From an uncultured Flavobacteriales bacterium (GTDB lineage: Bacteria; Bacteroidota; Bacteroidia; Flavobacteriales; BACL11), in NCBI GenBank assembly GCA_905478555.1, contig CAJQIZ010000024.1, positions 8,300 to 72,299 on the forward strand: a stretch of 64,000 nucleotides of DNA, in the 5' to 3' direction. Below, piece after piece: positions 1-64,000 of the stretch. The number at the start of each line of letters is the position of its first letter. The stretch's first letter is position 1. A program made the translations under genes and the position numbers. The notes beneath the pieces were generated by a model. The model was given only the letters and a program-made list of their open reading frames with translations. It was not told the origin of the DNA and made no database searches.

Positions 1-211
1 AACTCTATCCTTTTCTGAAGGAGTAAATTACACATCTGGACTAGAAATAGTAAGAACCTCACCGGTACATGGAACTGCCTACGACATTGCAGGTAAAAAT
101 ATTGCTGACGAGCAATCATTAAGGGAAGCGGTCTATTTATCCTGCGAAATTATTAAAAAAAGAGAGGAATATTTTCTACTTAAAAAGAACTCATTAAACA
201 TCAAAAAATGA
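1..211 (+). CDS. pdxA: 4-hydroxythreonine-4-phosphate dehydrogenase, 3' end (partial)
   Basis: Frame 2 reads ...[26 protein letters not shown]...; the RTSPxHGTA motif is typical of PdxA; TGA at 209-211. Confidence 0.9.
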
Positions 212-278
212 GAAGATTAACAATTGTATTGCAATTTGTTAAAAAATAGTATCTTTGCCGACTATTTAAAATTGAAAA

Positions 279-794
279 ATGCTCAATTATAATATCCGTA
301 TTTCAGCTGTTAAAGATGGGAATCATGAGTATAATTTTAATATTGATAGTAAGTTCTTTGAATCATTTAACAATTCTGAAGTAACAAATTCACAGATTAA
401 AGCTACGGTCATCTTACATAAAGATGGAAATAGGTTTAAATTAACCCTCAATTTTGATGGAGAAATTTATAATTTAATGTGTGATCTATGTGCCTCCGAA
501 ATGACAATATCTATTAATAATTCTATATCTGTATTATTACACGAAACAGAAGAAGAGTTATACGATACGGATGAAATTATCTACATGAAACCCAATCAGT
601 ATGAATTAGATATCTCTCAATTGATATATGAAGGAATAGTAATTTATTTACCTTCAAAAAGAGAACATAGCGGTGAGCAAGGAAATAAGTGTGATAAAGA
701 AATGATAGCATTGCTAGATAAATATGCACAAAAAGAAGATAAGAAAAACGATCCGTTAAGGAACGAACTAAATAAATTAAAAGATTTAATATAA
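279..794 (+). CDS. yceD: DUF177/YceD family protein
   Basis: CDLC motif, size 171 aa, directly upstream of rpmF. Confidence 0.85.
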   Translation: MLNYNIRISAVKDGNHEYNFNIDSKFFESFNNSEVTNSQIKATVILHKDGNRFKLTLNFDGEIYNLMCDLCASEMTISINNSISVLLHETEEELYDTDEIIYMKPNQYELDISQLIYEGIVIYLPSKREHSGEQGNKCDKEMIALLDKYAQKEDKKNDPLRNELNKLKDLI

Positions 795-800
795 AATAAG

Positions 801-986
801 ATGGCACATCCTAAAAGAAAGATTTCAAAAACTAGAAGAGACAAGAGAAGAACTCATTATAAAGCTTCCGAAACTACTTTGTATACATGTCCCAATTGTT
901 CTACACCAGTTCAATATCACAGAGTTTGTGAAGAATGTGGAACTTACAGAGGGAAACAAGCAATAGTGAAACAAGTTTCTTTATAA
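801..986 (+). CDS. rpmF: 50S ribosomal protein L32
   Basis: [21 protein letters not shown] with CxxC..CxxC. Confidence 0.98.
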
Positions 987-1045
987 TCCGACTCTTAAAA
1001 GATTTTTGTAGTTTTATCAACTGAACTAAAACTATAAAATAGTAA

Positions 1046-1984
1046 ATGAGAATTGGAATAGACATCATGGGGGGCGATTACGCTCCTCAAAAAACAGTAC
1101 ATGGAGCAATCCTTGCACAAAAAGAACTTACTAAAGAAGCAGAAATTGTTCTTTTTGGAAATAAAGAAGATATTCTTTCCGAGCTAAAATCGCATAAAAT
1201 TTCTGAGAACATGTTCGAAATCGTTGATTGCCTAGAAGTAATTGAGATGGGGGAACATGCTGTAAAAGCACTTAAATTAAAACCCAAGTCGAGTATTTCT
1301 ACTGGGTTTCATTATTTATCTACTGGTAAAATTGATGGATTTGCATCTGCAGGAAATACAGGAGCAATGTTTGCTGGTGGTTTCTTTTCAGTAAAAGCAA
1401 TATCAGGAGTTATTCGCCCATGTATTTCAACAGTTTTACCAAAAGAAAATGGTGGTGTTGGAGTATTATTAGATGTTGGAGCTAATGCCGATTGTAAAGC
1501 AGATGTTCTGTACCAATTTGGTATTCTAGGATCTCTTTTTGCAGAACATGTTTGCGGAATAAAATATCCTAAAGTAGGATTACTAAACTTAGGAGAAGAA
1601 AAAACAAAAGGGAACTTACTTACACAAGCTTCCTACGAAATGATGGAAGGAAATAGAGATTATAACTTTGTAGGAAATATAGAAAGTAGAGATTTATTTG
1701 AAGAGAGTTCGGATGTTATTGTTTGTGATGGATTTACAGGAAATATTGTACTTAAAGAGGCAGAAGCTTTTTATAATTTGATTAAGAAAAGAGGATACGA
1801 AGATGAATATTTTCAAAGATTTAATTACGAGAACTATGGAGGGACGCCTGTTTTAGGGCTAAATAAAACTGTAATTATTGGTCATGGTATTTCCAATGAA
1901 ATTGCAATAAAAAATATGATATCACTCACTAAAGATGTAGTAGAAGCAGATTTAACAACTAAAATAGAAGAAAAATTAAAATAA
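1046..1984 (+). CDS. plsX: phosphate acyltransferase
   Basis: [34 protein letters not shown] motifs. Confidence 0.96.
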
Positions 1985-2985
1985 TGGGTAAAATTACTGC
2001 AGCTATTACTGGTGTTCAGGGATATGTTCCGGATTACATTCTGACAAATAAAGAGTTAGAAACTTTAGTAGATACTAATGATGAGTGGATTACAAGTAGA
2101 ACCGGAGTAAAAGAAAGAAGAATTCTGAAGGGGGAAGGATCAGCAACATCTGACCTAGGAAGTAAAGCTATTGAAGGACTGTTAGAGAAAACAAATACTT
2201 CTGTAGAAGAAATTGACTTAATTATTTGTGCTACAGCAACTCCTGACATGCTATTTCCTTCTACAGCATGTATTATTGCTGATAAAGTAGGAGCTAAAAA
2301 TGCTTTTGCTTACGATATTATGGCCGCTTGTTCTGGATTTTTATTTTCATTAGCAACAGCTTCTAAATTTATTGAAACTGGATCTTATAAAAAAATAATA
2401 GTTGTTGGAGCTGATAAGATGTCATCCATTGTAGACTATACTGATAGATCAACTTGTATCATTTTTGGTGATGGAGCTGGAGCAATTTTATTAGAACCAT
2501 CTGAAGAAGGATTTGGAATACAAGATTCTATCTTAAAAAGTGATGGATCGGGTAGGTCGTTTTTACATATGAAGGGAGGTGGATCTCAAAAACCATCTAC
2601 TCATGAAACAGTGGACAGTAAAGATCATTATATTTTTCAAGATGGACAACCCGTATTTAAAGCAGCTGTAAAAAGTATGGCAGATGTTTCAGAAGAAATA
2701 ATGGAACGAAACAATCTGTCAGCAGAGGATGTAGCATGGTTAGTTCCTCATCAAGCAAACAAAAGAATTATTGACGCAACCGCTAGAAGAATGGGAGTTG
2801 GAGATGATAAAGTAATGCTAAATATTCAGAAATATGGAAATACTACAAACGGAACTATTCCTTTATGTTTATGGGAATGGGAAAATCAATTAAATAAAGG
2901 AGATAATATTATACTTGCCGCTTTTGGAGGAGGATTTACATGGGGATCCATATATCTGAAATGGGCATACGATTCTAATAAATAA
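1984..2985 (+). CDS. fabH: beta-ketoacyl-ACP synthase III
   Basis: AACSGF, PHQAN, YGNT catalytic motifs. Confidence 0.97.
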
Positions 2986-3017
2986 TACTATTTTTGTAAA
3001 TATAAATATACATTAAA

Positions 3018-3530
3018 ATGAAAAAAATGAATTTAGAAGACATTCAAGAGTTAATAAAATTTGTAGCTAAATCAGGTGCTACAGAGGTAGATTTAGAATT
3101 TGATGGAATTAAGATTTCAATAAAATCTCCCGCAAAGAAAAAAAGAGGTGAAGTAGAAGAGGTTACTATTATTCAGCAAACCGCTGCTCCGATTCAGACA
3201 GTAGCAGCTCCAGTAGCAGCTCCAGTAGCAGCTCCAATAGCAGCTCCAATAGCAGCTCAAGAAACTCCAGTATCTGAAGAAAATTCAAACTACATTACAG
3301 TAAAAGCTTCTATGATTGGCACTTTCTATAGAAGTTCTTCCCCAGATAAACCTCCATTTGTAAGTGTAGGAGATATTATTAAAGAAGGGGACACTATTTG
3401 TATTATTGAAGCTATGAAGCTATTCAATGAAATTGAATCAGAAGTTTGTGGTACAATTGTAAAAGTATTGGTAGATGACTCTAGTCCTATTGAGTTTGAT
3501 CAGCCATTATTCTTAGTAGATCCTTCATAA
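3018..3530 (+). CDS. accB: acetyl-CoA carboxylase biotin carboxyl carrier protein
   Basis: EAMKL biotinylation motif, Ala/Pro linker. Confidence 0.97.
   Translation: MKKMNLEDIQELIKFVAKSGATEVDLEFDGIKISIKSPAKKKRGEVEEVTIIQQTAAPIQTVAAPVAAPVAAPIAAPIAAQETPVSEENSNYITVKASMIGTFYRSSSPDKPPFVSVGDIIKEGDTICIIEAMKLFNEIESEVCGTIVKVLVDDSSPIEFDQPLFLVDPS
3201..3260 (+). repeat. 12-bp tandem repeat x5 (RTAGCAGCTCCA) encoding the (V/I)AAP linker of AccB
   Basis: gtagcagctcca x3, atagcagctcca, atagcagctcaa read directly. Confidence 0.9.
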
Positions 3531-3548
3531 ATAATCTAAATAAATATT

Positions 3549-4886
3549 ATGTTTAAGAAGATATTAATTGCAAATAGAGGAGAAATTGCTCTTAGAATTA
3601 TCCGTACTTGTAAAGAAATGGGAATTAAAACTGTTGCTGTTTACTCCAAAGCAGATGCCGATAGTTTACATGTAAGATTTGCAGATGAAGCAGTATGTAT
3701 TGGACCTGCAGCAAGTGCGGAATCGTACCTAAAAATACCTAATATTATTGCTGCTGCAGAAATCACAAATGCAGATGCTATTCATCCTGGATACGGTTTC
3801 CTTGCAGAAAACTCTAACTTTTCTAAAATCTGTGATGAAAACGGCATCAAATTTATTGGAGCTTCTCCTGAAATGATTGATGGAATGGGAGATAAAGCAA
3901 ATGCAAAAGAAACCATGAAAAAAGCAGGAGTTCCTACAATTCCTGGTTCAGTAGGTTTAATTAAAGATTTTGCAGACTGCACTAAATTAGCAAAAGAAAT
4001 TGGATATCCAGTAATGCTAAAAGCAACTGCTGGTGGTGGTGGTAAAGGAATGAGATTAGTTTGGGAACAGGAAAATCTTAAAGATTCATGGAATTCCGCT
4101 CGTCAGGAATCAAAAGCAGCATTCGGTAATGACGGAATGTACATGGAAAAATTTATTGAAGATCCAAGACATATTGAGATACAAATTATTGGAGATTACA
4201 CAGGAAAAGCAGCTCATCTTTCTGAAAGAGATTGTTCTATACAAAGAAGACACCAAAAATTAGCAGAAGAAACTCCTTCTCCTTTTATGACAAATAAATT
4301 GAGAAAAGAAATGGGAGTAGCTGCAATTAAAGCAGCTGAAGCAGTAAAATATGAAGGTGTTGGTACAGTAGAATTTTTGGTAGATAAACATAGAGATTTT
4401 TACTTTATGGAAATGAATACTAGAATTCAGGTAGAACATCCAATTACAGAAGAGGTTGTTGATTTTGACCTAATCCGTGAGCAAATAAAAGTAGCTGCAG
4501 GGATTGAAATTTCTGGCAAAAACTACATGCCTCAACTACATGCTATTGAATGTAGAATAAATGCAGAAGATCCTTATAACGGATTCCGTCCGTGCCCAGG
4601 AATGATTTCTGCATTTCATGCACCAGGAGGCCATGGTATCAGGATTGATACACATGTATATGCTAATTACATGATTCCTCCATATTACGATTCTATGATT
4701 GCAAAAGTAATTACGGTTGCACAAACTAGACAAGAAGCGATTTCTAAAATGGAAAGAGCATTAGATGAATTTATAATTGAGGGAATAAAAACAACTATTC
4801 CTTTTCATCAAGAACTTATGAAAAATGAAGATTTCCGAAATGGAAATTATACTACTAAATTTATGGAGACTTTTGAAATGAAATAA
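3549..4886 (+). CDS. accC: acetyl-CoA carboxylase biotin carboxylase
   Basis: [28 protein letters not shown]. Confidence 0.98.
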
Positions 4887-4911
4887 ATTTCATAACATAG
4901 ATAATGATATC

Positions 4912-4943
4912 AAAAAACCCTTCCAATTTTGGAGGGGTTTTTT
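4912..4943. terminator. bidirectional intrinsic terminator between accC and dxs
   Basis: aaaaaacccttcca-attt-tggaggggtttttt hairpin with A/T tails between convergent genes. Confidence 0.8.
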
Positions 4944-5022
4944 ATTTATAATCTTTAATTTATTAACAAAAAATTTGTCCTTACTTATAGTGTTCTTAAT
5001 ATAAGAGTATAAGGAAGAAGAA

Positions 5023-6945
5023 CTAAACTACTTGAGATTTTCTAACGATTAGTTTATGAACACTTTCTTTTATAGCTCCTATATCAAAATAGCATTCGGT
5101 ATAAAGTTGTTGTTGAGTTCCATGATTTATAAATTCATCTGGAACTCCTAGTCTCACTAACTCCGATTTGTAATTATTATCTACCATAAACTCTATAACG
5201 GCTGATCCAAACCCACCCTGTAAACAAGCGTCTTCAATAGTAATTACTTTATCAAATTTCTGGAATATTGTATGTAATAATTCCTTATCAATTGGCTTTA
5301 CAAATCTCATATCAAAATGAGCAATATCTAAACCTTCTTTTATAAAATCTTTATCGGCTTCTACAACAAAATTACCGGTAATCCCGATAGATAAAATAGC
5401 AATTTCTTCTCCATCTTTTATCCTTCTACCCTTCCCTATTTCAATTTCTTCTAATGGTGTTTCCCAATCTAACATCACTCCATTACCTCTTGGATATCGG
5501 ATAGAAAAAGGACCTTTATTTGGAAGTTGAGCTGTGTACATTAAATTCCTTAGCTCCTGTTCATTCATTGGAGCAGAAACAGTCATATTTGGGATACATC
5601 TTAAAAATGCAATATCATAAACTCCATGATGAGTTGCACCATCAGCACCAACAAAACCACCTCTATCTAAGCAAAAAACAACATCTAAATTCTGCAAAGC
5701 TACATCATGTATCAACTGATCGTAAGACCTTTGCATAAAGGTAGAATAAATATTGCAGAAAGGAATCATACCTTGAGTCGCTAATCCAGCAGAAAAAGTA
5801 ACTGCATGTTGTTCTGCAATACCTACATCAAACACTCTATCAGGCATTACGGATAGCATTTTAGTTAAAGAAGATCCAGATAACATAGCTGGAGTAACAC
5901 CAACAATAGATGCATTTTCTTTCGCTAATTCAATTATAGTGTCCCCAAAAACATCCTGATATTTAGGAGGAGTTTTTTTCTTCTTCGGAGAAATTATCTC
6001 TCCTGTTTCTTTATTAAACAAACCTGGCGCATGCCATTTTGTAGTATCTCCATCTTCAGCTGGTTTAAATCCTTTTCCCTTTTGAGTAATACAATGTAAA
6101 ATTTTAGGACCTGGAATATGTTTTAAATCTTCCATTACCTCTACTAAATGTTTTACATCATGACCATCAATAGGCCCGAAATAACGGAAATTTAAAGATT
6201 CAAAATAATTGCTCTCACCTAATAAAGAAGATTTAATAGCCCCCTCTACTTTCTGAGCTACCTTCTGAGCATTCGGACCAAATTTACTGATTTTACCCAA
6301 TATTTTCCAGACTTTATTTTTTACTCTATTATAAGTTTTAGAAGTTGCAATATCAGTTAAATATTCTTTTAAAGCGCCTACAGCAGGGTCAATGGACATG
6401 CAATTATCATTTAAGATAATTAGCAAGTTTGTATCTTCCGAACCCGCATGGTTTAATCCTTCAAAAGCAAGTCCAGCAGTCATAGATCCATCCCCAATAA
6501 CTGCAATATGTTGTTTGTTTTTATCTCCTTTTAATTCGGAAGCTAAGGACATACCCAAAGCTGCTGAAATAGAAGTAGAGGAATGCCCCACACCAAAAGT
6601 ATCATAAACACTTTCTGATCTTTTAGGGAATCCACTAATTCCTTTGTAAATTCTATTAGTATGAAAATTTTCTCTTCTTCCAGTAAGTATTTTATGACCA
6701 TAAGCCTGATGACCTACATCCCAAACTAACTGATCGTAAGGGGTATTAAAAGTAAAATGTAAAGCAACCGTTAACTCTACAACACCCAAACTAGCACCAA
6801 AATGACCTCCTTTTTCAGAAACAACATCAACAATAAATTGTCGTAAATCTTCTGAAACTTGAGGCAAATCAGTTTTACTCAACTTTCTTAAATCAGAAGG
6901 AGAATTTATTTTAGATAATAATGGACTAGCAGAGTATTTACTCAT
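5023..6945 (-). CDS. dxs: 1-deoxy-D-xylulose-5-phosphate synthase
   Basis: WDVGHQAYGHK, GHSSTSIS, GDGSMTAG, GIAEQHA. Confidence 0.97.
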   Translation of the reverse strand: MSKYSASPLLSKINSPSDLRKLSKTDLPQVSEDLRQFIVDVVSEKGGHFGASLGVVELTVALHFTFNTPYDQLVWDVGHQAYGHKILTGRRENFHTNRIYKGISGFPKRSESVYDTFGVGHSSTSISAALGMSLASELKGDKNKQHIAVIGDGSMTAGLAFEGLNHAGSEDTNLLIILNDNCMSIDPAVGALKEYLTDIATSKTYNRVKNKVWKILGKISKFGPNAQKVAQKVEGAIKSSLLGESNYFESLNFRYFGPIDGHDVKHLVEVMEDLKHIPGPKILHCITQKGKGFKPAEDGDTTKWHAPGLFNKETGEIISPKKKKTPPKYQDVFGDTIIELAKENASIVGVTPAMLSGSSLTKMLSVMPDRVFDVGIAEQHAVTFSAGLATQGMIPFCNIYSTFMQRSYDQLIHDVALQNLDVVFCLDRGGFVGADGATHHGVYDIAFLRCIPNMTVSAPMNEQELRNLMYTAQLPNKGPFSIRYPRGNGVMLDWETPLEEIEIGKGRRIKDGEEIAILSIGITGNFVVEADKDFIKEGLDIAHFDMRFVKPIDKELLHTIFQKFDKVITIEDACLQGGFGSAVIEFMVDNNYKSELVRLGVPDEFINHGTQQQLYTECYFDIGAIKESVHKLIVRKSQVV

Positions 6946-7012
6946 AATTAATATTGCAAAGATACAGATTAATATGAAATTAAATGTTGAAGTTATTTCG
7001 TATATTTGGTGT

Positions 7013-7750
7013 ATGAGAAATTTAATCTGGATTCTTATTTTACTACCTATATTCAGCTACTCACAAACAAGGAAAATTAATATAAAACACGGAGAAAGTT
7101 GCTCCTATAACATACATTATGGATTATTTAGCGGAGGTTATGCTAAATATTCAGTAGATAAAAAAAATAATGAAATAACAGTTGTATTAGAAGGCAAGAC
7201 CAATAGTATTATTGATGTATTTTTCAAAATTAGAGATAGATACGAAACTATAGTTAACACTTCCAGTAGATTACCAAGATATTTTAAAAGAGATATCATT
7301 GAAGGTAGTGATAAAATTCATCAGGAGTATTTTTTTAATCAAGAAACAAATAAGGTAAATACACAGGAGGGTAGTTATGATTGCGTCAAAAAAAGCCAAG
7401 ACATGCTCTCTTCTTTTATTTATGGAAGAAGTTTATCATCAAAAGAATTGAAAAGTAAAGAACCATTTTATATCAACATGTTTTTAGATGAAGAAAATTA
7501 CATGATGGAAGTAAAGTATTTAGCTACTGAAGTAATTAATAGCAAAATAGGAAAGATAAGATGTATCAAACTACAACCTAAAGTCCAAATTGGGAGAGTA
7601 TTTAGCAATGAAGATGATTTAATAATTTGGGTTTCTGATGATAAAAATCACATATTAATAAAATTAGAAATGGGAATATTAGTTGGAAGTCTGGAAGTTG
7701 ACATTCAAACAGCAAAAAATATTAAATATCCATTGTCAATAACTGATTAA
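7013..7750 (+). CDS. DUF3108 domain protein
   Basis: Signal peptide, FFKIRDRYET and IWVSDDKNHI patterns; start moved to ATG 7013, just after the TATATTTG box. Confidence 0.7.
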   Translation: MRNLIWILILLPIFSYSQTRKINIKHGESCSYNIHYGLFSGGYAKYSVDKKNNEITVVLEGKTNSIIDVFFKIRDRYETIVNTSSRLPRYFKRDIIEGSDKIHQEYFFNQETNKVNTQEGSYDCVKKSQDMLSSFIYGRSLSSKELKSKEPFYINMFLDEENYMMEVKYLATEVINSKIGKIRCIKLQPKVQIGRVFSNEDDLIIWVSDDKNHILIKLEMGILVGSLEVDIQTAKNIKYPLSITD

Positions 7751-7813
7751 AATTTCTAAAATTTATGTGGAATTTATACTTATTTTGGCATAACATTTAA
7801 TTACAACATTCTA

Positions 7814-9124
7814 ATGAGAAAATACTTCTTTCCTACTACTCTATTACTTTTTATTTCAACTATTCTGATTTTTTGTAATACCGCATCTGAAAACGATACT
7901 ACTAAAGAAGATGAAGTAACAGTAGATACTGTTAAAATTATTCCACCAACAATTAATGAAATTATTGAAGATGGTATCCCACAGGATTCTATAGAATTAA
8001 GAGATGGAATTAGTTATGAGACAGACGAGTATTCTGTAATAGAAGGAGTTATCAATCCAGGACAAGCCATTAGCCAAATATTAGGAAAGTACAATATTAA
8101 TAATACTGATATCTATAAATTAGAACAAGCTTCAAAGGATATTTTCGACTTACGAAACATACAAAGTGGAAAAGGGTATACAGTTATCTGTTCTAAAGAC
8201 TCTAATTCTATTGCTAAATGTTTTGTTTATCAAAAATCTAAAACTGAATATATAGTATTCGACTTTAGAGATACCATATCTGTGTATAAAGGTGAAAAAG
8301 AAGTTACAACAAAAAACAATATTATAAGTGGAACTATAAAACAAGGTGGTGGATTGTGGTATTCTATTGCAAAACAACTTGGTGAAGAGAAAGCTCCCCC
8401 ATTAGTAGATAAACTTGCTAATAGTATTTATGGATGGTCTATTGATTTCTTCCAAATTCAAGCTAAAGATTCTTTTATAGTTTATTTTGAAGAAAAATAT
8501 GTAGATGATGAATATGTAGGTATTGGCAAGGTATTTGCGGCATCCTTTACTCATAAAGGAAAAACAATAAACGCATTTAGATTTAATGAAGATGAAAATT
8601 ATGTAGACTACTTTGATGAAAATGAAAACAATTTGAGAAGCGCCTTTCTAAAATCGCCAATTGATTTTGCTAGAGTAAGTTCTAGTTTTGGGAATAGAAA
8701 ACACCCTATTTCTGGGAAATGGAAAAAACATAAAGGAACAGATTATGCTGCTAGTACCGGAACCCCTATAATGACTACGGCAAGTGGTACTGTCACATAC
8801 TCAAGCCGGAAAGGTGGATATGGTAATTGCGTTATCGTAAAACACAATGATAAGTACACTACTCTTTACGCACACCTTTCTAAATTTAAATCTGGGGCAA
8901 GAAAAGGTGATTATGTAAAACAAGGTGATGTAATAGGATATGTAGGAAGTACCGGATATGCTACCGGTCCACATTTACATTACGAATTCTTTTTATATGG
9001 AAAACAGGTCGACCATTTTAAACAATCCTTACCTCCTTCGCTACCTCTAAAGAAAGAAAACAAAGAAGCTTTTGAAAAAGTAAGAACTAAATACACTAAA
9101 ATACTTAAGAATTTCGTAAAATAG
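7814..9124 (+). CDS. M23 family peptidoglycan DD-metalloendopeptidase
   Basis: HKGTD and HLHYE zinc motifs, YAHLS. Confidence 0.9.
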   Translation: MRKYFFPTTLLLFISTILIFCNTASENDTTKEDEVTVDTVKIIPPTINEIIEDGIPQDSIELRDGISYETDEYSVIEGVINPGQAISQILGKYNINNTDIYKLEQASKDIFDLRNIQSGKGYTVICSKDSNSIAKCFVYQKSKTEYIVFDFRDTISVYKGEKEVTTKNNIISGTIKQGGGLWYSIAKQLGEEKAPPLVDKLANSIYGWSIDFFQIQAKDSFIVYFEEKYVDDEYVGIGKVFAASFTHKGKTINAFRFNEDENYVDYFDENENNLRSAFLKSPIDFARVSSSFGNRKHPISGKWKKHKGTDYAASTGTPIMTTASGTVTYSSRKGGYGNCVIVKHNDKYTTLYAHLSKFKSGARKGDYVKQGDVIGYVGSTGYATGPHLHYEFFLYGKQVDHFKQSLPPSLPLKKENKEAFEKVRTKYTKILKNFVK

Positions 9125-9128
9125 CAGT

Positions 9129-12100
9129 ATGAGAAATAACAGGGGAAAATCTCGTTGGCTAATTGGTCTTTTTATGAGTATTTCTGTGTTTAGTTTTTCT
9201 CAAACAAATTATCCTTTTATTGAAAACAAAGGACAATTACCTAACTCTGTTCACTCTAAAGTTAAGACTCCTGGAGGTTCTATTTTTATAGAAAAGGGGG
9301 AGTTTATATACTCCTTTTATAACAGCAAACAATTACAAGAAAGACATGATTTAACACGAAATGAAGATTGGATAGACGCTCACTCCTTTTCTGCAAATTT
9401 CATAAATTCAAGTCCAAATACTGAAATAATCCTTTCTGAAAAGAGTAATTATTACGAAAATTTTTACAATACTAAAAACTGGGCCGAGAAAGTATATTTT
9501 TACAAATCGGTATCTCAAAAAAATATTTATAATGGAATAGATTTACAAATGTATTTTTCAGAAGAAAATCTGAAATACGATTTAATTGTTCATCCAAATT
9601 ATTCTACTGAGAAAATAAAAATAAAATATTCAGGACAAGAAGATATATATTTAAAAAATGGAAATTTAATTGTTAAAACCTCTGTAAATATCGTTACAGA
9701 ATTAGCTCCTTATGCCTATCAAATAATAAATGGAATAGAGGTAAAGGTAGAAGTTAATTTCAACCTAAAACAGAATATCTTATCTTTTGAATTTCCAAAT
9801 AGGTACGATAAATCCAAGAAACTTGTTATTGACCCTACCTTAATTTTCTCTACTTATTCTGGTTCTACATCTGATAATTTTGGATATACTGCAACCTACG
9901 ATAATTATGGATTTTTATATTCCGGTAGCACTGTATTTGGTATAGGATACCCCACAACACTCGGTGCTTATCAGATTAATTATGCAAATACTTCTGGAGG
10001 AACAGATATTGGAATTACAAAATACGACACCACCGGAACAGTCAGGATATACTCTACTTATTTGGGAGGGAGTAAGGATGAGTTACCACATAGTATGATT
10101 GTAAATAATTTGGATGAACTATTTATTTTCGGAACGACTGGTTCAGATGACTACCCAACAACAAATGGAGCGTATCAAACTAATTTTAGTGGAGGAAGTG
10201 GATTTTCTCCAAGTGGACTTGGAGTTTCTTTCCCAAATGGAAGTGATATTATAGTAAGTAGAATTAGTACAAATGGGGGTAATTTACTTGCTTCTACTTA
10301 TATTGGTGGTACTGGAAATGATGGACTAAATACATCACAAAAACTAAAAAGTAATTATGCAGATGAGGTAAGAGGTGAAATTGATATTGACCAAAACAAC
10401 AATATTTATTTGGCTACATCTACTTACTCTACCGACTTTCCAGTTACTTCTTCCTTTCAACAAAATAACAATGGATTTCAGGAGGGGTGTATTGTAAAAA
10501 TGGACAACCAACTAAGTGCGATTATTTGGAGCTCTTACTTGGGAGGTGATAGAGATGACGCAATTTATTCTTTGACATTGGATAATAACAACAATATATT
10601 TGTTACTGGAGGTACTATTTCCGATAACTTTCCTGTTTCTACAAATGCCTATCAAAACTCATATTTAGATTCTATAAAAGCAGACGCTTTTGTAACGCAT
10701 ATTTCTTCTGATGGAAATACTATTATCAATTCTACTTATTTTGGTTCCGAATTTTACGATCAATCCTATTTTGTAGAACTGAACTCGGAGGAAGAAGTTT
10801 ATATTTTTGGACAAACAAAAGCTCTAGGGAGTACACTCATACAGAATGCTTCTTATTTTGAAACAGAAGCAAATCAGTTTATTGCTATTTTATCTAATAA
10901 TTTAGAACAACTTTTGCGTTCCACAGTTGTAGGAACAGGGAAAGGAACACCAGATATTTCTCCTACAGCATTTTTGGTAGATGTTTGTAATAATATTTAC
11001 ATTTCAGGTTGGGGAAGTGGAACTGGAAACGGACCTCTTTCTTCTTTAAATATGCCTATTACAGCAAATGCATTTCAGAATACAACAGACGGAAATGATT
11101 TTTACATCATGATTTTAGATGATGGGCTAAACAATCTTGTTTATGGAACTTATTTTGGGGGAAGTCAAAGTGCAGAACATGTAGATGGGGGAACAAGTAG
11201 ATTCGATAAAAAGGGGGTAATTTATCAATCCGTTTGTGCGGGATGTGGCAATTATAACGACTTCCCAATTTACCCAAATCCGGGAGCAGTATCTACAACT
11301 AACAACTCTAACAATTGTAATAATGGAGTATTTAAGTTCGATTTAAATTTCCCTATTATTTTAGCAGATTTTGACGCTCCTTGGGTGGGTTGTAGTAATA
11401 ACATTTCCTTTACCAACCTAAGTACTCATCCTCAAAACACAACTTATTTTTGGGATTTTGGAGATGGAAATAACTCTACACAAAACAACCCAACCCATCA
11501 ATATTTAACTCCTGGAATTTATATTATTACTCTTATTTCTTCCTCTCCTACTGCTTGTAATCTATCAGATACTATTACAAAACAGATTTATATATTATCC
11601 AACTCTTCCTCTAATTTACAAGAAGTAGAAATCTGTAAAGGAGAATCAGTACAAATTGGAGTTTTACCAATTAACGACCCTTCTATTTCCTACTTTTGGT
11701 TTCCATCTGTGGGATTGAATAATGTAGCTATTCCGAACCCTATTGCTTCTGTAAATTCCTCTACTCAATATAAATTAATTATTTCAGACGGAAATTGTGC
11801 TGACACAATTTACCAGTGGGTGTACACAGATAGTCTAAATATAAATCCTAGTGATGACACCTCCTTTTGTAAGGAACCTATCCAACTTTCCGCTAATACT
11901 AGCGGAACTATAAATTCAATTATTTGGTCTACAAATATTAACTTTACGGATACTATTAGCTTCTCCAATTTTTACACCGCAAATAATATAGGAACATTTT
12001 ATATTTTAGTGGAAAACAATAATTGTTCGGATATGGATAGCGTAAAGGTAACGAACAATAATATTGCAATTAATTTAAGTGGAATTACTGAAATTTGTAA

Positions 12101-12818
12101 GGCAGATTCTATCTTTATAAAAGTAGATGATTTAAGCTCTTTAGATCCAATAGTATCTTATAATTGGGAGTCAAAATACGAATTATTTTTCGGTTCAGAT
12201 TCATCCAGTTTTATTTCATTTCCCGATAGTTCTTCATGGTATAAAGTAACATCAACAAATATAATAGGTTGTTATATTTCCGACTCTATTTTTGTTACAG
12301 TTCACAACTATCCCATTTCAGATTCCCTTTGGGCAACTGATACTATTATATTTGTAGGTGAATCTACTCAGTTACATATTTCTACAAATGAGAATGTGAT
12401 TTGGAGTACAAATGATACCATAAATTCTATCTTACTTTATCCGGAAATTTCTACGCAATACAATGCAATTATTTACAATGAATTCTGTCAAATTGAAGAC
12501 TCTATTTTTATAATTGTAAAAAATGTATTTTGTGATAAAAGTAGAATACTAATTCCAAATGCTTTTAGTCCAAATGAAGATCTTAAAAATGACTTTTACA
12601 GAATTGTAGATGAAGATGGTATTATCACAAAATTTAAAATAGAAATATTTAATAGATTTGGAGAAAAAGTATATTTTTCTGAAAATGTAAATGAAAGCTG
12701 GAACGGTTATTTTAAAGGGGAATTACTCGCTCCGCAAGTATTGGATTATTATTTGGAAATTAAATGTATTGGAGAGAAAATACTCTTTGAAAAAGGAAAT
12801 ATAACTATTATAAGATGA
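9129..12818 (+). CDS. T9SS cargo with SBBP-like repeats, PKD domain and gliding-motility (type B) CTD
   Basis: FIENKGQ N-terminus, STYLGG repeats, WDFGDG, C-terminal IPNAFSPN...IFNRFGE...WNG...KGNITIIR. Confidence 0.85.
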   Translation: MRNNRGKSRWLIGLFMSISVFSFSQTNYPFIENKGQLPNSVHSKVKTPGGSIFIEKGEFIYSFYNSKQLQERHDLTRNEDWIDAHSFSANFINSSPNTEIILSEKSNYYENFYNTKNWAEKVYFYKSVSQKNIYNGIDLQMYFSEENLKYDLIVHPNYSTEKIKIKYSGQEDIYLKNGNLIVKTSVNIVTELAPYAYQIINGIEVKVEVNFNLKQNILSFEFPNRYDKSKKLVIDPTLIFSTYSGSTSDNFGYTATYDNYGFLYSGSTVFGIGYPTTLGAYQINYANTSGGTDIGITKYDTTGTVRIYSTYLGGSKDELPHSMIVNNLDELFIFGTTGSDDYPTTNGAYQTNFSGGSGFSPSGLGVSFPNGSDIIVSRISTNGGNLLASTYIGGTGNDGLNTSQKLKSNYADEVRGEIDIDQNNNIYLATSTYSTDFPVTSSFQQNNNGFQEGCIVKMDNQLSAIIWSSYLGGDRDDAIYSLTLDNNNNIFVTGGTISDNFPVSTNAYQNSYLDSIKADAFVTHISSDGNTIINSTYFGSEFYDQSYFVELNSEEEVYIFGQTKALGSTLIQNASYFETEANQFIAILSNNLEQLLRSTVVGTGKGTPDISPTAFLVDVCNNIYISGWGSGTGNGPLSSLNMPITANAFQNTTDGNDFYIMILDDGLNNLVYGTYFGGSQSAEHVDGGTSRFDKKGVIYQSVCAGCGNYNDFPIYPNPGAVSTTNNSNNCNNGVFKFDLNFPIILADFDAPWVGCSNNISFTNLSTHPQNTTYFWDFGDGNNSTQNNPTHQYLTPGIYIITLISSSPTACNLSDTITKQIYILSNSSSNLQEVEICKGESVQIGVLPINDPSISYFWFPSVGLNNVAIPNPIASVNSSTQYKLIISDGNCADTIYQWVYTDSLNINPSDDTSFCKEPIQLSANTSGTINSIIWSTNINFTDTISFSNFYTANNIGTFYILVENNNCSDMDSVKVTNNNIAINLSGITEICKADSIFIKVDDLSSLDPIVSYNWESKYELFFGSDSSSFISFPDSSSWYKVTSTNIIGCYISDSIFVTVHNYPISDSLWATDTIIFVGESTQLHISTNENVIWSTNDTINSILLYPEISTQYNAIIYNEFCQIEDSIFIIVKNVFCDKSRILIPNAFSPNEDLKNDFYRIVDEDGIITKFKIEIFNRFGEKVYFSENVNESWNGYFKGELLAPQVLDYYLEIKCIGEKILFEKGNITIIR

Positions 12819-13759
12819 AGGGGAAACTACTAATATTACTATTATTTATTAGTGGAATTAGCCTTTCACAAGACATCCATTTTTCCCAAAATTTTGTAGA
12901 CAGAATGTATTTCAACCCTGCTGTAGTAGGTGATTTAGGAGAAGAAGATTACAGAGTTTCTGTTCAAAGAAAATCACAATGGAATTCGGTTACTGTACCT
13001 TTTTCTACCTTTTCTACTTCCTTTGAAAATAAAGATTTCATTAAAGGTTTAAGCTTAGGAGTTCAGTTTTTTAACGATAAATCAGGTGATTCGAAACTTA
13101 CATTAAATCAATTAAATATAGCTCTTAGTAAAAACTATAAAGTGTTAAAAGTAAATAGTTTTTCTATCGGTGGAATTATTGGTTTTGGACAAAAAACTAT
13201 TGATTATTCCTCTTTAATTTTTGAGGAAGAGGAAAACTTTATTTCAGATAATTTTCTTTTCCCAGATATTGGAATCGGACTAGATTATAGAACAAATCCG
13301 TATGAAATATTAAGTTATCATTTAGGATTGTCTACCTACCATATTAATCAGGCAAATATGTCTTTTAATGAGAATGTGAAATTACCAATAAAAAACAATG
13401 TAAATCTGGGGGTTTCGTATAAATATTCTGAAATGATAAAAGTGAATTCAGAGCTAATAATTACTAATCAATGGGTACAAAAAGAGATATTAATTGGTGT
13501 ACGATCGGAAATAAAATTGGATGAAATAATATTATTTCCTTTGGCTTATTACAGAATAAATGATGCGGCCATATTTGGTTTTGGATTAGAAAAAGATAAT
13601 CTTCAGTTTAATATAAGTTACGATATCAACACTTCTGATTTAACTATAGCAAGTAATTATAAAAGTGGTTTCGAGTTCTCTATTATATATCTTTGGAAAA
13701 AGAAGAAAAAGAAAAAAATAATAAATAAAGAAGAAGAGAAATGTCCAAAATATTTATAA
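12815..13759 (+). CDS. PorP/SprF family T9SS outer-membrane protein
   Basis: QDIHFSQ...NPA, SYDIN motifs; adjacent to type B CTD cargo. Confidence 0.88.
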   Translation: MKGKLLILLLFISGISLSQDIHFSQNFVDRMYFNPAVVGDLGEEDYRVSVQRKSQWNSVTVPFSTFSTSFENKDFIKGLSLGVQFFNDKSGDSKLTLNQLNIALSKNYKVLKVNSFSIGGIIGFGQKTIDYSSLIFEEEENFISDNFLFPDIGIGLDYRTNPYEILSYHLGLSTYHINQANMSFNENVKLPIKNNVNLGVSYKYSEMIKVNSELIITNQWVQKEILIGVRSEIKLDEIILFPLAYYRINDAAIFGFGLEKDNLQFNISYDINTSDLTIASNYKSGFEFSIIYLWKKKKKKKIINKEEEKCPKYL

Positions 13760-15165
13760 AAATAATATTGATTTATATTCCATTTATTTCTTTATCACAA
13801 GAAGTGAAAATAGAACATTTGACTAAAAATATAAATACAGTTGGAGCGGAATTCAACTTTGTACAAACAAATGAAAACAAGGCTTTTTACACCTCCTCTA
13901 CTTTAGAAGAAGGAGAATACCAATCCTTAATTTTCAGAACAGAACTAGAAAATGGAGTATGGAAAAAAGGAAAATATCATCATTTAGGAAAAGCATATTC
14001 ATATGCAAATATCTCTTATCTAAAAGATGAACATTATATTTATTATAGTGTAATAGATAAATTTGGGCATAGTAAAATTGCGTTTAGAGATTATAAAAAA
14101 CCTGTTACTCAATTTTTGAATAACAAAATTAACCTTCCAAATTCTGTCAATACACAGCCTCATAAAAGCAACTACAACAATAAAAGCATTTTATATTTTG
14201 TTTCGGACCGAAAGGGTGGATTTGGAGGATTTGATATTTGGTTTTCGGTAATAGATAAGTTTAGAAATTATGGAGAAGCTATAAATGCTGGAAAGAGAAT
14301 AAACTCTGAATACAATGAGATTACTCCATTTTATAATGTATGGACAGGAGAACTTTTCTTTAGTTCGGATAGAGATGAAAAAGAAAATGGAATTGATATT
14401 TATAAAGCTGCTGGGAATTTAAATTTGTGGAATAAGACAGAAAAAGTAGAAGAGTTAAACTCCAAAGAAGATGATTTATATTTGAGTTTTTATGATGAAT
14501 ATTCTGGGCACTTCTCCTCCAACAGAAGTCCCTCCATTTTCGAAAATGAAGAAAATTGTTGTAATGATGTTTTCTCTTTTAAATACCCTGAAAAAGATAG
14601 TATTATCTTAACTTTTAACGATACTATTAAAAAACATCTGCCTATAAAATTATACTTTCATAATGATGAACCCGATAGAAACACCCTGAAAATATCAACT
14701 AAAAAAACATACAAGGAAACATATATTTCATATTACTTACTAAAAGATAAATACCTGAAAATAAATGAAAATATAGAAATAGAAAATTTCTTTGAATCTA
14801 ACCTAAAAGGGAATTATAATAAATTAAATGCTACTTTAAATTATGTTCTTCAATCCTTAAAAAAAGGAAATAATATGGAACTTCATATCAAAGGATTCGC
14901 CAGTCCATTACACAAGAAAGACTATAATATTAATCTGACAAGAAGGAGAATTTCATCTTTTATAAATTTAATAAATACTTTTGATAACGGTCATCTAAAA
15001 TTCTTTCTTAATAACGGAAATTTGAAAATTATTGAACTTCCATTTGGAGAAAATCAATCTAAGAAAAATGTGAGTGATAATCCAAAAGATAGAAGAAATT
15101 CAGTTTATAGTAAAGATGCTATGCTAGAACGAAAAATAGAAATTGTAGAGATTATTGAATTATAA
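13741..15165 (+). CDS. PD40-repeat protein with degenerate OmpA-like C-terminus (PorE-like)
   Basis: LYFVSDRKGGFGGFDIW, LFFSSDR repeats; GFASP...YNINLTRRR. Confidence 0.65.
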   Translation: MSKIFIKIILIYIPFISLSQEVKIEHLTKNINTVGAEFNFVQTNENKAFYTSSTLEEGEYQSLIFRTELENGVWKKGKYHHLGKAYSYANISYLKDEHYIYYSVIDKFGHSKIAFRDYKKPVTQFLNNKINLPNSVNTQPHKSNYNNKSILYFVSDRKGGFGGFDIWFSVIDKFRNYGEAINAGKRINSEYNEITPFYNVWTGELFFSSDRDEKENGIDIYKAAGNLNLWNKTEKVEELNSKEDDLYLSFYDEYSGHFSSNRSPSIFENEENCCNDVFSFKYPEKDSIILTFNDTIKKHLPIKLYFHNDEPDRNTLKISTKKTYKETYISYYLLKDKYLKINENIEIENFFESNLKGNYNKLNATLNYVLQSLKKGNNMELHIKGFASPLHKKDYNINLTRRRISSFINLINTFDNGHLKFFLNNGNLKIIELPFGENQSKKNVSDNPKDRRNSVYSKDAMLERKIEIVEIIEL

Positions 15166-15761
15166 TTTATTATAATTATGCTTTGCAGTAAAGATCCTAA
15201 AACAAAACCTGTATAAACTTGAGGTCTATTATGTGCTTTCAGATCTAATCTTGAAAATGATAATAATCCTGAAAGGACAATAAAGCAAATCACCCAATAA
15301 TATAAACCTCCAAACATGTAATTTAAAGCAATAAAGCTTCCTGTCGCACCTCCAATTCCCATCATGTGTAAACTAATTTTCCATTTCTTGCTAATAAAAT
15401 ATGCAAAAACTAATATAACAATGGTGGAAACATACATAGCAGTGAGAAATGAAGAGAGCTGAGCTATTCTATTGAAAATTGGTAAACCAATAATCATAAT
15501 GAAGATAAAAGCTAAAATAGGACCCTCTCGTTCCTCTCTTATATTCATCTTTAAAGACTCCACTTTATTAGTCTTTACAAAAATTATAGAGGCAATTAAT
15601 GGAAAAATTATTGTGAAAATAGAAAGAGATATATAAAGGGGTACTTGATAGTTTTCAAAAATTATCATATAATATTCTACATAATTTAATGCAACATACA
15701 TTACTATAATAGGCATAAATATAGGATGTAAAATATAAGAAAGTATTTTTGAAAGTTTCAT
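15105..15761 (-). CDS. PAP2-like integral membrane protein
   Basis: LHPIFMP, KISLHM, SRLDLKAH motifs; hydrophobic. Confidence 0.65.
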   Translation of the reverse strand: MKLSKILSYILHPIFMPIIVMYVALNYVEYYMIIFENYQVPLYISLSIFTIIFPLIASIIFVKTNKVESLKMNIREEREGPILAFIFIMIIGLPIFNRIAQLSSFLTAMYVSTIVILVFAYFISKKWKISLHMMGIGGATGSFIALNYMFGGLYYWVICFIVLSGLLSFSRLDLKAHNRPQVYTGFVLGSLLQSIIIINYNSIISTISIFRSSIASLL

Positions 15762-17113
15762 TATAATTCCCTACGGTATTTTGAAGTTTCTATGGATAAT
15801 CCTTCTCTGTATTTTGAGACAGTTCTTCTGGCAATATGGTACTCATCTTCTCCTAAAAGCTCTGCAAGTTTTTCATCTGTGTAAGGGTTTTTTTTATCTT
15901 CCATCTCAATAATTTCTTTCAATCTACTTTTTATTACTTTTGTAGAAATTAATTCTCCATTATCTTTTCTATATGCTTCTGAAAACAAATCTTTCAATAA
16001 AAAAGTTCCGAAAAAAGTTTGTACATATTTACTATTTGTAACACGAGAGATAGTAGAGATATTCATCTTTACAATATTCGCAATATCTGCTAAAATCATT
16101 GGTTTTAAATGTTCATCCTCTCCAGATAAAAAATATTTTTCCTGAAAACTTACGATTGCATTCATTACATTTAATAAAGTTTCTTCTCTTTGTAAAATTG
16201 CATTTTTAAACCAATTAGCCGACTCAATTTTCTTTTTTAAAAATTCCTTTGCTGCTTCATCAGAAGTATCATCCATCATTTTCTGATAATGTTTATTAAC
16301 TCGTATTTCTTTACCACTTCTTTTGGAAAGTGAAATTATATGTTTTTCATTAATAATATTCACCAAAAAATCAGCAGTAATATAAGCAGAAGTAGTGCTT
16401 TTTATAAAGTTAGAAACTGGAAAAGGGTTCAACTTTTCAACTAAATCATACACCTGTTTTAAATCTATTTCAGATAAATTTAACTGCCTCATTATACCCT
16501 CAAAATTCTTTTTACTAAATCGTTCGTATTGATTTTTTAAAACAAGAATAGAGCGTTCTACAATCTCATTTTGTTCCTTGTTTTTTAATTGAATGAGTAA
16601 ACATTCTTTCAGATTTCTTGCTCCTACCCCATAAGGCTCTAAGTTCTGAATTATTTGCAATGATTTTATTATTTCTTCTTCCGAAAACTCTAAATTTAGG
16701 TTGATGAGTAAATCATCTGAAATAGAAAAAATCTCTCTATTTATCCATCCATACTCATCTAAACTATCAATTAAGTATTCTATTAGAAACTTGTTTTTTT
16801 CCTGAATATTTAATACAAGTAGTTGTTTTTTTAAATATTCTGCTAATGATTCTTCTGAATTAGATAATTGAATTTCAGTAAATTCAACAGCATTATTTTG
16901 TCTGTATTTATAGGAATTAGGATGATCTTCTTGAAGTTCTTCAATAGGGATATCATCCGATTGATCCGTTTCTTCTAAAGCTGGATTCTCCTCTAGTTCA
17001 TCTTGTATTCTACTATTTAAAGAAACTAATGGAATTTGCAACAAACTTAAAAACTGAATCTGTTGAGGAGACAGTTTAAAACCTAATTTTTGTTGTAATT
17101 TCTGTTTTTGCAT
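15761..17113 (-). CDS. rpoN: RNA polymerase sigma-54 factor
   Basis: Gln-rich N-terminus, ENPALE, ARRTVSKYRE RpoN box. Confidence 0.96.
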   Translation of the reverse strand: MQKQKLQQKLGFKLSPQQIQFLSLLQIPLVSLNSRIQDELEENPALEETDQSDDIPIEELQEDHPNSYKYRQNNAVEFTEIQLSNSEESLAEYLKKQLLVLNIQEKNKFLIEYLIDSLDEYGWINREIFSISDDLLINLNLEFSEEEIIKSLQIIQNLEPYGVGARNLKECLLIQLKNKEQNEIVERSILVLKNQYERFSKKNFEGIMRQLNLSEIDLKQVYDLVEKLNPFPVSNFIKSTTSAYITADFLVNIINEKHIISLSKRSGKEIRVNKHYQKMMDDTSDEAAKEFLKKKIESANWFKNAILQREETLLNVMNAIVSFQEKYFLSGEDEHLKPMILADIANIVKMNISTISRVTNSKYVQTFFGTFLLKDLFSEAYRKDNGELISTKVIKSRLKEIIEMEDKKNPYTDEKLAELLGEDEYHIARRTVSKYREGLSIETSKYRREL

Positions 17114-17116
17114 CTA

Positions 17117-18556
17117 TTAAAAATCTGCATTTTGAGGAGTTCTTGGAAAAGGAATTACATCACGAATATTTTTCATTCCTGTAACAAACATAATTAACCT
17201 TTCAAAACCTAATCCAAAACCAGAATGAGTACAAGTACCAAACTTTCTAGTTTCTAAATACCACCAAAGTTCATCTTTATCTACCTCCATTTCCTCCATT
17301 CTGGCAACTAATTTATCTAGGTTTTCTTCTCTTTGCGATCCACCAATAATCTCACCAATTTGAGGGAATAAGATATCCATAGCCCTTACAGTTTCCCCAT
17401 CCTCATTTTGTTTCATATAAAATGCCTTTATTCCTTTAGGGTAATCTGTAATTATAACTGGCTTCTTAAATTTCTTTTCTACTAAATATCTTTCGTGTTC
17501 AGATTGTAAATCAGAACCAAAACCTTCAATGATATAATTAAATTTCTTCTTTTTATTTGGCTTTGAATTTCTTAAAATATCAATTGCTTCTCTGTAAGTT
17601 AATCTTACAAAATCATTTTCAATTACAAACTGAAGTTTTTCTAAAAGACCCATTTCTGATCTTTCTTCTTTCTTCATGTTTTTCTCTTCATTCTCTAACC
17701 TACCATCTAAAAATCTTAAATCATCTGCACAATTTGTAATACAATACTGAATACAATATTTTAAAAATTCTTCTGCCAGGTCCATGTTTTCATCCAAATC
17801 AGCAAAGGCAATCTCAGGCTCTATCATCCAAAATTCTGATAAATGACGAGAGGTATTTGAATTTTCAGCTCTAAAAGTTGGACCAAAAGTATAAACCTGA
17901 CCAAGAGCCATTGCTGCTAATTCAGCTTCAAGTTGACCAGAAACAGTAAGATTAGTTTTACTCCCAAAAAAATCTTTTGTGTAGTCAACTTTACCATCTG
18001 TTTTAGGTATATTTTCTAAATTGAGATTAGTTATCTGAAACATTTCCCCTGCACCTTCCGCATCTGCTCCTGTTATTATTGGAGTATGAATATTAGAGAA
18101 CCCTTTATCGTTAAAAAACTTATGCACAGCAAAAGTAAGTGCGTGTCTTAATCTGAAGACTGCTGAAAATGTATTGGTTCTAAATCTTAAGTGAGCCTTC
18201 TCTCTCAAAAAATCTAAAGAATGTTTTTTAGGCTGTAACGGATATTCATCTGCATCCGCTTCACCTAATACTTCAATTGCAGCAGCCAAAACCTCTACAT
18301 TTTGTCCACCTCCTTTCGATTCTACTAAAATACCAATAACAGAAATTGCAACTCCTGTTGTAATCTTTTTTAAAACATCTTCATTAAAACTCTCTCCTTC
18401 TGCAACAACTTGAATATTATTAATTGTAGACCCATCATTCAATGCAATAAAAGAAACATTCTTACTCCCTCTACGAGTACGCACCCAGCCTTTCAAACAA
18501 ATTTCTTGTCCTATTACTTTATTACTTAAAGCACTCTTTATCTTAGTTCTTTTCAT
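17117..18556 (-). CDS. asnS: asparagine--tRNA ligase
   Basis: [27 protein letters not shown]. Confidence 0.97.
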
Positions 18557-19617
18557 TTTTCTACTCTTTTCAAGTTTAATTTAACTCTGCTATGGCTATA
18601 ATATATCTTTTTATTTTCTACACCTTTTCTAAGTGTGAGCTTTTCTTCTTCAGTAAGTGTTAATATCTCAATACATTCTACCGAACAACAATTCTCATGT
18701 AATTTCTGACATTTATTACATTGTAAAAATAGTAAATTACAATTTACATTATTACAATTTACATGCATATCACAAGGTTCATCACACTGATGGCATGTAC
18801 TAATAACATCTTCAGATATTCTTTCTCCTCTTCTTTCATCAAAAACAAAGTTCTTCCCTAAAAATTTATTTTCAATAGTTTCATCTTCATTTAACTGGCG
18901 TACATAATCTATAATTCCTCCATGTAACTGACTTACATTTTCAAAACCACAATGTTTTAAATATGCAGAAGTTTTTTCGCACCTAATTCCTCCTGTACAA
19001 TAAAGTAGAACCTCTTCCTTTTCTTTTCCTTTCAATAAATCTTTCACAACAGGAAGTTCTTCTTTAAATGTTTCTACATCTGGACAAATTGCATCTTCAA
19101 ATTTCCCAATTTCACTTTCATAATGATTTCTCATATCTACCACTATTGCCCCATTATTCATGGCCTCATTCCATTGTTTTGCTGAAAGATGTTTTCCTAC
19201 ATTTGTAACATCATAATCTTTAATAGACAAACCATCAGCAACAATTTGTTTCCTGATTTTAATTGTCAATTTAAAAAATGATTTTCCATCATCTTCTACC
19301 GCAATCTTAAAATGGATATCTTCAAAAAAATCATACGAATTAATGTTTTTTACAAATTCTTCCCAATGCAGTTCCGGAACACTTAACTGTGCATTTACCC
19401 CCTCCTGCGCAATGTATATTCTACCTAAAATTCCTAAATCACTCCACTTGTTATAAAGTTCATCTCTCAATTCTGGCAAATCTTTTAAAATAATATATTT
19501 ATAAAAAGAAATAGTAACTCTATTAAAAGTTTCTTTTTCTAGTAAAGCTACGCACTGATCTTTACTTAATTTATTAAACATATGTTTTTTACCAGCGTTG
19601 GGATCCATATTGATCAT
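18553..19617 (-). CDS. trhO: rhodanese-related tRNA uridine(34) hydroxylase (TrhO/YceA)
   Basis: [27 protein letters not shown]. Confidence 0.88.
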
Positions 19618-19715
19618 TTTATGAATTGCAAAGATATAAAAACTATGATTTGTATTGATTAGGATTTTTAACTAAAAATTTGGTCTGAAATATTATCTTT
19701 GTCAAAATTATTTTA

Positions 19716-20675
19716 ATGAGAGAGAGAATTTTAATTATAGGTTCTTCAGGGCAAATTGGTACTGAATTAGTAATGGAACTAAGGAAAAAGTACGGCAATG
19801 AAAATGTTATCGCTTCTGATATTAGACCTTCCTGCAAGGAAGTGATGGAATCCGGTCCGTTTGAGGAATTAGATATAATGAATCAATCATTACTCATTAG
19901 TATTGTTATAAAATATAAAGTTACTCAAGTTTATTTATTAGCAGCTCTTCTTTCAGCAACTGCAGAACAAAATATAGAATTAGGATGGAAATTAAATATG
20001 AGATCACACTCTCATGTATTGGATTTAGCAAAAGATGGGTTAATAAAAAAGATTTTTTGGCCTTCTTCTATTGCGGTTTTCGGTCCAACAACCCCAAGGG
20101 AAAACACACCACAATACACAGTAATGGAACCGAATACAGTTTATGGAATTACCAAACAATCTGGGGAAAGATGGAACGAATATTATTTCAATAAATTTGG
20201 GATAGACGTAAGAAGTATCCGTTATCCTGGATTGATTGGATGGAAAGCATCACCTGGAGGTGGAACAACAGATTATGCGGTAGACATCTTTCATCAAGCT
20301 ATTCAGTATGGAAAATATGAAAGTTTTCTCTCTGAAAATACAGGATTACCAATGATGTATATGCCAGACGCAATTCGTGCCACTATTGAATTAATGGAGG
20401 CTCCTGCAGAACAAGTGAAAATTCGTTCTTCTTATAATCTGGCAGGAATAAGCTTTACCCCAAAACAACTTGCATCAGAAATTAAAAAACATATCCCTGA
20501 TTTTGAAATGACTTACAATCCTGATTTCAGACAAGCAATTGCTGATTCTTGGCCATCCTCCATTAATGATAATTATGCTCAGAAAGATTGGGGTTGGGAA
20601 TTGAAATATAATTTAGAGAAAATGACTTCAAATATGATGAAAAATCTAATTGAGAAATATAAAACCATAGCATAA
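19716..20675 (+). CDS. SDR-type L-threonine 3-dehydrogenase (NAD-dependent epimerase family)
   Basis: [28 protein letters not shown]. Confidence 0.85.
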
Positions 20676-22144
20676 TGAGCAGAAAAATACAGATATATAA
20701 TACTCTTACAAGGCAAAAAGAAGTATTTAATCCTATAGTAGAAAATCATGTAGGAATGTATGTTTGTGGACCTACCGTTTATGGAGACCCACATCTAGGA
20801 CATGCTCGTCCTGGGATTACTTTTGATATCGTGTTTCGTTATCTTACTCATTCTGACTACAAAGTAAGATATGTAAGGAACATCACAGATGCGGGACACC
20901 TTGAAAATGATGCAGATGAAGGAGAAGATAAAATTGCTAAAAAAGCAAGATTAGAACAATTAGAACCTATGGAAATTGTTCAGTTTTATACCATAAGTTA
21001 CCACAAAGCAATGTCAGAATTAAATTGTTTACCTCCAAGTATTGAACCTACTGTAACTGGTCATATTATTGAACAAATTGAAATGGTAAAACAAATCCTG
21101 AAAAATGGATTTGCTTATCAGGTAAATGGAACCGTATATTTGGATGTGAATAAATACAATGAAAAGTATCCTTATGGAACTTTATCAGGCAGAAAATTAG
21201 AAGATACTTTAGAAGGAACTAGAACTTTAGACGGACAATCGGAAAAGAAAAGTCCTGTTGATTTTGCTATTTGGATACAAGCAAACACTGAGCACATCAT
21301 GAGGTGGCCTTCCCCATGGGGAGAAGGATTTCCAGGTTGGCACATAGAATGTTCGGCAATGAGTAAAAAGTACTTGGGTGAAACCTTTGATATACATGGG
21401 GGGGGAATGGACTTGGTTTTCCCACATCATGAAGCGGAAATTGCTCAAAGCAATGCTAGTAATGGTTGTGATCCTGCAAATTATTGGATGCACAACAACA
21501 TGATTACTGTAGATGGAAAAAAGATGGGGAAATCCCTTGGAAACTTTATTAATTTGGAAGAGTTTTTTACTGGTAGTCACGCTAAATTAGAAAGGTCGTA
21601 TGCACCAATGACTATTCGCTTCTTCATTTTGCAAGCACACTACAGAAGTACAGTAGATTTTAGTAATGCAGCTCTACAAGCAGCAGAAAAAGGATTTACA
21701 AAACTGATGAACGCCATGCAAACATTAGGAAGGATCCCAACTTCTGACACTTCAACTTATGATGTAAATGCTTTAGAAGAAAAGTGCTATACCGCCATGG
21801 ATGACGATTTTAATACTCCTATTCTTATTGCACATTTATTTGATGGGGTAAGAATTATCAATTCAGTAAAAGACGGAAAGGAAAGTTTAACTTCAATTGA
21901 TTTATCAAAACTAAAAACAATATTTAGCACGTTTGTTACTGATATTTTAGGGTTTATCTCTCCAAAAGAAAGTAGTGGCAATGACCTAACTAATGAGGTA
22001 ATGGAATTAGTATTACAACTAAGAAGAAATGCAAAAAAGAACAAAAATTTTGAGACTGCTGATTTGATTAGAGAAGAGTTAGACAAGTTAGGTGTTCAAA
22101 TAAAAGATGGTAGAGAAGGAAGCAGCTGGGAAGTTAAAAAATAG
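20675..22144 (+). CDS. cysS: cysteine--tRNA ligase
   Basis: CGPTVY, HLGH, PGWHIEC, KMGKS. Confidence 0.98.
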
Positions 22145-22160
22145 ATTTAAGATGATAGAT

Positions 22161-23183
22161 ATGAAATATGATATTTTTAAAAAAAAAATCCTTCTAAAAA
22201 GAGAAGTTATCTCTGTAATGGGCACAATCATAATGCTATTCATTTTTTCTTGCTCCACAGAACCTCAACAAAAGAAGAAAGAGGTATCTGATCCAAAATT
22301 AAAAATTGATGTTCCTGTATTTAATGCAGATTCGGCTTATATTTTTGTAGAAAAACAAGTAAGTTTCGGACCAAGAGTTATTAGTAGTAAACCATGGAAG
22401 AACTGTGCTATTTGGTTAGAAAAAAAGTTCAGAACTTATACTCCAGATGTAATTGTACAAGAAGCAGCTATCACAACTTATGATGGAAAGAATCACACTT
22501 TAAAAAATATAATTGCTAGTTTTTCTGCTGAGAAAGTAAATAGAATTGCCTTATTTGCTCATTGGGATAGCAGACATATTGCCGACCATGATACCGAAAA
22601 CCAAAACTCCCCTATCTTAGGAGCAAATGATGGAGGAAGTGGAGTTGGAGTATTGTTAGAATTAGCACGACAATTCAGTTTAAAAAATCCAAAAATTGGA
22701 GTGGACATCATCCTCTTTGATGCAGAAGATTATGGGCAGCCAGAAAACTCTAATTTTCCTATTATGCAGGATTCCTGGTGTTTAGGATCGCAACATTGGA
22801 GTAAAACTCCTCATCAATCAAATTATAATGCTCGTTTTGGTATTCTACTAGATATGGTTGGAGCGAAAAATGCAAGCTTTTACATGGAAGGAAATTCCTC
22901 TTATTTTGCTTCTTCTATTCTGCAGAAAGTTTGGAAAAAAGGACATGAAATTGGATTTGGAAAATATTTTGAATATAAAAATGGACCTGAGATTATGGAC
23001 GACCATGTATATGTAAATATACTTGCACACATACCAACTATTGATATTATTGAGTACGACCCATCCACTGAAAGCCATTTTAACAAACATTGGCATACCC
23101 ATAAAGATGATATGAATAATATTGATAGAGAAACATTAAATGCAGTTGGACAAACTTTATTGGAAGTCGTTTATAGAGAGTAA
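22161..23183 (+). CDS. M28 family peptidase / glutaminyl cyclase-like lipoprotein
   Basis: AHWDSR, GANDGGSG, FDAEDYG, WHT; start codon uncertain. Confidence 0.85.
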   Translation: MKYDIFKKKILLKREVISVMGTIIMLFIFSCSTEPQQKKKEVSDPKLKIDVPVFNADSAYIFVEKQVSFGPRVISSKPWKNCAIWLEKKFRTYTPDVIVQEAAITTYDGKNHTLKNIIASFSAEKVNRIALFAHWDSRHIADHDTENQNSPILGANDGGSGVGVLLELARQFSLKNPKIGVDIILFDAEDYGQPENSNFPIMQDSWCLGSQHWSKTPHQSNYNARFGILLDMVGAKNASFYMEGNSSYFASSILQKVWKKGHEIGFGKYFEYKNGPEIMDDHVYVNILAHIPTIDIIEYDPSTESHFNKHWHTHKDDMNNIDRETLNAVGQTLLEVVYRE

Positions 23184-23207
23184 AGGTTCGAATCCTGCTA
23201 CCCCGAC
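23184..23207 (+). repeat. att core copy 1: tRNA-Pro 3' fragment AGGTTCGAATCCTGCTACCCCGAC
   Basis: T-loop TTCGAAT plus acceptor strand TACCCCGA of Bacteroidota tRNA-Pro; begins immediately after the M28 TAA, 5' tRNA half absent. Confidence 0.85.
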
Positions 23208-23213
23208 ACTTTT

Positions 23214-23241
23214 CTCCCCGAAAATCACTGATTTTCGGGAG
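23214..23241 (+). terminator. hairpin just inside the island's left end
   Basis: cccgaaaatc-act-gattttcggg stem; no strong U tail. Confidence 0.45.
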
Positions 23242-23534
23242 TAACACACTGATTACCAAGCCCAAGAACATAAGATTTAGAAATTATTTTATAAAATAAT
23301 TTTTTACCCCCTTTTATCAGATAATGCCACCAAAAAAAATGTAAAACGGTGCAAATTCTGGTGAAAGAAAATTGGAGTAAAAATTTTCTTCTTTTTTCAT
23401 CATTAAAAAAATCATCTTTTTGCATCTGTAAACGTATATCTTTAAAGATAATTTATATTTATTTTTAAAGATAACTTATTGATAATCAATTTATTAAATG
23501 GTAACTATATTGTATAATTTAATAAATTTGTAAG

Positions 23535-24779
23535 ATGAAAAAACAGTTATTAGTAAGCTTCTTGGCAAGAAAATCAATGATGAAGAAAAATGGCATGGCG
23601 CCAATTTATTGTCGTGTGAGATATGACGACACCACAACTAAGTTTAGTACTAAAATAGATGTGCCGTATATAAATTGGGATTCCAAAAGAACACGCGTAA
23701 TAGGTAATAGTAAAAAAGCAATGAATTTGCAATTAGAAACGATTCGTATAGAAATAATAGAGAAATACGAAGAGCTTACTAAAGCGAATGTAGTAGTTAC
23801 TTCCAAAAAAATAGTAGATTACTATAAAAATGAAATGGTTATTATGAATTCTATAGTAAATGTAGTTATAGAACATAATAAAAACATGAAATCTCTAATT
23901 GGCAAAGAATACTCTTATGGCTCTTTTAAAAATTATAAAACGACTCTTAAGCATTTACGTAGTTATATTAAAGAAACTTATAGTAAAAAAGACGTATTAC
24001 TAAGTAAAGTAGATTATCATTTTATCTCTCATTTTTCTCTCTATATTTTGAAAGAGACAGAATGTAATAATAATGGTATGATGAAGCATATGCAAAGGCT
24101 TAAGAAAATTATTAATTTCTCTCTTAAGAATAACTACATAACAAATGATCCATTTACTGGATTTAAAATAAGCTTTAAAAGAACAAATAGAGTTTACTTA
24201 ACAAAAGAAGAATTACTTACTATTTCGCAAGTAACATTAAATGAAAGCTTAAGTAAAGTAAGAGACGTTTTTTTGTTCTCTTGCTACACGGGTCTTTCGT
24301 ACGTAGATTTATACAATTTGAAAAAAGAAAACATAAAGAGCGGTAATGATGGATTAGAGTGGATTTACATAAAGCGTAGTAAAACAAACATTCCTTCTAA
24401 TTTACCTCTCTTGCCACCTGCTTTCTCTCTTTTGAAAAAATATAGAGAAATAGAGAAGAAAAATAGAGAGAACAAAGAGAACGCAAGAGAAAAAATAGAA
24501 AGAAATAGAGAAAATAGAGTGTTTCCAATGATTAGTAATCAAAAGACAAATAAAGCTCTTAAAGAAATTTCTCTTTTATGTAATTTTAATAAGAAGATTA
24601 CTTTTCATAGTGCTCGCCATACTTTTGCTACGACCGTTACTTTAACAAACGGAGTGCCTATAGAAACAGTCTCTAAAATGCTTGGACATAATAATATAAG
24701 AACTACTCAAATTTATGCTCGAGTAATTGATTCAAAAATTAGTTCTGATATGCTTATTTTAAGAAATAAAATATTTTAA
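23535..24779 (+). CDS. Bacteroidota tyrosine integrase (arm-binding + SAM-like + catalytic domains)
   Basis: APIYCRV arm domain, YTGLSYVD, RSKT, FHSARHTF, MLGH, TQIYA. Confidence 0.93.
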   Translation: MKKQLLVSFLARKSMMKKNGMAPIYCRVRYDDTTTKFSTKIDVPYINWDSKRTRVIGNSKKAMNLQLETIRIEIIEKYEELTKANVVVTSKKIVDYYKNEMVIMNSIVNVVIEHNKNMKSLIGKEYSYGSFKNYKTTLKHLRSYIKETYSKKDVLLSKVDYHFISHFSLYILKETECNNNGMMKHMQRLKKIINFSLKNNYITNDPFTGFKISFKRTNRVYLTKEELLTISQVTLNESLSKVRDVFLFSCYTGLSYVDLYNLKKENIKSGNDGLEWIYIKRSKTNIPSNLPLLPPAFSLLKKYREIEKKNRENKENAREKIERNRENRVFPMISNQKTNKALKEISLLCNFNKKITFHSARHTFATTVTLTNGVPIETVSKMLGHNNIRTTQIYARVIDSKISSDMLILRNKIF

Positions 24780-24849
24780 TTATTAACAAGACTATAGAAT
24801 AAATGAAACATTATTGAGAAACAAATAATTAAATTATAAATTTGCTAGT

Positions 24850-26085
24850 ATGTCTAAAAAAATAAAAGTAATTGAATTATTTGCTGGCGTTGGAGGATTT
24901 CGTCTTGGATTAGAGAAGAGTAATTATAAAATTGTTTGGAGTAACCAATGGGAACCGTCAACCAAGAAGCAACATGCCTCAATGGTTTATGAAGCACGTT
25001 TTGGAAAAGCAAATCACTCAAACGAAAATATCAATGAGGTTGTATCTAGAAATGTAGAGGAAATTCCAGATCATGATTTATTAGTTGGTGGATTTCCTTG
25101 TCAGGATTATTCTGTTGCAACTACATTACATAATTCAAAAGGGTTAAAAGGTAAAAAAGGAGTTCTTTGGTGGTCAATTCATAAAATTCTAGAAAACAAG
25201 AAGAATAAACCAAAATATTTGTTTTTAGAAAATGTTGATAGGCTTCTAAAATCACCAGTTAGTCAAAGAGGGCGTGATTTTGCAGTAATGCTACAAAGTT
25301 TAAATAATTTGGGATATGCAGTAGAATGGAGAGTAATAAATGCAGCAGAATACGGAATGCCACAGAGAAGAAGAAGAATTTTCTTTCTTGCTTATCATAA
25401 ATCTACAGAAGTTTATAAAACACTTCAAAAGTCTAATAAAATCGATTGGATTATAAAAGAAGGAACGATTGCTAGTGCTTTTCCAGTCATTCAATCAAAT
25501 GTAATGCAAGAATTTCAGTTAAGAGGTAATTTGGTAGAAATAACCAACGAATTCAATAAAACTGGCAAAATATCACCTTTCCTAAATACCGGATTATTGA
25601 TTAAAGGAAAAGTTTATACAACAAAAACGAAGCCTAAATATAATGGCCAAAAAACTGTATTAGGTGATATATTACAAAATGGAGAAGTGAGCTCTGAATT
25701 CTTTATTGATGAAAATGACAAGCCTAAATGGGAATACTTAAAGGGTGCTAAAAAAGAAAAAAGAAAAACTAAGAATGGATTTGAATACAATTATACTGAA
25801 GGCGGAATGATTTACCCTGATGCATTAGATAATGCCTCAAGAACTATAATTACTGGAGAAGGAGGAAAATCTCCTTCAAGATTTAAACATGTAGTTGATT
25901 CTGATAGAGGTTTAAGAAGATTAACACCTGTCGAATTAGAAAGACTGAATATGTTTCCTATTAACCACACTAAACTTGATAATATTACTGATGCAAAAAG
26001 AGCATTCTTTATGGGGAATGCACTTGTTGTTGGAGTGGTAGAGAAAATAGGAGATGTTCTTTTTAGAAAGATAAGATCTCTCTAG
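24850..26085 (+). CDS. dcm: DNA (cytosine-5)-methyltransferase, M.Sau3AI-like
   Basis: ELFAGVGG, GGFPCQDYS, ENVDRLLKSP..QRGRDF, QRRRR, MGNA; strongly resembles M.Sau3AI as recalled. Confidence 0.92.
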   Translation: MSKKIKVIELFAGVGGFRLGLEKSNYKIVWSNQWEPSTKKQHASMVYEARFGKANHSNENINEVVSRNVEEIPDHDLLVGGFPCQDYSVATTLHNSKGLKGKKGVLWWSIHKILENKKNKPKYLFLENVDRLLKSPVSQRGRDFAVMLQSLNNLGYAVEWRVINAAEYGMPQRRRRIFFLAYHKSTEVYKTLQKSNKIDWIIKEGTIASAFPVIQSNVMQEFQLRGNLVEITNEFNKTGKISPFLNTGLLIKGKVYTTKTKPKYNGQKTVLGDILQNGEVSSEFFIDENDKPKWEYLKGAKKEKRKTKNGFEYNYTEGGMIYPDALDNASRTIITGEGGKSPSRFKHVVDSDRGLRRLTPVELERLNMFPINHTKLDNITDAKRAFFMGNALVVGVVEKIGDVLFRKIRSL

Positions 26086-26674
26086 TTTCTTTTTCTATTA
26101 TGAAACTTTCAGGTGAGGTAAGTCCAATTAGAACTATTGGTGTTGATATAAGATTATGATATGGTTTAAAGTATTCCTTAAATTTTTCAAAAGTACCAAT
26201 TGCTCCATCAAAATTTCCTGATTTCTTTAGTTCTTCAGTAGCAACAATTATTATTCCTAATTCTGTTTTGATTTCTTTTTCTACATGATTTAATTCACTT
26301 GCTAAAACAGGCTTCATGATATTATGAGCAGTTGCTTCTTGGTGATTAAATGCAACTTCAATTGAAATGAAGTTTTTTGCAAAATCTAACCTCCATCTAC
26401 TTCTGTTGGATTTATTATAAGGAGGCTCTTTAAATAATCCACTTTCAGAATTCCAACCTAAATTTTCTAACCTTTCCTTAAGTAAACTATTAATTGGTTC
26501 AGACAAACTCTTAATATTTTTTCTTGTTGTTTTTCTAGAGTTAAATTCTTTAATCAGATCTGAATCAGAGATAGAATCAATAACCTTAATTATTTGACTA
26601 TAATCTTTTTTAAACTTATTGTCATGTTCAACTAATACGTTTGAGTTCCTATGATTATAGATTGAGTAGTTCAT
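26063..26674 (-). CDS. BglII/BstYI-family type II restriction endonuclease
   Basis: RLDFAKNFISIEVAFNH PD-(D/E)xK-like core, LGIIIVAT; convergent with the MTase. Confidence 0.72.
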   Translation of the reverse strand: MNYSIYNHRNSNVLVEHDNKFKKDYSQIIKVIDSISDSDLIKEFNSRKTTRKNIKSLSEPINSLLKERLENLGWNSESGLFKEPPYNKSNRSRWRLDFAKNFISIEVAFNHQEATAHNIMKPVLASELNHVEKEIKTELGIIIVATEELKKSGNFDGAIGTFEKFKEYFKPYHNLISTPIVLIGLTSPESFIIEKETREILSF

Positions 26675-26704
26675 ATTTTTTTAATAGAGAAATAATTTAG
26701 ATGC

Positions 26705-28561
26705 TTAATATTTAAAGTCAGTGATATAAGCCTTCTTTATGTAATCTGCTAATATTTTTGTTCTTTTGTCAATCTCTGAAGGGCTGGATATAAAGTCTGA
26801 AGTAGTTAGATTTTCTTCATTTAACTTTTCAAAATTATAATCTCCATCTGTCTTTTCATTTGTTTCAATAAATTCTTTAGTAATTAGAGTTTTGGATTCC
26901 GCATTATTGAGTAGTTTTAATTTCTCTACGTGAGATTTATTTTGCATTTCACCATTTAATGATGCATCTATAATTAAGATATTGCCTAATTTATTTTCGT
27001 GTGCTCTACTAATATCTTTCGAGATGTCCCAATTGTCTTGTGCTTCCTGTGGCATGTAATGTTCTATAGAATGATTTTGTTGATTATGGAATGATCCATT
27101 TAAAACAAGTTCCTCAATATCACCAAAAATAGTATGAATAAGATGTTTGTTATTATTGTCATGTTTTATTTTATTGATTCCCTCATAATATTCTTCATTT
27201 AGGACTTTATAAACATCGATAGTTTTCTTTACATATCCATCAAAATGATTCTTGAAGGCTTTTTTTACATCTTTGTTGGACTTTTCATGGTCTTGAGGAA
27301 AATCAATTAATGATTTATTTATTGCTTTTGACAACTTATACATTGCAGGCGTAAAATCTCTTGTAGGAAATGAAAAGATATTAAAATGTAAAAATGAGAA
27401 AACAAAATGTTTCCTAAATATCTTTACAAGATAATTATCTTTATTTATAATTGAAACTTGTCTTTCATTTAATTTTGTTTCATAATCTAAAAGTGTAAAG
27501 ATTGGAATAATCCAAGATTTATTTCTTATAAATCTAAAACAATTCAAATATCTCATATAAACAGCTGAGTGCCTTGGATTTGAATTTGCAGACGGGTAAT
27601 GAACTTTAAATGAATTATAGTCTTTACAGTTAAATATGTTTTCAAATGTTTTAGATGATAATTCTAAATCATGAAAGAATTCTAACCATTTATCAGAATC
27701 ACTCTTGAATTCTTTTTTCATAGAAGTAAATAGATGTTTTTTTCCAACAGGTTTGAATTTTGCAATCCAATAATAATGCATAAACTCAATAAATGAGAAT
27801 CCTGTTAATGATAATCTATTATTTATTTTATTCCATCTATCATCTAAATCTTCAAGATCTTTATCATTAAGTCTGGCATGTTTAATTAATATATTCTTTA
27901 CCAATTCTGAGGCATTTAATTGTTCTCCTCTATGATTAACTGACTCAAAAATTTCAATACCTAAGACTATGTCAGAAATAGTCATCTCTACAACTTCTAG
28001 TTCAGATAACCTTTGTTTATAAAGTTTGTAAAATTCATCAGTATTATTATTGGTGTTTAGATAATCTTCTACTTGCGTATAAAAGTATAAATATGCTTTA
28101 TAAATCTCCTTTTCTATTTTAGTATTTCCATTTTCTGGTTCTTTATGAATATCACTGTTTTGAAAATTGAGAGTAAAATAATTTGCAATAGTTTTACTTA
28201 CAATTAATTTAGGTTTATCGTCAAATCCAATAATAAATTGTCTTAAGATTGCTCCTGCATTTATAACATCATCATTTTCCACTAATACATCTATAATCGC
28301 TTTTGATAAAATAGTTAATGTTGTAATCCTTTGCTGTCCGTCAAAAATCTGTTTTGGTTCTCCAATTATTTCTGGCTCTAGGAAGATAAAACTTCCAAGA
28401 AATGTGTCTTGGTCTTCTATTGAGAAAAATGAGTTCCACATTGTTTCCCAGTTTCCCTTTGACCATGTATATGACCTTTGGTTATATGGTATCTTATTTG
28501 GTATATTAGTGGAAATTATCTCATAAAGTGATTTTGTTGTACTTATAACTTTTTTTGACAT
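26705..28561 (-). CDS. DUF262-DUF1524 (GmrSD-like) nuclease
   Basis: QRSYTW, DGQQR, FESVNHRG; C-terminal SIEHYMPQ...LGN...N HNH. Confidence 0.88.
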   Translation of the reverse strand: MSKKVISTTKSLYEIISTNIPNKIPYNQRSYTWSKGNWETMWNSFFSIEDQDTFLGSFIFLEPEIIGEPKQIFDGQQRITTLTILSKAIIDVLVENDDVINAGAILRQFIIGFDDKPKLIVSKTIANYFTLNFQNSDIHKEPENGNTKIEKEIYKAYLYFYTQVEDYLNTNNNTDEFYKLYKQRLSELEVVEMTISDIVLGIEIFESVNHRGEQLNASELVKNILIKHARLNDKDLEDLDDRWNKINNRLSLTGFSFIEFMHYYWIAKFKPVGKKHLFTSMKKEFKSDSDKWLEFFHDLELSSKTFENIFNCKDYNSFKVHYPSANSNPRHSAVYMRYLNCFRFIRNKSWIIPIFTLLDYETKLNERQVSIINKDNYLVKIFRKHFVFSFLHFNIFSFPTRDFTPAMYKLSKAINKSLIDFPQDHEKSNKDVKKAFKNHFDGYVKKTIDVYKVLNEEYYEGINKIKHDNNNKHLIHTIFGDIEELVLNGSFHNQQNHSIEHYMPQEAQDNWDISKDISRAHENKLGNILIIDASLNGEMQNKSHVEKLKLLNNAESKTLITKEFIETNEKTDGDYNFEKLNEENLTTSDFISSPSEIDKRTKILADYIKKAYITDFKY

Positions 28562-28657
28562 TATTTTATTCTTTTAATTTAATGCTAATTTATATATTTA
28601 TTTTTTAAAATAACGAATTACTCTTAAATTTCAATTATTTTTTTAATTTTGGCTTAC

Positions 28658-28756
28658 TAGATTGATTAGCGGTGCAAAAAGCGGAGCAATTTTTAGTTTG
28701 AATGCTTGCTGTAATCATGTAAAAAGGTGTTAGGTTGTAATCCTGCTACCCCGACT
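28658..28756 (+). repeat. 99-bp arm + att core copy 2 (island right end)
   Basis: 96/99 identical to the reverse complement of 52167-52265 by manual alignment. Confidence 0.92.
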
Positions 28757-28973
28757 AAAAAATTCATGTTGTGTGACCTGGATATGGGATGCGAATTCAG
28801 GAGTTTGGGCTAAGATGGGTAGTATGACCTCTATAGGAGAGATAGGATCATTTGACAAAAAGATAATGAAAGTAGTTGATATCTTAGTTAGAGAATCTAA
28901 AGATTTAAAAAATCAAACTCTCTTTTATATCTATGACGATGGAACAGTAAAGAAAAGAATAGTTATAGAATAA
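28757..28973 (+). pseudogene. 5'-truncated remnant of a YDDGTV-tail secreted protein
   Basis: Ends KVVDILVRE...LFYIYDDGTVKKRIVIE like the 51-53 kb proteins; no leader or signal peptide; frame runs back into the core. Confidence 0.75.
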
Positions 28974-29033
28974 AATTATTTTAAAAAAGTTGTTTTAATT
29001 AGACAATCTAATTAATTCTTTAAGTTTGCTTTT

Positions 29034-29810
29034 ATGAAAAAAACCCTCATTCTGTCTCTTATACAATCCAATATTTTTTGGGAAGATGTAGATAAAAACC
29101 TTCTTCATCTTGAAGAATTAATATCAAAAAATTCGAATACAGATATTATTCTACTACCTGAAATGTTTAATACTTCTTTTTGTCCAAAATCTAATCATTT
29201 AGCAGAAACTATGAACGGCAAAACGGTGCGTTGGATGAATGAAATTGCTAGAAAGAAAGGATGTGCTATTGCTGGAAGTTTAATGATTTCAGAAGATGAA
29301 AAGGTTTATAATCGCCTAGTTTGGATTTCAAAAAATGGAGCAATACACACTTATGATAAACATCATTTATTCTCTTTAATTAAAGAAGAAAGATACATAA
29401 GTAAAGGAGAAGAAAGGTTAATTGTAGAGATAGAGGGATGGAAAATCTGTCCACTTATTTGTTACGATTTGCGTTTCCCTGTTTTTAGTAGAAATGATGT
29501 AGATTATGATGTACTGATTTATTTAGCAAATTGGCCTGTTAAAAGAATTGAGGCTTGGGATACCCTTCTAAAAGCTCGTTCTATTGAAAATCAGTGTTAC
29601 ACCATTGGGGTGAATAGAGTAGGAGAAGATGGAAACGGAATTCTTTTTAATGGTCACACCAAAGTGTTTGATGCTTTTGGTAACGAATTACTTTCTGCAA
29701 CAGAAAATGAAATAGAGGTGCTTCAAATAGAAATTAGCTTAGAAGATTTAAAGTTAAAAAGAAGGCAGATGAATTTCTTACAAGACAGAGATGATTTTAC
29801 TCTAACGTAA
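29034..29810 (+). CDS. omega-amidase YafV-like nitrilase family amidohydrolase
   Basis: LPEMF, YDKHHLF, ICYDLRFP, ARSIENQ. Confidence 0.9.
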   Translation: MKKTLILSLIQSNIFWEDVDKNLLHLEELISKNSNTDIILLPEMFNTSFCPKSNHLAETMNGKTVRWMNEIARKKGCAIAGSLMISEDEKVYNRLVWISKNGAIHTYDKHHLFSLIKEERYISKGEERLIVEIEGWKICPLICYDLRFPVFSRNDVDYDVLIYLANWPVKRIEAWDTLLKARSIENQCYTIGVNRVGEDGNGILFNGHTKVFDAFGNELLSATENEIEVLQIEISLEDLKLKRRQMNFLQDRDDFTLT

Positions 29811-30840
29811 TCCACTCTAACTCTATGTCCCAATTGGAGCGAATGGTTATTTTTTCATGAAAATGATATGTTTTTTCTGATTGTTTCTTCTCAGAAAAAT
29901 TCCCTGTATCCCAATAACCATTATCATTTTCATCCTGAAAAGCTCTTAAAGTATATTCTCCTGTGGAAATGTTTTTTAGCGTAAAGTTAAAAGTATTCTC
30001 AAATTTTTCTTGAACAATAACTTTATCTGCTTTTAATAGTTGAAGTACAATATTTCCACTAAAATCGGAATTTAAAGTCAAGTTTCCACCTTCTGTTATT
30101 GTTGTATCTTTCAATATCTCTGTAGAATCAATTTCGTATAAAGGATTAAAAGTATAAAGTTTAATTGAGGTGTCTACACCTGCAACAAATAATTTATCTG
30201 AAAAAGAAATAATTTCATCTTCATGATAAAAATAATCATCCCCAGAAAGAGAAACTACTTTGTAACTTCCCTCAATTATATTATTGAAAACGAAATAGCC
30301 GTCTATATTAGATTTACTCACATAATTTGGAGATGTTTTAAAGATTATAGAATCCTGAACATCAAATTGATACAGTAAAACCCAATGGTTTTTTTCATCT
30401 TCCTTTGTAAGAGAGTTCTGTAGAGAAACCTCTAAAGGTTGTAAGTTTATTTCTTTATTAAAAGTATAAATCTCATCAATTAATTTGGTTAAAACATTTC
30501 CTTCTGTAAGGTCTTTTATACAATTTCCAAAACTTACTTCATAATGTAAATTAGTATCTATATAGTCCTTAATAATTATCTCTAATACATTTCCCTTTAC
30601 TTTATGAGAAACTCCATTTAAAGGCGGTGAAATATAGAAATTACCTACAAATTTATGTTCTTGTATTCTTTCATCAAATACATAAGTAAGCTTACTTTCT
30701 TTATTGTTATCTATTTCAATTTGATGAAAGTGATCAATACAACGTGGAGCCTCTTGGTCTTTCTCTCCTCCAGATGGCGCTACCATATTGGCGCATCCGC
30801 TAAATAGTAAAACAAAAAAAATAGAGAGGTGTAATTTCAT
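29797..30840 (-). CDS. Ig-like (Big_5) domain lipoprotein
   Basis: LFSGCA lipobox, PSGGEKD..AP, DENDNGYWDTG; start moved to 30840. Confidence 0.75.
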   Translation of the reverse strand: MKLHLSIFFVLLFSGCANMVAPSGGEKDQEAPRCIDHFHQIEIDNNKESKLTYVFDERIQEHKFVGNFYISPPLNGVSHKVKGNVLEIIIKDYIDTNLHYEVSFGNCIKDLTEGNVLTKLIDEIYTFNKEINLQPLEVSLQNSLTKEDEKNHWVLLYQFDVQDSIIFKTSPNYVSKSNIDGYFVFNNIIEGSYKVVSLSGDDYFYHEDEIISFSDKLFVAGVDTSIKLYTFNPLYEIDSTEILKDTTITEGGNLTLNSDFSGNIVLQLLKADKVIVQEKFENTFNFTLKNISTGEYTLRAFQDENDNGYWDTGNFSEKKQSEKTYHFHEKITIRSNWDIELEWITLE

Positions 30841-30856
30841 ATCAGCAAATATAACA

Positions 30857-31547
30857 TTAAGCAATAGCAATTGTAACAATACTAACTTTTATTCCTTCAA
30901 TTTGTTGTAGTGATGTAATGCAAGCTTCCAAAGTAGATCCAGTTGTTACCACATCATCAATTAGTAAAATGTGTTTATATTTTAATTTTTCTAAATCTGT
31001 CATTCGGAATACTTCTCCAACATTTTCTCATCTGATGTATTTGTTCTTTTTAGTTTGCGATTCAGTATCTACCGTTCTTGTTAGTGTTGTTGTCTCTATT
31101 TCTGTTTTTAGAACTTCTTTATTGCTTTTTCAATACACCTACTTTGGCTGTATCCTCTTATCTTTTCCTTTTTAGAATGAAGAGGAACAGGGATAATATA
31201 GTCAATATCTTTAAAAAATATACCCTCTTCTATTTCATATCCAATTTGTTTGCCTAAAAAGATTCCAACTTTTTGGTTTTCCTCATATTTCAGGGCATAT
31301 ATCATTTTTTGCAAAGGACTATCTTTTACAAATTCGTAAAGAGCCGCAGAATGACCTAATTGAACTTTTCCCCAAAAGAGTTTTTGTAAGTCGTTCTCTT
31401 TTATCTCAAAATGATTTGTTTTTGGAATGTGAAACTGACAAACAGTACAAATACACTGTTCATATTTAAATAGGGAATTGTTCCACCCTAAACAAATTTT
31501 ATGATAAATAAGGAAATGAAATCATCAAAAAGGGAAGAAATCCACAT
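30857..31547 (-). pseudogene. comF: disrupted ComF family phosphoribosyltransferase
   Basis: Fragments in several frames (CICTVC, IPVPLH..RGYSQS, LLIDDVVTTGSTL); frameshifts plus in-frame TGA at 31028-31030. Confidence 0.85.
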
Positions 31548-31557
31548 AAATTAGCAT

Positions 31558-31585
31558 AAAAAAGAGGTCTTAAAAAGACCTCTTT
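31558..31585 (-). terminator. intrinsic terminator after nrdJ
   Basis: aaagaggtct/agacctcttt stem with U run on the minus strand. Confidence 0.75.
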
Positions 31586-31594
31586 ACTATTATT

Positions 31595-34180
31595 TTATCC
31601 ACACTTACTGTATCCACAGTTTACACATTTCAGACAGCCTTCTTCATAAATTAGTCCTTCTGTATTGCAATCAGAACATTTATGATCATCTGCTTTTGTC
31701 CCATCAGGAATAAATGTTTTAAGAGCTCTTACAACTCCGCTTTTCCAAGTATTGATATTTTCATCATAAAGATTCATCTTACCAATTAAATCTACCACAT
31801 ATTGTATTGGCATTCCATGACGTAATACTCCAGAAATTAGTTTTGCATAGTTCCAGAATTCTTTATTGAACGAACGAGAAAGTCCACCAAAAGTAACTTT
31901 GTACCCTTCTTTATCTTCATATTGAAAATCGTACTGACTAGTTCCGTCTTCTCTTTTATTTTTCACTACCCAACCGTACTCTACCCCTTTTGGTAAAACA
32001 AAAACATCTTCAATTTTACCAGTAAAAATCTCATAAGGTCTTCCGTTTAATAAACCAACAACTGCCATCCATTTTTCTTTGTTATTTTGAAAACGGATTA
32101 CTTTTGCATCTAATCTTTTCGGACGAGATGGTGCATGATTTACTGAAAATTCTGAATTAGCTTCTTCAACTCCTCCTTTATCGTCATTAGCAACTAGTAC
32201 TCCAGATCTTGATCCATCTCTGTACACAGTAATTCCTTTTAATCCTTGTTTCCAAGATTCTAAGTAAATATTACTTACTTCTTCTTCTGATACATCATTT
32301 GGTAAATTGATAGTAGAACTAATAGAGTGCGTTACATATTTTTGAACTACAGCTTGCATCTTTACTCTTTGTTCCCAGTTTATTTCTGGAGCTGTAGATC
32401 CCGAATAAGGGCTTTTCTTAGCATCTGTTTCTCCAGTAATTTCCATCCACTTTTTCAAGTTATGGTGGTAAACAGTAAACTCTTGCCACTTGTCTCCCAT
32501 ATCATCAATAAAGTCTACTTTTTCTTCAGTATCTCTATCGTTTAATTTTCTTCTTCTTTTATAGTCCGTCATAAATACTGGCTCTATTCCTGAAGAAGTT
32601 TGAGCTAACATACTAAGTGTCCCTGTAGGCGCAACGGTACTAATAGAAATGTTTCTTCTTCCGAACTTCATCATTCTTTCGTATACTTCCGGAAGTTCTA
32701 CTTTTAACATTTGTACGAATTCTGATGTCTCTTCAATATCTTTATCAAAACCAACAAACGAACCTCTTTCTAGCGACATGTCAATAGAACAATCGAATTC
32801 TGCTCTACATTTCTCTTTCATCATTCCCTCAATAAACTTAATAGATTCATCAGAATCATATTTCATTCCTAGAGCTGCAACCATATCGGCAAGTGCAGTA
32901 AATCCAAGTCCGGTTCTTCTACCCTCTTTACCAGTTTTTAGTAATAACTCCCAAGTTTCTTTTTCTACCATCTTAATGATTTCCGGTTCTTCATCAGCAT
33001 CTACTTTTGCTAATATTCTACCAATAGCTTCTATTTCTAAATCTACTAAATCATCCATTAATCTTTGTCCTTCATAAGTTGCTTGATAGAACTTTTTCAT
33101 ATTGAACTTTGCTTGTGAAGTAAACGGTTGTTCAACAAATTTAAATAGGTTTAAAGCAATTAATCTACAACTGTCTCCACCTTGCATTGCAATTTCCGAA
33201 CAAGGGTTTGTAGATGTATTCTCATATCCTGGATAAACAGATGACGTAGAGTACCAATGTTGTCTGTCCCAGTAAATTAAACCAGGTTCAGCTGTGTTGT
33301 GCGCACATTGTATAATAGTATTCCAAAGATCTCTAGCTTGTATTGTTTTTGTAACTTTAGGTTCGTCAGAATCAATTGGCCATCTATGTGTATATTCTGT
33401 TTTATTATCTACTGCTTTCATAAATTCATCTGAAAGTCTTAGTGAGATATTAGCTCCTGTTACTTGAGATAAATCTTGTTTAATAGTTGTGAAATCTTCC
33501 ACATCTGGGTGAGCGATATCCATAGAAAGCATCAAAGCTCCTCTTCTACCATTCTGAGCTACTTCTCTTGTTGTATGGGAGAATCTTTTCATAAAAGAAA
33601 CTGCACCAGAAGTAGATCCTGCAGCATTTGAAACATGAGAACCAGAGGGTCTTAAGTTAGAGATGTCTACTCCAACACCACATCTTCTTTTAAATAATTG
33701 AGCTAATTGTTGGTCGGTATAAAATACTCCACCATAAGAATCATGCATTTCAGGAACAACAATACAGTTTGATAATGAAGCAATTTTATAAATATTTCCA
33801 AGTGAACTCATTACACTTCCTTGTGGGATGATGTGTCCAAAATTCTCGAATAAATCAAAAATTCTTCCCTCACTTAAGTGCTCTCTATTCTGTCCGTATT
33901 CCGATAAGAATTTAGCCGATCCATTCAGATTATATTTTAATTTATAATCTTCTTCAATCCTCCCGAACTCTCTAGCCATTCTTCTATGCATATCTTCTGG
34001 AGATTGTTCTACAAAGTTTTCTTCAAAATCCTTCATAGCATACTTATTCATCCATGTAGTAGCGGCTAATTCATCTCCATTAAAGTATTTAATACTTTCT
34101 GCCAATACTTCATTATAAGTATAAGTCTGAACTTTTTGGTCGTTTAGTAAGTTTGTGTTTGCTTCTTTTGTTTTTGCCAT
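31595..34180 (-). CDS. nrdJ: adenosylcobalamin-dependent (class II) ribonucleotide reductase
   Basis: SNC, TNPCSEI, APTGT, KGITVYRDGSR, C-terminal CxxC..CxxC. Confidence 0.9.
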   Translation of the reverse strand: MAKTKEANTNLLNDQKVQTYTYNEVLAESIKYFNGDELAATTWMNKYAMKDFEENFVEQSPEDMHRRMAREFGRIEEDYKLKYNLNGSAKFLSEYGQNREHLSEGRIFDLFENFGHIIPQGSVMSSLGNIYKIASLSNCIVVPEMHDSYGGVFYTDQQLAQLFKRRCGVGVDISNLRPSGSHVSNAAGSTSGAVSFMKRFSHTTREVAQNGRRGALMLSMDIAHPDVEDFTTIKQDLSQVTGANISLRLSDEFMKAVDNKTEYTHRWPIDSDEPKVTKTIQARDLWNTIIQCAHNTAEPGLIYWDRQHWYSTSSVYPGYENTSTNPCSEIAMQGGDSCRLIALNLFKFVEQPFTSQAKFNMKKFYQATYEGQRLMDDLVDLEIEAIGRILAKVDADEEPEIIKMVEKETWELLLKTGKEGRRTGLGFTALADMVAALGMKYDSDESIKFIEGMMKEKCRAEFDCSIDMSLERGSFVGFDKDIEETSEFVQMLKVELPEVYERMMKFGRRNISISTVAPTGTLSMLAQTSSGIEPVFMTDYKRRRKLNDRDTEEKVDFIDDMGDKWQEFTVYHHNLKKWMEITGETDAKKSPYSGSTAPEINWEQRVKMQAVVQKYVTHSISSTINLPNDVSEEEVSNIYLESWKQGLKGITVYRDGSRSGVLVANDDKGGVEEANSEFSVNHAPSRPKRLDAKVIRFQNNKEKWMAVVGLLNGRPYEIFTGKIEDVFVLPKGVEYGWVVKNKREDGTSQYDFQYEDKEGYKVTFGGLSRSFNKEFWNYAKLISGVLRHGMPIQYVVDLIGKMNLYDENINTWKSGVVRALKTFIPDGTKADDHKCSDCNTEGLIYEEGCLKCVNCGYSKCG

Positions 34181-34447
34181 ATTTATTGTTCTCGATTAAG
34201 CGTTATATATTTATTGTCTTATTTTTCTGTTTACAATTTTAAAAATATAATCTCTCATATTACACGTTTATTATTTGTTTACTAACATATTTTTTAACAA
34301 AATCTAAAAATATTTTGTGCTAGATAAATATAATATAGTGTAAAAAACACACTATCTTTTCATGAAAATTCTAAGTTGTTGAAATTCAGTAAAATGAATT
34401 TAAAAAATAAAGTGTAGAAAATATTTTCATAATAAAGTTTTTAACAA

Positions 34448-35137
34448 CTATGATAAAACGATATTTAAAATACTGTCGAATAATATTTTCCCATCGGCAT
34501 TATTTAATTCCGCATCTGCAGCTCGTTCAGGGTGCGGCATCATTCCAAATACATTTCTGTTTTTATTACAAACTCCAGCAATATTTAATAAAGATCCATT
34601 TGGATTAGCCTCTTCTGTAATATTTCCATTTTCATCAGAATACTTAAATAAAATCTGCTCATTAGTAATTAACTCTTGTAAAGTCTCTTCATCAGCATGG
34701 TACCTACCTTCTCCGTGTGCAATTGGTATTTTTACTGCATTATCAGAATATTGATTAGTAACTAATGTATTTTTTGTAATAGCTGTTAAATGTATATTTT
34801 TACAAATAAATTTATGATTAGTATTATGTAGAAGTGCTCCTGGTAAAAGTCCTGACTCACATAAAATCTGGAATCCGTTACAGATACCCATAACATATCC
34901 ACCATTATTAGCATGTTCTACTAATTTTTCCATAATTGGAGAGTAGTTAGCAATTGCTCCCGATCTTAAGTAATCTCCAAAAGAAAATCCTCCAGGAAGA
35001 ATAATGAAATCACAATTTTGTAAGTTAGTATCTTTATGCCATAACTTTACTACCTCTTGTTTCATTATGCTTTCTAAAACATAAACCATATCCATATCAC
35101 AATTCGATCCCGGGAAAACGACTACTCCAAATTTCAT
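34448..35137 (-). CDS. purQ: phosphoribosylformylglycinamidine synthase I
   Basis: FPGSNCD, GICNGFQ, MMPHPER. Confidence 0.97.
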   Translation of the reverse strand: MKFGVVVFPGSNCDMDMVYVLESIMKQEVVKLWHKDTNLQNCDFIILPGGFSFGDYLRSGAIANYSPIMEKLVEHANNGGYVMGICNGFQILCESGLLPGALLHNTNHKFICKNIHLTAITKNTLVTNQYSDNAVKIPIAHGEGRYHADEETLQELITNEQILFKYSDENGNITEEANPNGSLLNIAGVCNKNRNVFGMMPHPERAADAELNNADGKILFDSILNIVLS

Positions 35138-35164
35138 ATAATTTGTTTTAATTGAATTGCAAAA

Positions 35165-36103
35165 TTACATATTAATCATTGTAATTCTATAAAAAATAGA
35201 ACTAAATAGAAAAAGGAAAAATATAAATTCGGACCACCTTATTTTTATATGATACACAAAATAATTACCTATAATCACACTAAGTGGCGTTACTATTAAT
35301 ATTACTGTTTCTTCCTTGCCTGAAGATAGAAATATAAACACAGAAAAAAAGAAATATAAAATTATAATTGTAAAGGATTCTCTGCTTCTGATACTCTTTT
35401 TATACATCCACCTAAAAATTTCAAAGAATGACAACAAACTCACTAATGATAAAACATAAAACCATATTTTCTGATTTAATGCTATTTCCACTATACTAAA
35501 ATTAAATAGTTTAAAATTAAATTCAAATACAGGAAAATATAGTTCAGTTTTAGTAAATATTTGATAACTCCACAAGAAGAAATAAGGAACAAACAAAGAG
35601 AGTATACTGATAGTATTGATTCTCCAATTAATGTTTCTGAAAATTAAAGTAGATATTAATATTATTGGAAATAAAAGTAAAATATTAGGTAGATAAAACG
35701 ATAAAATAGAAAGTAAAATACCCGCATTAAACACTATAGAAAATGGTTGTTTCTGCTTATAAAGTTGTAGTAAAAAGTTTAAGAAAAACAATAGAACAAA
35801 TGAAATCAACATCATTTTATGATTCGTTACAAATGTTGTGTTTAGAAGTAAGAAGACAAATGCTAATACAAAATTTGGTCTTTTAATGATGTCTTTATCA
35901 TAGATTAAGTTATTTAACCCAATAGAGTGGAAAAACGTAAGTATTGCACTAATTACTACTAGTAAAACAGAATAAAATGGAAATTTGTTTTCAATATTTT
36001 GAAACTGAGAAGTGAAAAATGAGGGTATAAAAAACAATATGGAAAACAGTAGAAATAGTATAATTAAATACGAATGACTATTTTTTAAGGATTTTAGAAT
36101 CAT
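35165..36103 (-). CDS. multi-pass membrane protein (DUF6427-like)
   Basis: Highly hydrophobic; typical Bacteroidota position near purD. Confidence 0.55.
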   Translation of the reverse strand: MILKSLKNSHSYLIILFLLFSILFFIPSFFTSQFQNIENKFPFYSVLLVVISAILTFFHSIGLNNLIYDKDIIKRPNFVLAFVFLLLNTTFVTNHKMMLISFVLLFFLNFLLQLYKQKQPFSIVFNAGILLSILSFYLPNILLLFPIILISTLIFRNINWRINTISILSLFVPYFFLWSYQIFTKTELYFPVFEFNFKLFNFSIVEIALNQKIWFYVLSLVSLLSFFEIFRWMYKKSIRSRESFTIIILYFFFSVFIFLSSGKEETVILIVTPLSVIIGNYFVYHIKIRWSEFIFFLFLFSSIFYRITMINM

Positions 36104-36153
36104 TTATTGTTAAAATATTTTAGTTTTGCATTCAAATTAATACAGTTTTACAG

Positions 36154-36330
36154 ATGAACGACTTTTTATACGCTACTGGAGATTTATTCGAATCAATTTT
36201 TGATGTAATGCCGCTTTTTGGAGACTACATCAACTACTTTTTTATGGTTGTTATTTTCACTTTTCTTGTTGTATGGACGACTAAGATGTTTGGCCATAAA
36301 AAGAGAGGAGAAGAACACGCTTCATCATAA
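36154..36330 (+). CDS. 58-aa small membrane protein (DUF6341-like), not in the ORF track
   Basis: MNDFLYATGDLFESIFDVMPLFGDYINYFFMVVIFTFLVVWTTKMFGHKKRGEEHASS; TAGTTTTG promoter-like box at 36121. Confidence 0.7.
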   Translation: MNDFLYATGDLFESIFDVMPLFGDYINYFFMVVIFTFLVVWTTKMFGHKKRGEEHASS

Positions 36331-37596
36331 ATCAAATCCGATATCTTTTCGGTAGTACTTTCCTTTAAAATCTATCTTTTCAGCATTCTGTAAAGATTTA
36401 TTTACCGCTTTATTTATATCTTGCCCAAAAGAGGTTATCGCCATAACCCTACCTCCATTTGTAACTATTTTATCATCTTTAGTTATTGTACCTGAATGGA
36501 ATAAGATACTACCTTCTAACTCATCAAAACCATTTATTTCCATTCCTTTTTCATAGCTTTCAGGATAACCTCCTGAAACTAACATTATAGTTGCTGCTAC
36601 CTCTTCTGAAATATCAAAATCTACTTCTGAAAAAGAACCGTTTCCGATTCCCTTAAAAAGATTTAGTAAATCTGATTTTATTCTAGGTATAACCACTTCC
36701 GTTTCAGGGTCTCCCATTCTTACATTGTACTCTATTACCTTTGGGTTTCCATTTTCAACCATTAATCCGATAAAGATAAATCCTTTATAATCAATATTTT
36801 CTTCTACTAATCCTTTTATAGTTGGTTTTATAATTTCTCTTTCTACTTTCTCAATAAAAAATCTATCTACAAAAGGTACTGGTGAAATAGCTCCCATTCC
36901 TCCAGTGTTTAGTCCTTTATCTCCTTCTCCAATTCTTTTATAATCTTTTGCTGAAGGTAAAATTTTATAGGAAACTCCATCCGTTAAAACAAATACCGAA
37001 AGTTCTATTCCTTTTAGATGTTCTTCAATTACAACCTTACTACTTGCATCACCAAATTTTGCATCTGCAAGCATCTCTTTTAATGATTCTTTAGCTTCTT
37101 CAAGGGTTTCAGGAATTAAAACCCCCTTACCAGCAGCTAATCCATCTGCTTTTAAAACATACGGAGCACTAAGTGTTTCTAAAAACTGATATCCCTCCTC
37201 TAAAGTATCTTTAGTAAAACTTTGATAAGCGGCTGTTGGAATATTATGTTTTATCATAAATTTCTTAGAAAACTCTTTACTTCCTTCTAATCGAGCTCCT
37301 TTTTTTGAAGGTCCGATTACTGTAATATGTTGAAGAGATGCGTCTTCATTAAAAAAATCGTAGATACCATTTACTAGTGGATCTTCTGGACCCACCACTA
37401 TCATGCTTACTTGTTCTGAAATACAGAGTTCTTTTATCTTTTCAAAATCATTTACTCCGATATTAACATTGTTACCCACCTGATTTGTACCTGCATTTCC
37501 AGGTGCTATAAATAGTTTTTTACACAAACTTGATTGAGATATTTTCCATGCAAACGCATGTTCTCTTCCCCCGCTTCCTAATATTAATACATTCAT
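36325..37596 (-). CDS. purD: phosphoribosylamine--glycine ligase
   Basis: GSGGREHA, KADGLAAGKGV, NTGGMG. Confidence 0.97.
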   Translation of the reverse strand: MNVLILGSGGREHAFAWKISQSSLCKKLFIAPGNAGTNQVGNNVNIGVNDFEKIKELCISEQVSMIVVGPEDPLVNGIYDFFNEDASLQHITVIGPSKKGARLEGSKEFSKKFMIKHNIPTAAYQSFTKDTLEEGYQFLETLSAPYVLKADGLAAGKGVLIPETLEEAKESLKEMLADAKFGDASSKVVIEEHLKGIELSVFVLTDGVSYKILPSAKDYKRIGEGDKGLNTGGMGAISPVPFVDRFFIEKVEREIIKPTIKGLVEENIDYKGFIFIGLMVENGNPKVIEYNVRMGDPETEVVIPRIKSDLLNLFKGIGNGSFSEVDFDISEEVAATIMLVSGGYPESYEKGMEINGFDELEGSILFHSGTITKDDKIVTNGGRVMAITSFGQDINKAVNKSLQNAEKIDFKGKYYRKDIGFDL

Positions 37597-38342
37597 TATT
37601 CTTCCATAGCTTTTAATATTTCTTCTGTTAGTTCCATATTATGAAATACCTGTTGTACATCATCATCTTCCTCTAACTTGTCTAATAGTTTTAGAACTAA
37701 TTTCGCATCTTCTGCAGAGATAGTCTTAGTGTTATTTGGTATTCTTTGTAATTCTGAATTTTGAATTTCAATCTCTAAATTTTCTAAGCAATTCTGCATA
37801 TTACTAAAATCAGGGAAATTGCAATATGCTGTAATTGCTTCCTCATCCACTTCTAACTCCTCTAGTCCTCCATCAATTAATTCCATCTCTAACTCTTCTG
37901 TATCTATAGATATTTGATTAGGCTCAATAGTAAAAACTCCCTTCCTGTCAAATATAAACTCCAAAGAACCATTAGTACCTAAATTTCCTTCACATTTACT
38001 AAAATGTGACCTTACATTAGCAACTGTTCTGTTGTTATTATCAGAAGTACAGTCTACAAAAACTGCAATTCCATGTGGAGCATATCCCTCCAAAGTAATC
38101 TCTACATAGTTAGCCGCATCTGCACCACTTGCTTTTTTAATAGCTCTTTCTACATTATCTTTTGGCATGTTGGCAGCTTTTGCATTTTGCATAACTTGCC
38201 TCAATCTGGAATTAGAATCTGGATCTGGACCACCTTCTTTTACAGCCATTACAATTTCTCTTCCTATTCTAGAAAACGCTTTGGACATTGCAGACCAACG
38301 CTTCATCTTTCTTGCTTTTCTGAATTCGAACGCTCTTCCCAT
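37596..38342 (-). CDS. yebC: YebC/PmpR family protein
   Basis: MGRAFEFRK, NMPKDNVERAIKK, DDVQQVFHN. Confidence 0.93.
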   Translation of the reverse strand: MGRAFEFRKARKMKRWSAMSKAFSRIGREIVMAVKEGGPDPDSNSRLRQVMQNAKAANMPKDNVERAIKKASGADAANYVEITLEGYAPHGIAVFVDCTSDNNNRTVANVRSHFSKCEGNLGTNGSLEFIFDRKGVFTIEPNQISIDTEELEMELIDGGLEELEVDEEAITAYCNFPDFSNMQNCLENLEIEIQNSELQRIPNNTKTISAEDAKLVLKLLDKLEEDDDVQQVFHNMELTEEILKAMEE

Positions 38343-38351
38343 ATTTATTTT

Positions 38352-40142
38352 TTAATCATCAAGTTTTAATACTGCCATAAATGCTTTCTGTGGAATTTCT
38401 ACATTCCCAACTTGTTTCATTCTCTTTTTACCTTTTTTCTGCTTCTCTAATAATTTTCTCTTTCTAGAAATATCCCCTCCATAACATTTTGCTGTTACAT
38501 CTTTTCGGAGAGCTTTTATTGTTTCTCTACTTATAATTTTAGCTCCAATTGCAGATTGTATCGCAATATCAAATTGTTGTCTTGGTATTAATTCTTTTAG
38601 TTTTACGCATATTTTCCTTCCTAAATTCTGGGCATTATTTCTATGGATAAGTGCAGAAAGAGCATCTACTCCATCTCCATTTAAAAGTATGTCTAATTTT
38701 ATTAAGTCAGATTGTCGGTATTCTGAAGGTTGGTAATCGAAAGAAGCATACCCCTTAGAAACAGATTTTAATTTATCGTAAAAATCAAATACTATTTCTC
38801 CTAATGGCATATTAAAAGATAATTCAACTCTATCAGTAGTTAAATAAACCTGATTAGTAAGTTCTCCTCTTTTATCAATACATAAACTCATAATAGTCCC
38901 AACATACTCAGCTTTTGTAATGATTTGTGCTTTTATATAAGGTTCTTCTACATAATCTAATGTACTTGGATCTGGGAAATCAGTCGGATTGTGAACCTCA
39001 ATTTTTGCTCCGGCAGTTGTGTAAGCTTTATATGATACATTAGGGACAGTGGTAATAACAATCATATCAAATTCCCTTTCCAATCTCTCTTGTATTATTT
39101 CCATGTGCAGCATTCCTAAGAATCCACATCTAAAGCCAAAACCAAGTGCTACAGAAGATTCTGGTTCGAAAGTTAAAGAGGCATCATTTAATTGCAGTTT
39201 CTCCATTGATTTTCGGAGTTCTTCATAATCTTCTGTTTCTACAGGGTATATACCCGCAAAAACCATTGGTTTTACATCTTCAAATCCTTTAATTGCTTCT
39301 AAAGATGGATTGTGTTTTGTGGTAATAGTATCTCCCACTTTTACATCTCTAGCTTCTTTTATCCCAGAGATAATATAACCTACCTCTCCTGTGCTTAATT
39401 TCTTTTTTGGTTCTTGTTTAAATTTTAAAACTCCAATCTCATCTGCAAAATATTCCTTTCCAGTTGCTAGGAATTTCACTTTCTCTCCTTTTTTCAGCTC
39501 CCCATTTATAATTTTAAAATAAGCTTCAATACCCCTAAAAGAATTGTAAACCGAATCAAAAATCATAGCTTGAAGTGGAGCGTTTGGATTTCCTTCGGGA
39601 GACGGAACTCTGTTTACAATTGCTTCTAAAATAGCGTCAATACCTATTCCAGTTTTTGCAGAAGCGGGGATAATATCCTCATCATTACAACCAATCAAAT
39701 CAATAATATGATCTTTTACTACTTCAGGGTCAGCTGATGGTAAGTCAATTTTATTTAAAACAGGAATAATTTCTAAGTCGTTTTCTAAAGCTAAATACAG
39801 ATTAGAAATAGTTTGCGCCTGAATTCCTTGTGCCGCATCAACAATTAAAAGAGCTCCTTCACAAGCAGCAATAGAACGAGACACTTCATAAGAAAAATCT
39901 ACATGTCCTGGGGTGTCAATTAGGTTTAGGGTATAGTCTTCTCCATTAAGAGAGTACTCCATTTGTATGGCATGACTCTTTATAGTAATCCCTCTTTCTT
40001 TCTCCAAATCCATACTATCTAACAGCTGATCTTGAGACTCTCTATCGGTAACTGCACCAGTAAATTCCAGTAACCTGTCAGCTAGAGTACTTTTCCCATG
40101 GTCAATATGAGCAATAATGCAAAAATTTCTAATGTTCTTCAT
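38352..40142 (-). CDS. lepA: elongation factor 4
   Basis: [29 protein letters not shown]; start at 40142. Confidence 0.98.
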
Positions 40143-40226
40143 AAGTATGCGAAAATACATTTTTTAGTTCAATTAAATAATGTTGTAGCTGTCAAAAAAA
40201 TGATTATTATTGCTGAAACAGAAAAA

Positions 40227-40475
40227 ATGAGTAAATTGAAAATCAGTAAAAGAAGGCATCTTATAAAAGCAATAAGTTGGAGTACATTAGCTATGATTAC
40301 AACTTATATTGTTTTAACTGAACTTCCCCCCTTAATAGGTTATGAACCAATTGCTAAGGAAGGAGCGGGGTTTTTAGTCGTTTTGGATAGGTTAGTAAAA
40401 TTAGTATTTTATTACATACACGAAAGAACTTGGTTTGCTTCTAATTGGGGGGTAATAAAACCTAAAGATCAATAA
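40227..40475 (+). CDS. DUF2061-like small membrane protein
   Basis: RHLIKAISW...YYIHERTW; start moved to 40227. Confidence 0.7.
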   Translation: MSKLKISKRRHLIKAISWSTLAMITTYIVLTELPPLIGYEPIAKEGAGFLVVLDRLVKLVFYYIHERTWFASNWGVIKPKDQ

Positions 40476-40524
40476 TTTAATTCTTCTTTTTATAGTTGTA
40501 ATGAATGTTCAAATCATTTATGTC

Positions 40525-41151
40525 TTAAAGATTTTCTTTAATTAGTTCTTCTATATCTTCCTCTATTTCATAAAGGTATTTTTTAGGTTGTGGTCCTTTT
40601 TTTCTGAGAAGAAAAGCAATAATTATGCCAGCAATAAATCCAGACAAATGACCTTCCCAAGACACTTGATTAGGCATTGGTAACATTCCCCAAAAGAAAC
40701 TTCCGTACATAAAAATCACAAAAAAAGATAAGATAGAAAGTCTAGGTTGTTTTTTTATAAATCCACTTATTAATACAAATGACGCAAGAGCATAAACTAC
40801 TCCACTCGCTCCGATGACATTAGCATTAGGATTACCAATAATAAATAAAATTATACCGCTCAAAAGGTAAGAATACAAAAACACTTTATTAGAAATAGTA
40901 TTATAAACTTGAGAGATGATCCCTCCTAAAATTAAAATAGGATAACTATTATTTATTAAATGGTTTAGATCAGCATGTAGAAAAGGAAAGGTAAATATAC
41001 CAGTAATTTTATTAAAATCCCACGCTTTTATACTGAATTGTCTAAAATCAGTTTCATTAATATATTCAAATCCCTTCACAAACCATATTGCAAAAACAAA
41101 CAAAATAGGGATGAACATTATATTAATAATATGTGATAAATTCTTTTTCAT
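40525..41151 (-). CDS. rhomboid intramembrane serine protease
   Basis: HLINN, IGASG, SWEGHLSG. Confidence 0.92.
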   Translation of the reverse strand: MKKNLSHIINIMFIPILFVFAIWFVKGFEYINETDFRQFSIKAWDFNKITGIFTFPFLHADLNHLINNSYPILILGGIISQVYNTISNKVFLYSYLLSGIILFIIGNPNANVIGASGVVYALASFVLISGFIKKQPRLSILSFFVIFMYGSFFWGMLPMPNQVSWEGHLSGFIAGIIIAFLLRKKGPQPKKYLYEIEEDIEELIKENL

Positions 41152-41196
41152 TTATACTTTAAAATTGAGGATAAAATTATAGTTTTACATACAATT

Positions 41197-43956
41197 ATGA
41201 CAGGAAAAAAGAAATTATTTTTATTAGATGCTTATGCTCTTATTTATAGAGCGTTTTTTGCTTTTGCGAAAAACCCACGAATAAATTCAAAAGGATTAGA
41301 TACTTCAGCAATTTTAGGATTTACTAATACTATAGTAGAAGTAATACGAAAAGAGAAACCTACTCATATTGCGGTATGTTTTGACAGGAAAGCTCCTACT
41401 TTTCGACATATAGAGTTTAAAGAATATAAAGCTAACAGAGATCCAACTCCTGATGGGATTGCTCAGGCCATCCCTTATATTGACAGATTATTAGATTGCA
41501 TGAATATACCTAGGCTGTATTTAGATGGATTTGAAGCAGATGATGTAATTGGTACTTTAGCAAAAAAAGCAGAGAAAAAAGATTTTCAAGTGTATATGAT
41601 GACTTCAGATAAAGATTTTGCTCAACTTGTATCAGAAAACATCTTCATGTACCGACCAGGAAACAAGTGGAGTCCTACGCAAGTTTGGGGAATAAAAGAA
41701 GTTTTAGAGAAGTTTCAAATTCAGAAAGTTTCGCAAGTAATTGATTTTTTAGGAATGATGGGAGATGCAGTAGATAATATTCCTGGTTTACCTGGCGTTG
41801 GAAAGAAAACTGCTCAAAAATTTATTGCACAATACGGATCTATGGAGGGGTTATTAGCTAACACGCATGAAATAAAAGGAAAATTAAGAGAAAAAGTAGA
41901 AGCAGCTAGAGATCAAGGAATACAGTCAAAACAATTAGCAACTATAATTACTAATGTACCTATTGATTTTGATGAAGAATCAGTAAAATTTAATAATTTT
42001 AATACAAATGATTTAAAAGAATTATTTGAAGAGTTAGAGTTTAAAACTATTCTTTCAAGAGTTTTATCTTTATCCAATTCTGAAGAAGATGAAAAAGCTG
42101 AAACTGCAGTAGTAAGAGAAGAAAATAAAAATACAGAATCACAATTAGACATGTTCGCTCTAAACGAAACAACTTCAGAAAAAAAGGAAGAGATAATAAA
42201 AGATTATCAAATTACATCATCTATTAAAGAAGTGTATTCTGAAATTGAAAAATCAAAAATATGTTCCTTTCAGATTTTATGTAATACATTTAATAATAAC
42301 GAGCAGATTATTGGATTGTCTTTGTCCTACAAGAAGGATAAGTCCGTATACATACCCATTAAGGAAGTTGATTTTGAATTGATAAATTCTCTTTTTAGAA
42401 ATAAAGATATATTGAAAATAGGATGTAATATTAAAGAACAACTAAAAATATTATTAAAATATAATATTACTGATATCCAAAATATTTTTGATGTTTCTAT
42501 TGCTCATTATTTATTACAGCCAGACATGAGACATGATATTGAGATATTATCTGAAAATTATCTAAAATATTCAACTACCGATATTAGTTCTCTTTTAGGA
42601 AAGGGAAAACAAAAAAGAAATCTATCTGATTTATCAGAAGAAAAACAATCTTTTTATTGTTCGGAATTAGCAGACGTTCAAATACAGTTAACAGAATTAT
42701 TTTTAGAGGAATTAAAAGAATTGAAATTATTAGACTTATTTAATGATATTGAGATGCCTTTACTAAAGTTGTTGTCTAAAATAGAGTTAGAAGGAATTAA
42801 TCTAGATGTAATAATGCTTCAGGAGTTCTCCAAAGAATTAACAGAAGAGATAAAATTAATAGAAAGTAAAATATATGAGTATTCTGAAGAGGAATTTAAT
42901 ATCGCTTCTCCAAAACAAATGGGGGAAATATTGTTTGATAAAATGCAGATTGTAGAAAAGGTGAAGAAAACAAAATCTGGACAGTATTCTACATCTGAAG
43001 AAACTTTAAGTAAATTAAAAGGGGTTCACCCAATAATTGATTTAATTTTAGAATTTAGAGGACTTCAAAAATTACTAACAACTTATGTAAAGGCTTTACC
43101 TCAATTAATTGATGATACAAGTGGGAGAATTCACACTACCTTTAATCAATCAGTGGCTGCAACAGGAAGACTAAGTTCTGTTAACCCTAATTTACAAAAC
43201 ATACCTATTAGAACTGAAAAAGGTAGAAAAATGAGAGAGGCTTTTGTTCCTAGAAATTCTGATTTTGAATTACTAGCTGCCGATTATTCTCAAATTGAAT
43301 TAAGAATTATAGCTTCCCTCTCTGGTGATGAATCTATGTTAAAAGCGTTTAATAATGGTGTAGACATTCATTCTGCCACTGCTGCAAAAGTATATAAGGT
43401 AGAAAAAGAAGAAGTTAGTAGAGAAATGAGATCGAATGCTAAAATGGTCAATTTTGGAATTATTTATGGAATTTCAGCATTTGGTTTAGCTCAACGATTA
43501 GGAATAAAAAGAAAAGAGGCTGCTGAAATAATTGAGAATTATTTTATAGAGTTTCCAAAGGTTAAGAAATATATGGATTTATGTATTCAGAATGCCAGAG
43601 ATAATGAATTTGTAGAAACGATATTAGGAAGGAGAAGATATCTGAAGGATATTAATTCCCAGAATGGAATGATGCGTGCTTTTGCAGAAAGAAATGCCAT
43701 AAATGCACCGATTCAAGGGTCTGCAGCTGATATTATTAAAAAGGCTATGATTGATGTACAACAGGAAATAGAAAAACAGAATTTAGAGTCTAGAATGTTA
43801 CTTCAAGTTCATGATGAATTAGTATTCGACATGAAAAAATCAGAAAAAGAGATTCTGATGAAGATTGTAAAAGACAAGATGGAGCGAACTATTAAATTAG
43901 ATGTTCCTTTATTAGTAGATATTGGTGTTGGAGAAAACTGGCTAGTAGCTCACTAA
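41197..43956 (+). CDS. polA: DNA polymerase I
   Basis: 5'-3' exonuclease LLDAYAL, ADYSQIELR, LQVHDEL. Confidence 0.97.
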   Translation: MTGKKKLFLLDAYALIYRAFFAFAKNPRINSKGLDTSAILGFTNTIVEVIRKEKPTHIAVCFDRKAPTFRHIEFKEYKANRDPTPDGIAQAIPYIDRLLDCMNIPRLYLDGFEADDVIGTLAKKAEKKDFQVYMMTSDKDFAQLVSENIFMYRPGNKWSPTQVWGIKEVLEKFQIQKVSQVIDFLGMMGDAVDNIPGLPGVGKKTAQKFIAQYGSMEGLLANTHEIKGKLREKVEAARDQGIQSKQLATIITNVPIDFDEESVKFNNFNTNDLKELFEELEFKTILSRVLSLSNSEEDEKAETAVVREENKNTESQLDMFALNETTSEKKEEIIKDYQITSSIKEVYSEIEKSKICSFQILCNTFNNNEQIIGLSLSYKKDKSVYIPIKEVDFELINSLFRNKDILKIGCNIKEQLKILLKYNITDIQNIFDVSIAHYLLQPDMRHDIEILSENYLKYSTTDISSLLGKGKQKRNLSDLSEEKQSFYCSELADVQIQLTELFLEELKELKLLDLFNDIEMPLLKLLSKIELEGINLDVIMLQEFSKELTEEIKLIESKIYEYSEEEFNIASPKQMGEILFDKMQIVEKVKKTKSGQYSTSEETLSKLKGVHPIIDLILEFRGLQKLLTTYVKALPQLIDDTSGRIHTTFNQSVAATGRLSSVNPNLQNIPIRTEKGRKMREAFVPRNSDFELLAADYSQIELRIIASLSGDESMLKAFNNGVDIHSATAAKVYKVEKEEVSREMRSNAKMVNFGIIYGISAFGLAQRLGIKRKEAAEIIENYFIEFPKVKKYMDLCIQNARDNEFVETILGRRRYLKDINSQNGMMRAFAERNAINAPIQGSAADIIKKAMIDVQQEIEKQNLESRMLLQVHDELVFDMKKSEKEILMKIVKDKMERTIKLDVPLLVDIGVGENWLVAH

Positions 43957-44168
43957 TTATTTTTTCTGATAAATAGTATATACAATAATATGATTGCAAT
44001 TACACCTATAAACGTATTGCCCGCATCTTTCACATTACCAACTGGATCCCATCCAAATAGCGTATCGTTGAGTAATAGCTGAACAATAATTCCTAAACAT
44101 AGAAAAGTTAGTGCGGTTGCAGTAACTTCAGTCATTAATTCTCTAATCTTAGTTAATTTATCTTTCAT
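43953..44168 (-). CDS. small two-helix membrane protein (paralog of 44243-44470)
   Basis: 71 aa, hydrophobic; LGIIVQLL...DPVGNV aligns with LSIVADFL...NVISNI. Confidence 0.65.
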   Translation of the reverse strand: MKDKLTKIRELMTEVTATALTFLCLGIIVQLLLNDTLFGWDPVGNVKDAGNTFIGVIAIILLYILFIRKNN

Positions 44169-44191
44169 TAGTTTAGTTTTAATTAAAAAAG

Positions 44192-44222
44192 AAAATAGCC
44201 CTTAAATGTTAAGGGCTATTTT
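44192..44222 (-). terminator. intrinsic terminator between the two small membrane genes
   Basis: aaaatagcccttaa-atg-ttaagggctatttt perfect stem. Confidence 0.8.
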
Positions 44223-44242
44223 ATCAAATCTTAATAGTATGA

Positions 44243-44470
44243 TTATTTACTTGAAATTAAGTTCCAAACAATCAAAAGACCAATTAATCCAATTACACCA
44301 CCTCCGGCAAAACCAGTTACAACTCCTGTAATATTACTTATAACATTAATTCCTGAAATTGATCCAGCTCCGAAAAGGAAATCAGCTACAATAGAAAGAG
44401 CTAATAATCCCATGATTAATCCTGTTAGACCTTTAAAAAAGTCATTGAAGTACTTAAATACTTTGTCCAT
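44243..44470 (-). CDS. small Gly-rich membrane protein
   Basis: 75 aa, two hydrophobic segments, own terminator. Confidence 0.7.
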   Translation of the reverse strand: MDKVFKYFNDFFKGLTGLIMGLLALSIVADFLFGAGSISGINVISNITGVVTGFAGGGVIGLIGLLIVWNLISSK

Positions 44471-44873
44471 AATAAAAATAAATTTTAGTTAATAATACCC
44501 CAAACTTAGAAACATATTTCCATTTTTAAGTCATTTACTTCATTTTTATTTCAAATTAGTATCATCTTTAATTTTTTAGATAAATATCTACTAAATTACG
44601 TATAAACTTTTAGTTATCAAATGTTTAACTATATTAATTTATAAAAATAGTGTGATATAAGGTAGCTATTTTCAACATAAAATTGTTAAGAATCTAAAAC
44701 AGATGTAATTAACTAGTTTACAAATACTTAAATGTAAATACCATTAGAATGCTTCTATTTTTTGGTTCATTTTTTCAATATTTACTTTTGTGTAGTAAAA
44801 AAATATTAAAAAATCAAAAAATCATTAAAATTGATATAATTATAACTTCTAATAAAATTAAAAATAGTGGAAT

Positions 44874-46019
44874 TTACAATGAATCTAATGCCATTTTAAG
44901 GTCATCTACTAAATCTTCTATATCTTCAATACCAACGCTTAACCTGATAAGAGTGTCTACTACTCCTGTTTTTTCTCTTGCTTCTTTTGGTATGGCAGCA
45001 TGTGTCATAGAAGCAGGATGTCCTATTAAAGACTCCACTCCACCTAAACTTTCCGCTAGTGTAAAATAATGTGTTGTAGAAACTAAATTAATAGCATCTT
45101 CTAATTTATTACCTTTTAGATTGAAGGAAACCATCCCTCCAAAATCATCCATTTGTTTTTTAGCAATATCATGATTTGGATGATCCTCAAATCCTGGCCA
45201 ATATACCTCCCCTACTTTAGGATGTGTTTTAAGGAAGTTAGCAATTACTTTTCCGTTTTCACAATGGCGTTGCATTCTCAAGTGAAGTGTTTTTATCCCC
45301 CTCAATACTAAGAAACAGTCTTGTGGACCTGGTACTGCACCGCAAGAATTCTGAATAGCAAATAACTTTCCTGCTAATTTATCATCTTTACAAATAGCGG
45401 CTCCCATTACTACATCCGAATGACCTCCCATATATTTTGTTAAAGAATGCATCACAATGTCAGCACCCATATCTAATGGTCGTTGCAAATAAGGTGTCGC
45501 AAAGGTATTATCCACTACAAAAGTAAGATTATGTTTTGCAGAAATTTCGCCTAACTTTTCAATATCAATAATATTAAGCATTGGGTTTGTTGGAGTTTCT
45601 GCCCAAAGCATTTTTGTATTTTCATTAATTAAAGATTCAATTTTAGAACTGTCATCCATTCCTACAAAATGAAATTTAATTCCAAACGGCTCAAAAATAG
45701 AATTGAATATTCGGTAGGTACCACCATATAAATCGTTAGTTGAAATTACTTCATCTCCAGGTTTTAATAGTTTTATAATAGCATCAATTGCCGCTAATCC
45801 ACTTCCAAAACATAATCCGAATTCTCCATTTTCTAATTCAGCAAGGTTTTTCTCTAATGCATTTCTTGTAGGGTTTCCTGTTCTGGAATATTCATATCCT
45901 TTAAAATCTCCAGGGCTTGCTTGTTTGTATGTAGAGGTTTGAAAAATTGGAGTCATGATAGCTCCTGTTGAAGGATCCGCTTCCTGTCCAGCATGTATTG
46001 TTTTTGTTCCGAATTTCAT
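44874..46019 (-). CDS. cystathionine gamma-synthase/lyase (Cys/Met metabolism PLP enzyme)
   Basis: YSRTGNPT, DNTFATP, HSLTKYMGGHSD, AESLGG. Confidence 0.93.
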   Translation of the reverse strand: MKFGTKTIHAGQEADPSTGAIMTPIFQTSTYKQASPGDFKGYEYSRTGNPTRNALEKNLAELENGEFGLCFGSGLAAIDAIIKLLKPGDEVISTNDLYGGTYRIFNSIFEPFGIKFHFVGMDDSSKIESLINENTKMLWAETPTNPMLNIIDIEKLGEISAKHNLTFVVDNTFATPYLQRPLDMGADIVMHSLTKYMGGHSDVVMGAAICKDDKLAGKLFAIQNSCGAVPGPQDCFLVLRGIKTLHLRMQRHCENGKVIANFLKTHPKVGEVYWPGFEDHPNHDIAKKQMDDFGGMVSFNLKGNKLEDAINLVSTTHYFTLAESLGGVESLIGHPASMTHAAIPKEAREKTGVVDTLIRLSVGIEDIEDLVDDLKMALDSL

Positions 46020-46101
46020 CTTTTTAAGTCTTGTTTTTATAAGGTTAGCAAACCTACAAAAATTTCAGTATTTAATTTTACTTTTGTAAAAAATTAATCT
46101 G

Positions 46102-47007
46102 TTGAATAAAACCCTTTTAGCTCATCTTTCTTTATTGTTTGCTAATTTAATTTATGCTTTAAATTACACTTTTGCTAAAGATGTAATGCCAGAGTACATA
46201 CAACCATCCGGATTTATTTTATTAAGGGTAATAGGAGCTTTTTTATTATTTACTCTTAGTTATTTACTATTTATTAAGGAAAAGGTAGAAAAAGAAGATA
46301 TCATCCGCTTTGCTATATGTGGACTTTTTGGTGTGGCAATTAACCAGTTATTATTTTTTGAAGGATTAAATCTCACTACACCTATCAATGCGGCAATTAT
46401 TATGACTTCCAACCCGATTTTGGTAATAATTATGTCCTTATTAATTTTGAAAGAAAAAATAAATTTCCGAAAAGGATTAGGAATTATTTTAGGAATTGTT
46501 GGAGCTTCTTCTTTAATATTAAAAGCGGGGGATGTTAATCTCATTTCAGATACACAATTGGGAAATATATTCGTTTTTTTAAACGCTACTAGTTATGGTT
46601 TGTATTTGGTATTAGTACAACCTCTCATGAAAAAATACAAACCTATAACGGTTATGTTTCATGTATTTGCTTTTGGTTTAATATTAGTTTTTCCATTCGG
46701 TATTTCCACATTATCTGATGTCAATTGGAACGAAATACCAACTAATATCTACTGGGAAATTTTATTTGTAGTGGTTTGCACCACCTTTATTGCTTATTTA
46801 TTTAATTCTTCTGCTCTAAAGGAGTTGAATCCAACCACAGTGAGCATTTATATTTACCTACAGCCTATTTTAGCTACTCTATTTGCTATAATACGGAAGA
46901 GTGATAGCTTAGATAAACAAAAAATTATCTCTTCTGCAATTATATTTTTAGGGGTTTATTTAGTAAGTGTTCGTTCTAAAAAGCCAACTAAGAAGAAACT
47001 TTCCTAA
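46102..47007 (+). CDS. EamA/DMT family transporter
   Basis: About 10 TM segments in two EamA repeats, YIYLQP. Confidence 0.88.
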   Translation: MNKTLLAHLSLLFANLIYALNYTFAKDVMPEYIQPSGFILLRVIGAFLLFTLSYLLFIKEKVEKEDIIRFAICGLFGVAINQLLFFEGLNLTTPINAAIIMTSNPILVIIMSLLILKEKINFRKGLGIILGIVGASSLILKAGDVNLISDTQLGNIFVFLNATSYGLYLVLVQPLMKKYKPITVMFHVFAFGLILVFPFGISTLSDVNWNEIPTNIYWEILFVVVCTTFIAYLFNSSALKELNPTTVSIYIYLQPILATLFAIIRKSDSLDKQKIISSAIIFLGVYLVSVRSKKPTKKKLS

Positions 47008-47028
47008 ATTTGCCAAAAATATTTTAAG

Positions 47029-47928
47029 ATGATACAATCTATGACGGGCTATGGAAAAGCCGAACTTAACCTAACAAATGCTAACTTTACTATTGAAGTA
47101 AAGTCCTTAAATTCCAAGCAAATTGATGCCAATCTAAAGATGTCTTCTGTTTATAGAGACAAAGAAATTGGTTTAAGAAAACTTTTATCAGAGAAATTAC
47201 AAAGAGGAAAAATTGAACTTTCTATTTGGAGAGAGAAGTCAGAGTCTTCTCCAAAATTCACATTAAATAAAGAGGTGATAAAAGACTATCATAATCAGAT
47301 TGAAGCCCTAAGAAAAGAATTGGGATACAAAGCTCCATTTTCTAAAATAGAAACGGGAATCTATTCTGATATTATGCAAACTATGGTTCATATGCCAGAA
47401 ATAATGATAAAGGGAGAAGAAAAATCGGAGGATAATGAATGGGGGGAGATACAGAAAGGAGTAGATATAGCAATAACAAACTTACTGCAATTCCGATTGG
47501 ATGAAGGGAAAAAATTAGAGGACGATATTACAAATAGAATAAATAAATTATCTACTCTATTGATTGACATTGCTCCTTTTGCAAATGTAAGAATTGAAAA
47601 AATAAAAAAGAGCTTGTCAGATAAATTAGCGGAGATTGAAATTAAAAATATTGATGAGAATCGATTTGAACAAGAGTTAATTTACTATTTAGAGAAACAA
47701 GACATTACAGAAGAGCAGGTGAGATTAGATGCTCACTTGACTTACTTTATAGAAACTATGAAAGCGGATGCTCCAAATGGAAAGAAATTAGGTTTTATTG
47801 GTCAAGAAATAGGTAGAGAAATAAATACTATTGGATCGAAATCATCAGACGCAGAAATGCAAAAATTAGTAGTTCAGATGAAAGATGAATTAGAGAAAAT
47901 AAAGGAGCAATTACTAAATATTTTATAG
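47029..47928 (+). CDS. YicC/YloC family endoribonuclease
   Basis: MIQSMTGYG, REINTIGSK, KEQLLN. Confidence 0.93.
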   Translation: MIQSMTGYGKAELNLTNANFTIEVKSLNSKQIDANLKMSSVYRDKEIGLRKLLSEKLQRGKIELSIWREKSESSPKFTLNKEVIKDYHNQIEALRKELGYKAPFSKIETGIYSDIMQTMVHMPEIMIKGEEKSEDNEWGEIQKGVDIAITNLLQFRLDEGKKLEDDITNRINKLSTLLIDIAPFANVRIEKIKKSLSDKLAEIEIKNIDENRFEQELIYYLEKQDITEEQVRLDAHLTYFIETMKADAPNGKKLGFIGQEIGREINTIGSKSSDAEMQKLVVQMKDELEKIKEQLLNIL

Positions 47929-48491
47929 TGGGAAAGTTAATTGTAATATCAGCACCATCTGGTTCAGGGAAAACTTCTATTGTTAGTTATTTACTAAAAA
48001 ATATGGAAACACTTTCTTTCTCCATTTCTGCTTGTAGTAGAGTGAAAAGAGAAAATGAAATAGAAGGAAAAGATTATCATTTTTTAGGAATAGAAGGATT
48101 TAAGAGGAGTATAAAAGAAGATTCCTTCTTAGAATGGGAGGAAGTATATAAAAATCAATTTTACGGAACTTTAAAATCCGAAGTGGAGAGAATTTGGAGT
48201 GAAGGAAAAACTGTAATTTTTGATGTAGATGTTGTGGGCGGATTAAATATTAAAAAACAATATCCAAAAGAATGTTTATCTATTTTTATTATGCCACCAT
48301 CAGTAGAGGTCTTAGCAGAAAGATTGATTGGGAGAGGGTCGGAATCAGATGAAAGTTTACAAAAAAGATTAGATAAAGCAGAGGAAGAAATATCTCAAAA
48401 TCAAGAGTTCGATACAGTGATTTTAAATGACGATTTATCCATAGCTTGTGAGGAAACGCAGGAAGTAATTACAAATTTTATAAAATCTTAA
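47928..48491 (+). CDS. gmk: guanylate kinase
   Basis: APSGSGKT, EGKDYHF, YGT. Confidence 0.96.
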   Translation: MGKLIVISAPSGSGKTSIVSYLLKNMETLSFSISACSRVKRENEIEGKDYHFLGIEGFKRSIKEDSFLEWEEVYKNQFYGTLKSEVERIWSEGKTVIFDVDVVGGLNIKKQYPKECLSIFIMPPSVEVLAERLIGRGSESDESLQKRLDKAEEEISQNQEFDTVILNDDLSIACEETQEVITNFIKS

Positions 48492-48492
48492 A

Positions 48493-49065
48493 ATGAAGAT
48501 AGGTCTATTTTTCGGTTCGTTTAATCCCATGCATGTAGGGCATAAAATAATAGCATCTTATATGGCAGAATTTTCTGACTTAGAAAAAGTATTATTTATT
48601 GTTTCTCCTCAAAACCCCTTAAAAAAGAAAAAGACTTTACTAGATCAAAACCATAGATTACAAATTATTAAAGCGGAGGTGGAAGATATTCCTCATCTAG
48701 AAGTTTCAGATATTGAATTTAGTATGCCACAACCCTCTTTTACTATTGATACCTTAGTAAGGTTAAAAGAGCAACAACCTGAACATGAGTTTGCACTTAT
48801 TTTGGGTGCAGATAATCTGCAAAATTTTCATAAGTGGAAGAATTTCGAACAGATTTTGGAAGACTACTCTTTATATGTTTACCCCAGACATGGTTATCAG
48901 GTGGAAGGAACACACAAAAATATACACCTTATTAAGGGAGTCCCTCAGATGGAGATATCGGCTTCTTTTATTCGTAATTCTATAAAACAAGGCAAAGATA
49001 TTTCTTATTTAATGACAGAGAAAGCTTGGAAATATACAGATGAAATGAATTTTTACAAAAAGTAA
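48493..49065 (+). CDS. nadD: nicotinate-nucleotide adenylyltransferase
   Basis: GSFNPMHVGH, ISASFIR. Confidence 0.95.
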   Translation: MKIGLFFGSFNPMHVGHKIIASYMAEFSDLEKVLFIVSPQNPLKKKKTLLDQNHRLQIIKAEVEDIPHLEVSDIEFSMPQPSFTIDTLVRLKEQQPEHEFALILGADNLQNFHKWKNFEQILEDYSLYVYPRHGYQVEGTHKNIHLIKGVPQMEISASFIRNSIKQGKDISYLMTEKAWKYTDEMNFYKK

Positions 49066-49066
49066 A

Positions 49067-49465
49067 ATGAAAATATTAGACTTGAAATATAAGACTCTTA
49101 TTTTTTTGATTTCCATTTTAGGAATCTCTTCTTGCAGCTCTACAAAAAAAGTTGTGATAGAGAATGAAAACAGATCATTCGATTTATCAACTAACAGAGG
49201 AATTCCAAGGACTGCTTTTACAGGTTGGTGGGTGTATGGAGAGGGACATCACATTTTTAAAGATGAAGAAACATTGGAAGAATATGATTTAATTTTCCCT
49301 GAAGAAAATATGGAAGAATTAGTTGAACTTTATTTGGCAGTTTGTGAGATGGAATATTTCCCCATGGAATGCGAAATGACCGGTTATATTTTCTATATAG
49401 ATAAAGTACCGGTTTTACAAGTTTCTAATTTTGAGATCCTATATATTCAAGGTTGCGGGGAGTAA
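49067..49465 (+). CDS. hypothetical lipoprotein
   Basis: ISSC lipobox; open 132-aa frame in operon. Confidence 0.55.
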   Translation: MKILDLKYKTLIFLISILGISSCSSTKKVVIENENRSFDLSTNRGIPRTAFTGWWVYGEGHHIFKDEETLEEYDLIFPEENMEELVELYLAVCEMEYFPMECEMTGYIFYIDKVPVLQVSNFEILYIQGCGE

Positions 49466-49538
49466 TCACTTCTTTACTCCATTATCTAATCTATTATCCT
49501 AACTTTGCAAAAAATAATTCCACAAAAGGAATTCTCAT

Positions 49539-50789
49539 ATGAAATTTGAAGATTTAAAATTACACCCTACTTTACTAAAAGCGGTAAAGGACCAAAACTA
49601 TATTACACCAACTACTATTCAGCAAAAAGCAATTCCTCTAATATTAAACCGAAAAGATGTTTTGGGTACCGCTCAAACAGGTACTGGGAAAACAGCTGCA
49701 TTTGCTTTACCTATATTACATCATTTGATGAATGAAAAGAAAGAGGGTAATAAGTCAAAAATAAAAGCATTAATAGTAACTCCAACTCGTGAGCTTGCAA
49801 TACAAATTAGTGAAAACTTTACAGATTATTCAAAACACAACAACATAAAAAATACTGTAATTTATGGTGGGGTAAAACAGATAAAACAAGTTAAAAGGTT
49901 AGAAGCTGGAGTAGATGTATTGATTGCAACTCCTGGTAGGTTATTAGACTTGATGGGACAAGGTTTTATTTCTTTAAAAGATGTTTCTTATTTTGTGTTA
50001 GATGAGGCCGACAGAATGTTAGACATGGGTTTTATTAATGATATAAAAAAATTATTACAGAAGTTGCCTAATAAGCGTCAATCGTTATTCTTCTCGGCTA
50101 CTATGCCTTCTAATATCCTTAATTTATCTAATACTATTCTTAACAATCCTCAAAAGGTAGCAGTGCATCAAGTTTCTACTACTGCTGACACTATTCAGCA
50201 GTTTATTTATTACACTAATAAATCAGAAAAAAATGATTTGTTATTACACATCTTAAAAGATGAAAAGATCAATCAACTCCTTCTTTTTTCTAGAACTAAA
50301 AGAGGTGCAGATAGAATTGTAAAAAGATTATCGCAGCAGAAAATTAAGTCAGCTGCTATTCATGGTGACAAATCTCAGCCCCAAAGACAGAAAGCCTTAC
50401 AATCTTTTAAAAACTGGGAGATTAGAGTATTGGTAGCAACAGATATTGCTGCAAGAGGAATAGATATTGATAAATTAAGTTACGTACTGAATTATGATAT
50501 ACCTAATGAACCAGAAACTTATGTACACCGTATTGGTAGATGTGGTAGAGCTGGAGAAAAAGGGATTTCTATTTCTATTTGCGAACCAGAAGAAAATATT
50601 TTTGCTAAGGATATTGAAAAGCTAATAAAGAAAAATATTCAAGAAATTAAAAACCATCCTTTTCCTCAAACAGAAAAACCAATGAATGCTAAGCAAAAAA
50701 AGGAGTTTGAAAAAGAAAAAAATAGAAAAAAACAAGAATTTTTTGCCAACAGAAAGAAGAATAGAAACTCTACTAATGGTAGGAGGTAA
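49539..50789 (+). CDS. DEAD-box RNA helicase (RhlE-like)
   Basis: AQTGTGKT, PTRELA, DEAD, SAT, HRIGR. Confidence 0.95.
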   Translation: MKFEDLKLHPTLLKAVKDQNYITPTTIQQKAIPLILNRKDVLGTAQTGTGKTAAFALPILHHLMNEKKEGNKSKIKALIVTPTRELAIQISENFTDYSKHNNIKNTVIYGGVKQIKQVKRLEAGVDVLIATPGRLLDLMGQGFISLKDVSYFVLDEADRMLDMGFINDIKKLLQKLPNKRQSLFFSATMPSNILNLSNTILNNPQKVAVHQVSTTADTIQQFIYYTNKSEKNDLLLHILKDEKINQLLLFSRTKRGADRIVKRLSQQKIKSAAIHGDKSQPQRQKALQSFKNWEIRVLVATDIAARGIDIDKLSYVLNYDIPNEPETYVHRIGRCGRAGEKGISISICEPEENIFAKDIEKLIKKNIQEIKNHPFPQTEKPMNAKQKKEFEKEKNRKKQEFFANRKKNRNSTNGRR

Positions 50790-50819
50790 TTTATTATAAA
50801 CAACTATAAGTTTATTAAT

Positions 50820-51059
50820 ATGATAGAGGAAAATAACAAAGATAATTCTCAAGTAAATAATCCATTACACGGAATAAGATTAATTGATATACTAGATTTT
50901 TTGGTGAAGGAATATGGATGGAAAGAATTAGGATATGAAATTAAAATCAATTGTTTTATCAGTAACCCTTCTATAAAATCGAGCCTTAAGTTTTTAAGAA
51001 AAACCCAATGGGCAAGAGATAAAGTAGAAAAGCTTTATTTGAAAACAATTAAAGAATAA
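50820..51059 (+). CDS. VF530/DUF2132 family protein
   Basis: NPLHG...YGW...[17 protein letters not shown]. Confidence 0.88.
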
Positions 51060-51207
51060 AATCAAAAGTTTAAACTTCTTAGTGACTATATAAATGAACA
51101 TCACCATGAGAGTGTTCATTTGTGTCTGACTTAATGGCTAGATCCTCTTGATTTTCCTCTGGCATCTCATGTGGAATTTCTGATTAGAAAAAACTTTTAA
51201 AAATAAT

Positions 51208-52122
51208 TTATTCAATAATTATTCTCTTTTCTACCGTTCCATCATCATAAAGATAAAATAGTGGAGAATTTGGTTTTTCATTAACTGTCCTGCCTAATAA
51301 ATCAATAATCTTATAAGGTCTTTCATTGTATAATTGATTATCTAATCCAGAAAATATTTTTTCTATACTAAACTTATTAAACCCATATACACCGTAAGAT
51401 ATTCCATTTCCCATACCTCTCCAAGAATACCAATGTATATTATTATCCCAAGTATCATAACAACCAAACTCTTGAGTAGAATTATCATATCCTATACCTA
51501 CTACAAAGTGATCTGTCAAATCATCCCCATCAGTATCGACTAATATAATTACTGGTTTATTATTATCAATTTCCATCTTATATTCATCCCAGCTAATACT
51601 AGAATAATACTCATATTCTGTATTTGTAATATAATTTGGATTTCTAAAATATATATAATCCTCAAAGGCAGTTCCAATGTCACTAGACCAACTCCATCCC
51701 CAATAATTACCACAGACACTCATTGATGTTTTCATAAAATCTGCAATTGAATTATTCTGATGAGGAATACCTGTTTCAGAAATGTCTTGTAATAAATTTG
51801 GGTAATAATCCTGTGGTAATGAATAATCATCATAATGTTCATTACTAGCAATTAACATATTGATATTATTTGTTTGAAGCAACGTGCTATCATCATACAG
51901 ATCATAAAACCCATGCAAATCGTAGAAACCAACAATCATGCCTAATGCTGTAGGGCCACAGCCTCTATGCCATATATATGTAGGCATCTCATCTATTAAA
52001 ACAACGTTACTTTTATTTAGATTCCCAATAGGCACATTTAATGGTCTCATATTATAGCCTCTACTTTGTTGTGCAAAAACTAGAGTAGGTATAAAAAATG
52101 ATATTAGCAATAGTTTTTTCAT
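51208..52122 (-). CDS. secreted C39-like/papain-fold peptidase with YDDGTV C-terminal tail (cassette B)
   Basis: Signal peptide; GCGPTA (Cys), DHFVV (His), YDTW (Asp); tail KIIDLLGR...YLYDDGTVEKRIIIE. Confidence 0.72.
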   Translation of the reverse strand: MKKLLLISFFIPTLVFAQQSRGYNMRPLNVPIGNLNKSNVVLIDEMPTYIWHRGCGPTALGMIVGFYDLHGFYDLYDDSTLLQTNNINMLIASNEHYDDYSLPQDYYPNLLQDISETGIPHQNNSIADFMKTSMSVCGNYWGWSWSSDIGTAFEDYIYFRNPNYITNTEYEYYSSISWDEYKMEIDNNKPVIILVDTDGDDLTDHFVVGIGYDNSTQEFGCYDTWDNNIHWYSWRGMGNGISYGVYGFNKFSIEKIFSGLDNQLYNERPYKIIDLLGRTVNEKPNSPLFYLYDDGTVEKRIIIE

Positions 52123-52167
52123 AAAGCAAACTTACAAAAAATAATGAAAAATATTGAAGTGAAAAAA
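52123..52167 (-). promoter_or_regulatory. 45-nt cassette leader with TAAGTTTG -7 promoter box
   Basis: 39/45 identical to 53609-53653; Bacteroidota TAnnTTTG consensus 4 nt before the ATG. Confidence 0.8.
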
Positions 52168-52265
52168 GTCGGGGTAGCAGGATTACAACCTAACACCTAT
52201 TTACATGATTACAGCAAGTTTTCAAACTAAAAATTGCTCCGCTTTTTGCACCGCTAATCAATCTA
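52167..52265 (-). repeat. 99-bp arm + att core copy 3 (junction of cassettes A and B)
   Basis: Reverse complement 96/99 identical to 28658-28756. Confidence 0.92.
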
Positions 52266-52324
52266 CTAAAACAAACTTAAAAAAATAATTGGAATATCTG
52301 ATTAGAAAATGCTTTTTAAAATAA

Positions 52325-53608
52325 TTATTCTACAACTATTCTTTTTTCTACTGTTCCATCATCATAGATTTCAATAAATGGAGTGTGAGTTTGAGGTTTA
52401 GTTTCTTTTCCTAGTATATCAACTGTCTTTTGTAGGTTTCTGTTTGGATTTATAGGAATATTGAATGTTGAGGTTATGTTTCCATTTCCATCTGTTTTTA
52501 TTAGATAGATATCACTAAATCCCCATCCTCCAGTAGTTCCTGTAATGATATAGCCTCCATCAGTGGTTTGTTGAACAGAATGACCTACGTCATCATCTGT
52601 TCCTCCAAATGTTTTACTCCATTGTTCTGTTCCATTACCATCTGTTTTTATTAGATAGACATCAAGACCTCCACTTCCTAAAGATTCTGTACTTCCTGTA
52701 ATGATACAACCTCCATCAGTGGTTTGTTGAACAGAACTACCTATATCATCTCCTACTCCTCCAAATATTTGACTCCATTGTTCTATACCATTTCCATCTG
52801 TTTTTATTAGATAGAGATCATGGTTAAATGCTAAATTATAATCTGATCCTGTAATGATATATCCTCCATCAGCGGTTTGTTGAACAGAATAACTGAAAGA
52901 GGAATGAGTACTACTAAAGTTTTCAGTCCATTGCTCTATTCCATTACCATCTGTTTTTATTAGACAGGTATAAAAGGAAGATCCAGACTTTGTACGTCCT
53001 GTAATAATATATCCTCCATCATTAGTTTGTTGAACGGAAGAACCCCAATCATCTCCTGTACCTCCAAATGTTTTACTCCATTGTTCTGTTCCATTACCAT
53101 CTGTTTTTATTAGATAGACATCAAGACCTCCACTTCCTAAAGACTCTGTACTTCCTGTAATAATATATCCTCCATCAGAGGTTTGTTGAACTGATGTACC
53201 ATAATCATAACTTGTTCCTCCAAAAGTTTGACTCCATAACTCTACTCCATTAACATCTGTTTTGATGAGATAGACATCATCCCCATTCGCAAATGAAGTT
53301 GTATATCCCGTTATGATATAACCTCCATCAGTGGTTTGTTGAACTGATTTACCTTCATCAGCATCTGTTCCTCCAAAAGTTTGACTCCACTGATCTACTC
53401 CATAAGCATCTGTTTTTAGGAGATAAACATCACTAGATCCATTTCCATTTCCATAAGAATGGGTTAATCCTGTAATGATATAACCTCCATCTGTGGTTTG
53501 TTGGACAGATTGACCAACATCTGCTGATGCTCCTCCAAAAGTTGTTTCCCATCCTTGCCCAAATCCAATCAAAGGCACACATAGTAAAATCAATAGTAAT
53601 TTTTTCAT
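52325..53608 (-). CDS. secreted beta-propeller-like repeat protein with YDDGTV C-terminal tail (cassette A)
   Basis: Seven ~51-aa repeats WSxTFGG..D.G.SVQQTTDGGYIITG..DVYLIKTDGNG; tail KTVDILGK...IYDDGTVEKRIVVE. Confidence 0.85.
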   Translation of the reverse strand: MKKLLLILLCVPLIGFGQGWETTFGGASADVGQSVQQTTDGGYIITGLTHSYGNGNGSSDVYLLKTDAYGVDQWSQTFGGTDADEGKSVQQTTDGGYIITGYTTSFANGDDVYLIKTDVNGVELWSQTFGGTSYDYGTSVQQTSDGGYIITGSTESLGSGGLDVYLIKTDGNGTEQWSKTFGGTGDDWGSSVQQTNDGGYIITGRTKSGSSFYTCLIKTDGNGIEQWTENFSSTHSSFSYSVQQTADGGYIITGSDYNLAFNHDLYLIKTDGNGIEQWSQIFGGVGDDIGSSVQQTTDGGCIITGSTESLGSGGLDVYLIKTDGNGTEQWSKTFGGTDDDVGHSVQQTTDGGYIITGTTGGWGFSDIYLIKTDGNGNITSTFNIPINPNRNLQKTVDILGKETKPQTHTPFIEIYDDGTVEKRIVVE

Positions 53609-53653
53609 AAAGCAAACTTACAGAAAATTATGGGAAATGTTGAAGAGAAAAAA
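53609..53653 (-). promoter_or_regulatory. 45-nt cassette leader with TAAGTTTG -7 promoter box
   Basis: Same length as, and 39/45 identical to, 52123-52167. Confidence 0.8.
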
Positions 53654-53677
53654 GTCGGGGTAGCAGGATTATAACCT
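53654..53677 (-). repeat. att core copy 4 AGGTTATAATCCTGCTACCCCGAC
   Basis: Begins 1 nt after the sdhB stop codon; the 17-bp core is exact. Confidence 0.88.
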
Positions 53678-53678
53678 T

Positions 53679-54431
53679 TTAATTCTCAGAAGTAATAGAA
53701 GCAGATAAATATTCTCTATTCATTTTTGCAATGTATTCAATAGAAATACTTTTCGGACATTCTACCTCACACGCTCCAGTATTGGTGCAATTCCCAAAAC
53801 CTTCTTTATCCATTTGCTCTACCATATTCAACACTCTTTGTTTTCGCTCTAACTGGCCCTGTGGTAAATAAGCAAATTGAGAAACCTTAGCCGCCACAAA
53901 CAACATAGCAGAAGAGTTTTTACAAGTAGCAACACAAGCACCACAACCAATACAAGCCGCAACATCAAAAGCCTTATCCGCATTCATTTTAGGAATTGGT
54001 AATGCATTTGCATCTTGTGTATTACCAGAAGTATTTACAGATACAAAACCTCCAGATTGTTGTATTCTTTCAAATGAACTTCTATCTACAATTAAATCTT
54101 TTACTACTGGCATGGATGCCGAACGCCAAGGTTCAACATAGATCGTTTCTCCATCTTCAAACATTCGCATGTGCAGCTGACAAGTAGTTACTTTTCTGTC
54201 AGGACCGTGCGCCTCCCCATTAATATAAAGCGAACAAGATCCACAAATTCCTTCTCTGCAATCATGATCAAAAGCAACAGGTTCTGTGCCTTCCATAATT
54301 AAATGTTCATTCATTACATCCAGCATTTCTAAGAATGAAGAGTTTTCTGAAATTCCAGTAACTTTATAAGTTTCTAAACCTCCCTTATCTTCTCTATTTT
54401 TCTGTCTCCAGACTTTTAGTGTTAAATCCAT
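53679..54431 (-). CDS. sdhB: succinate dehydrogenase iron-sulfur subunit
   Basis: [28 protein letters not shown]. Confidence 0.96.
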
Positions 54432-54437
54432 AATTTT

Positions 54438-56453
54438 TTATTTATATGATCTTTGCTTCAATTCAATATCGTTAAATTCTAACTCTTCTTTGTGCATTAC
54501 TGCATCAGATGGTTCACCTGTGTATTCCCAAGCAGCAACATAAGCATAATCAGTATCATTTCTTTTTGCCTCCCCTTTTTGCAATCCATCCTCCTCAACC
54601 GACTCTTCTCTGAAATGGCCTCCACAACTTTCATTTCTATATAGAGCATCTTTAGCAAAAAGTTCTCCCAATTCTAAAAAGTCAGCAACTCTTCCTGCTT
54701 TTACCAACTCAGAATTTAAAGAGTTTTTATCACCAGGAATTCTTACATCATTCCAAAAATTAGTACGGATTTGTTTTATTTCTGACATTGCTTTTTTAAG
54801 TCCTTCTTCATTTCTGGACATACCAACATATTCCCACATTGCTTTTCCTAATAACTTATGGAAATAGTCAACAGATTTTGTTCCTTTAATATTCATCAAC
54901 TTCTCAATTCTTTCCGAAACGTCTTTTTCTGCTTCCTCAAATTCTGGAGTTTCTGTAGAAATTTTCCCAGTTCTAATTTCATTAGAAAGGTAATCACCAA
55001 TTGTATAAGGCAATACAAAATAACCATCAGCCAAACCTTGCATTAGTGCAGATGCACCTAAACGATTCGCTCCATGATCAGAGAAATTCGCCTCTCCGAT
55101 ACAGTAACATCCTTCAATAGAAGTCATTAAGTTGTAATCCACCCAAACGCCTCCCATGGTATAATGTACTGCTGGGTAAATCATCATTGGAGTTTTATAC
55201 GGATTTTCTGCAACAATCTTTTCATACATTTGAAAAAGGTTACCATATTTTGCTTCAATAACCGCTTCTCCTAAATTTAAAATATCCTCTTCATTAGGAT
55301 TTTCCATTCTAGCAATTGCCGCTTCTTGCTTTCCATATCTTTTTATAGCAGTAGAGAAGTCTAGATAAACCGCTTCACCTGTCTCGTTTACTCCAAAACC
55401 AGAATCACATCTCTCTTTTGCTGCCCTAGACGCTACATCTCTTGGTACTAAATTACCAAAAGCAGGGTACTTTCTCTCTAAATAATAATCTCTTTGTTCT
55501 TCTTGCAAATCAGTGGGTTTTAACCTACCTTCTCTGATAGCTAATACATCCTCTAAATTTTTAGGTACCCAAATTCTACCATCATTTCGTAATGATTCTG
55601 ACATCAAAGTCAATTTAGATTGATGATCTCCACTTCTAGGGATACAAGTAGGGTGAATTTGAGTATAACATGGATTTGCAAAATAGGCTCCTTTTTTATG
55701 AATTTTCCAAGCAGCTGTTGCGTTTGATCCCATTGCATTGGTGGATAAGAAAAATACATTTCCGTACCCTCCACTTGCAATAACTACCGCATGTGCCGAA
55801 TGTCTTTCTAATTCTCCTGTTTCTAAATTTCTTGCAATAATTCCTCTTGCTTTGCCATCTACTTTTACTAATTCAACCATTTCATGACGGTTATACATAG
55901 TGACTTTTCCTTTAGCAATTTGTCTATTTAATGCAGAATAAGCTCCCAATAATAATTGTTGTCCTGTTTGTCCTTTTGCATAAAAAGTTCTGGAAACCAA
56001 TACTCCACCAAAAGAACGATTATCTAAAAGTCCACCATAATCTCTACCAAAAGGCACCCCTTGAGCAACACATTGATCAATAATATTTCCTGATACTTCT
56101 GCTAGTCTGTGTACATTGGCTTCTCTCGATCTGTAATCTCCTCCTTTTACCGTGTCATAAAATAACCGGTAAACAGAATCTCCATCATTTTGATAATTTT
56201 TTGCTGCATTTATTCCTCCTTGTGCTGCAATAGAATGTGCTCTTCTTGGAGAATCTTGATAGCAAAATGTTTTTACATTGTAGCCCATTTCTGCTAGAGA
56301 TGCAGCAGCCGAACCTCCTGCCAAACCAGTACCAACTACAATAATATCAATGTTCCTTTTATTGGCCGGATTAACAAGATCAATCTTGTTTTTATGATTA
56401 GTCCACTTATCTTTTAATGAACCTTCAGGTATTTTAGAATCTAAAACTGACAT
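54438..56453 (-). CDS. sdhA: succinate dehydrogenase flavoprotein
   Basis: [28 protein letters not shown]. Confidence 0.96.
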
Positions 56454-56469
56454 AGTTTAATTTTTAATT

Positions 56470-57138
56470 TTATAACTGAGTAAAATAATGAAATAAAGCA
56501 ATAATAACAAATCCAACAGGGATTAGGATTGCATATAAAGTTCCTAATTTTTTAATTAATGGTGTGTATTTATTATGGTTAAATCCTGCAGATTGAAATG
56601 CAGATTGGAAACCATGAGATAAATGTAATCCTAAAAACACAAAGGAAATACAGTAAATAATTACTCTTGTTAAATCCTGAAATTTATGTTGCAAATGAGG
56701 GAAATATTTTGTTGGATCATCCCACTTTCCATCAATAAATTTATCTTTTATCTCTGGTAACCAGAAGTCGTAAAAATGTAATCCTAAAAATAACATAATC
56801 ATGATCCCTGTAATTAGCATGTTTCTACTCATCCAGTTTGAATTTTCAGATGGTTTATCCAATGCGTATTTAATAGGACGAGCAGCTCTGTTTTTACTTT
56901 CCAAATACATACCCATACCTAGATGGAACAGAACTCCAAATAACAAAACTGGTTGTAAAACAAATTGAACCAGACTATTGGTTCCCATAAAGTGAGATAC
57001 CTCATTAAATGTATCTTCACTTACTACAGAAAATAAATTAATAACAAAATGTTGCGCTAAGAAGAACAACAAGAAAAACCCTGAAAGAGCCATTAATACT
57101 TTTCTTCCTACTGAAGATGATGATAATTTTGTACTCAT
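56470..57138 (-). CDS. sdhC: succinate dehydrogenase cytochrome b subunit
   Basis: SSVGRKVLMALSG, conserved His ligands, upstream of sdhA; start at 57138. Confidence 0.93.
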   Translation of the reverse strand: MSTKLSSSSVGRKVLMALSGFFLLFFLAQHFVINLFSVVSEDTFNEVSHFMGTNSLVQFVLQPVLLFGVLFHLGMGMYLESKNRAARPIKYALDKPSENSNWMSRNMLITGIMIMLFLGLHFYDFWLPEIKDKFIDGKWDDPTKYFPHLQHKFQDLTRVIIYCISFVFLGLHLSHGFQSAFQSAGFNHNKYTPLIKKLGTLYAILIPVGFVIIALFHYFTQL

Positions 57139-57270
57139 TTTATTGTTTATAATAATTAGGTGCAAATGTAGTGTTCGTATTGCAATAAAACAATAGCAAT
57201 TCTAATTCATAATGAATACAAATAAGTGAAGTTTTTTATTACTTTTGATTTTAGAAAAACTTAACAAAAA

Positions 57271-58551
57271 ATGAAATATTTACAGATAAAAAATCCGTTA
57301 TTTATTAAAAACAGACAGATGTTTACTTCTAAGATAAGTTCAAATACTTTAGCAATTTTTAATTCTAATGATGTAATGCCAACTAATGCGGATGGGACTA
57401 TGCCATTCAGACAAAATAATGACATTTTTTGGCTAAGTGGTGTAGATCAAGAAGAAAGTGTTTTATTAATATACCCTGATAATGAAGAAGAAAAAGAAAT
57501 CTTATTCCTTAAAGAAACTAATGAGCATATCGCTATTTGGGAAGGAGCAAAACTGGATAAAAGAGAAGCACTTAAAGTTTCCGGAATTCGTACTGTTTAT
57601 TGGTTAAGTGAGATGGAGGATAAATTAGAGGAACTGATAAGTAAATCTGATGGAGTATATTTAAATTCAAATATTCATAGCAGATCTGCATCTGAAGTAG
57701 AGACAAGAGATGATAGATTTAGAAAAATGATATCAGAAAAATATAATAAAGAAATATTAGAAGTATCTCCTATAATGCACGAGTTAAGATCTATAAAATC
57801 AGAATTAGAAATCTTGTTAATGCAAAACGCCTGTAATATAACAGAAAAGGGGGTAAGAAGAATTTTACCATTCATAAAACCAGGGGTTATGGAATATGAA
57901 ATTGAAGCAGAATTAATGCACGAATTTCTTAGAAACAGATCTTCAGGATTTGCTTACCAACCTATAATTGGTGCTGGTAGAAATTCCTGTGTACTGCATT
58001 ATATTGAAAATAATCAAGAATGTAAAGATGGAGATATTTTACTAATGGATTTTGGTGCAGAATACGCTAATTACTCTTCAGATTTAACCAGAACCGTACC
58101 TGTAAATGGGAGATTTTCGGATAGACAAAAAGCAGTCTATAATTCTGTTTTACATGTAATGAAAGAGGCAACTAATATGTTGAGACCTGGGACAATGTTT
58201 AAAGAGTATAATGCAGAAATTGGAAGAATGATGGAATTGGAACTAATAAAATTAAAACTTTTAGATCATCATGATGTACTAAAACAGAACAATGATAAAC
58301 CATTATACAAACAGTACTTTATGCATGGAACATCCCATTATTTAGGATTAGATGTACATGATGTTGGTAACTTTGATTGGGCTATGAAAGAAGGAATGGT
58401 GTTTACCTGCGAACCTGGAATATATATATTAGAAGAAGAGTTAGGAATTCGTTTAGAGAATGATATTTTAGTAACCAATAATGGTCCAGATGACTTAATG
58501 AAAAATATACCGATTGAAGTAGATGAAATAGAAGAATTAATGAATTCATAA
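57271..58551 (+). CDS. pepP: Xaa-Pro aminopeptidase (M24B)
   Basis: DFGAEY..SDLTRT, HYLGLDVHD, EPGIY, RLEND. Confidence 0.9.
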   Translation: MKYLQIKNPLFIKNRQMFTSKISSNTLAIFNSNDVMPTNADGTMPFRQNNDIFWLSGVDQEESVLLIYPDNEEEKEILFLKETNEHIAIWEGAKLDKREALKVSGIRTVYWLSEMEDKLEELISKSDGVYLNSNIHSRSASEVETRDDRFRKMISEKYNKEILEVSPIMHELRSIKSELEILLMQNACNITEKGVRRILPFIKPGVMEYEIEAELMHEFLRNRSSGFAYQPIIGAGRNSCVLHYIENNQECKDGDILLMDFGAEYANYSSDLTRTVPVNGRFSDRQKAVYNSVLHVMKEATNMLRPGTMFKEYNAEIGRMMELELIKLKLLDHHDVLKQNNDKPLYKQYFMHGTSHYLGLDVHDVGNFDWAMKEGMVFTCEPGIYILEEELGIRLENDILVTNNGPDDLMKNIPIEVDEIEELMNS

Positions 58552-58593
58552 TTAATAAAATTTATAGCATTATTATTTTTTCAAACAATATGA

Positions 58594-58791
58594 ATGTACT
58601 ATTATAGAATAATCGAATCTTTAACTAAAGAAGAATCCCGTTACTATAAATTATTTGTCGCTAGAACATATAATAATAGTGAAAGGAAAGATACTCAACT
58701 TTTTGATTTTATTAAAAAAATGGAGAAGATTATGATGAGGAAGAAATATCGTCTGGTTAAAATCTACAGTATCATGATAAGTTACTCCTAA
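58594..58791 (+). pseudogene. N-terminal remnant of a Bacteroidota hypothetical protein
   Basis: IIESLTKEESRYYKLF start typical of much longer proteins; apparent frameshift at the A run near 58714-58721. Confidence 0.45.
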
Positions 58792-59012
58792 CTCCCCAAA
58801 AGAAAGGTGAATATTAGATACTTGAGATTTTGAATTAGTAGCAAAATCAAGTATTACACTAAATATAAAGAGTGTTTTTTTATTATTATAACAGTTTTTA
58901 TATCAATTCTTAAGCAAAGATGAGAAACATGAGAGGTATAAAAAAATATTTAAAATAGTTTCTTATTCATTCAAATGTAATGTTACAGATAATAATCACT
59001 TAATAATCTTAC

Positions 59013-60074
59013 TTAGTCAGTGTTTTTCATTGCATCCCAACCCTGAGCAGTTATTGGATGAGATGTATTATCATTTGTAATAAAATTATTACCAACTGAC
59101 TTATCAGTAACATATCCAATTATTGTAAAGTCAACATCTTTTTTCAACTTTTCATAATGATCTTGAGAGATAGTAAACAACAATTCATAATCTTCACCTC
59201 CATTTAAAGCGCAAAATATTGGATTTAGATTTAACTCTTTCGCTAAGTTCATAGTAGTGTGATCAATTGGTAATTTATCTTCATAAATTGTAATTCCAAC
59301 ATCCGATTGTTTTGCTATATGGAGAATTTCAGAGGTTAATCCATCTGAAATATCTATCATTGAGTTAGGAATTATCTCCAAATCACTTAATACTTCAATT
59401 AATTTGACTCTAGCTTCTACCTTTAATTGTCTTTGTAAACAGTAATCATTCCCTTGCAAATCTGGCTGAATAGTAGGATTGTCTAAAAAGATTTGTTTTT
59501 CTCTAGTCAAAATTTGTAATCCTAAATAAGCGGCTCCTAAATCTCCAGTACAAACTACTAAATCGTTAACCTCCGCTCCACTTCTATAACTAATTTTACT
59601 TTTTTCTACCTCCCCAACAACAGAAATTGAAATAATTAATCCACTAGTTGATGAGGTGGTATCACCTCCAACTAAATCAACATTATACTTTTCGCAAGCG
59701 GCATAAATTCCCGCATATAACTCTTCAATTGCTTCAATGGGAAAACGATTAGAAACCGCTATGCTAACCGTAATTTGTGTAGCTACACCATTCATTGCAC
59801 ATATATCAGAAACATTAACGGCAACTGCTTTATATCCTAAATGTTTTAAAGGTGAATAGGAAAGATCAAAATGAACTCCTTCTATTAACATATCCGTACT
59901 AAATAACTGATATTTTTCTTTGGAAAACTCTAATACAGCAGCATCGTCACCTACTCCTTTTTTACTACTTTTGTTTTTACACTCAAACGACTTTGTAATG
60001 TGTTCAATTAAACCAAACTCACCTAATTCTGATACAGATGTATTCTGCAACTTATTCTCTTCAAATATACTCAT
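59013..60074 (-). CDS. thiL: thiamine-monophosphate kinase
   Basis: GEFGLI, GDDAA, GGDT, DISDGL, GGEDYEL. Confidence 0.96.
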   Translation of the reverse strand: MSIFEENKLQNTSVSELGEFGLIEHITKSFECKNKSSKKGVGDDAAVLEFSKEKYQLFSTDMLIEGVHFDLSYSPLKHLGYKAVAVNVSDICAMNGVATQITVSIAVSNRFPIEAIEELYAGIYAACEKYNVDLVGGDTTSSTSGLIISISVVGEVEKSKISYRSGAEVNDLVVCTGDLGAAYLGLQILTREKQIFLDNPTIQPDLQGNDYCLQRQLKVEARVKLIEVLSDLEIIPNSMIDISDGLTSEILHIAKQSDVGITIYEDKLPIDHTTMNLAKELNLNPIFCALNGGEDYELLFTISQDHYEKLKKDVDFTIIGYVTDKSVGNNFITNDNTSHPITAQGWDAMKNTD

Positions 60075-60161
60075 AACTGCAAAGATATATATTCTTACGG
60101 CAATTTACTTAAATAGTATAGAATTAGTATATTTGCAGAAATTAGAACAAATCTAAATAAG

Positions 60162-60485
60162 ATGATAAAAATAAGTAATTCCGCAAAAGATAGATTATTA
60201 CATTTACTACATAAAGATGATAAAGAAAATTCATTTGTAAGAGTAGGTGTAGAAAGTGGAGGATGTTCAGGTTTAAGTTATAAATTAGACTTTGATAGCC
60301 TAAAAAATGAAGATGATGAACTAATTGAAGATAATAATATTAAACTTTTGATAAATAAAAAGAGTTTTTTGTATTTAGTTGGTACAACTTTAGAGTTTTC
60401 TGATGGACTAAACGGAAAAGGATTTGTTTTTAATAACCCAAACGCCAGTAGAACTTGTGGATGTGGTGAAAGTTTCTCCTTATAA
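60162..60485 (+). CDS. HesB/IscA/SufA Fe-S carrier
   Basis: GGCSG and TCGCGESF. Confidence 0.93.
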   Translation: MIKISNSAKDRLLHLLHKDDKENSFVRVGVESGGCSGLSYKLDFDSLKNEDDELIEDNNIKLLINKKSFLYLVGTTLEFSDGLNGKGFVFNNPNASRTCGCGESFSL

Positions 60486-60494
60486 AATTAAAAG

Positions 60495-61952
60495 ATGAGT
60501 GAAAAGAAACAACAATCGGAAGATAAGTTATTAGAAAAAGTAACTACAACCGAATACAAATATGGATTTACAACTGACATAGAATCAGATACTATTCCAA
60601 AAGGACTTTCAGAAGATGTTGTACGTATTATTTCTGAAAAGAAAAATGAACCACAATGGATGTTAGATTACCGACTAAAAGCATATAACGCTTGGTTAGA
60701 GATGGAAGAGCCAGTATGGGCAAATGTTAGTTATGCAAAACCAAATTATCAAGACGTAATTTATTATTCTGCACCAAAACAAAAACCTGTTTTAGATAGT
60801 TTAGATGATTTGGATCCAGAAATGAAAAAGATGTTTGATAAGCTGGGGATTTCCATTGATGAGCAAAATAAATTGGCAAATGTAGCGGTAGACATTGTTA
60901 TGGATTCTGTTTCAGTAGCTACCTCATTTAAGGAAAAACTTAGAGATTTAGGAATTATTTTTTGCTCTATCTCTGATGCAATTCAAGACCATCCAGAATT
61001 AGTGAAAAAGTATTTAGGAACAGTTGTTCCTGCAAGAGATAATTTTTTCTCAGCACTTAATGCGGCAGTATTTTCTGATGGTTCATTTTGCTATATTCCA
61101 AAAGGAGTAAAATGCCCAATGGAACTTTCTACTTACTTCCGAATTAACGAAGCAGGAACAGGACAATTTGAAAGAACATTATTAATTGCAGATGAAGGAT
61201 CACAAGTAAGTTATTTAGAAGGATGTACTGCTCCAATGAGAGATGAAAATCAATTACATGCTGCAGTAGTAGAACTTATAGCAATGGATGATGCGGATAT
61301 AAAATATTCAACTGTACAAAATTGGTACCCAGGAAATACTGAAGGGGTTGGTGGAGTTTTCAACTTTGTAACTAAAAGAGGAATCTGCTATAAAAACGCT
61401 AAAATTTCTTGGACACAAGTAGAGACTGGATCAGCTGTTACTTGGAAATATCCTTCTTGTATTTTAAAAGGAGATAATTCTATTGGAGAGTTTTTCTCGG
61501 TAGCGGTTACCAATAACATGCAACAAGCCGATACAGGAACTAAAATGATACACCTTGGGAAAAATACTAAGAGTACCATTATTGCAAAAGGTATATCAGC
61601 AGGAAAAAGTAATGGAAACTATAGAGGGTTAGTCAAAATATCAAAAGGAGCAACTAACTCCAGAAACTTTTCGCAATGTGATTCTTTATTAATGGGAGAT
61701 AAATGTGGTTCTCATACCTTCCCGTATATTGAAGTAAAAAATAACTCTTCCAAAGTAGAGCATGAAGCAACAACATCAAAAATTGGAGAGGATCAAATAT
61801 TTTACTGTAACCAAAGAGGGATTGGAACAGAAGCAGCAATTGCACTAATCGTAAATGGTTATTGTAAAGATGTACTGAACCAGTTACCAATGGAATTTGC
61901 AGTAGAAGCACAAAAATTATTAGAAATCAGCCTAGAAGGGTCTGTAGGCTAA
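60495..61952 (+). CDS. sufB: Fe-S cluster assembly protein SufB
   Basis: [23 protein letters not shown]. Confidence 0.97.
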
Positions 61953-61962
61953 AAATACAAAC

Positions 61963-62724
61963 ATGTTAAAGATAAACAATTTAAAAGCAGGAATTGAAGA
62001 CAATCAAATCCTAAGAGGAATAAACCTTGAAATAAAAGCAGGAGAAGTACATGCAATTATGGGACCAAATGGTTCTGGAAAAAGTACACTTGCTTCTGTA
62101 ATTGCAGGAAAAGAAGAGTATGAAGTTGAAGGTGGATCAATAGATTTTGAAGGAGTAGATTTATTAGACTTAACACCTGAAGAAAGAGCTCATAAAGGAG
62201 TGTTTTTATCCTTTCAATATCCTGTAGAGATTCCTGGAATTTCAGTTTCTAACTTTATTAAAACCTCTATTAACGAAAGAAGAAAAGCGGCAGGATTAGA
62301 GTCTATGACAGCTAAGAATTTGTTAAAAATGTTGAAAGAGAAAATGGAACTATTAAGTATTGATAAAGGATATTTATCAAGAAATATGAATGAAGGGTTT
62401 TCAGGAGGAGAAAAGAAAAGAAATGAAATCTTTCAAATGGCAATGTTAGAGCCTAAACTATCTATTTTAGATGAAACTGATTCTGGATTAGATATTGACG
62501 CACTAAGAATTGTTGCTAATGGAGTAAACAAACTTAGAACTAAAGACAATGCAACTATTGTAATTACGCATTACCAAAGATTATTGGATTACATTATCCC
62601 TGACTTTGTACATGTACTTTACAAGGGTAAAATTGTAAAATCTGGAGGAAAAGAATTAGCTTTAGAGCTAGAAGAAAAAGGATACGATTGGATAACTAAA
62701 GAATCAGACAAACAGTGGGCTTAA
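61963..62724 (+). CDS. sufC: Fe-S cluster assembly ATPase SufC
   Basis: GPNGSGKST, FSGGEKKRNE, DETDSGLD. Confidence 0.97.
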   Translation: MLKINNLKAGIEDNQILRGINLEIKAGEVHAIMGPNGSGKSTLASVIAGKEEYEVEGGSIDFEGVDLLDLTPEERAHKGVFLSFQYPVEIPGISVSNFIKTSINERRKAAGLESMTAKNLLKMLKEKMELLSIDKGYLSRNMNEGFSGGEKKRNEIFQMAMLEPKLSILDETDSGLDIDALRIVANGVNKLRTKDNATIVITHYQRLLDYIIPDFVHVLYKGKIVKSGGKELALELEEKGYDWITKESDKQWA

Positions 62725-63935
62725 TAAATAACATAAAATCTTATTCTGAAACGATAAGTTTAAGTACGGAAAAGAAAGGACTATTAAACTCTTTCTTAGA
62801 AAACGGCTTTCCTACTATTAAAGATGAGGATTGGAAGTACACTTCTTTAAAGAGAATTATTTCTGAGGATTTTTCTATTGAAAAAAATGGAAATGATATT
62901 GATGCTTCGGAGATTTCAAAACATTCTTTATCTTTCAAAAATCAATTAATTTTTGTGGATGGGGAACTAATTAGCTCACCTCAAATTAAGGGAGTTACAA
63001 TTAGTGGTTATGCTGATTTTGAGAGTAGAAATAATGATGCAATTATGAATTTAAATGCATCACTTTGTAAAAATGGTTTTAGTATTTCAGTAGCTAAAAA
63101 TACAGTTGTTGAACAGGTGATAGAAATTCTATTTTTTACAACTACTGAGAATAATTTTTCACAATACAGAAACCAAATTATTGTTGGAGAAAACTCTGAA
63201 ATAAAATTTGTTGAGAAAATACAAAACTTAAATAATTCTACATCATTTGTAAATTACTTTACACAGATAAACTGTGATAAGAATACGAATGTAGAGTTTA
63301 ATAAAATTCAGAACAACACTTCAAATTCTATACTAATTGATAATGTAGATGTATATCAAAAAGATAACTCTAATTGTGATGTAAATACTTTAATTTTTGG
63401 AGGTAACTTTACTAGAAACAATCTGAATTTTGAACAAAACGGGAATAATTGCGAAAGTAATATGAATGGAGTTTCTGTTTTAGACGATAATCAATTTGCT
63501 GACAACCATACTTTTGTAGATCATAAAAGTGCGCATTGTAGAAGTAATGAGATGTACAAAGGAGTTTACTTAGGAAAGTCAAAGGGAGTATTTAATGGTA
63601 AGATTATGGTGCGTCCTGATGCACAAAAAATTGATGCCTTTCAATCGAACAATAACCTTTTACTAAGTGAAGATTCTACTATTGACAGTAAACCACAATT
63701 GGAGATTTATGCAGATGATGTGAAGTGTAGTCATGGTTGCACTATCGGACAATTAGATGATGAGGCATTATTTTACATGAGAAGTAGAGGTATTGGAGTG
63801 GAAGAAGCAAAAGCGGTATTAACTTATGCATTTGCATCAGAAGCAATTGATAATATTTCTGTTTCAGAAGTAAGATTAGTAGCTCAAAAATTATTAGCTG
63901 ATAAACTAAATGTTGATTTAGATTTTAGTTTATAA
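62715..63935 (+). CDS. sufD: Fe-S cluster assembly protein SufD
   Basis: FPT..EDWKYT, PQLEIYADDVKCSHG. Confidence 0.95.
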   Translation: MGLINNIKSYSETISLSTEKKGLLNSFLENGFPTIKDEDWKYTSLKRIISEDFSIEKNGNDIDASEISKHSLSFKNQLIFVDGELISSPQIKGVTISGYADFESRNNDAIMNLNASLCKNGFSISVAKNTVVEQVIEILFFTTTENNFSQYRNQIIVGENSEIKFVEKIQNLNNSTSFVNYFTQINCDKNTNVEFNKIQNNTSNSILIDNVDVYQKDNSNCDVNTLIFGGNFTRNNLNFEQNGNNCESNMNGVSVLDDNQFADNHTFVDHKSAHCRSNEMYKGVYLGKSKGVFNGKIMVRPDAQKIDAFQSNNNLLLSEDSTIDSKPQLEIYADDVKCSHGCTIGQLDDEALFYMRSRGIGVEEAKAVLTYAFASEAIDNISVSEVRLVAQKLLADKLNVDLDFSL

Positions 63936-64000
63936 ATGTTAGACATAATCAAAATACGATCCAAATTCCCCATCCTCAGCCGAAAAGTAAACGGACAAGA
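63936..64000 (+). CDS. sufS: cysteine desulfurase SufS, 5' end (partial)
   Basis: MLDIIKIRSKFPILSRKVNG directly after sufD. Confidence 0.8.
   Translation, partial: MLDIIKIRSKFPILSRKVNGQ

Follow-up and report, generated by a model that had tools for sequence, protein, structure and literature searches.

The 24-nt sequences that directly follow the stop codons of an M28 peptidase gene and of sdhB in the window (the whole 64,000-nt stretch of DNA analyzed here) are probably orphan copies of the 3' end of tRNA-Pro(TGG), which would serve as alternative attB sites for one family of tyrosine-integrase elements. That islands accumulate in tandem at tRNA genes is already textbook knowledge; the present case is set apart by its anchor, a tRNA 3' end of 24 nt detached from any tRNA. 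It suggests that in streamlined marine Flavobacteriales an att sequence can survive by itself and be used again as a docking site in the chromosome, and islands docked in this way will be missed by island finders that need an integrase together with an intact tRNA. It also provides a concrete instance of att sites most likely driving the inversion of a block of the core genome, together with naturally occurring sites in several states (bare, bearing cassettes, bearing the island, and decayed) in which the birth of new attB sites can be studied. All genomes compared are metagenome-assembled (MAGs), the one harboring the window (G000) comprising 44 contigs, and the evidence from sequencing runs consists of k=31 contigs (Logan, 31-nt words), not of raw reads.

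Four copies of the 24-nt core were located in the window (s1 to s4, Table 1) by a search allowing up to three mismatches, for which shuffled sequences gave an expectation of 0.00. Core s1, starting at position 23184, agrees at 24/24 positions with the tRNA-Pro(TGG) 3' end (T-stem through C74), and s1 and s2 are identical in 22 of their 24 nt. The dinucleotide at the T-loop position is CG, AT or CT at the first sites and mostly GT at cores that lie behind a P arm. Counted over whole genomes, the core occurs 16 times in G000 and 2-18 times in six congeners, against 0-1 copies in four genomes from other genera. Other orphan cores were found 0-33 nt downstream of co-oriented CoaD-like, HMGL-like, SdhB-type and carboxyl transferase genes. 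The term arrays, used in the initial annotation, is generous: array 1 comprises just one integrase island of 5.6 kb, with a core on either side, and what is left of a cassette, and array 2 comprises one complete cassette, likewise flanked by cores, and a further gene with a truncated 3' element.

Table 1. Features of the window, with positions counted from its first nucleotide.
Feature	Position	Strand	Remarks
M28 peptidase gene, 358 aa	22107..23183	+	Pfam Peptidase_M28, E 7e-37; stop TAA 23181-23183; left flank of s1
Orphan core s1, attL-type	23184..23207	+	AGGTTCGAATCCTGCTACCCCGAC; last 24 nt of tRNA-Pro(TGG), without tRNA 5' part
Inverted repeat, 10-bp stem, island left end	23217..23239	+	no T tract; kept wherever this island type sits
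Tyrosine integrase	23535..24779	+	Pfam Arm-DNA-bind_5, Phage_int_SAM_5, Phage_integrase
Island cargo	24850..28561		Pfam/NCBIfam assignments in the next three lines
C5 cytosine methyltransferase	24850-26085	+	island cargo
BglII-like endonuclease	26063-26674	-	island cargo
GmrSD-type endonuclease	26705-28561	-	island cargo
P arm, island right end, ~105 nt	28625..28731	+	direct repeats AGCGGTGCAAA / AGCGGAGCAAT; common to integrase-less cassettes
Core s2, attR-type	28732..28755	+	GT in T-loop position
Remnant R	28756..28973	+	cassette gene 3' end (..LFYIYDDGTVKKRIVIE*), without promoter and 5' part
Housekeeping segment X	29034..50789		CN hydrolase to small gene 49067-49465, plus DEAD helicase; inverted relative to G004, G016 and other outgroups (tblastn synteny, Pfam)
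Cassette gene c2	51208..52122	-	signal peptide, Peptidase_C39_2-like
Core s3, internal	52168..52191	-	GT type; P arm upstream (52192 to ~52300), promoter-like 45-nt P' downstream (52123-52167)
Cassette gene c1, 427 aa	52325..53608	-	signal peptide, no family; C-terminus ..IYDDGTVEKRIVVE
P' of c1	53609..53653	-	TTTTTT, then promoter-like TAAGTTTG motif, then ATGAAAAA
Orphan core s4	53654..53677	-	AT in T-loop position; 1 nt past sdhB stop
sdhB	53679..54431	-	Pfam Fer2_3/Fer4; stop 53679-53681; sdhA and sdhC adjoining

The placement of the cores immediately behind the two stop codons, as described in the initial annotation, was confirmed. Positions 23181-23207 read TAA-AGGTTCGAATCCTGCTACCCCGAC, the core beginning directly past the last sense codon and stop of the M28 gene, and positions 53654-53681 read TAA-A-AGGTTATAATCCTGCTACCCCGAC on the minus strand, past a gene with SdhB-type Fer2_3/Fer4 domains. 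Also borne out was the statement that a tRNA 5' half is lacking at all four sites: ARAGORN reported zero tRNA genes in the window, s1 is preceded by the M28 stop, and inspection by eye of the sequence left of the orphan cores revealed nothing convincingly tRNA-like. The only tRNA-Pro(TGG) gene of the genome, a single intact copy, is located on another contig (C40:3746-3823) and not upstream of the integrase. It ends in an encoded CCA followed by hairpin-like sequence; the outgroup genome G016 is similar, with CCA and then a terminator hairpin, and an encoded CCA is absent from the occupied tRNA-Pro genes of G001, G003, G004, G005 and G015. Judged by its downstream sequence, the intact true tRNA-Pro of G000 looks unoccupied.

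Regarding the M28 locus, the junction of stop and core is present in three of four congeners (G004, G005 and G002) and thus, with G000, in four separately assembled species genomes, the M28 proteins of the species that keep the core being only ~75% identical; the core was not found behind M28 in G006 nor in 15 loci of other genera. In G004 the entire spacer measures 25 nt and consists of the full core, 1 nt and then the stop of the convergent gene, in G005 the core is fused to a P arm, and in G002 it has decayed. Contigs of two runs from different studies (X2 and X5) bridge positions 22622-23267, across the junction, and a contig of run X8 leaves the M28 core at 23201 as a loose end without a match in G000. 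A TAA-anchored scan of metagenomes yielded the same junction in 18 of 35 loci, in which the core is bare (L111, L134 and L127, as in G004), followed by cassettes, or followed by the same integrase island; in L124 and L137, whose M28 is 98% identical to that of the window, the P' of a cassette stands in the island's place. The sdhB-TAA-core junction recurs in the metagenome loci L110, L129 and L131. Altogether, 28 of the 35 loci are confined to three genes and are not spread over many gene ends, although the search pattern required TAA, so that the survey cannot measure the share of orphans without it. The left boundary TAA/RGGTTCG recurs at three different genes, and TAA stands 0-3 nt before the core at five of nine orphan loci against a background of 0.144 (p ~0.005, for a count defined post hoc). 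We read the orphan cores at M28, sdhB and coaD as attB sites kept across species. The earlier proposal that integration here takes place outside tRNA genes, where expressed housekeeping genes end, is supported. The junctions are real, and neither of the two observations named beforehand as speaking against it was made, namely an intact tRNA-Pro upstream of the integrase or a tRNA at these positions in relatives.

The integrase gene begins 328 nt from s1. In its product, the HxxR/LGH/Y region at the C-terminus could be aligned with XerA and IntI4, and the Arm-DNA-bind_5 domain at the N-terminus is of a kind typical of integrases from Bacteroidota. The integrase is the sole one of its type in the genome, which encodes two distant homologs of 23-29% identity. 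The inverted repeat at the left end of the island folds with -17 kcal/mol (z -2.9), was not called as a terminator in a terminator search, and is also found after the true tRNA-Pro in G001, G004 and G015. A related island is situated at the true tRNA-Pro of G001 (74% nucleotide identity over 1591 nt, integrase 69% at the amino acid level). The same island type follows the M28-TAA-core in at least three metagenome contigs (L132, L123 and L109) and the sdhB-TAA-core in L110 (85% nucleotide identity over 325 nt). In the contigs of runs X5, X6 and X8, depth over parts of the island interior (~25.4-28.4 kb) is low or zero; among the X2 contigs listed, none bridges s2. The G+C content of the island (28.1%) is close to that of its flanks (31%), and composition is therefore uninformative.

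The units without an integrase have the att sites and arms of the integrase-bearing island at their boundaries. In the P arms that precede s2 and s3, 57 of the last 60 nt are identical and similarity reaches to about -105; the P arm contains GTAAATAGG just upstream of the core, and its direct repeats are putative arm sites. Within P', the motif TAnnTTTG is presumably the Bacteroidetes -7 box. The conserved C-terminus of the cassette products (..YDDGTVEKRIIIE) had no Pfam or NCBIfam match, even when E values up to 5 were allowed for the final 100 aa; it may be akin to a T9SS sorting tail. After remnant R, the start of a P arm is fused to the promoter region of the CN hydrolase gene. The conserved 3' element of c2 is truncated at ~51166, with no core after it.

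Each putative mobile unit is composed, in this order, of the right part of the core, the promoter-like P', the cargo, the ~105-nt P arm and the left part of the core. The 5.6-kb island carries the integrase and restriction/defence genes, and the single-gene cassettes, having the same P arm and core, may be moved in trans by its integrase. The T-loop dinucleotide appears to remain with the left flank, which would place strand exchange to its right. That the cores lie against stop codons would be due to ancestral spacers of no more than a few nucleotides. A TAA-RGG left half-site possibly helps to place them there and, as TAA recurs at five of the nine orphan loci, the motif may bear on the first seeding of orphans. 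Standard attB x attP exchange alone cannot make a complete core in a core-less spacer. Three origins of the orphans were considered and set aside, namely this exchange, inversion with the true tRNA site and excision leaving a solo core, each of which presupposes either that a full core was already there or that one additional precise deletion took place.

If a tRNA-Pro gene had once stood behind both M28 and sdhB and had later lost its 5' half, as the initial annotation allowed, the 3' fragment left at the stop would resemble s1, which is identical to the true tRNA end including the CG of the T-loop. Such a deletion is very improbable, however, because relatives carry a tRNA in 0/19 M28 loci and 0/21 sdhB loci, because by our own reading of the outgroup loci the next gene follows within 1-40 nt of the M28 stop (where it is convergent) and within 4-30 nt of the sdhB stop, and because a congener, G004, has just the 24-mer in its 25-nt spacer. 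Moreover, the shared left boundary at three genes would require three separate precise deletions, and the M28 C-terminus is unchanged in length in comparison with relatives. In a MAG of 44 contigs with a core repeated 16 times, the junctions might also be suspected of being assembly mis-joins at the repeat, the island really lying behind an intact tRNA-Pro. This is hardly credible, given that the exact repeat of 24-25 nt is shorter than the 31-nt words used by Logan and that the M28/core junction is shared by the four species genomes, the runs of both studies and the 18 metagenome loci; the tRNA-Pro on C40, furthermore, runs on into native-looking sequence much as in G016.

The alternative closest to the initial annotation is that TAA(A)AGGTT was a short secondary site into which the island now seen inserted de novo, and that the rest of s1 was derived from the element. 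The enrichment of TAA at the left junction and the presence of GTAAATAGG before the core of the P arm agree with it. The target, however, is not a short motif used ad hoc by this island but the complete 24-mer, which pre-exists at M28, sdhB and coaD, bare or variously occupied; the bare copies at the M28 site in G004, L111, L134 and L127 imply that the full site predates this island. With the tRNA-type CG in s1, as opposed to GT in s2 and most cores of the P-arm type, and with so many of the TAA-anchored loci at just three genes, we consider integration at the short motif improbable. It is highly doubtful, too, that the 24-mers are under selection at the RNA level, for instance as signals for mRNA 3' ends or termination, and merely resemble a tRNA end. 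Their retention after the same genes across species with divergent M28 proteins would fit that explanation, but Rfam gave no match at gathering score in the window and one chance-level match only in the arrays and att regions, no terminator-like site was called, the fragment is devoid of the 5' strand required for an acceptor/T minihelix, and every occupied core forms the junction of unrelated DNA blocks bearing P and P' arms.

The cores lie on the plus strand at 23184 and 28732 and on the minus strand at 52191 and 53677, and thereby constitute inverted sites bounding segment X. In G016 and G004, M28 faces this segment in the order 49465..29034, and in G016 sdhB is on the side of the CN hydrolase; the order in G000 is opposite. 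One X8 contig (record 31) joins the exact 3' end of sdhB plus TAAA via a core to window positions 28732-28974, which is the un-inverted junction. Both orientations of the segment are therefore represented among contigs and MAGs, with the breakpoints between G000 (P arm-core-R) and X8 (sdhB-core-R) located at the cores. To the left of the breakpoints sdhB stands against the P arm, and to the right remnant R stands against the P' of c1; these flanks are unrelated, and the identity shared is limited to 17-24 nt. Most likely, ~30 kb of core genes between the M28 and sdhB orphans were flipped by recombination between inverted cores, and the two arrays would converge because of this flip. As only 17-24 nt are shared, a length of identity marginal for RecA, the integrase is most likely the agent. 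The history comprises more than one clean inversion, since in G000 the DEAD helicase gene separates 49465 from the array, yet in G004 it is not beside M28. Ordinary homologous or illegitimate recombination acting on orphans that are attB sites all the same is unlikely, though it keeps some weight: in G011, a genome of another genus with one core, segment X is oriented as in G000 and the sdh block is inverted, which indicates that the region is also rearranged without intact cores. Likewise, a study on Prochlorococcus ascribes an inversion between identical tRNA-targeting elements to homologous recombination (10.1101/2020.12.28.424599). Set against this are breakpoints that coincide exactly with the cores, between unrelated flanks.

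More speculatively, the orphans could be landing pads retained by the host and continually refreshed by recombination, which would spare the single essential tRNA-Pro from integrase traffic. The ends of a few housekeeping operons would then act as integron-like docks for promoter-bearing cassettes of secreted proteins and for defence islands, and the facing pair would let the integrase flip the ~30-kb core block as a recurrent, reversible switch. We regard this picture as a whole as rather unlikely.

Compared with the usual tRNA islands, the present one has its integrase beside the att end, direct repeats of a tRNA 3' end at both ends and an occupancy that varies between sites, but at the integrase-proximal end an M28 stop, instead of an intact tRNA, precedes s1. 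It shares with integrons the arrays of co-oriented single-gene cassettes at a recombination site and the single tyrosine recombinase. The integrase, however, is not of the IntI type (51.7 bits against a cutoff of 265 for the NCBIfam integron-integrase model TIGR02249), the cassettes bring promoter-like sequence of their own and the sites are tRNA-derived; an inverted copy of the core, as in attC, was not apparent by eye in the P arm and core. Streptococcal CIMEs lack an integrase, share the att sites of an integrase-bearing element and are stacked head to tail; the gene or tRNA that anchors them stays intact, and the units are remnants of larger elements. The att sites without integrase and the head-to-tail stacking are found here as well, whereas the one-gene cassettes and the orphan tRNA fragment as anchor are not features of CIMEs.

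SGI1 (PMC2297512) resembles the present case in that an island occupies a chromosomal site other than the primary one and forms tandem arrays. Secondary att sites are generally weak look-alikes that are used when the primary site is missing. The core copies here, in contrast, are perfect, have been conserved in evolution and are in use although the primary tRNA site looks empty. In the Dehalococcoides ssrA islands, successive insertions are likewise marked by a small RNA gene whose 3' end recurs in direct repeats, but the islands are reported to be anchored at an intact tmRNA gene (PMC3146451). A close parallel is offered by the tRNA-anchored additive islands and tycheposon-type elements of Prochlorococcus (Hackl et al., 10.1101/2020.12.28.424599), which are described as adjacent to full-length tRNA genes. 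There, too, a streamlined marine host carries tyrosine recombinases at tRNA 3' ends, including tRNA-Pro(tgg), with tandem elements split by partial tRNA copies, degenerate remnants, strain-variable occupancy and an associated inversion. In contrast to the Prochlorococcus elements as described, the anchor behind M28, behind sdhB and behind coaD is a tRNA end of 24 nt standing alone and kept across species, and the cassettes are single-gene units with a promoter-like P' of their own and a shared ~105-nt arm.

The window holds exactly four copies (up to three mismatches; 0.00 expected by chance from shuffles) of a 24-nt sequence, the core, corresponding to the 3' end of tRNA-Pro(TGG). The first copy (s1) joins the TAA stop of a 358-aa Peptidase_M28 gene as TAA AGGTTCGAATCCTGCTACCCCGAC, and the last (s4) lies, as TAA A AGGTTATAATCCTGCTACCCCGAC, behind a gene whose Fer2_3/Fer4 domains are of SdhB type, with sdhA and sdhC next in line. 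No tRNA was detected in the 64-kb window with ARAGORN. The observation of the initial annotation that both arrays start at a housekeeping stop codon, with no tRNA 5' half, is confirmed by these sequences, and the feature is real. The listed M28 ORF overlaps cysS by 38 nt (window 22107-22230) and relatives align from about residue 41 only, so translation probably begins further downstream.

Coordinates and content of cores, elements and related features
Feature	Location	Strand	Content or remark
s1	23184	+	with stop codon, 23181-23207
s2	28732	+	
s3	52168-52191	-	
s4	53654-53677	-	with stop codon, 53654-53681
Island	s1 to s2, 5.6 kb		integrase, C5 methyltransferase, BglII-like endonuclease, GmrSD
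Cassette-gene 3' remnant	after s2		CN-hydrolase gene next
Cassette	s4 to s3		one gene, 52325-53608
Second gene after s3	51208-52122		C39-like; 3' element cut off at ~51166
P-arm direct repeats	28675-28698		AGCGGTGCAAA and AGCGGAGCAAT, adjacent
..LFYIYDDGTVEKRIIIE C-terminus	51208-51270, 52325-52390, 28920-28973		also in loci L062, L069, L070, L078
tRNA-Pro(TGG), source genome	C40:3746-3823		
Decayed orphan core after coaD, source genome	C14, ~51320-51345		
Core after CoaD-like gene	0 nt after		congeners G003, G004
Core after HMGL-like gene	17 nt after		G004
Core after SdhB-type gene	33 nt after		G003, G004
Core after carboxyl transferase	27 nt after		G003

The source genome (G000; 1.79 Mb in 44 contigs, the window being contig C24), whose relatives are uncultured marine Flavobacteriales MAGs, encodes 31 tRNAs according to ARAGORN. 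The tRNA-Pro(TGG) sought by the initial annotation is present as a single copy on another contig, and s1 is identical to its last 24 nt preceding the CA of the encoded CCA. This tRNA continues into CCA and hairpin-like sequence, as that of the outgroup G016 continues into CCA and a terminator hairpin, whereas in G001, G003, G004, G005 and G015 the tRNA end (...CCCCGAC) is followed by element sequence; for this reason the primary site of G000 is read as empty. Elsewhere in G000 (C15:1171-1867), tRNA-Arg(ACG) is followed on its own strand, at a distance of ~600 nt, by a Pro core of the P-arm type. A separate array in the congener G002 (L079, C53:1-4900) has five repeats of ~52 nt, spaced 600-1200 nt apart, each covering the part of a tRNA-Pro-like sequence between its anticodon arm and its 3' end (acceptor ..CCTGCCACCTCGAC) and trailed by a terminator-like hairpin; the array would seem to belong to another family of elements, which cross over at a different position.

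Core copies number 16 in G000 by pattern (17 by 17-mer, tRNA included) and 2-18 per genome within the genus, whereas four genomes from other genera have 0-1. Internal cores share ~105 nt upstream, the P arm, which at the right end of the island is identical to the arm upstream of s3 in 57 of the last 60 nt; two direct repeats in it are candidate arm-type integrase binding sites. Downstream (P') follow TTTTTT, the promoter-like motif TAAGTTTG and a ATGAAAAA start 42-48 nt past the core, leading into genes for small proteins with signal-peptide-like N-termini, several ending in ..YDDGTVEKRIIIE. The island integrase has Arm-DNA-bind_5, SAM_5 and Phage_integrase domains, and its C-terminal catalytic region is alignable to XerA and IntI4. 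A C-terminus of ~20 aa (..LFYIYDDGTVEKRIIIE), which gave no Pfam or NCBIfam match, is common to cassette proteins of unrelated families (C39-like, CotH, beta-propeller-like and unknown) and may represent a sorting signal that has escaped recognition. Upstream of the CN-hydrolase start, at 28974-29036, stand the first ~60 nt of a P arm, fused at the shared TAAGTTTG motif, and the CN-hydrolase gene of G004 sits immediately behind a core and P'; a core seems to have been deleted at this place in G000.

Of six further genomes in the genus, four gave an M28 match, and G001 (79% complete) and G003 (89% complete) gave none. G004 has TAA-GGGTTCGAATCCTGCTACCCCGAC, then 1 nt and the stop of a convergent gene homologous to window 49067-49465; G005 has TAA-GGGTCTAATCCTGC fused to a P arm; the core is decayed in G002 and absent after M28 in G006. 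Other genera have no core after M28 (0/15 loci). A tRNA at this position, which the initial annotation named as contrary to its reading, was found at none of 19 M28 loci of relatives. In outgroups the convergent gene's stop lies 1-40 nt past the M28 stop (alignments read by eye) and the M28 C-terminus is constant in length across relatives, which would leave no room for a tRNA; its former presence is very unlikely, and the suggested deletion of a tRNA 5' half at M28 is not borne out. Nor was a mis-join seen, positions 22622-23267 being bridged by contigs from two sequencing runs of different studies (X2 record 3, X5 record 12). M28 and the 49067-homolog are separated in G016 by 3.7 kb of additional DNA, in which TTTGAAAGCTGCAATCCTGCTACCC (L033, 8441-8457) looks much like the junction of a P arm with a core.

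A metagenome scan with a pattern demanding TAA+R ahead of the core yielded 35 loci on 34 contigs, with in-frame upstream genes for M28 (18; 17 by tblastn, one by eye), CoaD-like protein (7, plus one truncated locus) and SdhB (3), and no long ORF in six. Congeners carry more orphan cores, 0-33 nt behind co-oriented housekeeping genes, and in G000 a decayed one after coaD (TAA followed by GGGTTCGAAGACTGCT) extends into the stop codon of a convergently oriented gene. The comparative sequence evidence says that orphans are used as att sites. A related island adjoins the true tRNA-Pro in G001 (74% nt identity over 1591 nt, integrase 69% aa), and the island's left end, with its hairpin, also stands behind tRNA-Pro in G004 and G015. 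Islands lie behind M28-TAA-core in metagenome loci L132, L123 and L109 and behind sdhB-TAA-core in L110 (85% nt over 325 nt, integrase 69%). Bare M28 orphans occur in G004, L111, L134 and L127; in most other M28 loci a cassette P' comes next, as in L124 and L137, which share 98% identity with the window in M28. Runs X5, X6 and X8 have low or zero depth in parts of the island interior (~25.4-28.4 kb) with covered flanks, a weak indication drawn from contigs only.

The T-loop dinucleotide is CG, AT or CT at first sites and mostly GT, with a few AT or TT, behind a P arm; as it stays with the left flank, strand exchange would thus occur to its right. Of the TAA(A)AGGTT secondary site proposed by the initial annotation, the TAA does recur: at 5 of 9 orphan loci it ends 0-3 nt ahead of the core, where the genome background is 0.144 of positions (binomial 0.0048, a rough value for loci set post hoc). 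Ancestral spacers were only a few nt, so any tolerated insertion must abut the stop, and their shortness accounts for the larger part of the adjacency. The core abuts the stop exactly at three genes, M28, coaD and (in L110, L129 and L131) sdhB, which leaves room for a TAA-RGG left half-site. As ways for a complete 24-mer with tRNA-type CG to enter spacers that lacked it, standard attB x attP exchange, inversion with the tRNA site and excision were each rejected, since each would need a core already in place or one more exact deletion.

In outgroups that carry both genes on a single contig, a segment of ~20-30 kb lies between convergent M28 and sdhB genes, with sdhB on the CN-hydrolase side (G016) and M28 on the side of the 49067-homolog (G016 and G004); several other outgroups have the same adjacencies (alignments read by eye). 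Relative to G016 and G004 the segment is reversed in G000. G004 has one plus-strand core after M28 and two minus-strand cores beside the CN-hydrolase start. A single inversion between the sdhB orphan and an inner core of an array behind M28 would give the G000 order. In X8, whose source population is ~99% identical to G000, one contig of 313 nt (depth 15.9) carries 70 nt joined through a core to window 28732-28974. Of these 70 nt, 30 were read and are identical to window 53678-53707 (minus strand), the end of sdhB with TAAA; judged by this match, the contig is the un-inverted junction. Homologous recombination could also have inverted the segment, but the breakpoint flanks are unrelated and share only 17-24 nt, so we infer that the integrase is the favoured agent. 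Complicating the picture, the order in G011 is like that of G000 in the absence of intact cores, the DEAD helicase is placed differently in G004, and an X8 contig leaving M28 at 23201 enters DNA missing from G000. The SdhB of G000 (53679-54431) is 88-93% identical to those of three other genera (G011, G015, G016) and the congener G006, and merely 71-75% identical to those of congeners G005 and G002; G003 and G004 gave no match at E<=1e-60 and have an SdhB-type ORF with a different C-terminus. Replacement of the sdh genes, or a loosely drawn genus, may lie behind this pattern.

CIME accretion, the SGI1 secondary site and the Dehalococcoides ssrA islands reportedly offer further comparisons. A literature search found no description of attB sites made of an orphan tRNA end and conserved at the stop codons of housekeeping genes, although their absence from the literature is unproven. 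Among described systems, the closest is the model of tRNA-anchored islands and tycheposons in Prochlorococcus (10.1101/2020.12.28.424599), which has in common with the present elements the use of tRNA-Pro(tgg), tandem elements with partial tRNAs between them, and an inversion associated with the elements. The Prochlorococcus islands are described there beside full-length tRNA genes (10.1101/2020.12.28.424599), whereas here orphan tRNA ends stand without a tRNA.

Follow-up and report, generated by a model that had tools for sequence, protein, structure and literature searches.

In a 64,000-nt stretch of DNA from an uncultured Flavobacteriales bacterium (hereafter the window), a 17-mer identical to the 3′ end of tRNA-Pro proved to be the core of a longer repeat, which in this genome and its relatives closes small gene units standing in co-oriented arrays. 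We consider these arrays to be probably att-bounded cassette arrays of the cis-mobilizable type that belong to a family of tRNA-Pro islands, with homologous recombination in the arms contributing. In the window itself, a secondary head carries one island, a complete and a truncated unit are present, and 23 kb have been inverted between two inverted modules (Table 1).

Table 1. Islands, units and repeat modules in the window
Feature	Coordinates	Strand	Remarks
Head core without arm, 24-nt copy of the tRNA-Pro T-arm/acceptor 3′ end	23184-23207	+	Adjoins M28 peptidase stop codon
P′ region, core to integrase	23208-23534	+	CGGTGCAAA 23347-23355 and CTGGTGAAA 23358-23366, direct, 11 nt apart
Tyrosine integrase, 414 aa	23535-24779	+	Arm-DNA-bind_5, SAM-like and catalytic domains
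Island cargo block, methylase to GmrSD	24850-28561	both	
C5 DNA methylase, island cargo	24850-26085	+	
BglII-like restriction endonuclease, island cargo	26063-26674	-	
GmrSD type IV restriction enzyme, island cargo	26705-28561	-	
Arm+core module, attR-like right island border	28602-28755	+	Core at 28739-28755
Inverted segment, 23.4 kb	28756-52167	.	CN-hydrolase gene to RhlE-like helicase and C39-like gene
Tail-family gene remnant, 5′-truncated	28756-28973	+	In frame from first base after core to stop; ends in YDDGTVKKRIVIE and the stop
Unit gene 2, 304-aa C39-like peptidase	51208-52122	-	Tail YDDGTVEKRIIIE; promoter-like TAAGTTTG box upstream
Arm+core module separating gene 1 from gene 2	52167-52321	-	Core at 52168-52184
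Unit gene 1, 427-aa secreted repeat protein	52325-53608	-	Tail YDDGTVEKRIVVE
Head core without arm	53654-53677	-	Adjoins sdhB stop codon

The 17-mer, AATCCTGCTACCCCGAC, was recovered at 23191-23207 (+), 28739-28755 (+), 52168-52184 (-) and 53654-53670 (-), the same four exact copies, with the same strands, that an earlier sequence-only reading had listed, and each was preceded by the AGGTTnn described there (nn = CG, GT, GT and AT). No further match was found in the window when up to 2 mismatches were allowed; the expected count was 0, and 100 shuffles gave 0 matches. The core exactly reproduces the 3′ end of the sole tRNA-Pro(TGG) in the genome, located on a separate contig (C40:3746-3823), in agreement with the proposed tRNA-Pro origin, and no tRNA gene was found inside the window. 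It is kept exact at 17 nt while its flanks diverge. The reading had itself raised the possibility that the copies were assembly joins; they are not, because the M28-core-island junction (22622-23267) is covered by independent contigs of two studies, which show 0 and 4 differences, and the arm/core architecture recurs in many independent assemblies.

The first copy opens a 5.5-kb island, as had been claimed, with the integrase followed by the C5 methylase, the BglII-like endonuclease and GmrSD; restriction genes are thus carried, and no replication gene was found in the window island. The head core at its left end is the attL-like border. The integrase, the sole match of its kind in the genome, matched PF00589 (1.3e-18), PF13102 (2.7e-15) and PF17293 (8e-12), the set Arm-DNA-bind_5, SAM_5 and Phage_integrase, and its translation contains a C-terminal HxxR...H...Y, seen as HSARH and LGH...Y, which we take to be the catalytic residues. 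It scored 51.7 bits against TIGR02249 (cutoff 265) and 29.1 against NF011946 (cutoff 435), below every integron-integrase cutoff. The enzyme belongs with the arm-binding tyrosine recombinases and is not an IntI.

Relatives connect the integrase to the tRNA gene itself. In 5 of 5 orthologs with 58-72% identity a genuine tRNA-Pro is found about 330 nt upstream, which bears out the claim that the core is an integrase target, and a 39%-identical integrase in G027:C2 is likewise found behind a genuine tRNA-Pro, unlike the left repeat in the window, which is a 24-nt tRNA fragment at a non-tRNA locus. In G019, G010, G035 and G027:C2 the cargo is followed by an arm+core and then by further small units, each closed by an arm+core, and in the first three of these the far arm+core provides the direct repeat at the far border of an integration at the tRNA 3′ end. 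The C5 methylase of the window is 86% identical to that of the G019 tRNA-Pro island. A second integrase island, with a 40%-identical integrase, stands behind an arm+core within an array, and integrase islands are placed exactly at cores in three kinds of context. In G002-G006, 5 of the 6 same-genus genomes, all of them array-bearing and 81-99% complete, the integrase gave no match at E≤1e-20. Islands of such type are often lost in MAG binning, and this absence is therefore weak, though real, evidence against the att-cassette reading.

The complete arm+core repeat measures about 117-135 nt and was found in 21 arm-bearing copies in the genome, in 6 of 6 same-genus genomes and in >118 marine metagenome contigs. 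An arm of 99 nt had been claimed, and the segments 28602-28756 and 52167-52321 were indeed 87% complementary across 155 nt. The island-border arm carries the direct repeats GCGGTGCAA (28669-28677) and GCGGAGCAA (28681-28689). Paired direct repeats with 11 nt spacing were common to the arm and to the P′ region beside the integrase at 6/6 loci, the P′ region with its paired repeats being conserved across all 6 aligned integrase loci, and the 9-mer CGGTGCAAA occurs 19 times in the 1.79-Mb genome, with 14 occurrences within arms and 1 in P′. Arm-type repeats flank the core on both sides (arm, 28669-28689; P′, 23347-23366), an arrangement that marks them as putative integrase-binding sites. P′ arm-type repeats of the kind seen beside the integrase are absent from the small units, a point against the att-cassette reading. 

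Conservation is even over the whole 135 nt, the TAAGTTTG box at the 5′ end included; a promoter-like box lies upstream and a T-run follows the core. Arms are 90-95% identical between genomes whose M28 and SdhB proteins share only 71-88%. Immediately 3′ of the core, many units have in common a conserved left end of ~50 nt, and the conservation sometimes extends into signal-peptide codons. The arms showed no attC-like fold, with fold z-scores of -0.05, -0.48, +1.05 and +1.46, and RNAalifold on 51 arms returned, on either strand, an energy of 0.0, no pairs and no consensus structure (RNA energy parameters in both analyses); together with the integrase scores, this upholds the statement that the system has neither IntI nor attC. 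No Rfam match was obtained for the arm+core, and no terminal inverted repeats of the module were seen in the alignment, inspected by eye only.

Three of the copies had been said to precede a member of one tail family, two intact and one remnant, and the genes and tails listed in Table 1 agree. Unit gene 1 consists of 6-7 tandem repeats of about 153 nt each and forms, together with its arm+core, a 1486-bp unit between two cores; a homolog 53% identical to it is the second unit behind tRNA-Pro in G005 and G020. By synteny, the 23.4-kb segment is reversed relative to G004, G002, G009 and G014. Its ends abut the oppositely oriented cores at 28739 (+) and 52168 (-), where the arms are inverted.

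Comparison across genomes revealed turnover. Different cassettes at orthologous sites, the test put forward in the sequence-only reading, were seen at the three junctions examined. At the M28 locus this genome has the island, G005 a two-gene unit, G004 only a bare core and G002 a degenerate one, and the site is empty in G014; the bare core following the M28 ortholog of G004 is the same head core as in the window, with the island absent. The sdhB/CN-hydrolase junction is empty in G009 and G014, where the two genes are adjacent without a core, and contains a single unit in G004, two units in G003 and, here, one together with the remnant. At the C14 junction a core or remnant was present in 6/7 genus members, with differing units, and in none of 10 other-genus genomes. 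The other-genus counterparts of non-tRNA head loci are without similar sequence, which counts against the att-cassette reading. Shared units also recurred across loci and genomes: a photolyase-like pair is 89% identical at a different locus in G002, a three-gene block has a 92% identical counterpart in G027, and a 2.6-kb block is shared at 99.4% by G005 and G020, members of different genera. In one contig pair, 100% identity stops exactly at the final core base. The G005/G020 block loses its identity within the arm, some 60 nt short of the core, and 8/15 internal breakpoints of near-identical blocks are spread over the module, from -146 to +16. Because at least one exchange breakpoint falls inside an arm and not at the core, homologous recombination also operates.

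All 41 of 41 metagenome contigs with at least 2 arms were co-oriented. The metagenome units (n=53) had a median length of 871 nt and their longest ORF co-oriented in 46/53; one ORF is the usual content, and many units have their own TAAGTTTG box ahead of the ATG. Array heads are arm-less and consist of a real tRNA-Pro or of a 24-nt fragment of it. Att-flanked units lacking recombination genes stand in tandem with an integrase element at G019 L092, G010 L095 and G027:C2 L094, and also occur at 52167-53677 of the window and in the C30 array. The single-gene units without an integrase that the reading had postulated therefore exist, bounded by arm+core copies in co-oriented arrays. Two of its other expectations failed: the sites it called dispersed are array members at a few hotspots, and the supposed enrichment for YDDGTV tails was not seen, a Y.DGT..K-type tail being found in 4/53 metagenome units, 4/17 units of relatives and 0/6 motif-defined units here. 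The YDDGTV tail family is a minority cargo. Other units carry a GNAT-like protein, the photolyase-like pair or small membrane proteins, with some genes on the opposite strand. A search for circular units found none: terminal overlap was present in 0/80 metagenome contigs and the arm in 0 viral contigs, which counts against the att-cassette reading. Because the public runs consisted of contigs only, which break at the repeat, excision joints are invisible in them.

From the observed anatomy, the integrase link in relatives, the turnover and the inversion, we propose the following. The 17-mer would serve as crossover core in the attachment site used by a family of integrative islands that target tRNA-Pro and encode a tyrosine integrase of the Bacteroidota type with an N-terminal arm-binding domain, and the roughly 100-nt arm upstream of it would be the element-side (P) arm with two direct arm-type repeats. 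In this group of uncultured marine Flavobacteriales the arm+core module has been multiplied and closes dozens of small units without an integrase, set in co-oriented arrays behind an arm-less head, either a real tRNA-Pro or a 24-nt fragment directly behind a housekeeping gene's stop codon. Gain, loss and exchange of units occur among loci, genomes and genera, the likely mechanism being integrase recombination at the cores, with the enzyme supplied by an island in cis or in trans when one is present, as it is in the window, and with RecA-type recombination between 90-95% identical arms adding to this route. That the island integrase acts on the integrase-less units, in trans included, is what we infer. 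A bolder version is possible but more doubtful: an integron-analogous capture system, in which one arm-binding integrase from a small, often-absent defence island would mobilise dozens of promoter-bearing single-gene cassettes in trans, with the ~135-nt module serving as attC, arrays seeded at tRNA-Pro and at new heads after housekeeping-gene stops, and cassettes crossing genera.

It is unlikely, in our estimate, that the att-derived module now works mainly as portable homology, perhaps also as a promoter or insulator, and that RecA exchange after DNA uptake accounts for the turnover with the integrase unneeded. Such exchange would explain the break within the arm at the G005/G020 block, the scatter of breakpoints over the module, which is the expectation for homologous recombination, the persistence of arrays where an integrase is undetectable, and the even conservation up to the 5′ box. 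The inversion could equally be homologous, given arms of 155 nt that share 87% identity. However, it leaves unexplained the strict co-orientation behind an arm-less head and the exact 17-nt core amid diverging flanks, and the one pair whose identity ends with the final base of the core, the integrase islands lying exactly at cores and the arm-type motif common to arm and P′ all argue against it. We regard as quite unlikely that the units are fixed, immobile debris of repeated full-island integrations at tRNA-Pro whose integrase ends were then deleted. A contig-end unit on C21 lacks an integrase yet retains, past its core, about 110 nt of integrase-type P′ sequence, as expected from deletion; degenerate cores and truncated arms are common, the integrase was undetected in most relatives, and the available text on tycheposons (bioRxiv 10.1101/2020.12.28.424599) and on Dehalococcoides (PMC3146451) describes such remnants. 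Yet arms more similar across genera than housekeeping proteins, identical or near-identical units in different contexts and arrays at non-tRNA loci speak against debris, and random deletions would not be expected to leave the shared left end after the core.

Two further readings, which discard the att site altogether, are very improbable. If the repeats were conserved intergenic regions of a tandemly duplicated secreted-protein family, this would fit the common C-terminal tail and similar 5′ and 3′ flanks of the window genes and remnant, and the conservation reaching signal-peptide codons; the diversity of unit cargo already contradicts it, with unrelated genes on either strand, and the module also closes a restriction-modification island and has as its core a tRNA fragment that is integrase-linked in relatives. 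A small structured RNA or a self-moving MITE-like element, for which we see equally scant likelihood, would account for a multi-copy, conserved, intergenic sequence with a promoter-like box before it and a T-run after the core. It is opposed by the missing Rfam match, z-scores of -0.48 to +1.46 and absent consensus structure, and by module presence or absence always going together with genes; the uniform co-orientation of multi-arm contigs speaks against insertion in either orientation, and by eye no terminal inverted repeats were seen.

The att-bounded arrays resemble several known systems in part. Like the tandem ssrA islands of Dehalococcoides and the cis-mobilizable elements (CIMEs) that arise by accretion, as described in the available text (PMC3146451), they form arrays 3′ of a tRNA-like gene whose end recurs as direct repeats between the members, with extra conserved sequence beside the repeat, and about half of those islands lack an integration module and were proposed to be mobilised with or by neighbours. 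The Dehalococcoides islands, several kb in length, depend on a serine recombinase, lie <100 kb from a single ssrA and carry mostly one cargo type (PMC3146451, same text), in contrast to the tyrosine integrase with arm sites, ~0.9-kb one-gene units, 21 arm copies and several non-tRNA loci found here. With the tycheposons of Prochlorococcus (bioRxiv 10.1101/2020.12.28.424599) they share streamlined marine hosts, tRNA-targeting tyrosine recombinase elements that seed variable islands, tandem elements split by partial tRNAs with others scattered, and plug-in cassette cargo. Tycheposons have their own integrase and often a replication module, and the portion of the text available does not describe a conserved long arm bounding single genes; similar elements are reported there from Alpha-, Gamma- and Deltaproteobacteria, whereas the words 'Bacteroid' and 'Flavobacter' gave 0 hits in that text.

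The likeness to integrons lies in co-oriented arrays of short, mostly single-ORF units that end in a conserved recombination-site-like module and vary in content among close relatives. Unlike integrons, the arrays have no IntI and no attC hairpin, the site being a tRNA 3′ end with arm-type repeats; many units have a promoter-like box, and the head is a tRNA or a fragment of one rather than attI, so that no head of attI and integrase with a Pc promoter was found to drive promoterless cassettes. On the integrase side, IntDOT is also a tyrosine recombinase with an N-terminal arm-binding domain, a likeness based on shared Pfam domains, and tolerates mismatches in the overlap region, while the 10K island of Riemerella anatipestifer adjoins tRNA-Arg, is flanked by 53-bp direct repeats and needs only its integrase and the 53-bp attP for integration and excision. 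By analogy, IntDOT-style mismatch tolerance could aid the use of imperfect or secondary sites. In the available parts of these sources (PMC2817482; PMC6764341), IntDOT, NBU1 IntN1 and the Riemerella element are single islands or transposons, and arrays of att-bounded integrase-less units are not described.

The hosts are uncultured bacteria that abound in the ocean and have genomes of about 1.2-2.1 Mb, and in one marine metagenome the depth of the arm bin was ~100x that of most neighbouring bins. Because of this abundance and depth, the module would flag a large reservoir of flexible genes that is easy to search and includes defence systems and surface/secreted proteins. If the units are mobilised at cores, they would represent a second way, evolved independently, of building integron-like cassette arrays, and would offer a compact pair of site and integrase for Bacteroidota genetic tools. 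If they are not mobilised, the module would still illustrate how an att site can come to serve as a border and a stretch of homology by which genome plasticity is structured.

A search of the window located the 17-mer core at exactly the four positions claimed for it by the sequence-only reading and, as also claimed, each copy was preceded by AGGTTnn when the flanks were inspected. Allowing up to two mismatches revealed no additional copy in the window, and 100 shuffles gave no match. ARAGORN detected no tRNA gene in the window, and the last bases of the single tRNA-Pro(TGG) of this genome, on contig C40, were identical to the 17-mer, confirming the core as a tRNA-Pro 3′ end. The arm, the conserved stretch of about 100 nt upstream of the core, proved to be a real repeat, with two of its copies being 87% complementary over 155 nt. 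The proposal that three of the cores are followed by genes sharing a C-terminal YDDGTV tail held for intact genes at 52168 and 53654; at 28739, the open frame directly 3′ of the core was a remnant, limited to the final 71 codons of a gene of this family. The junction of the M28 peptidase gene, core and integrase island was confirmed by public-run contigs of two studies. The initial observation is confirmed, and its interpretation, an island integrase acting in trans on dispersed tRNA-derived sites to shuffle single-gene cassettes, is partly supported.

Coordinates of the cores, genes and elements, and states of the orthologous junctions (window positions unless a locus, L, or a contig of this genome, C, is named; G, related genomes)
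Feature	Location	Strand	Observation
Core	23191	+	After M28 peptidase stop codon; opens 5.5-kb block
5.5-kb block (island)	23184-28755		Tyrosine integrase, C5 methylase, BglII-like endonuclease, GmrSD
Core	28739	+	Closes 5.5-kb block; arm 5′ of core
Core	52168	-	
Core	53654	-	
Arm repeat, compared copies	28602-28756; 52167-52321		
C5 methylase gene, compared copies	24850-26085; L092:3465-4694		Island here; G019 tRNA-Pro island
427-aa unit gene	52480-53543 (tandem repeats)		
M28 3′ junction			This genome: island; G004: bare core; G005: partial arm fused to head, then two-gene unit; G002: degenerate core; G014 (other genus): no core
sdhB/CN-hydrolase junction			G009, G014: genes adjacent, no core; G002: genes adjacent, no arm or core match; this genome: one unit and remnant; G003: two units; G004: 116-aa gene between two cores
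C14 3′ junction	C14:50865		This genome: only degenerate half-core; G003: core, then unrelated sequence; G004, G002, G005: core or degenerate core, units differing; G001: part of core; G006 and 10 other-genus genomes: nothing
Block common to G005 and G020	L084:178-2807; L093:4145-6773		
Flavoprotein and iron-sulfur genes, G003	L085:299-2898		At sdhA/sdhB position
End of the same small-subunit gene type, G004	L156:7686-8024		At contig edge
Repeat-rich secreted-protein gene after tRNA-Pro	C40:1-3434		Gene runs off contig
Similar gene	C30:3-860		Contig starts within gene
Palindrome leader	L084:1240-1300; L093:5207-5270; also L095, L092, L088, L090, L094		
Hairpin and TTCGAACTTTTTT element	L001 (C30):2500-2576; L096:6842-6900; L094; L099		

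The draft genome (1.79 Mb, 30.5% G+C) contained 11 exact 17-mers, and a BLAST search with the arm returned 26 matches, 21 with arm sequence and 5 with the core only, the tRNA included. These matches were clustered, with ten lying within 16 kb of contig C30. Matches were found in 28 of 61 related genomes, part of those in distant genomes spanning just the tRNA-like end, and all six same-genus genomes carried several copies each. The best-matching copies were 90-95% identical to those in the window, whereas M28 and SdhB of same-genus genomes reached only 71-88% identity at the protein level. Across 51 distinct arms, conservation reached 80-99% over about 135 nt, from the TAAGTTTG box through the core. 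An exact 28-mer of the arm recurred in 13 stretches of uncultured Flavobacteriales MAGs and in at least 118 marine metagenome contigs, and was absent from viral contigs. Over window positions 28348-29015, the summed depth of contigs from other marine metagenomes rose to about 5,500 at the arm, far above most neighbouring bins, where it was mostly below 100 and nowhere exceeded about 370; the module of arm and core is therefore very abundant across marine populations.

Arms were co-oriented in all 41 metagenome contigs carrying two or more of them, among the matches listed. The segments between cores, or units, had a median length of 871 nt in the metagenomes (n = 53; quartiles 622-1320), a value biased downward by how long the contigs are. 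In 46 of these units the longest ORF was co-oriented and in 5 it ran the other way; 2 had no ORF. Genes between the C30 copies were unrelated to one another and used both strands: the minus strand encodes a 462-aa protein and a GNAT-like one, the plus strand a lipoprotein and several small membrane proteins. Genes of the YDDGTV family, noted after three of the window's cores, turned out to be a minority of the cargo. The tail matched no known secretion domain in Pfam or NCBIfam, and no resemblance to a type IX secretion C-terminal domain is claimed. The 427-aa unit gene contains 6-7 tandem repeats of about 150-156 nt with 60-89% mutual identity, and its protein gave only weak NCBIfam matches, to beta-propeller repeats. 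After some cores lies a second, conserved leader type, in which a TATGCTTAGCATA-like palindrome some 13 nt long stands upstream of the ATG and may be a regulator binding site; the leader is found at several loci, and it precedes homologs of this repeat protein, among other genes. A further short conserved element lies beside arrays of several genomes. It starts with a terminator-like hairpin and continues with a motif of some 35 nt whose end is TTCGAACTTTTTT, and it could be a terminator module or what is left of a different att site. On C40, a large, repeat-rich gene for a secreted protein comes after the real tRNA-Pro, and the gene at the edge of C30 is similar to it. In the related genome G019 one contig carries both the flank of tRNA-Pro and a gene of the C30 array. 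C40 and C30 may therefore be neighbours, in which case the C30 array would be the tRNA-Pro array of this genome.

Different units at orthologous sites, the pattern to be expected of exchangeable cassettes, were seen at all three junctions compared. A photolyase-like gene pair located behind the 5S rRNA gene here occupied the C14 junction in G002 (89% identity), and a three-gene block was common to this genome and G027 (92% identity). Two genomes of different genera, G005 and G020, had 2.6 kb in common at 99.4% identity, consisting of the tRNA-Pro and two units, beginning some 60 nt ahead of the tRNA-Pro core and ending just beyond a third core; their sequences diverged completely beyond it. 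This sharing could reflect recent transfer or a mis-binned contig. In G003, the sdhA/sdhB position held genes of a different type (large subunit 24% identity, small subunit no match), and no SdhB ortholog was found in G003 or G004 at E ≤ 1e-40.

A 23.4-kb segment whose ends adjoin the cores at 28739 (+) and 52168 (−) is reversed in the present genome relative to G014, G009, G004 and G002. In these four genomes M28 points towards the end of the gene at 49465, from which it is a few genes removed in G009, and sdhB leads into the CN-hydrolase gene. Undoing the inversion brought back both ancestral adjacencies, with an array inserted in each. The inversion could be site-specific or homologous. The M28-to-sdhB region has been repeatedly rearranged within the genus (loci L036, L037 and L035): the CN-hydrolase gene alone is flipped in G006, and sdhB is joined to genes of window 57-71 kb in G005.

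The surroundings of the integrase argue that the module is an attachment site by origin. In all five orthologs with 58-72% identity (G001, G035, G019, G010 and G059), a genuine tRNA-Pro with the core as its 3′ end lies about 330 nt upstream of the integrase, and a 39% identical integrase (G027:C2) has the same placement. The region from core to integrase was kept in six of six loci and includes two direct repeats 11 nt apart, with a motif matching the one paired in the arm; the 9-mer CGGTGCAAA occurs 19 times in this genome, 14 times in arms and once, at window 23347, beside the integrase. Cargo genes, frequently restriction systems, lie 3′ of the integrase in relatives, followed by arm and core in four of four loci examined, with additional short units, each closed by a module, in G019, G010 and G027:C2. 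An integrase of a second family (40% identical) was inserted directly behind a module inside an array. Integrases were thus found at a tRNA, at a bare head (an arm-less core opening an array) and at an internal array core, indicating use of cores in three contexts. A search for related integrase loci with a single protein yielded just 7, all of them distant, without a close relative, and a search of solved structures gave only generic Xer and IntI catalytic-domain matches. The C5 methylases of this island and the G019 tRNA-Pro island were 86% identical, the integrases 67-70% identical and the rest of the cargo different, which suggests that defence genes are exchanged modularly within the island family.

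Several other identities of the module were weighed. The integrase scored far below IntI cutoffs and the module does not fold, which excludes an integron proper and agrees with the proposal of a system without IntI or attC. Neither single-sequence folds nor RNAalifold on 51 arms revealed structure, so small-RNA and attC-like readings were dropped. Scanning three array loci against Rfam gave no relevant hit, so a known RNA family is rejected as well. A paralog array was rejected because the cargo is diverse.

Crossover at the core and exchange between arms both find evidence. Heads outside tRNA genes are 24-nt, tRNA-like sequences placed after a stop codon, and the dinucleotide before their core is the tRNA's own, whereas in arms it is almost always GT; this difference places the crossover within the 17-mer or at its border. 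In one pair of contigs, perfect identity ends at the last base of the core. For G005 and G020 it already breaks off within the arm, some 60 nt ahead of the core, and internal breakpoints of near-identical blocks fell in the module in 8 of 15 cases, the only usable ends, and were spread across it, a census blurred because BLAST extends through arms that are 90-95% identical. Such breakpoints argue that homologous recombination in the arms is part of the story. The circular forms anticipated for mobile cassettes did not appear, as none of 80 metagenome contigs had a terminal overlap of at least 20 nt. All four public runs matching window 21000-31000 consist of contigs that break at the repeat, so that excision or inversion joints are not visible in them. 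In one run, 28757-29020 was replaced by 33 other letters, a weak joint with only 20 nt on one side that was not relied on; two runs of other studies with the integrase had zero or near-zero cover over much of 27-28.3 kb and were not counted as evidence. In each of the same-genus genomes G002-G006 the number of arm matches lay between 6 and more than 14, with no integrase match at E ≤ 1e-20. We consider the integron-like reading with mobilisation in trans less likely than not.

Analogues are known from other bacteria. In Dehalococcoides, tandem islands are separated by ssrA 3′ repeats, half of them without integration genes, and are discussed as cis-mobilizable elements (PMC3146451). In Prochlorococcus, tycheposons give rise to islands that are flanked by tRNAs and contain elements in tandem as well as dispersed partial tRNAs (bioRxiv 10.1101/2020.12.28.424599), and Alteromonas carries additive islands with cassettes at a tRNA (PMC4119200). 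The Bacteroides integrase IntDOT binds arms and tolerates overlap mismatches (PMC2817482), and a Riemerella island integrase functions with a 53-bp attP (PMC6764341). A literature search found nothing on Flavobacteriaceae tRNA-Pro genomic islands with an integrase, and among the titles, abstract openings and main-text passages covered, from openly accessible papers, only analogues of the module were found. Compared with these five systems, as far as the accessible parts of the cited reports describe them, it is new here that a long conserved arm bounds the units and that the units are of single-gene size; so are the number of copies, the spread to heads outside tRNA genes and the occurrence in marine Flavobacteriales.

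Follow-up and report, generated by a model that had tools for sequence, protein, structure and literature searches.

We analysed a window of 64,000 nucleotides from an uncultured Flavobacteriales bacterium, in which a single-gene unit, here called cassette A, lies on the minus strand behind sdhB. A direct repeat (52087-52191 and 53573-53677, 105 nt, 82% identity, spacing 1,486) contains two 24-bp cores, at 52168-52191 and 53654-53677, both on the minus strand, in agreement with the direct cores 1,486 bp apart of the original prediction; these cores differ at T-loop position 3 alone (TTGTAAT in the first, TTATAAT in the second). The attL-type core c4 (53654-53677, minus) begins one base past the sdhB stop codon with no arm upstream, and its profile match (hmm 168-256) comprises core and promoter only. 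Next come a T-run and promoter-like segment (53609-53653, minus), with TAAGTTTG at 53613-53620 immediately 5' of the ATG, which we take to be the Bacteroidota -7 motif TAnnTTTG, then the gene (52325-53608, minus, delimited from the ORF list and from repeat and domain scans), an arm of the P-arm type (52192-52324, minus) containing GCGGTGCAAAAAGCGGAGCAA, and core c3 (52168-52191, minus), a junction of the arm, core and promoter type (hmm 27-258). The protein of 427 aa, product of the single real ORF between the cores, has a signal-peptide-like N-terminus, eight repeats of about 51 aa and a C-terminal tail ending in ...IYDDGTVEKRIVVE, and its SBBP/delta-60 repeat matches in the domain scan were weak and below cut-off. 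As had been claimed, cassette A thus encodes one secreted repeat protein and has no integrase: domain scans detected no recombinase or transfer domain in this ORF, and mobility-gene remnants were found neither in cassette A nor in the 75 cassette proteins scanned. Genome-wide, the core pattern has 16 occurrences and its reversed control 0, so chance is excluded for the core match.

The integrase island occupies 23184-28755, and its cores c1 and c2 are direct repeats of a tRNA 3' end that flank it 5,548 bp apart, the distance originally given. Core c1, the attL of the island (23184-23207, plus, T-loop TTCGAAT), directly follows the stop codon of an M28 peptidase gene and matches the final 24 nt of tRNA-Pro(TGG) exactly. 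It is followed by the P' arm (23208-23534, plus), which is kept in 7/7 integrase islands and holds two GGTG[CA]AA motifs 12 nt apart, a tyrosine integrase of 414 aa (23535-24779, plus; Arm-DNA-bind_5, Phage_int_SAM_5 and Phage_integrase), a cargo region (24850-28561) with a C5 methyltransferase (plus), a BglII-like endonuclease (minus) and a GmrSD-like nuclease (minus), the P arm of the right end (28602-28731, plus), and the attR-type core c2 (28732-28755, plus; hmm 30-193), at whose last base the repeat similarity stops. The integrase has HxxR and the catalytic-Tyr region, and TGLSY occupies the position at which the first Arg is found in most tyrosine recombinases, presumably as in IntDOT. 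It was the only integrase of its type found in the genome, and the 7 relatives recovered by homology search were all distant, with at most 40% identity in 6/7 and a short 45-residue segment at 60% in the seventh; the nearest, in Flavobacterium and Phocaeicola, were only about 40% identical. CGGTGCAAA-type repeats were present in the P arm and in the P' arm of 7/7 islands, and GGTGCAAA-type repeats may be the arm sites of the integrase.

The right end of the island (28602-28756) is the reverse complement of 52167-52321 over 155 nt at 87% identity, which bears out the claim that cassette A and the attR end of the island have arm and core in common. The match of 96/99 put forward for the arm stands if the 24-bp core is counted together with 75 nt of arm; for the arm alone, core left out, identity is 92/99 nt, and 110/130 over 130 nt. 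Cassette A has a core at both ends, the distal one joined to an arm as in the island attR and the proximal one arm-less.

Downstream of core c3 lies cassette B, composed of a promoter-like segment (52123-52167, minus), a gene for a secreted, Peptidase_C39_2-like protein of 304 aa (51208-52122, minus) and an arm remnant (51170-51207, minus) of the first ~40 nt only, without core. Next to the island, a decayed cassette (28756-29033, plus) retains 50 nt from the C-terminal end of a tail-bearing gene (28924-28973), followed by the initial ~59 nt of an arm, which ends as the promoter of a CN-hydrolase gene. At E<=10, neither the last 99 aa of proteins A and B nor the 66-aa remnant matched Por_Secre_tail in Pfam, and the shared C-terminal tail is for this reason not filed as a T9SS signal. 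In a comparison with G009 and G016, the block 28756-52167 proved to be inverted relative to its flanks (M28 side and sdhB side): an inversion of about 23.4 kb between inverted arm and core copies, with endpoints at c2 (left) and c3 (right), split the ancestral sdhB and M28 loci. The decayed cassette was ancestrally downstream of cassette A, and the ancestral place of cassette B was behind the island at the M28 locus. That the sdhB-A region and cassette B come from two ancestral loci joined by this inversion had been missed in the original prediction. Either the integrase or RecA, the latter with 155 nt at 87% identity as its substrate, could have caused the inversion. A core-like sequence after sdhB was absent in 7/9 sdhB loci of relatives.

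The core sequence of 24 bp reproduces the T-arm together with the acceptor 3' strand of tRNA-Pro(TGG), and equals the 3' end of the tRNA-Pro(TGG) at C40:3746-3823. The left island core adjoins the M28 gene in the window and not a tRNA; orthologous islands stand at tRNA-Pro in 5/6 relatives. In these 5/6 relatives tRNA-Ser/tRNA-Pro is followed immediately by the integrase orthologue (65-72% identity), and the islands of relatives terminate in arm and core at 3/3 far ends examined, with further cassettes beyond. Three states of the tRNA-Pro site were observed: empty (G000), occupied by cassettes with no integrase (G005/G020 and contigs L057, L066 and L085), and occupied by an integrase island plus cassettes. 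The T-loop of arm-linked cores is TTGTAAT in 124/133 and TTCGAAT in 0/133, while TTCGAAT is found in 8/8 tRNA genes and in 9/26 arm-less cores.

Arm, core and promoter together form a module of about 210 bp. It has 28 matches in the genome of 1.79 Mb, where one array comprises 10 units, and 177 matches on 80 contigs of marine metagenomes. The repeat was present in all 6 other genomes of the genus (10-20 matches listed in each), and 5/6 of these (completeness 81-99%) had no integrase match at E<=1e-30. The island arm (93%) is less similar to the arm of cassette A than are three arms of contig C30 (95%). The supposition that cassette A is a special satellite of this island is not supported: its arm is a genome- and family-wide module and closer to the arms of other cassettes, and most other genomes of the genus yielded no integrase match. 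Dozens of such units, in arrays resembling those of integrons, were found in small marine flavobacterial genomes and ocean metagenomes. On the metagenome contigs, neighbouring cores pointed the same way in 70/70 pairs, 323-5,666 bp apart, units measured 0.3-5.7 kb (median 878 bp), and the longest ORF was co-directional with the promoter in 82/93 units; a TAnnTTTG-like motif, a putative promoter element, immediately precedes the ATG in full junctions. Modular boundaries fall at the core edges: among 149 matches transcribed from the match table (41 genomes), 25 start at query positions 138-143 (core start 140) and 41 end at 162-172 (core end 163), and among 135 internal metagenome matches, 71 have arm, core and promoter, 24 arm and core only, and 18 core and promoter only. 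A scan with a 31-mer of the arm returned 0 viral contigs, and a scan with the sdhB end as an exact 31-mer returned 0 metagenome contigs.

Read evidence came from Logan contigs of 4 runs (X1, X5, X7 and X8) among 20 listed. Read depth over 52113-52313 was 73/1000/141/338 against about 5-20 in flanking bins, in 4/4 metagenome runs. Such a spike, in a short, high-copy and intergenic sequence, would suit a MITE-like non-autonomous transposon, about 150-210 bp long, that enters intergenic sites and brings a promoter with it. We regard this as highly improbable, since the unit contains no inverted-repeat pair of its own in the repeat listing, inspection of the alignments by eye revealed neither terminal inverted repeats nor target duplications, array orientation is uniform (70/70), partial copies break at the tRNA-derived core, and the same arm and core make up the attR end of integrase islands. 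The short Logan contigs of the 4 runs break at the repeat (e.g. X1 record 3 ends at 52190), and no circle, empty site or well-anchored junction was recovered in them; the joints that they contain have a shorter side of 18-32 nt, or may join paralogous C-termini (52286->51172 and the like). Gene B had no cover in run X8, and uncovered parts were not counted as evidence.

The cassette cargo is unrelated in sequence (PKD, LRR, MORN, SprB, peptidases, polysaccharide lyase), and 51/75 cassette proteins have no Pfam family. Signal-peptide-like N-termini were seen in 49/82 co-directional cassette proteins and a common C-terminal tail in 12/93 units; together with the promoter-like TAnnTTTG motifs and a module that ends at the ATG, these would also suit a regulatory intergenic module (a 3' UTR/terminator plus promoter, or a small RNA gene) spread with paralogous secreted-protein genes by duplication and concerted evolution. 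Such an origin appears improbable. Unrelated cargo, mostly without Pfam family, argues against it, as do the tRNA-Pro 3' fragment inside the module and the arrays that begin at the tRNA-Pro gene. Further, the Rfam scan of the module returned no relevant family, only a chance snoJ33 match (E=0.25), and neither arm nor core had a terminator-like site in the terminator scan. A weak consensus fold (-7.8 kcal/mol) was obtained, with compensatory change in 0/21 predicted pairs, a test of little power given near-invariant columns and selection with a 29-mer of the arm.

Cassettes are gained and lost between near-identical sequences. L077 and C4 of G000 differ by a one-cassette indel of 616 bp between 96% identical flanks, with arms that differ by about 8% and flanks by 1-2%, and the arrays of G020 and G005 are 99.4% identical over 2,626 bp and unrelated past the core, with the switch from identity to divergence beginning about 55 nt inside the arm and not at the core. 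Both the switch point within the arm and the divergence of the L077/C4 arms suggest exchange between repeats by homologous recombination or gene conversion. Contigs L057 and L112 have a common cassette with unrelated neighbours before it, and the last repeat mismatch lies in the T-loop. Breakpoint mapping by flank identity among 53 full copies gave 1 left-shared and 3 right-shared pairs and was noisy, with only 4 informative pairs; 4 pairs at least 97% identical were obtained with BLAST, whose alignment ends do not locate a crossover within a conserved repeat. In the association test of arm variant against gene family, one arm variant dominated.

These observations bear on the idea that the cores and arms are fossil att scars, laid by past site-specific events, whose ~210-bp repeats are now substrates for RecA only, through deletion, duplication, inversion or allelic replacement after DNA uptake, so that cassette A would not be excised by an integrase. 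We consider this rather unlikely. It fits repeats that are 85-98% identical over 100-200 nt, the G020/G005 switch within the arm and the excess divergence of the L077/C4 arms, and likewise the persistence of arrays where no integrase was found, cassettes without the P' arm, and the sequence shared by the inversion endpoints (155 nt at 87%). Homologous recombination alone, however, does not explain why first copies begin and last copies end exactly at the core, why no tRNA-type T-loop stands behind an arm (0/133), or why the arm is near-invariant over 46 distinct copies, these having been selected with a 29-mer of the arm.

We think it probable, if by no means certain, that cassette A is one unit of lineage-wide, integrase-less single-gene cassettes, CIME-like and integron-like, which were accreted by site-specific recombination and are mobilisable in trans. 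Each cassette consists of a core, its own putative promoter, a gene and an arm of about 130 nt that leads to the next core, and site-specific recombination by a tyrosine recombinase would pile cassettes and integrase islands head to tail at the tRNA-Pro gene and also at secondary cores, those behind sdhB and M28 among them, with strand exchange presumably at the T-loop or just 3' of it. The island 23184-28755 would supply the only cognate integrase found in the genome, and because the island shares P arm and core with the cassettes, this integrase could release cassette A in the form of a circle of 1,486 bp or, acting in trans, insert such circles again. Judged from the sequence, the core-to-core product would comprise arm, core, promoter and gene, as originally predicted. 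An action of the island integrase on the cassettes is plausible, and the system may be active today. Against the site-specific reading, the cassettes have no counterpart of the conserved P' arm of the islands, and the P' arm is normally needed for lambda-type excision. Also against it weigh the 5/6 genomes of the genus that hold the repeat and gave no integrase match, the 7/9 sdhB loci of relatives with no core-like sequence behind the gene, the small number (4) of informative pairs, and the failure to recover a circle, an empty site or a well-anchored junction.

The integrase-less form recalls CIMEs, which, in the available text of the source, have no integration genes, retain attL and attR, and accrete in tandem in the ICESt1 manner at tRNA att sites (PMC5704250). 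Likewise, the cassettes have no integration genes, have att-like ends and stand in tandem with an integrase element at a tRNA 3' end, and for CIMEs that text expects mobilisation by the integrase of a related element (PMC5704250). Cassette A itself has flanking attL and attR and no integration or transfer genes. Unlike CIMEs, the cassettes are not visibly decayed ICEs/IMEs but 0.3-5.7 kb long and mostly single-gene, with their own promoter and an arm of ~130 nt; a genome has dozens of them, which form arrays of up to 10 units and stand at secondary non-tRNA sites too. With their conserved promoter and arm, they look like a dedicated cassette form and not like products of ICE/IME decay.

Like integrons, the arrays consist of co-oriented, mostly single-ORF cassettes of similar size (70/70 pairs, median 878 bp, 82/93 ORFs) with a conserved recombination site at each junction, a tyrosine recombinase linked to the array, and diverse cargo mostly of unknown kind. 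In contrast to integrons, the integrase is not IntI (51.7 bits with the integron-integrase model TIGR02249, cut-off 265), the cassettes bear what appear to be their own promoters, the site derives from tRNA-Pro, and most cassette arrays have no adjacent integrase; nor was a conserved or covarying hairpin like that of attC found, in a test that invariant columns make weak. Among the IntDOT/NBU-type integrases of Bacteroidota, NBU-like elements insert in tRNA 3' ends, and the island integrase has the same domain set (Arm-DNA-bind_5, Phage_int_SAM_5 and Phage_integrase) and a tRNA 3'-end target. Unlike IntDOT/NBU elements, the island has no mobilisation genes, carries restriction/defence cargo and has many integrase-less cassettes alongside. 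In Thermococcales, integrase-driven chromosomal inversions are described in the available text of PMC5495485, and the large inversion in the window similarly ends in inverted copies of the att-related sequence of an integrative element. In the literature searched, which lay outside subscription journals and supplementary files, no published description of this cassette system was found.

We advance only tentatively, as possible though doubtful, the fuller proposal of an integron-analogous, independently evolved capture platform in small-genome marine Flavobacteriia, which would combine an IntDOT-family integrase that recombines single-gene cassettes with their promoters, a site made of the tRNA-Pro T-arm core and the ~130-nt arm, arrays at tRNA-Pro and secondary cores, diversification of secreted and surface proteins from population to population, chromosomal inversions from one array to another, and cassette A as an active member that can be excised as a 1,486-bp circle. 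With a short att module (24-bp core plus arm) and a single 414-aa integrase, the system is directly testable in vitro. The host setting is an abundant ocean lineage with streamlined genomes, and the cassette cargo is mainly secreted or surface proteins. If active, the cassettes would represent a second, independently evolved cassette-array system besides integrons, would account for synteny breaks at cassette sites, and would provide a concrete mechanism, open to test, by which the surface-protein content of marine Bacteroidota populations has become hypervariable.

In the window, a 105-nt direct repeat (52087-52191 and 53573-53677, 82% identical, 1,486 bp apart) brackets one 427-aa ORF on the minus strand, and each copy contains the 24-bp core AGGTTnnAATCCTGCTACCCCGAC. 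The layout of cassette A (52,168-53,677), direct cores 1,486 bp apart around a single ORF, was as originally predicted. Two further plus-strand cores (c1, 23184-23207; c2, 28732-28755) bound a 5,548-bp island (23184-28755) that encodes a tyrosine integrase (Arm-DNA-bind_5, Phage_int_SAM_5 and Phage_integrase domains), a C5 methyltransferase, a BglII-like endonuclease and a GmrSD-like nuclease, so the label "defence island" is fair. No arm precedes core c4 (53654-53677), behind sdhB, or core c1, behind the M28 peptidase gene; both copies begin with the core itself. The arm (the conserved segment before the core) is present at c2, where similarity stops with the final base of the core, and c3 (52168-52191) is a full junction of arm, core and promoter. 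The distal flank of cassette A (52167-52321) corresponds, in reverse complement, to the island right end (28602-28756; 155 nt, 87%). The predicted 96/99 match between the two was recovered only over the 24-bp core plus 75 nt of arm, while 99 nt of arm alone gave 92/99. The original prediction of a satellite of the island integrase was therefore supported in its unit and arm similarity and not in its tie specific to the island, since the arm of cassette A is 95% identical to three arms on contig C30 of the same genome and 93% to that of the island; what does hold is that both belong to one family.

No tRNA was detected in the 64-kb window by ARAGORN. In the whole genome, the core was identical to the last 24 nt of tRNA-Pro(TGG) (C40:3746-3823), which comprise the T-stem, T-loop and acceptor 3' strand, and the core pattern occurred 16 times in 1.79 Mb (reversed control, 0). 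We found the tRNA-Pro locus in three states: empty (the window's genome), with cassettes but no integrase (relatives G005 and G020, metagenome contigs L057, L066 and L085), and with an integrase island plus cassettes (relatives). The genuine tRNA-Ser(GCT)/tRNA-Pro(TGG) pair at C40:3746-3978, which serves relatives as the canonical attachment site, stands empty in the window's genome, whose island is placed behind the M28 gene and not at tRNA-Pro. Four arm-less tRNA-type cores on metagenome contigs (L063:1292, L094:365, L104:5287, L118:4517) share one left flank, ..aaaatttgrtttgtagttttyagtatag, which may mark a further conserved secondary site or stem from a degenerate tRNA.

Ten aligned copies share a single conserved module, about 210-250 nt long, consisting of a segment that starts where the preceding gene's stop codon ends, the arm with direct 9-mers GCGGTGCAA..GCGGAGCAA, the core, a T-run, the promoter-like motif TAAGTTTG (Bacteroidota -7 consensus, TAnnTTTG) and ATGAAAAAA. 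Against the rival reading of a structured RNA or terminator, the module had no relevant Rfam family and no terminator-like site at the arm or core, and compensatory change was seen in 0/21 predicted pairs among 46 copies, a comparison of little power because the columns are near-invariant and the copies were chosen by an arm 29-mer. The module profile matched 28 times in the window's genome, ten of them on C30 (2,574-15,654), in a single orientation between unrelated genes. Some genes of this C30 array (315-aa, 462-aa and 167-aa ORFs) lie on the opposite strand. The module was present in 28 of the 41 related genomes searched, with 10-20 matches in each of the seven genomes of the genus, that of the window included, among the matches listed, and with identity between species of up to 95%. 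The exact arm 29-mer occurred in at least 119 marine metagenome stretches, and in the 80 taken as loci the profile gave 177 matches, with neighbouring cores co-oriented in 70/70 pairs (spacing 323-5,666 bp). Across four metagenome runs, each from a different study, depth over 52113-52313 was 73, 1000, 141 and 338, while the neighbouring bins had roughly 5-20, which agrees with a high-copy repeat.

The 94 core-to-core units pooled from metagenome loci, relatives' loci and the genome's own contigs had a median length of 878 bp, and in 82 of the 93 with an ORF the longest ORF was co-directional with the promoter; 49 of these 82 proteins have a signal-peptide-like N-terminus. A Pfam family (E<=1e-5) was assigned to 24 of 75 cassette proteins scanned, including PKD, LRR, MORN, SprB, beta-helix, TPR, collagen and DUF285 families as well as enzymes (C92, M43 and CHAP peptidases, polysaccharide lyase); 51/75 had no Pfam family at this threshold, and no mobility protein was present among the 75. 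Such unrelated cargo, like the tRNA-derived core, is at odds with shared UTRs of a paralogous gene family. By a loose pattern, 12/93 otherwise unrelated cassette proteins share a C-terminal tail, ..[FIL]Y.[DNS]DGTVEK[KR]IIIE, found in the window at 52325-52374, 51208-51260 and 28924-28973 and in many cassette proteins at other loci; it had no Pfam or NCBIfam match, Por_Secre_tail included. A membrane protein family of ~110-145 aa (N-terminus ..NVSYASFPV) also recurs in cassettes across loci and genomes, at C30:7743-8126, C4:59608-60039 and C4:60256-60609 in the window's genome and at L077:1009-1395, L027 (G010) and L045 (G051) elsewhere.

Among 149 matches taken from the related-genome search, 25 begin at query 138-143 (core start, 140) and 41 end at 162-172 (core end, 163). 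Of 135 metagenome matches lying clear of contig ends, 71 had arm, core and promoter, 24 arm and core only, and 18 core and promoter only. Partial copies break at the core; such boundaries, like the uniform orientation, do not fit a MITE. The T-loop sequence goes with the left side of the core: TTGTAAT was present in 124/133 arm-preceded cores, 0/8 tRNA-Pro genes and 8/26 arm-less cores, and the tRNA-type TTCGAAT in 0/133, 8/8 and 9/26, respectively, a pattern that fits the prediction of attL = B-O-P' and attR = P-O-B' with exchange at the loop or to its right.

Near-identical sequences also differed at the level of cassettes. The arrays of G020 and G005 (tRNA-Pro, a cassette, then a cassette with a 58%-identical protein A homologue) match at 99.4% over 2,626 bp and are unrelated just past the core, L077 and contig C4 of the window's genome, with flanks 96% identical, differ by exactly one unit of 616 bp from repeat to repeat, and L057 and L112 carry one common cassette behind unrelated neighbours, with the last repeat mismatch in the T-loop. 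However, mismatches between G020 and G005 start ~55 nt into the arm rather than at the core, the arms of L077 and C4 differ by ~8% against 1-2% in the flanks, and the 53 full copies yielded only four informative pairs; therefore homologous recombination or gene conversion among repeats acts too, and its share is inseparable here from that of site-specific exchange. The genomes sharing the 2,626-bp array (L035, G020:C6; L036, G005:C36) are assigned to different genera; its identity reflects either recent transfer or a binning problem. A umuD/umuC-like pair ends arrays at differing loci, behind a tRNA-Met array (C22:4102-6122 in the window's genome) and behind M28 (L048, G005:C34), which suggests exchange between arrays.

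The window's genome has one integrase of the island's type, and orthologues (65-72% identity) occurred in 6/60 other family genomes searched. In five of the six, the gene lies ~330 bp behind tRNA-Pro(TGG), itself after tRNA-Ser(GCT), and the sixth is preceded by arm and core. The far end was arm and core followed by more cassettes in 3/3 islands examined. The 330-bp segment from core to integrase start (P' arm) is conserved in 7/7 islands and contains two GGTG[CA]AA motifs, 12 nt apart, which resemble the CGGTGCAAA repeats of the arm; we infer that both are candidate arm-type sites for the N-terminal arm-binding domain. All six other genomes of the genus carry the repeat, although five of them (completeness 81-99%) had no integrase match at E<=1e-30. 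This scarcity of integrase, together with the lack of the islands' conserved P' arm in cassettes, speaks against current activity. One unit of ~1.6 kb (C21:78525-80204) has a core with a P'-like flank at one end and arm and core at the other, and encodes 91-aa and 375-aa ORFs and no integrase.

The gene order in G009 and G016 is sdhB(+), CN-hydrolase(+), a 350-aa gene(-), RNR(-), ... GCGE-tail gene(+), [DEAD helicase(+)], M28(-). The window flanks are M28(+) and sdhB(-), while the CN-hydrolase-to-DEAD block keeps its internal order; relative to these flanks, a ~23.4-kb block (28756-52167) is inverted in comparison with 2/2 relatives. The sdhB-CN-hydrolase adjacency was also found in G023, and M28 is convergent with the GCGE-tail gene in G050, G051, G057 and G069. 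Since the endpoints are the inverted arm and core copies c2 (28602-28755) and c3 (52168-52321), two ancestral loci are reconstructed, sdhB - core - A - arm - core - decayed cassette - CN-hydrolase and M28 - core - island - arm - core - B - (truncated arm) - DEAD, so that cassette B (gene 51208-52122, -) ancestrally belonged to the M28 locus. Either the integrase or RecA may have made the inversion; integrase-driven inversions between att-related sites are known from Thermococcales (PMC5495485). One and the same gene for a His-rich secreted protein is found behind sdhB in G011 (L020) and behind M28 in G068 (L043), which suggests that inversion between these two sites has happened more than once in the family. 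As a further point against current activity, no core-like sequence followed sdhB in 7/9 relatives' loci; G011 has a degenerate core, promoter, the His-rich gene and a degenerate arm/core, and G042 had no core match, its sequence ending after 167 nt. The sdhB (53679-54431) protein is 92-93% identical to those of genera g10/g11 and only 75% to that of same-genus G005, while M28 is ~75% identical to all of these. A distinct sdh paralogue, transfer or odd genus labels may account for this.

CIMEs, cis-mobilizable elements, keep attL and attR while lacking integration genes (PMC5704250). Like them, the present units have att sites and no integrase; unlike them, they do not resemble decayed ICEs or IMEs, since each is a single-gene cassette that bears a promoter and a dedicated conserved arm, and up to ten stand in one array. 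In size, in orientation and in how they are arrayed they are like integron cassettes, but the integrase is not IntI and the cassettes have their own promoter-like motifs, and on these two tests, which have power, integron identity fails; no attC-like hairpin was found either, a weak test given the invariant columns. Our literature search, outside subscription journals and supplementary files, returned no description of such a cassette system. Cassette A is part of a lineage-wide cassette system, larger than originally predicted, whose mobility, as read from sequence, is putative.
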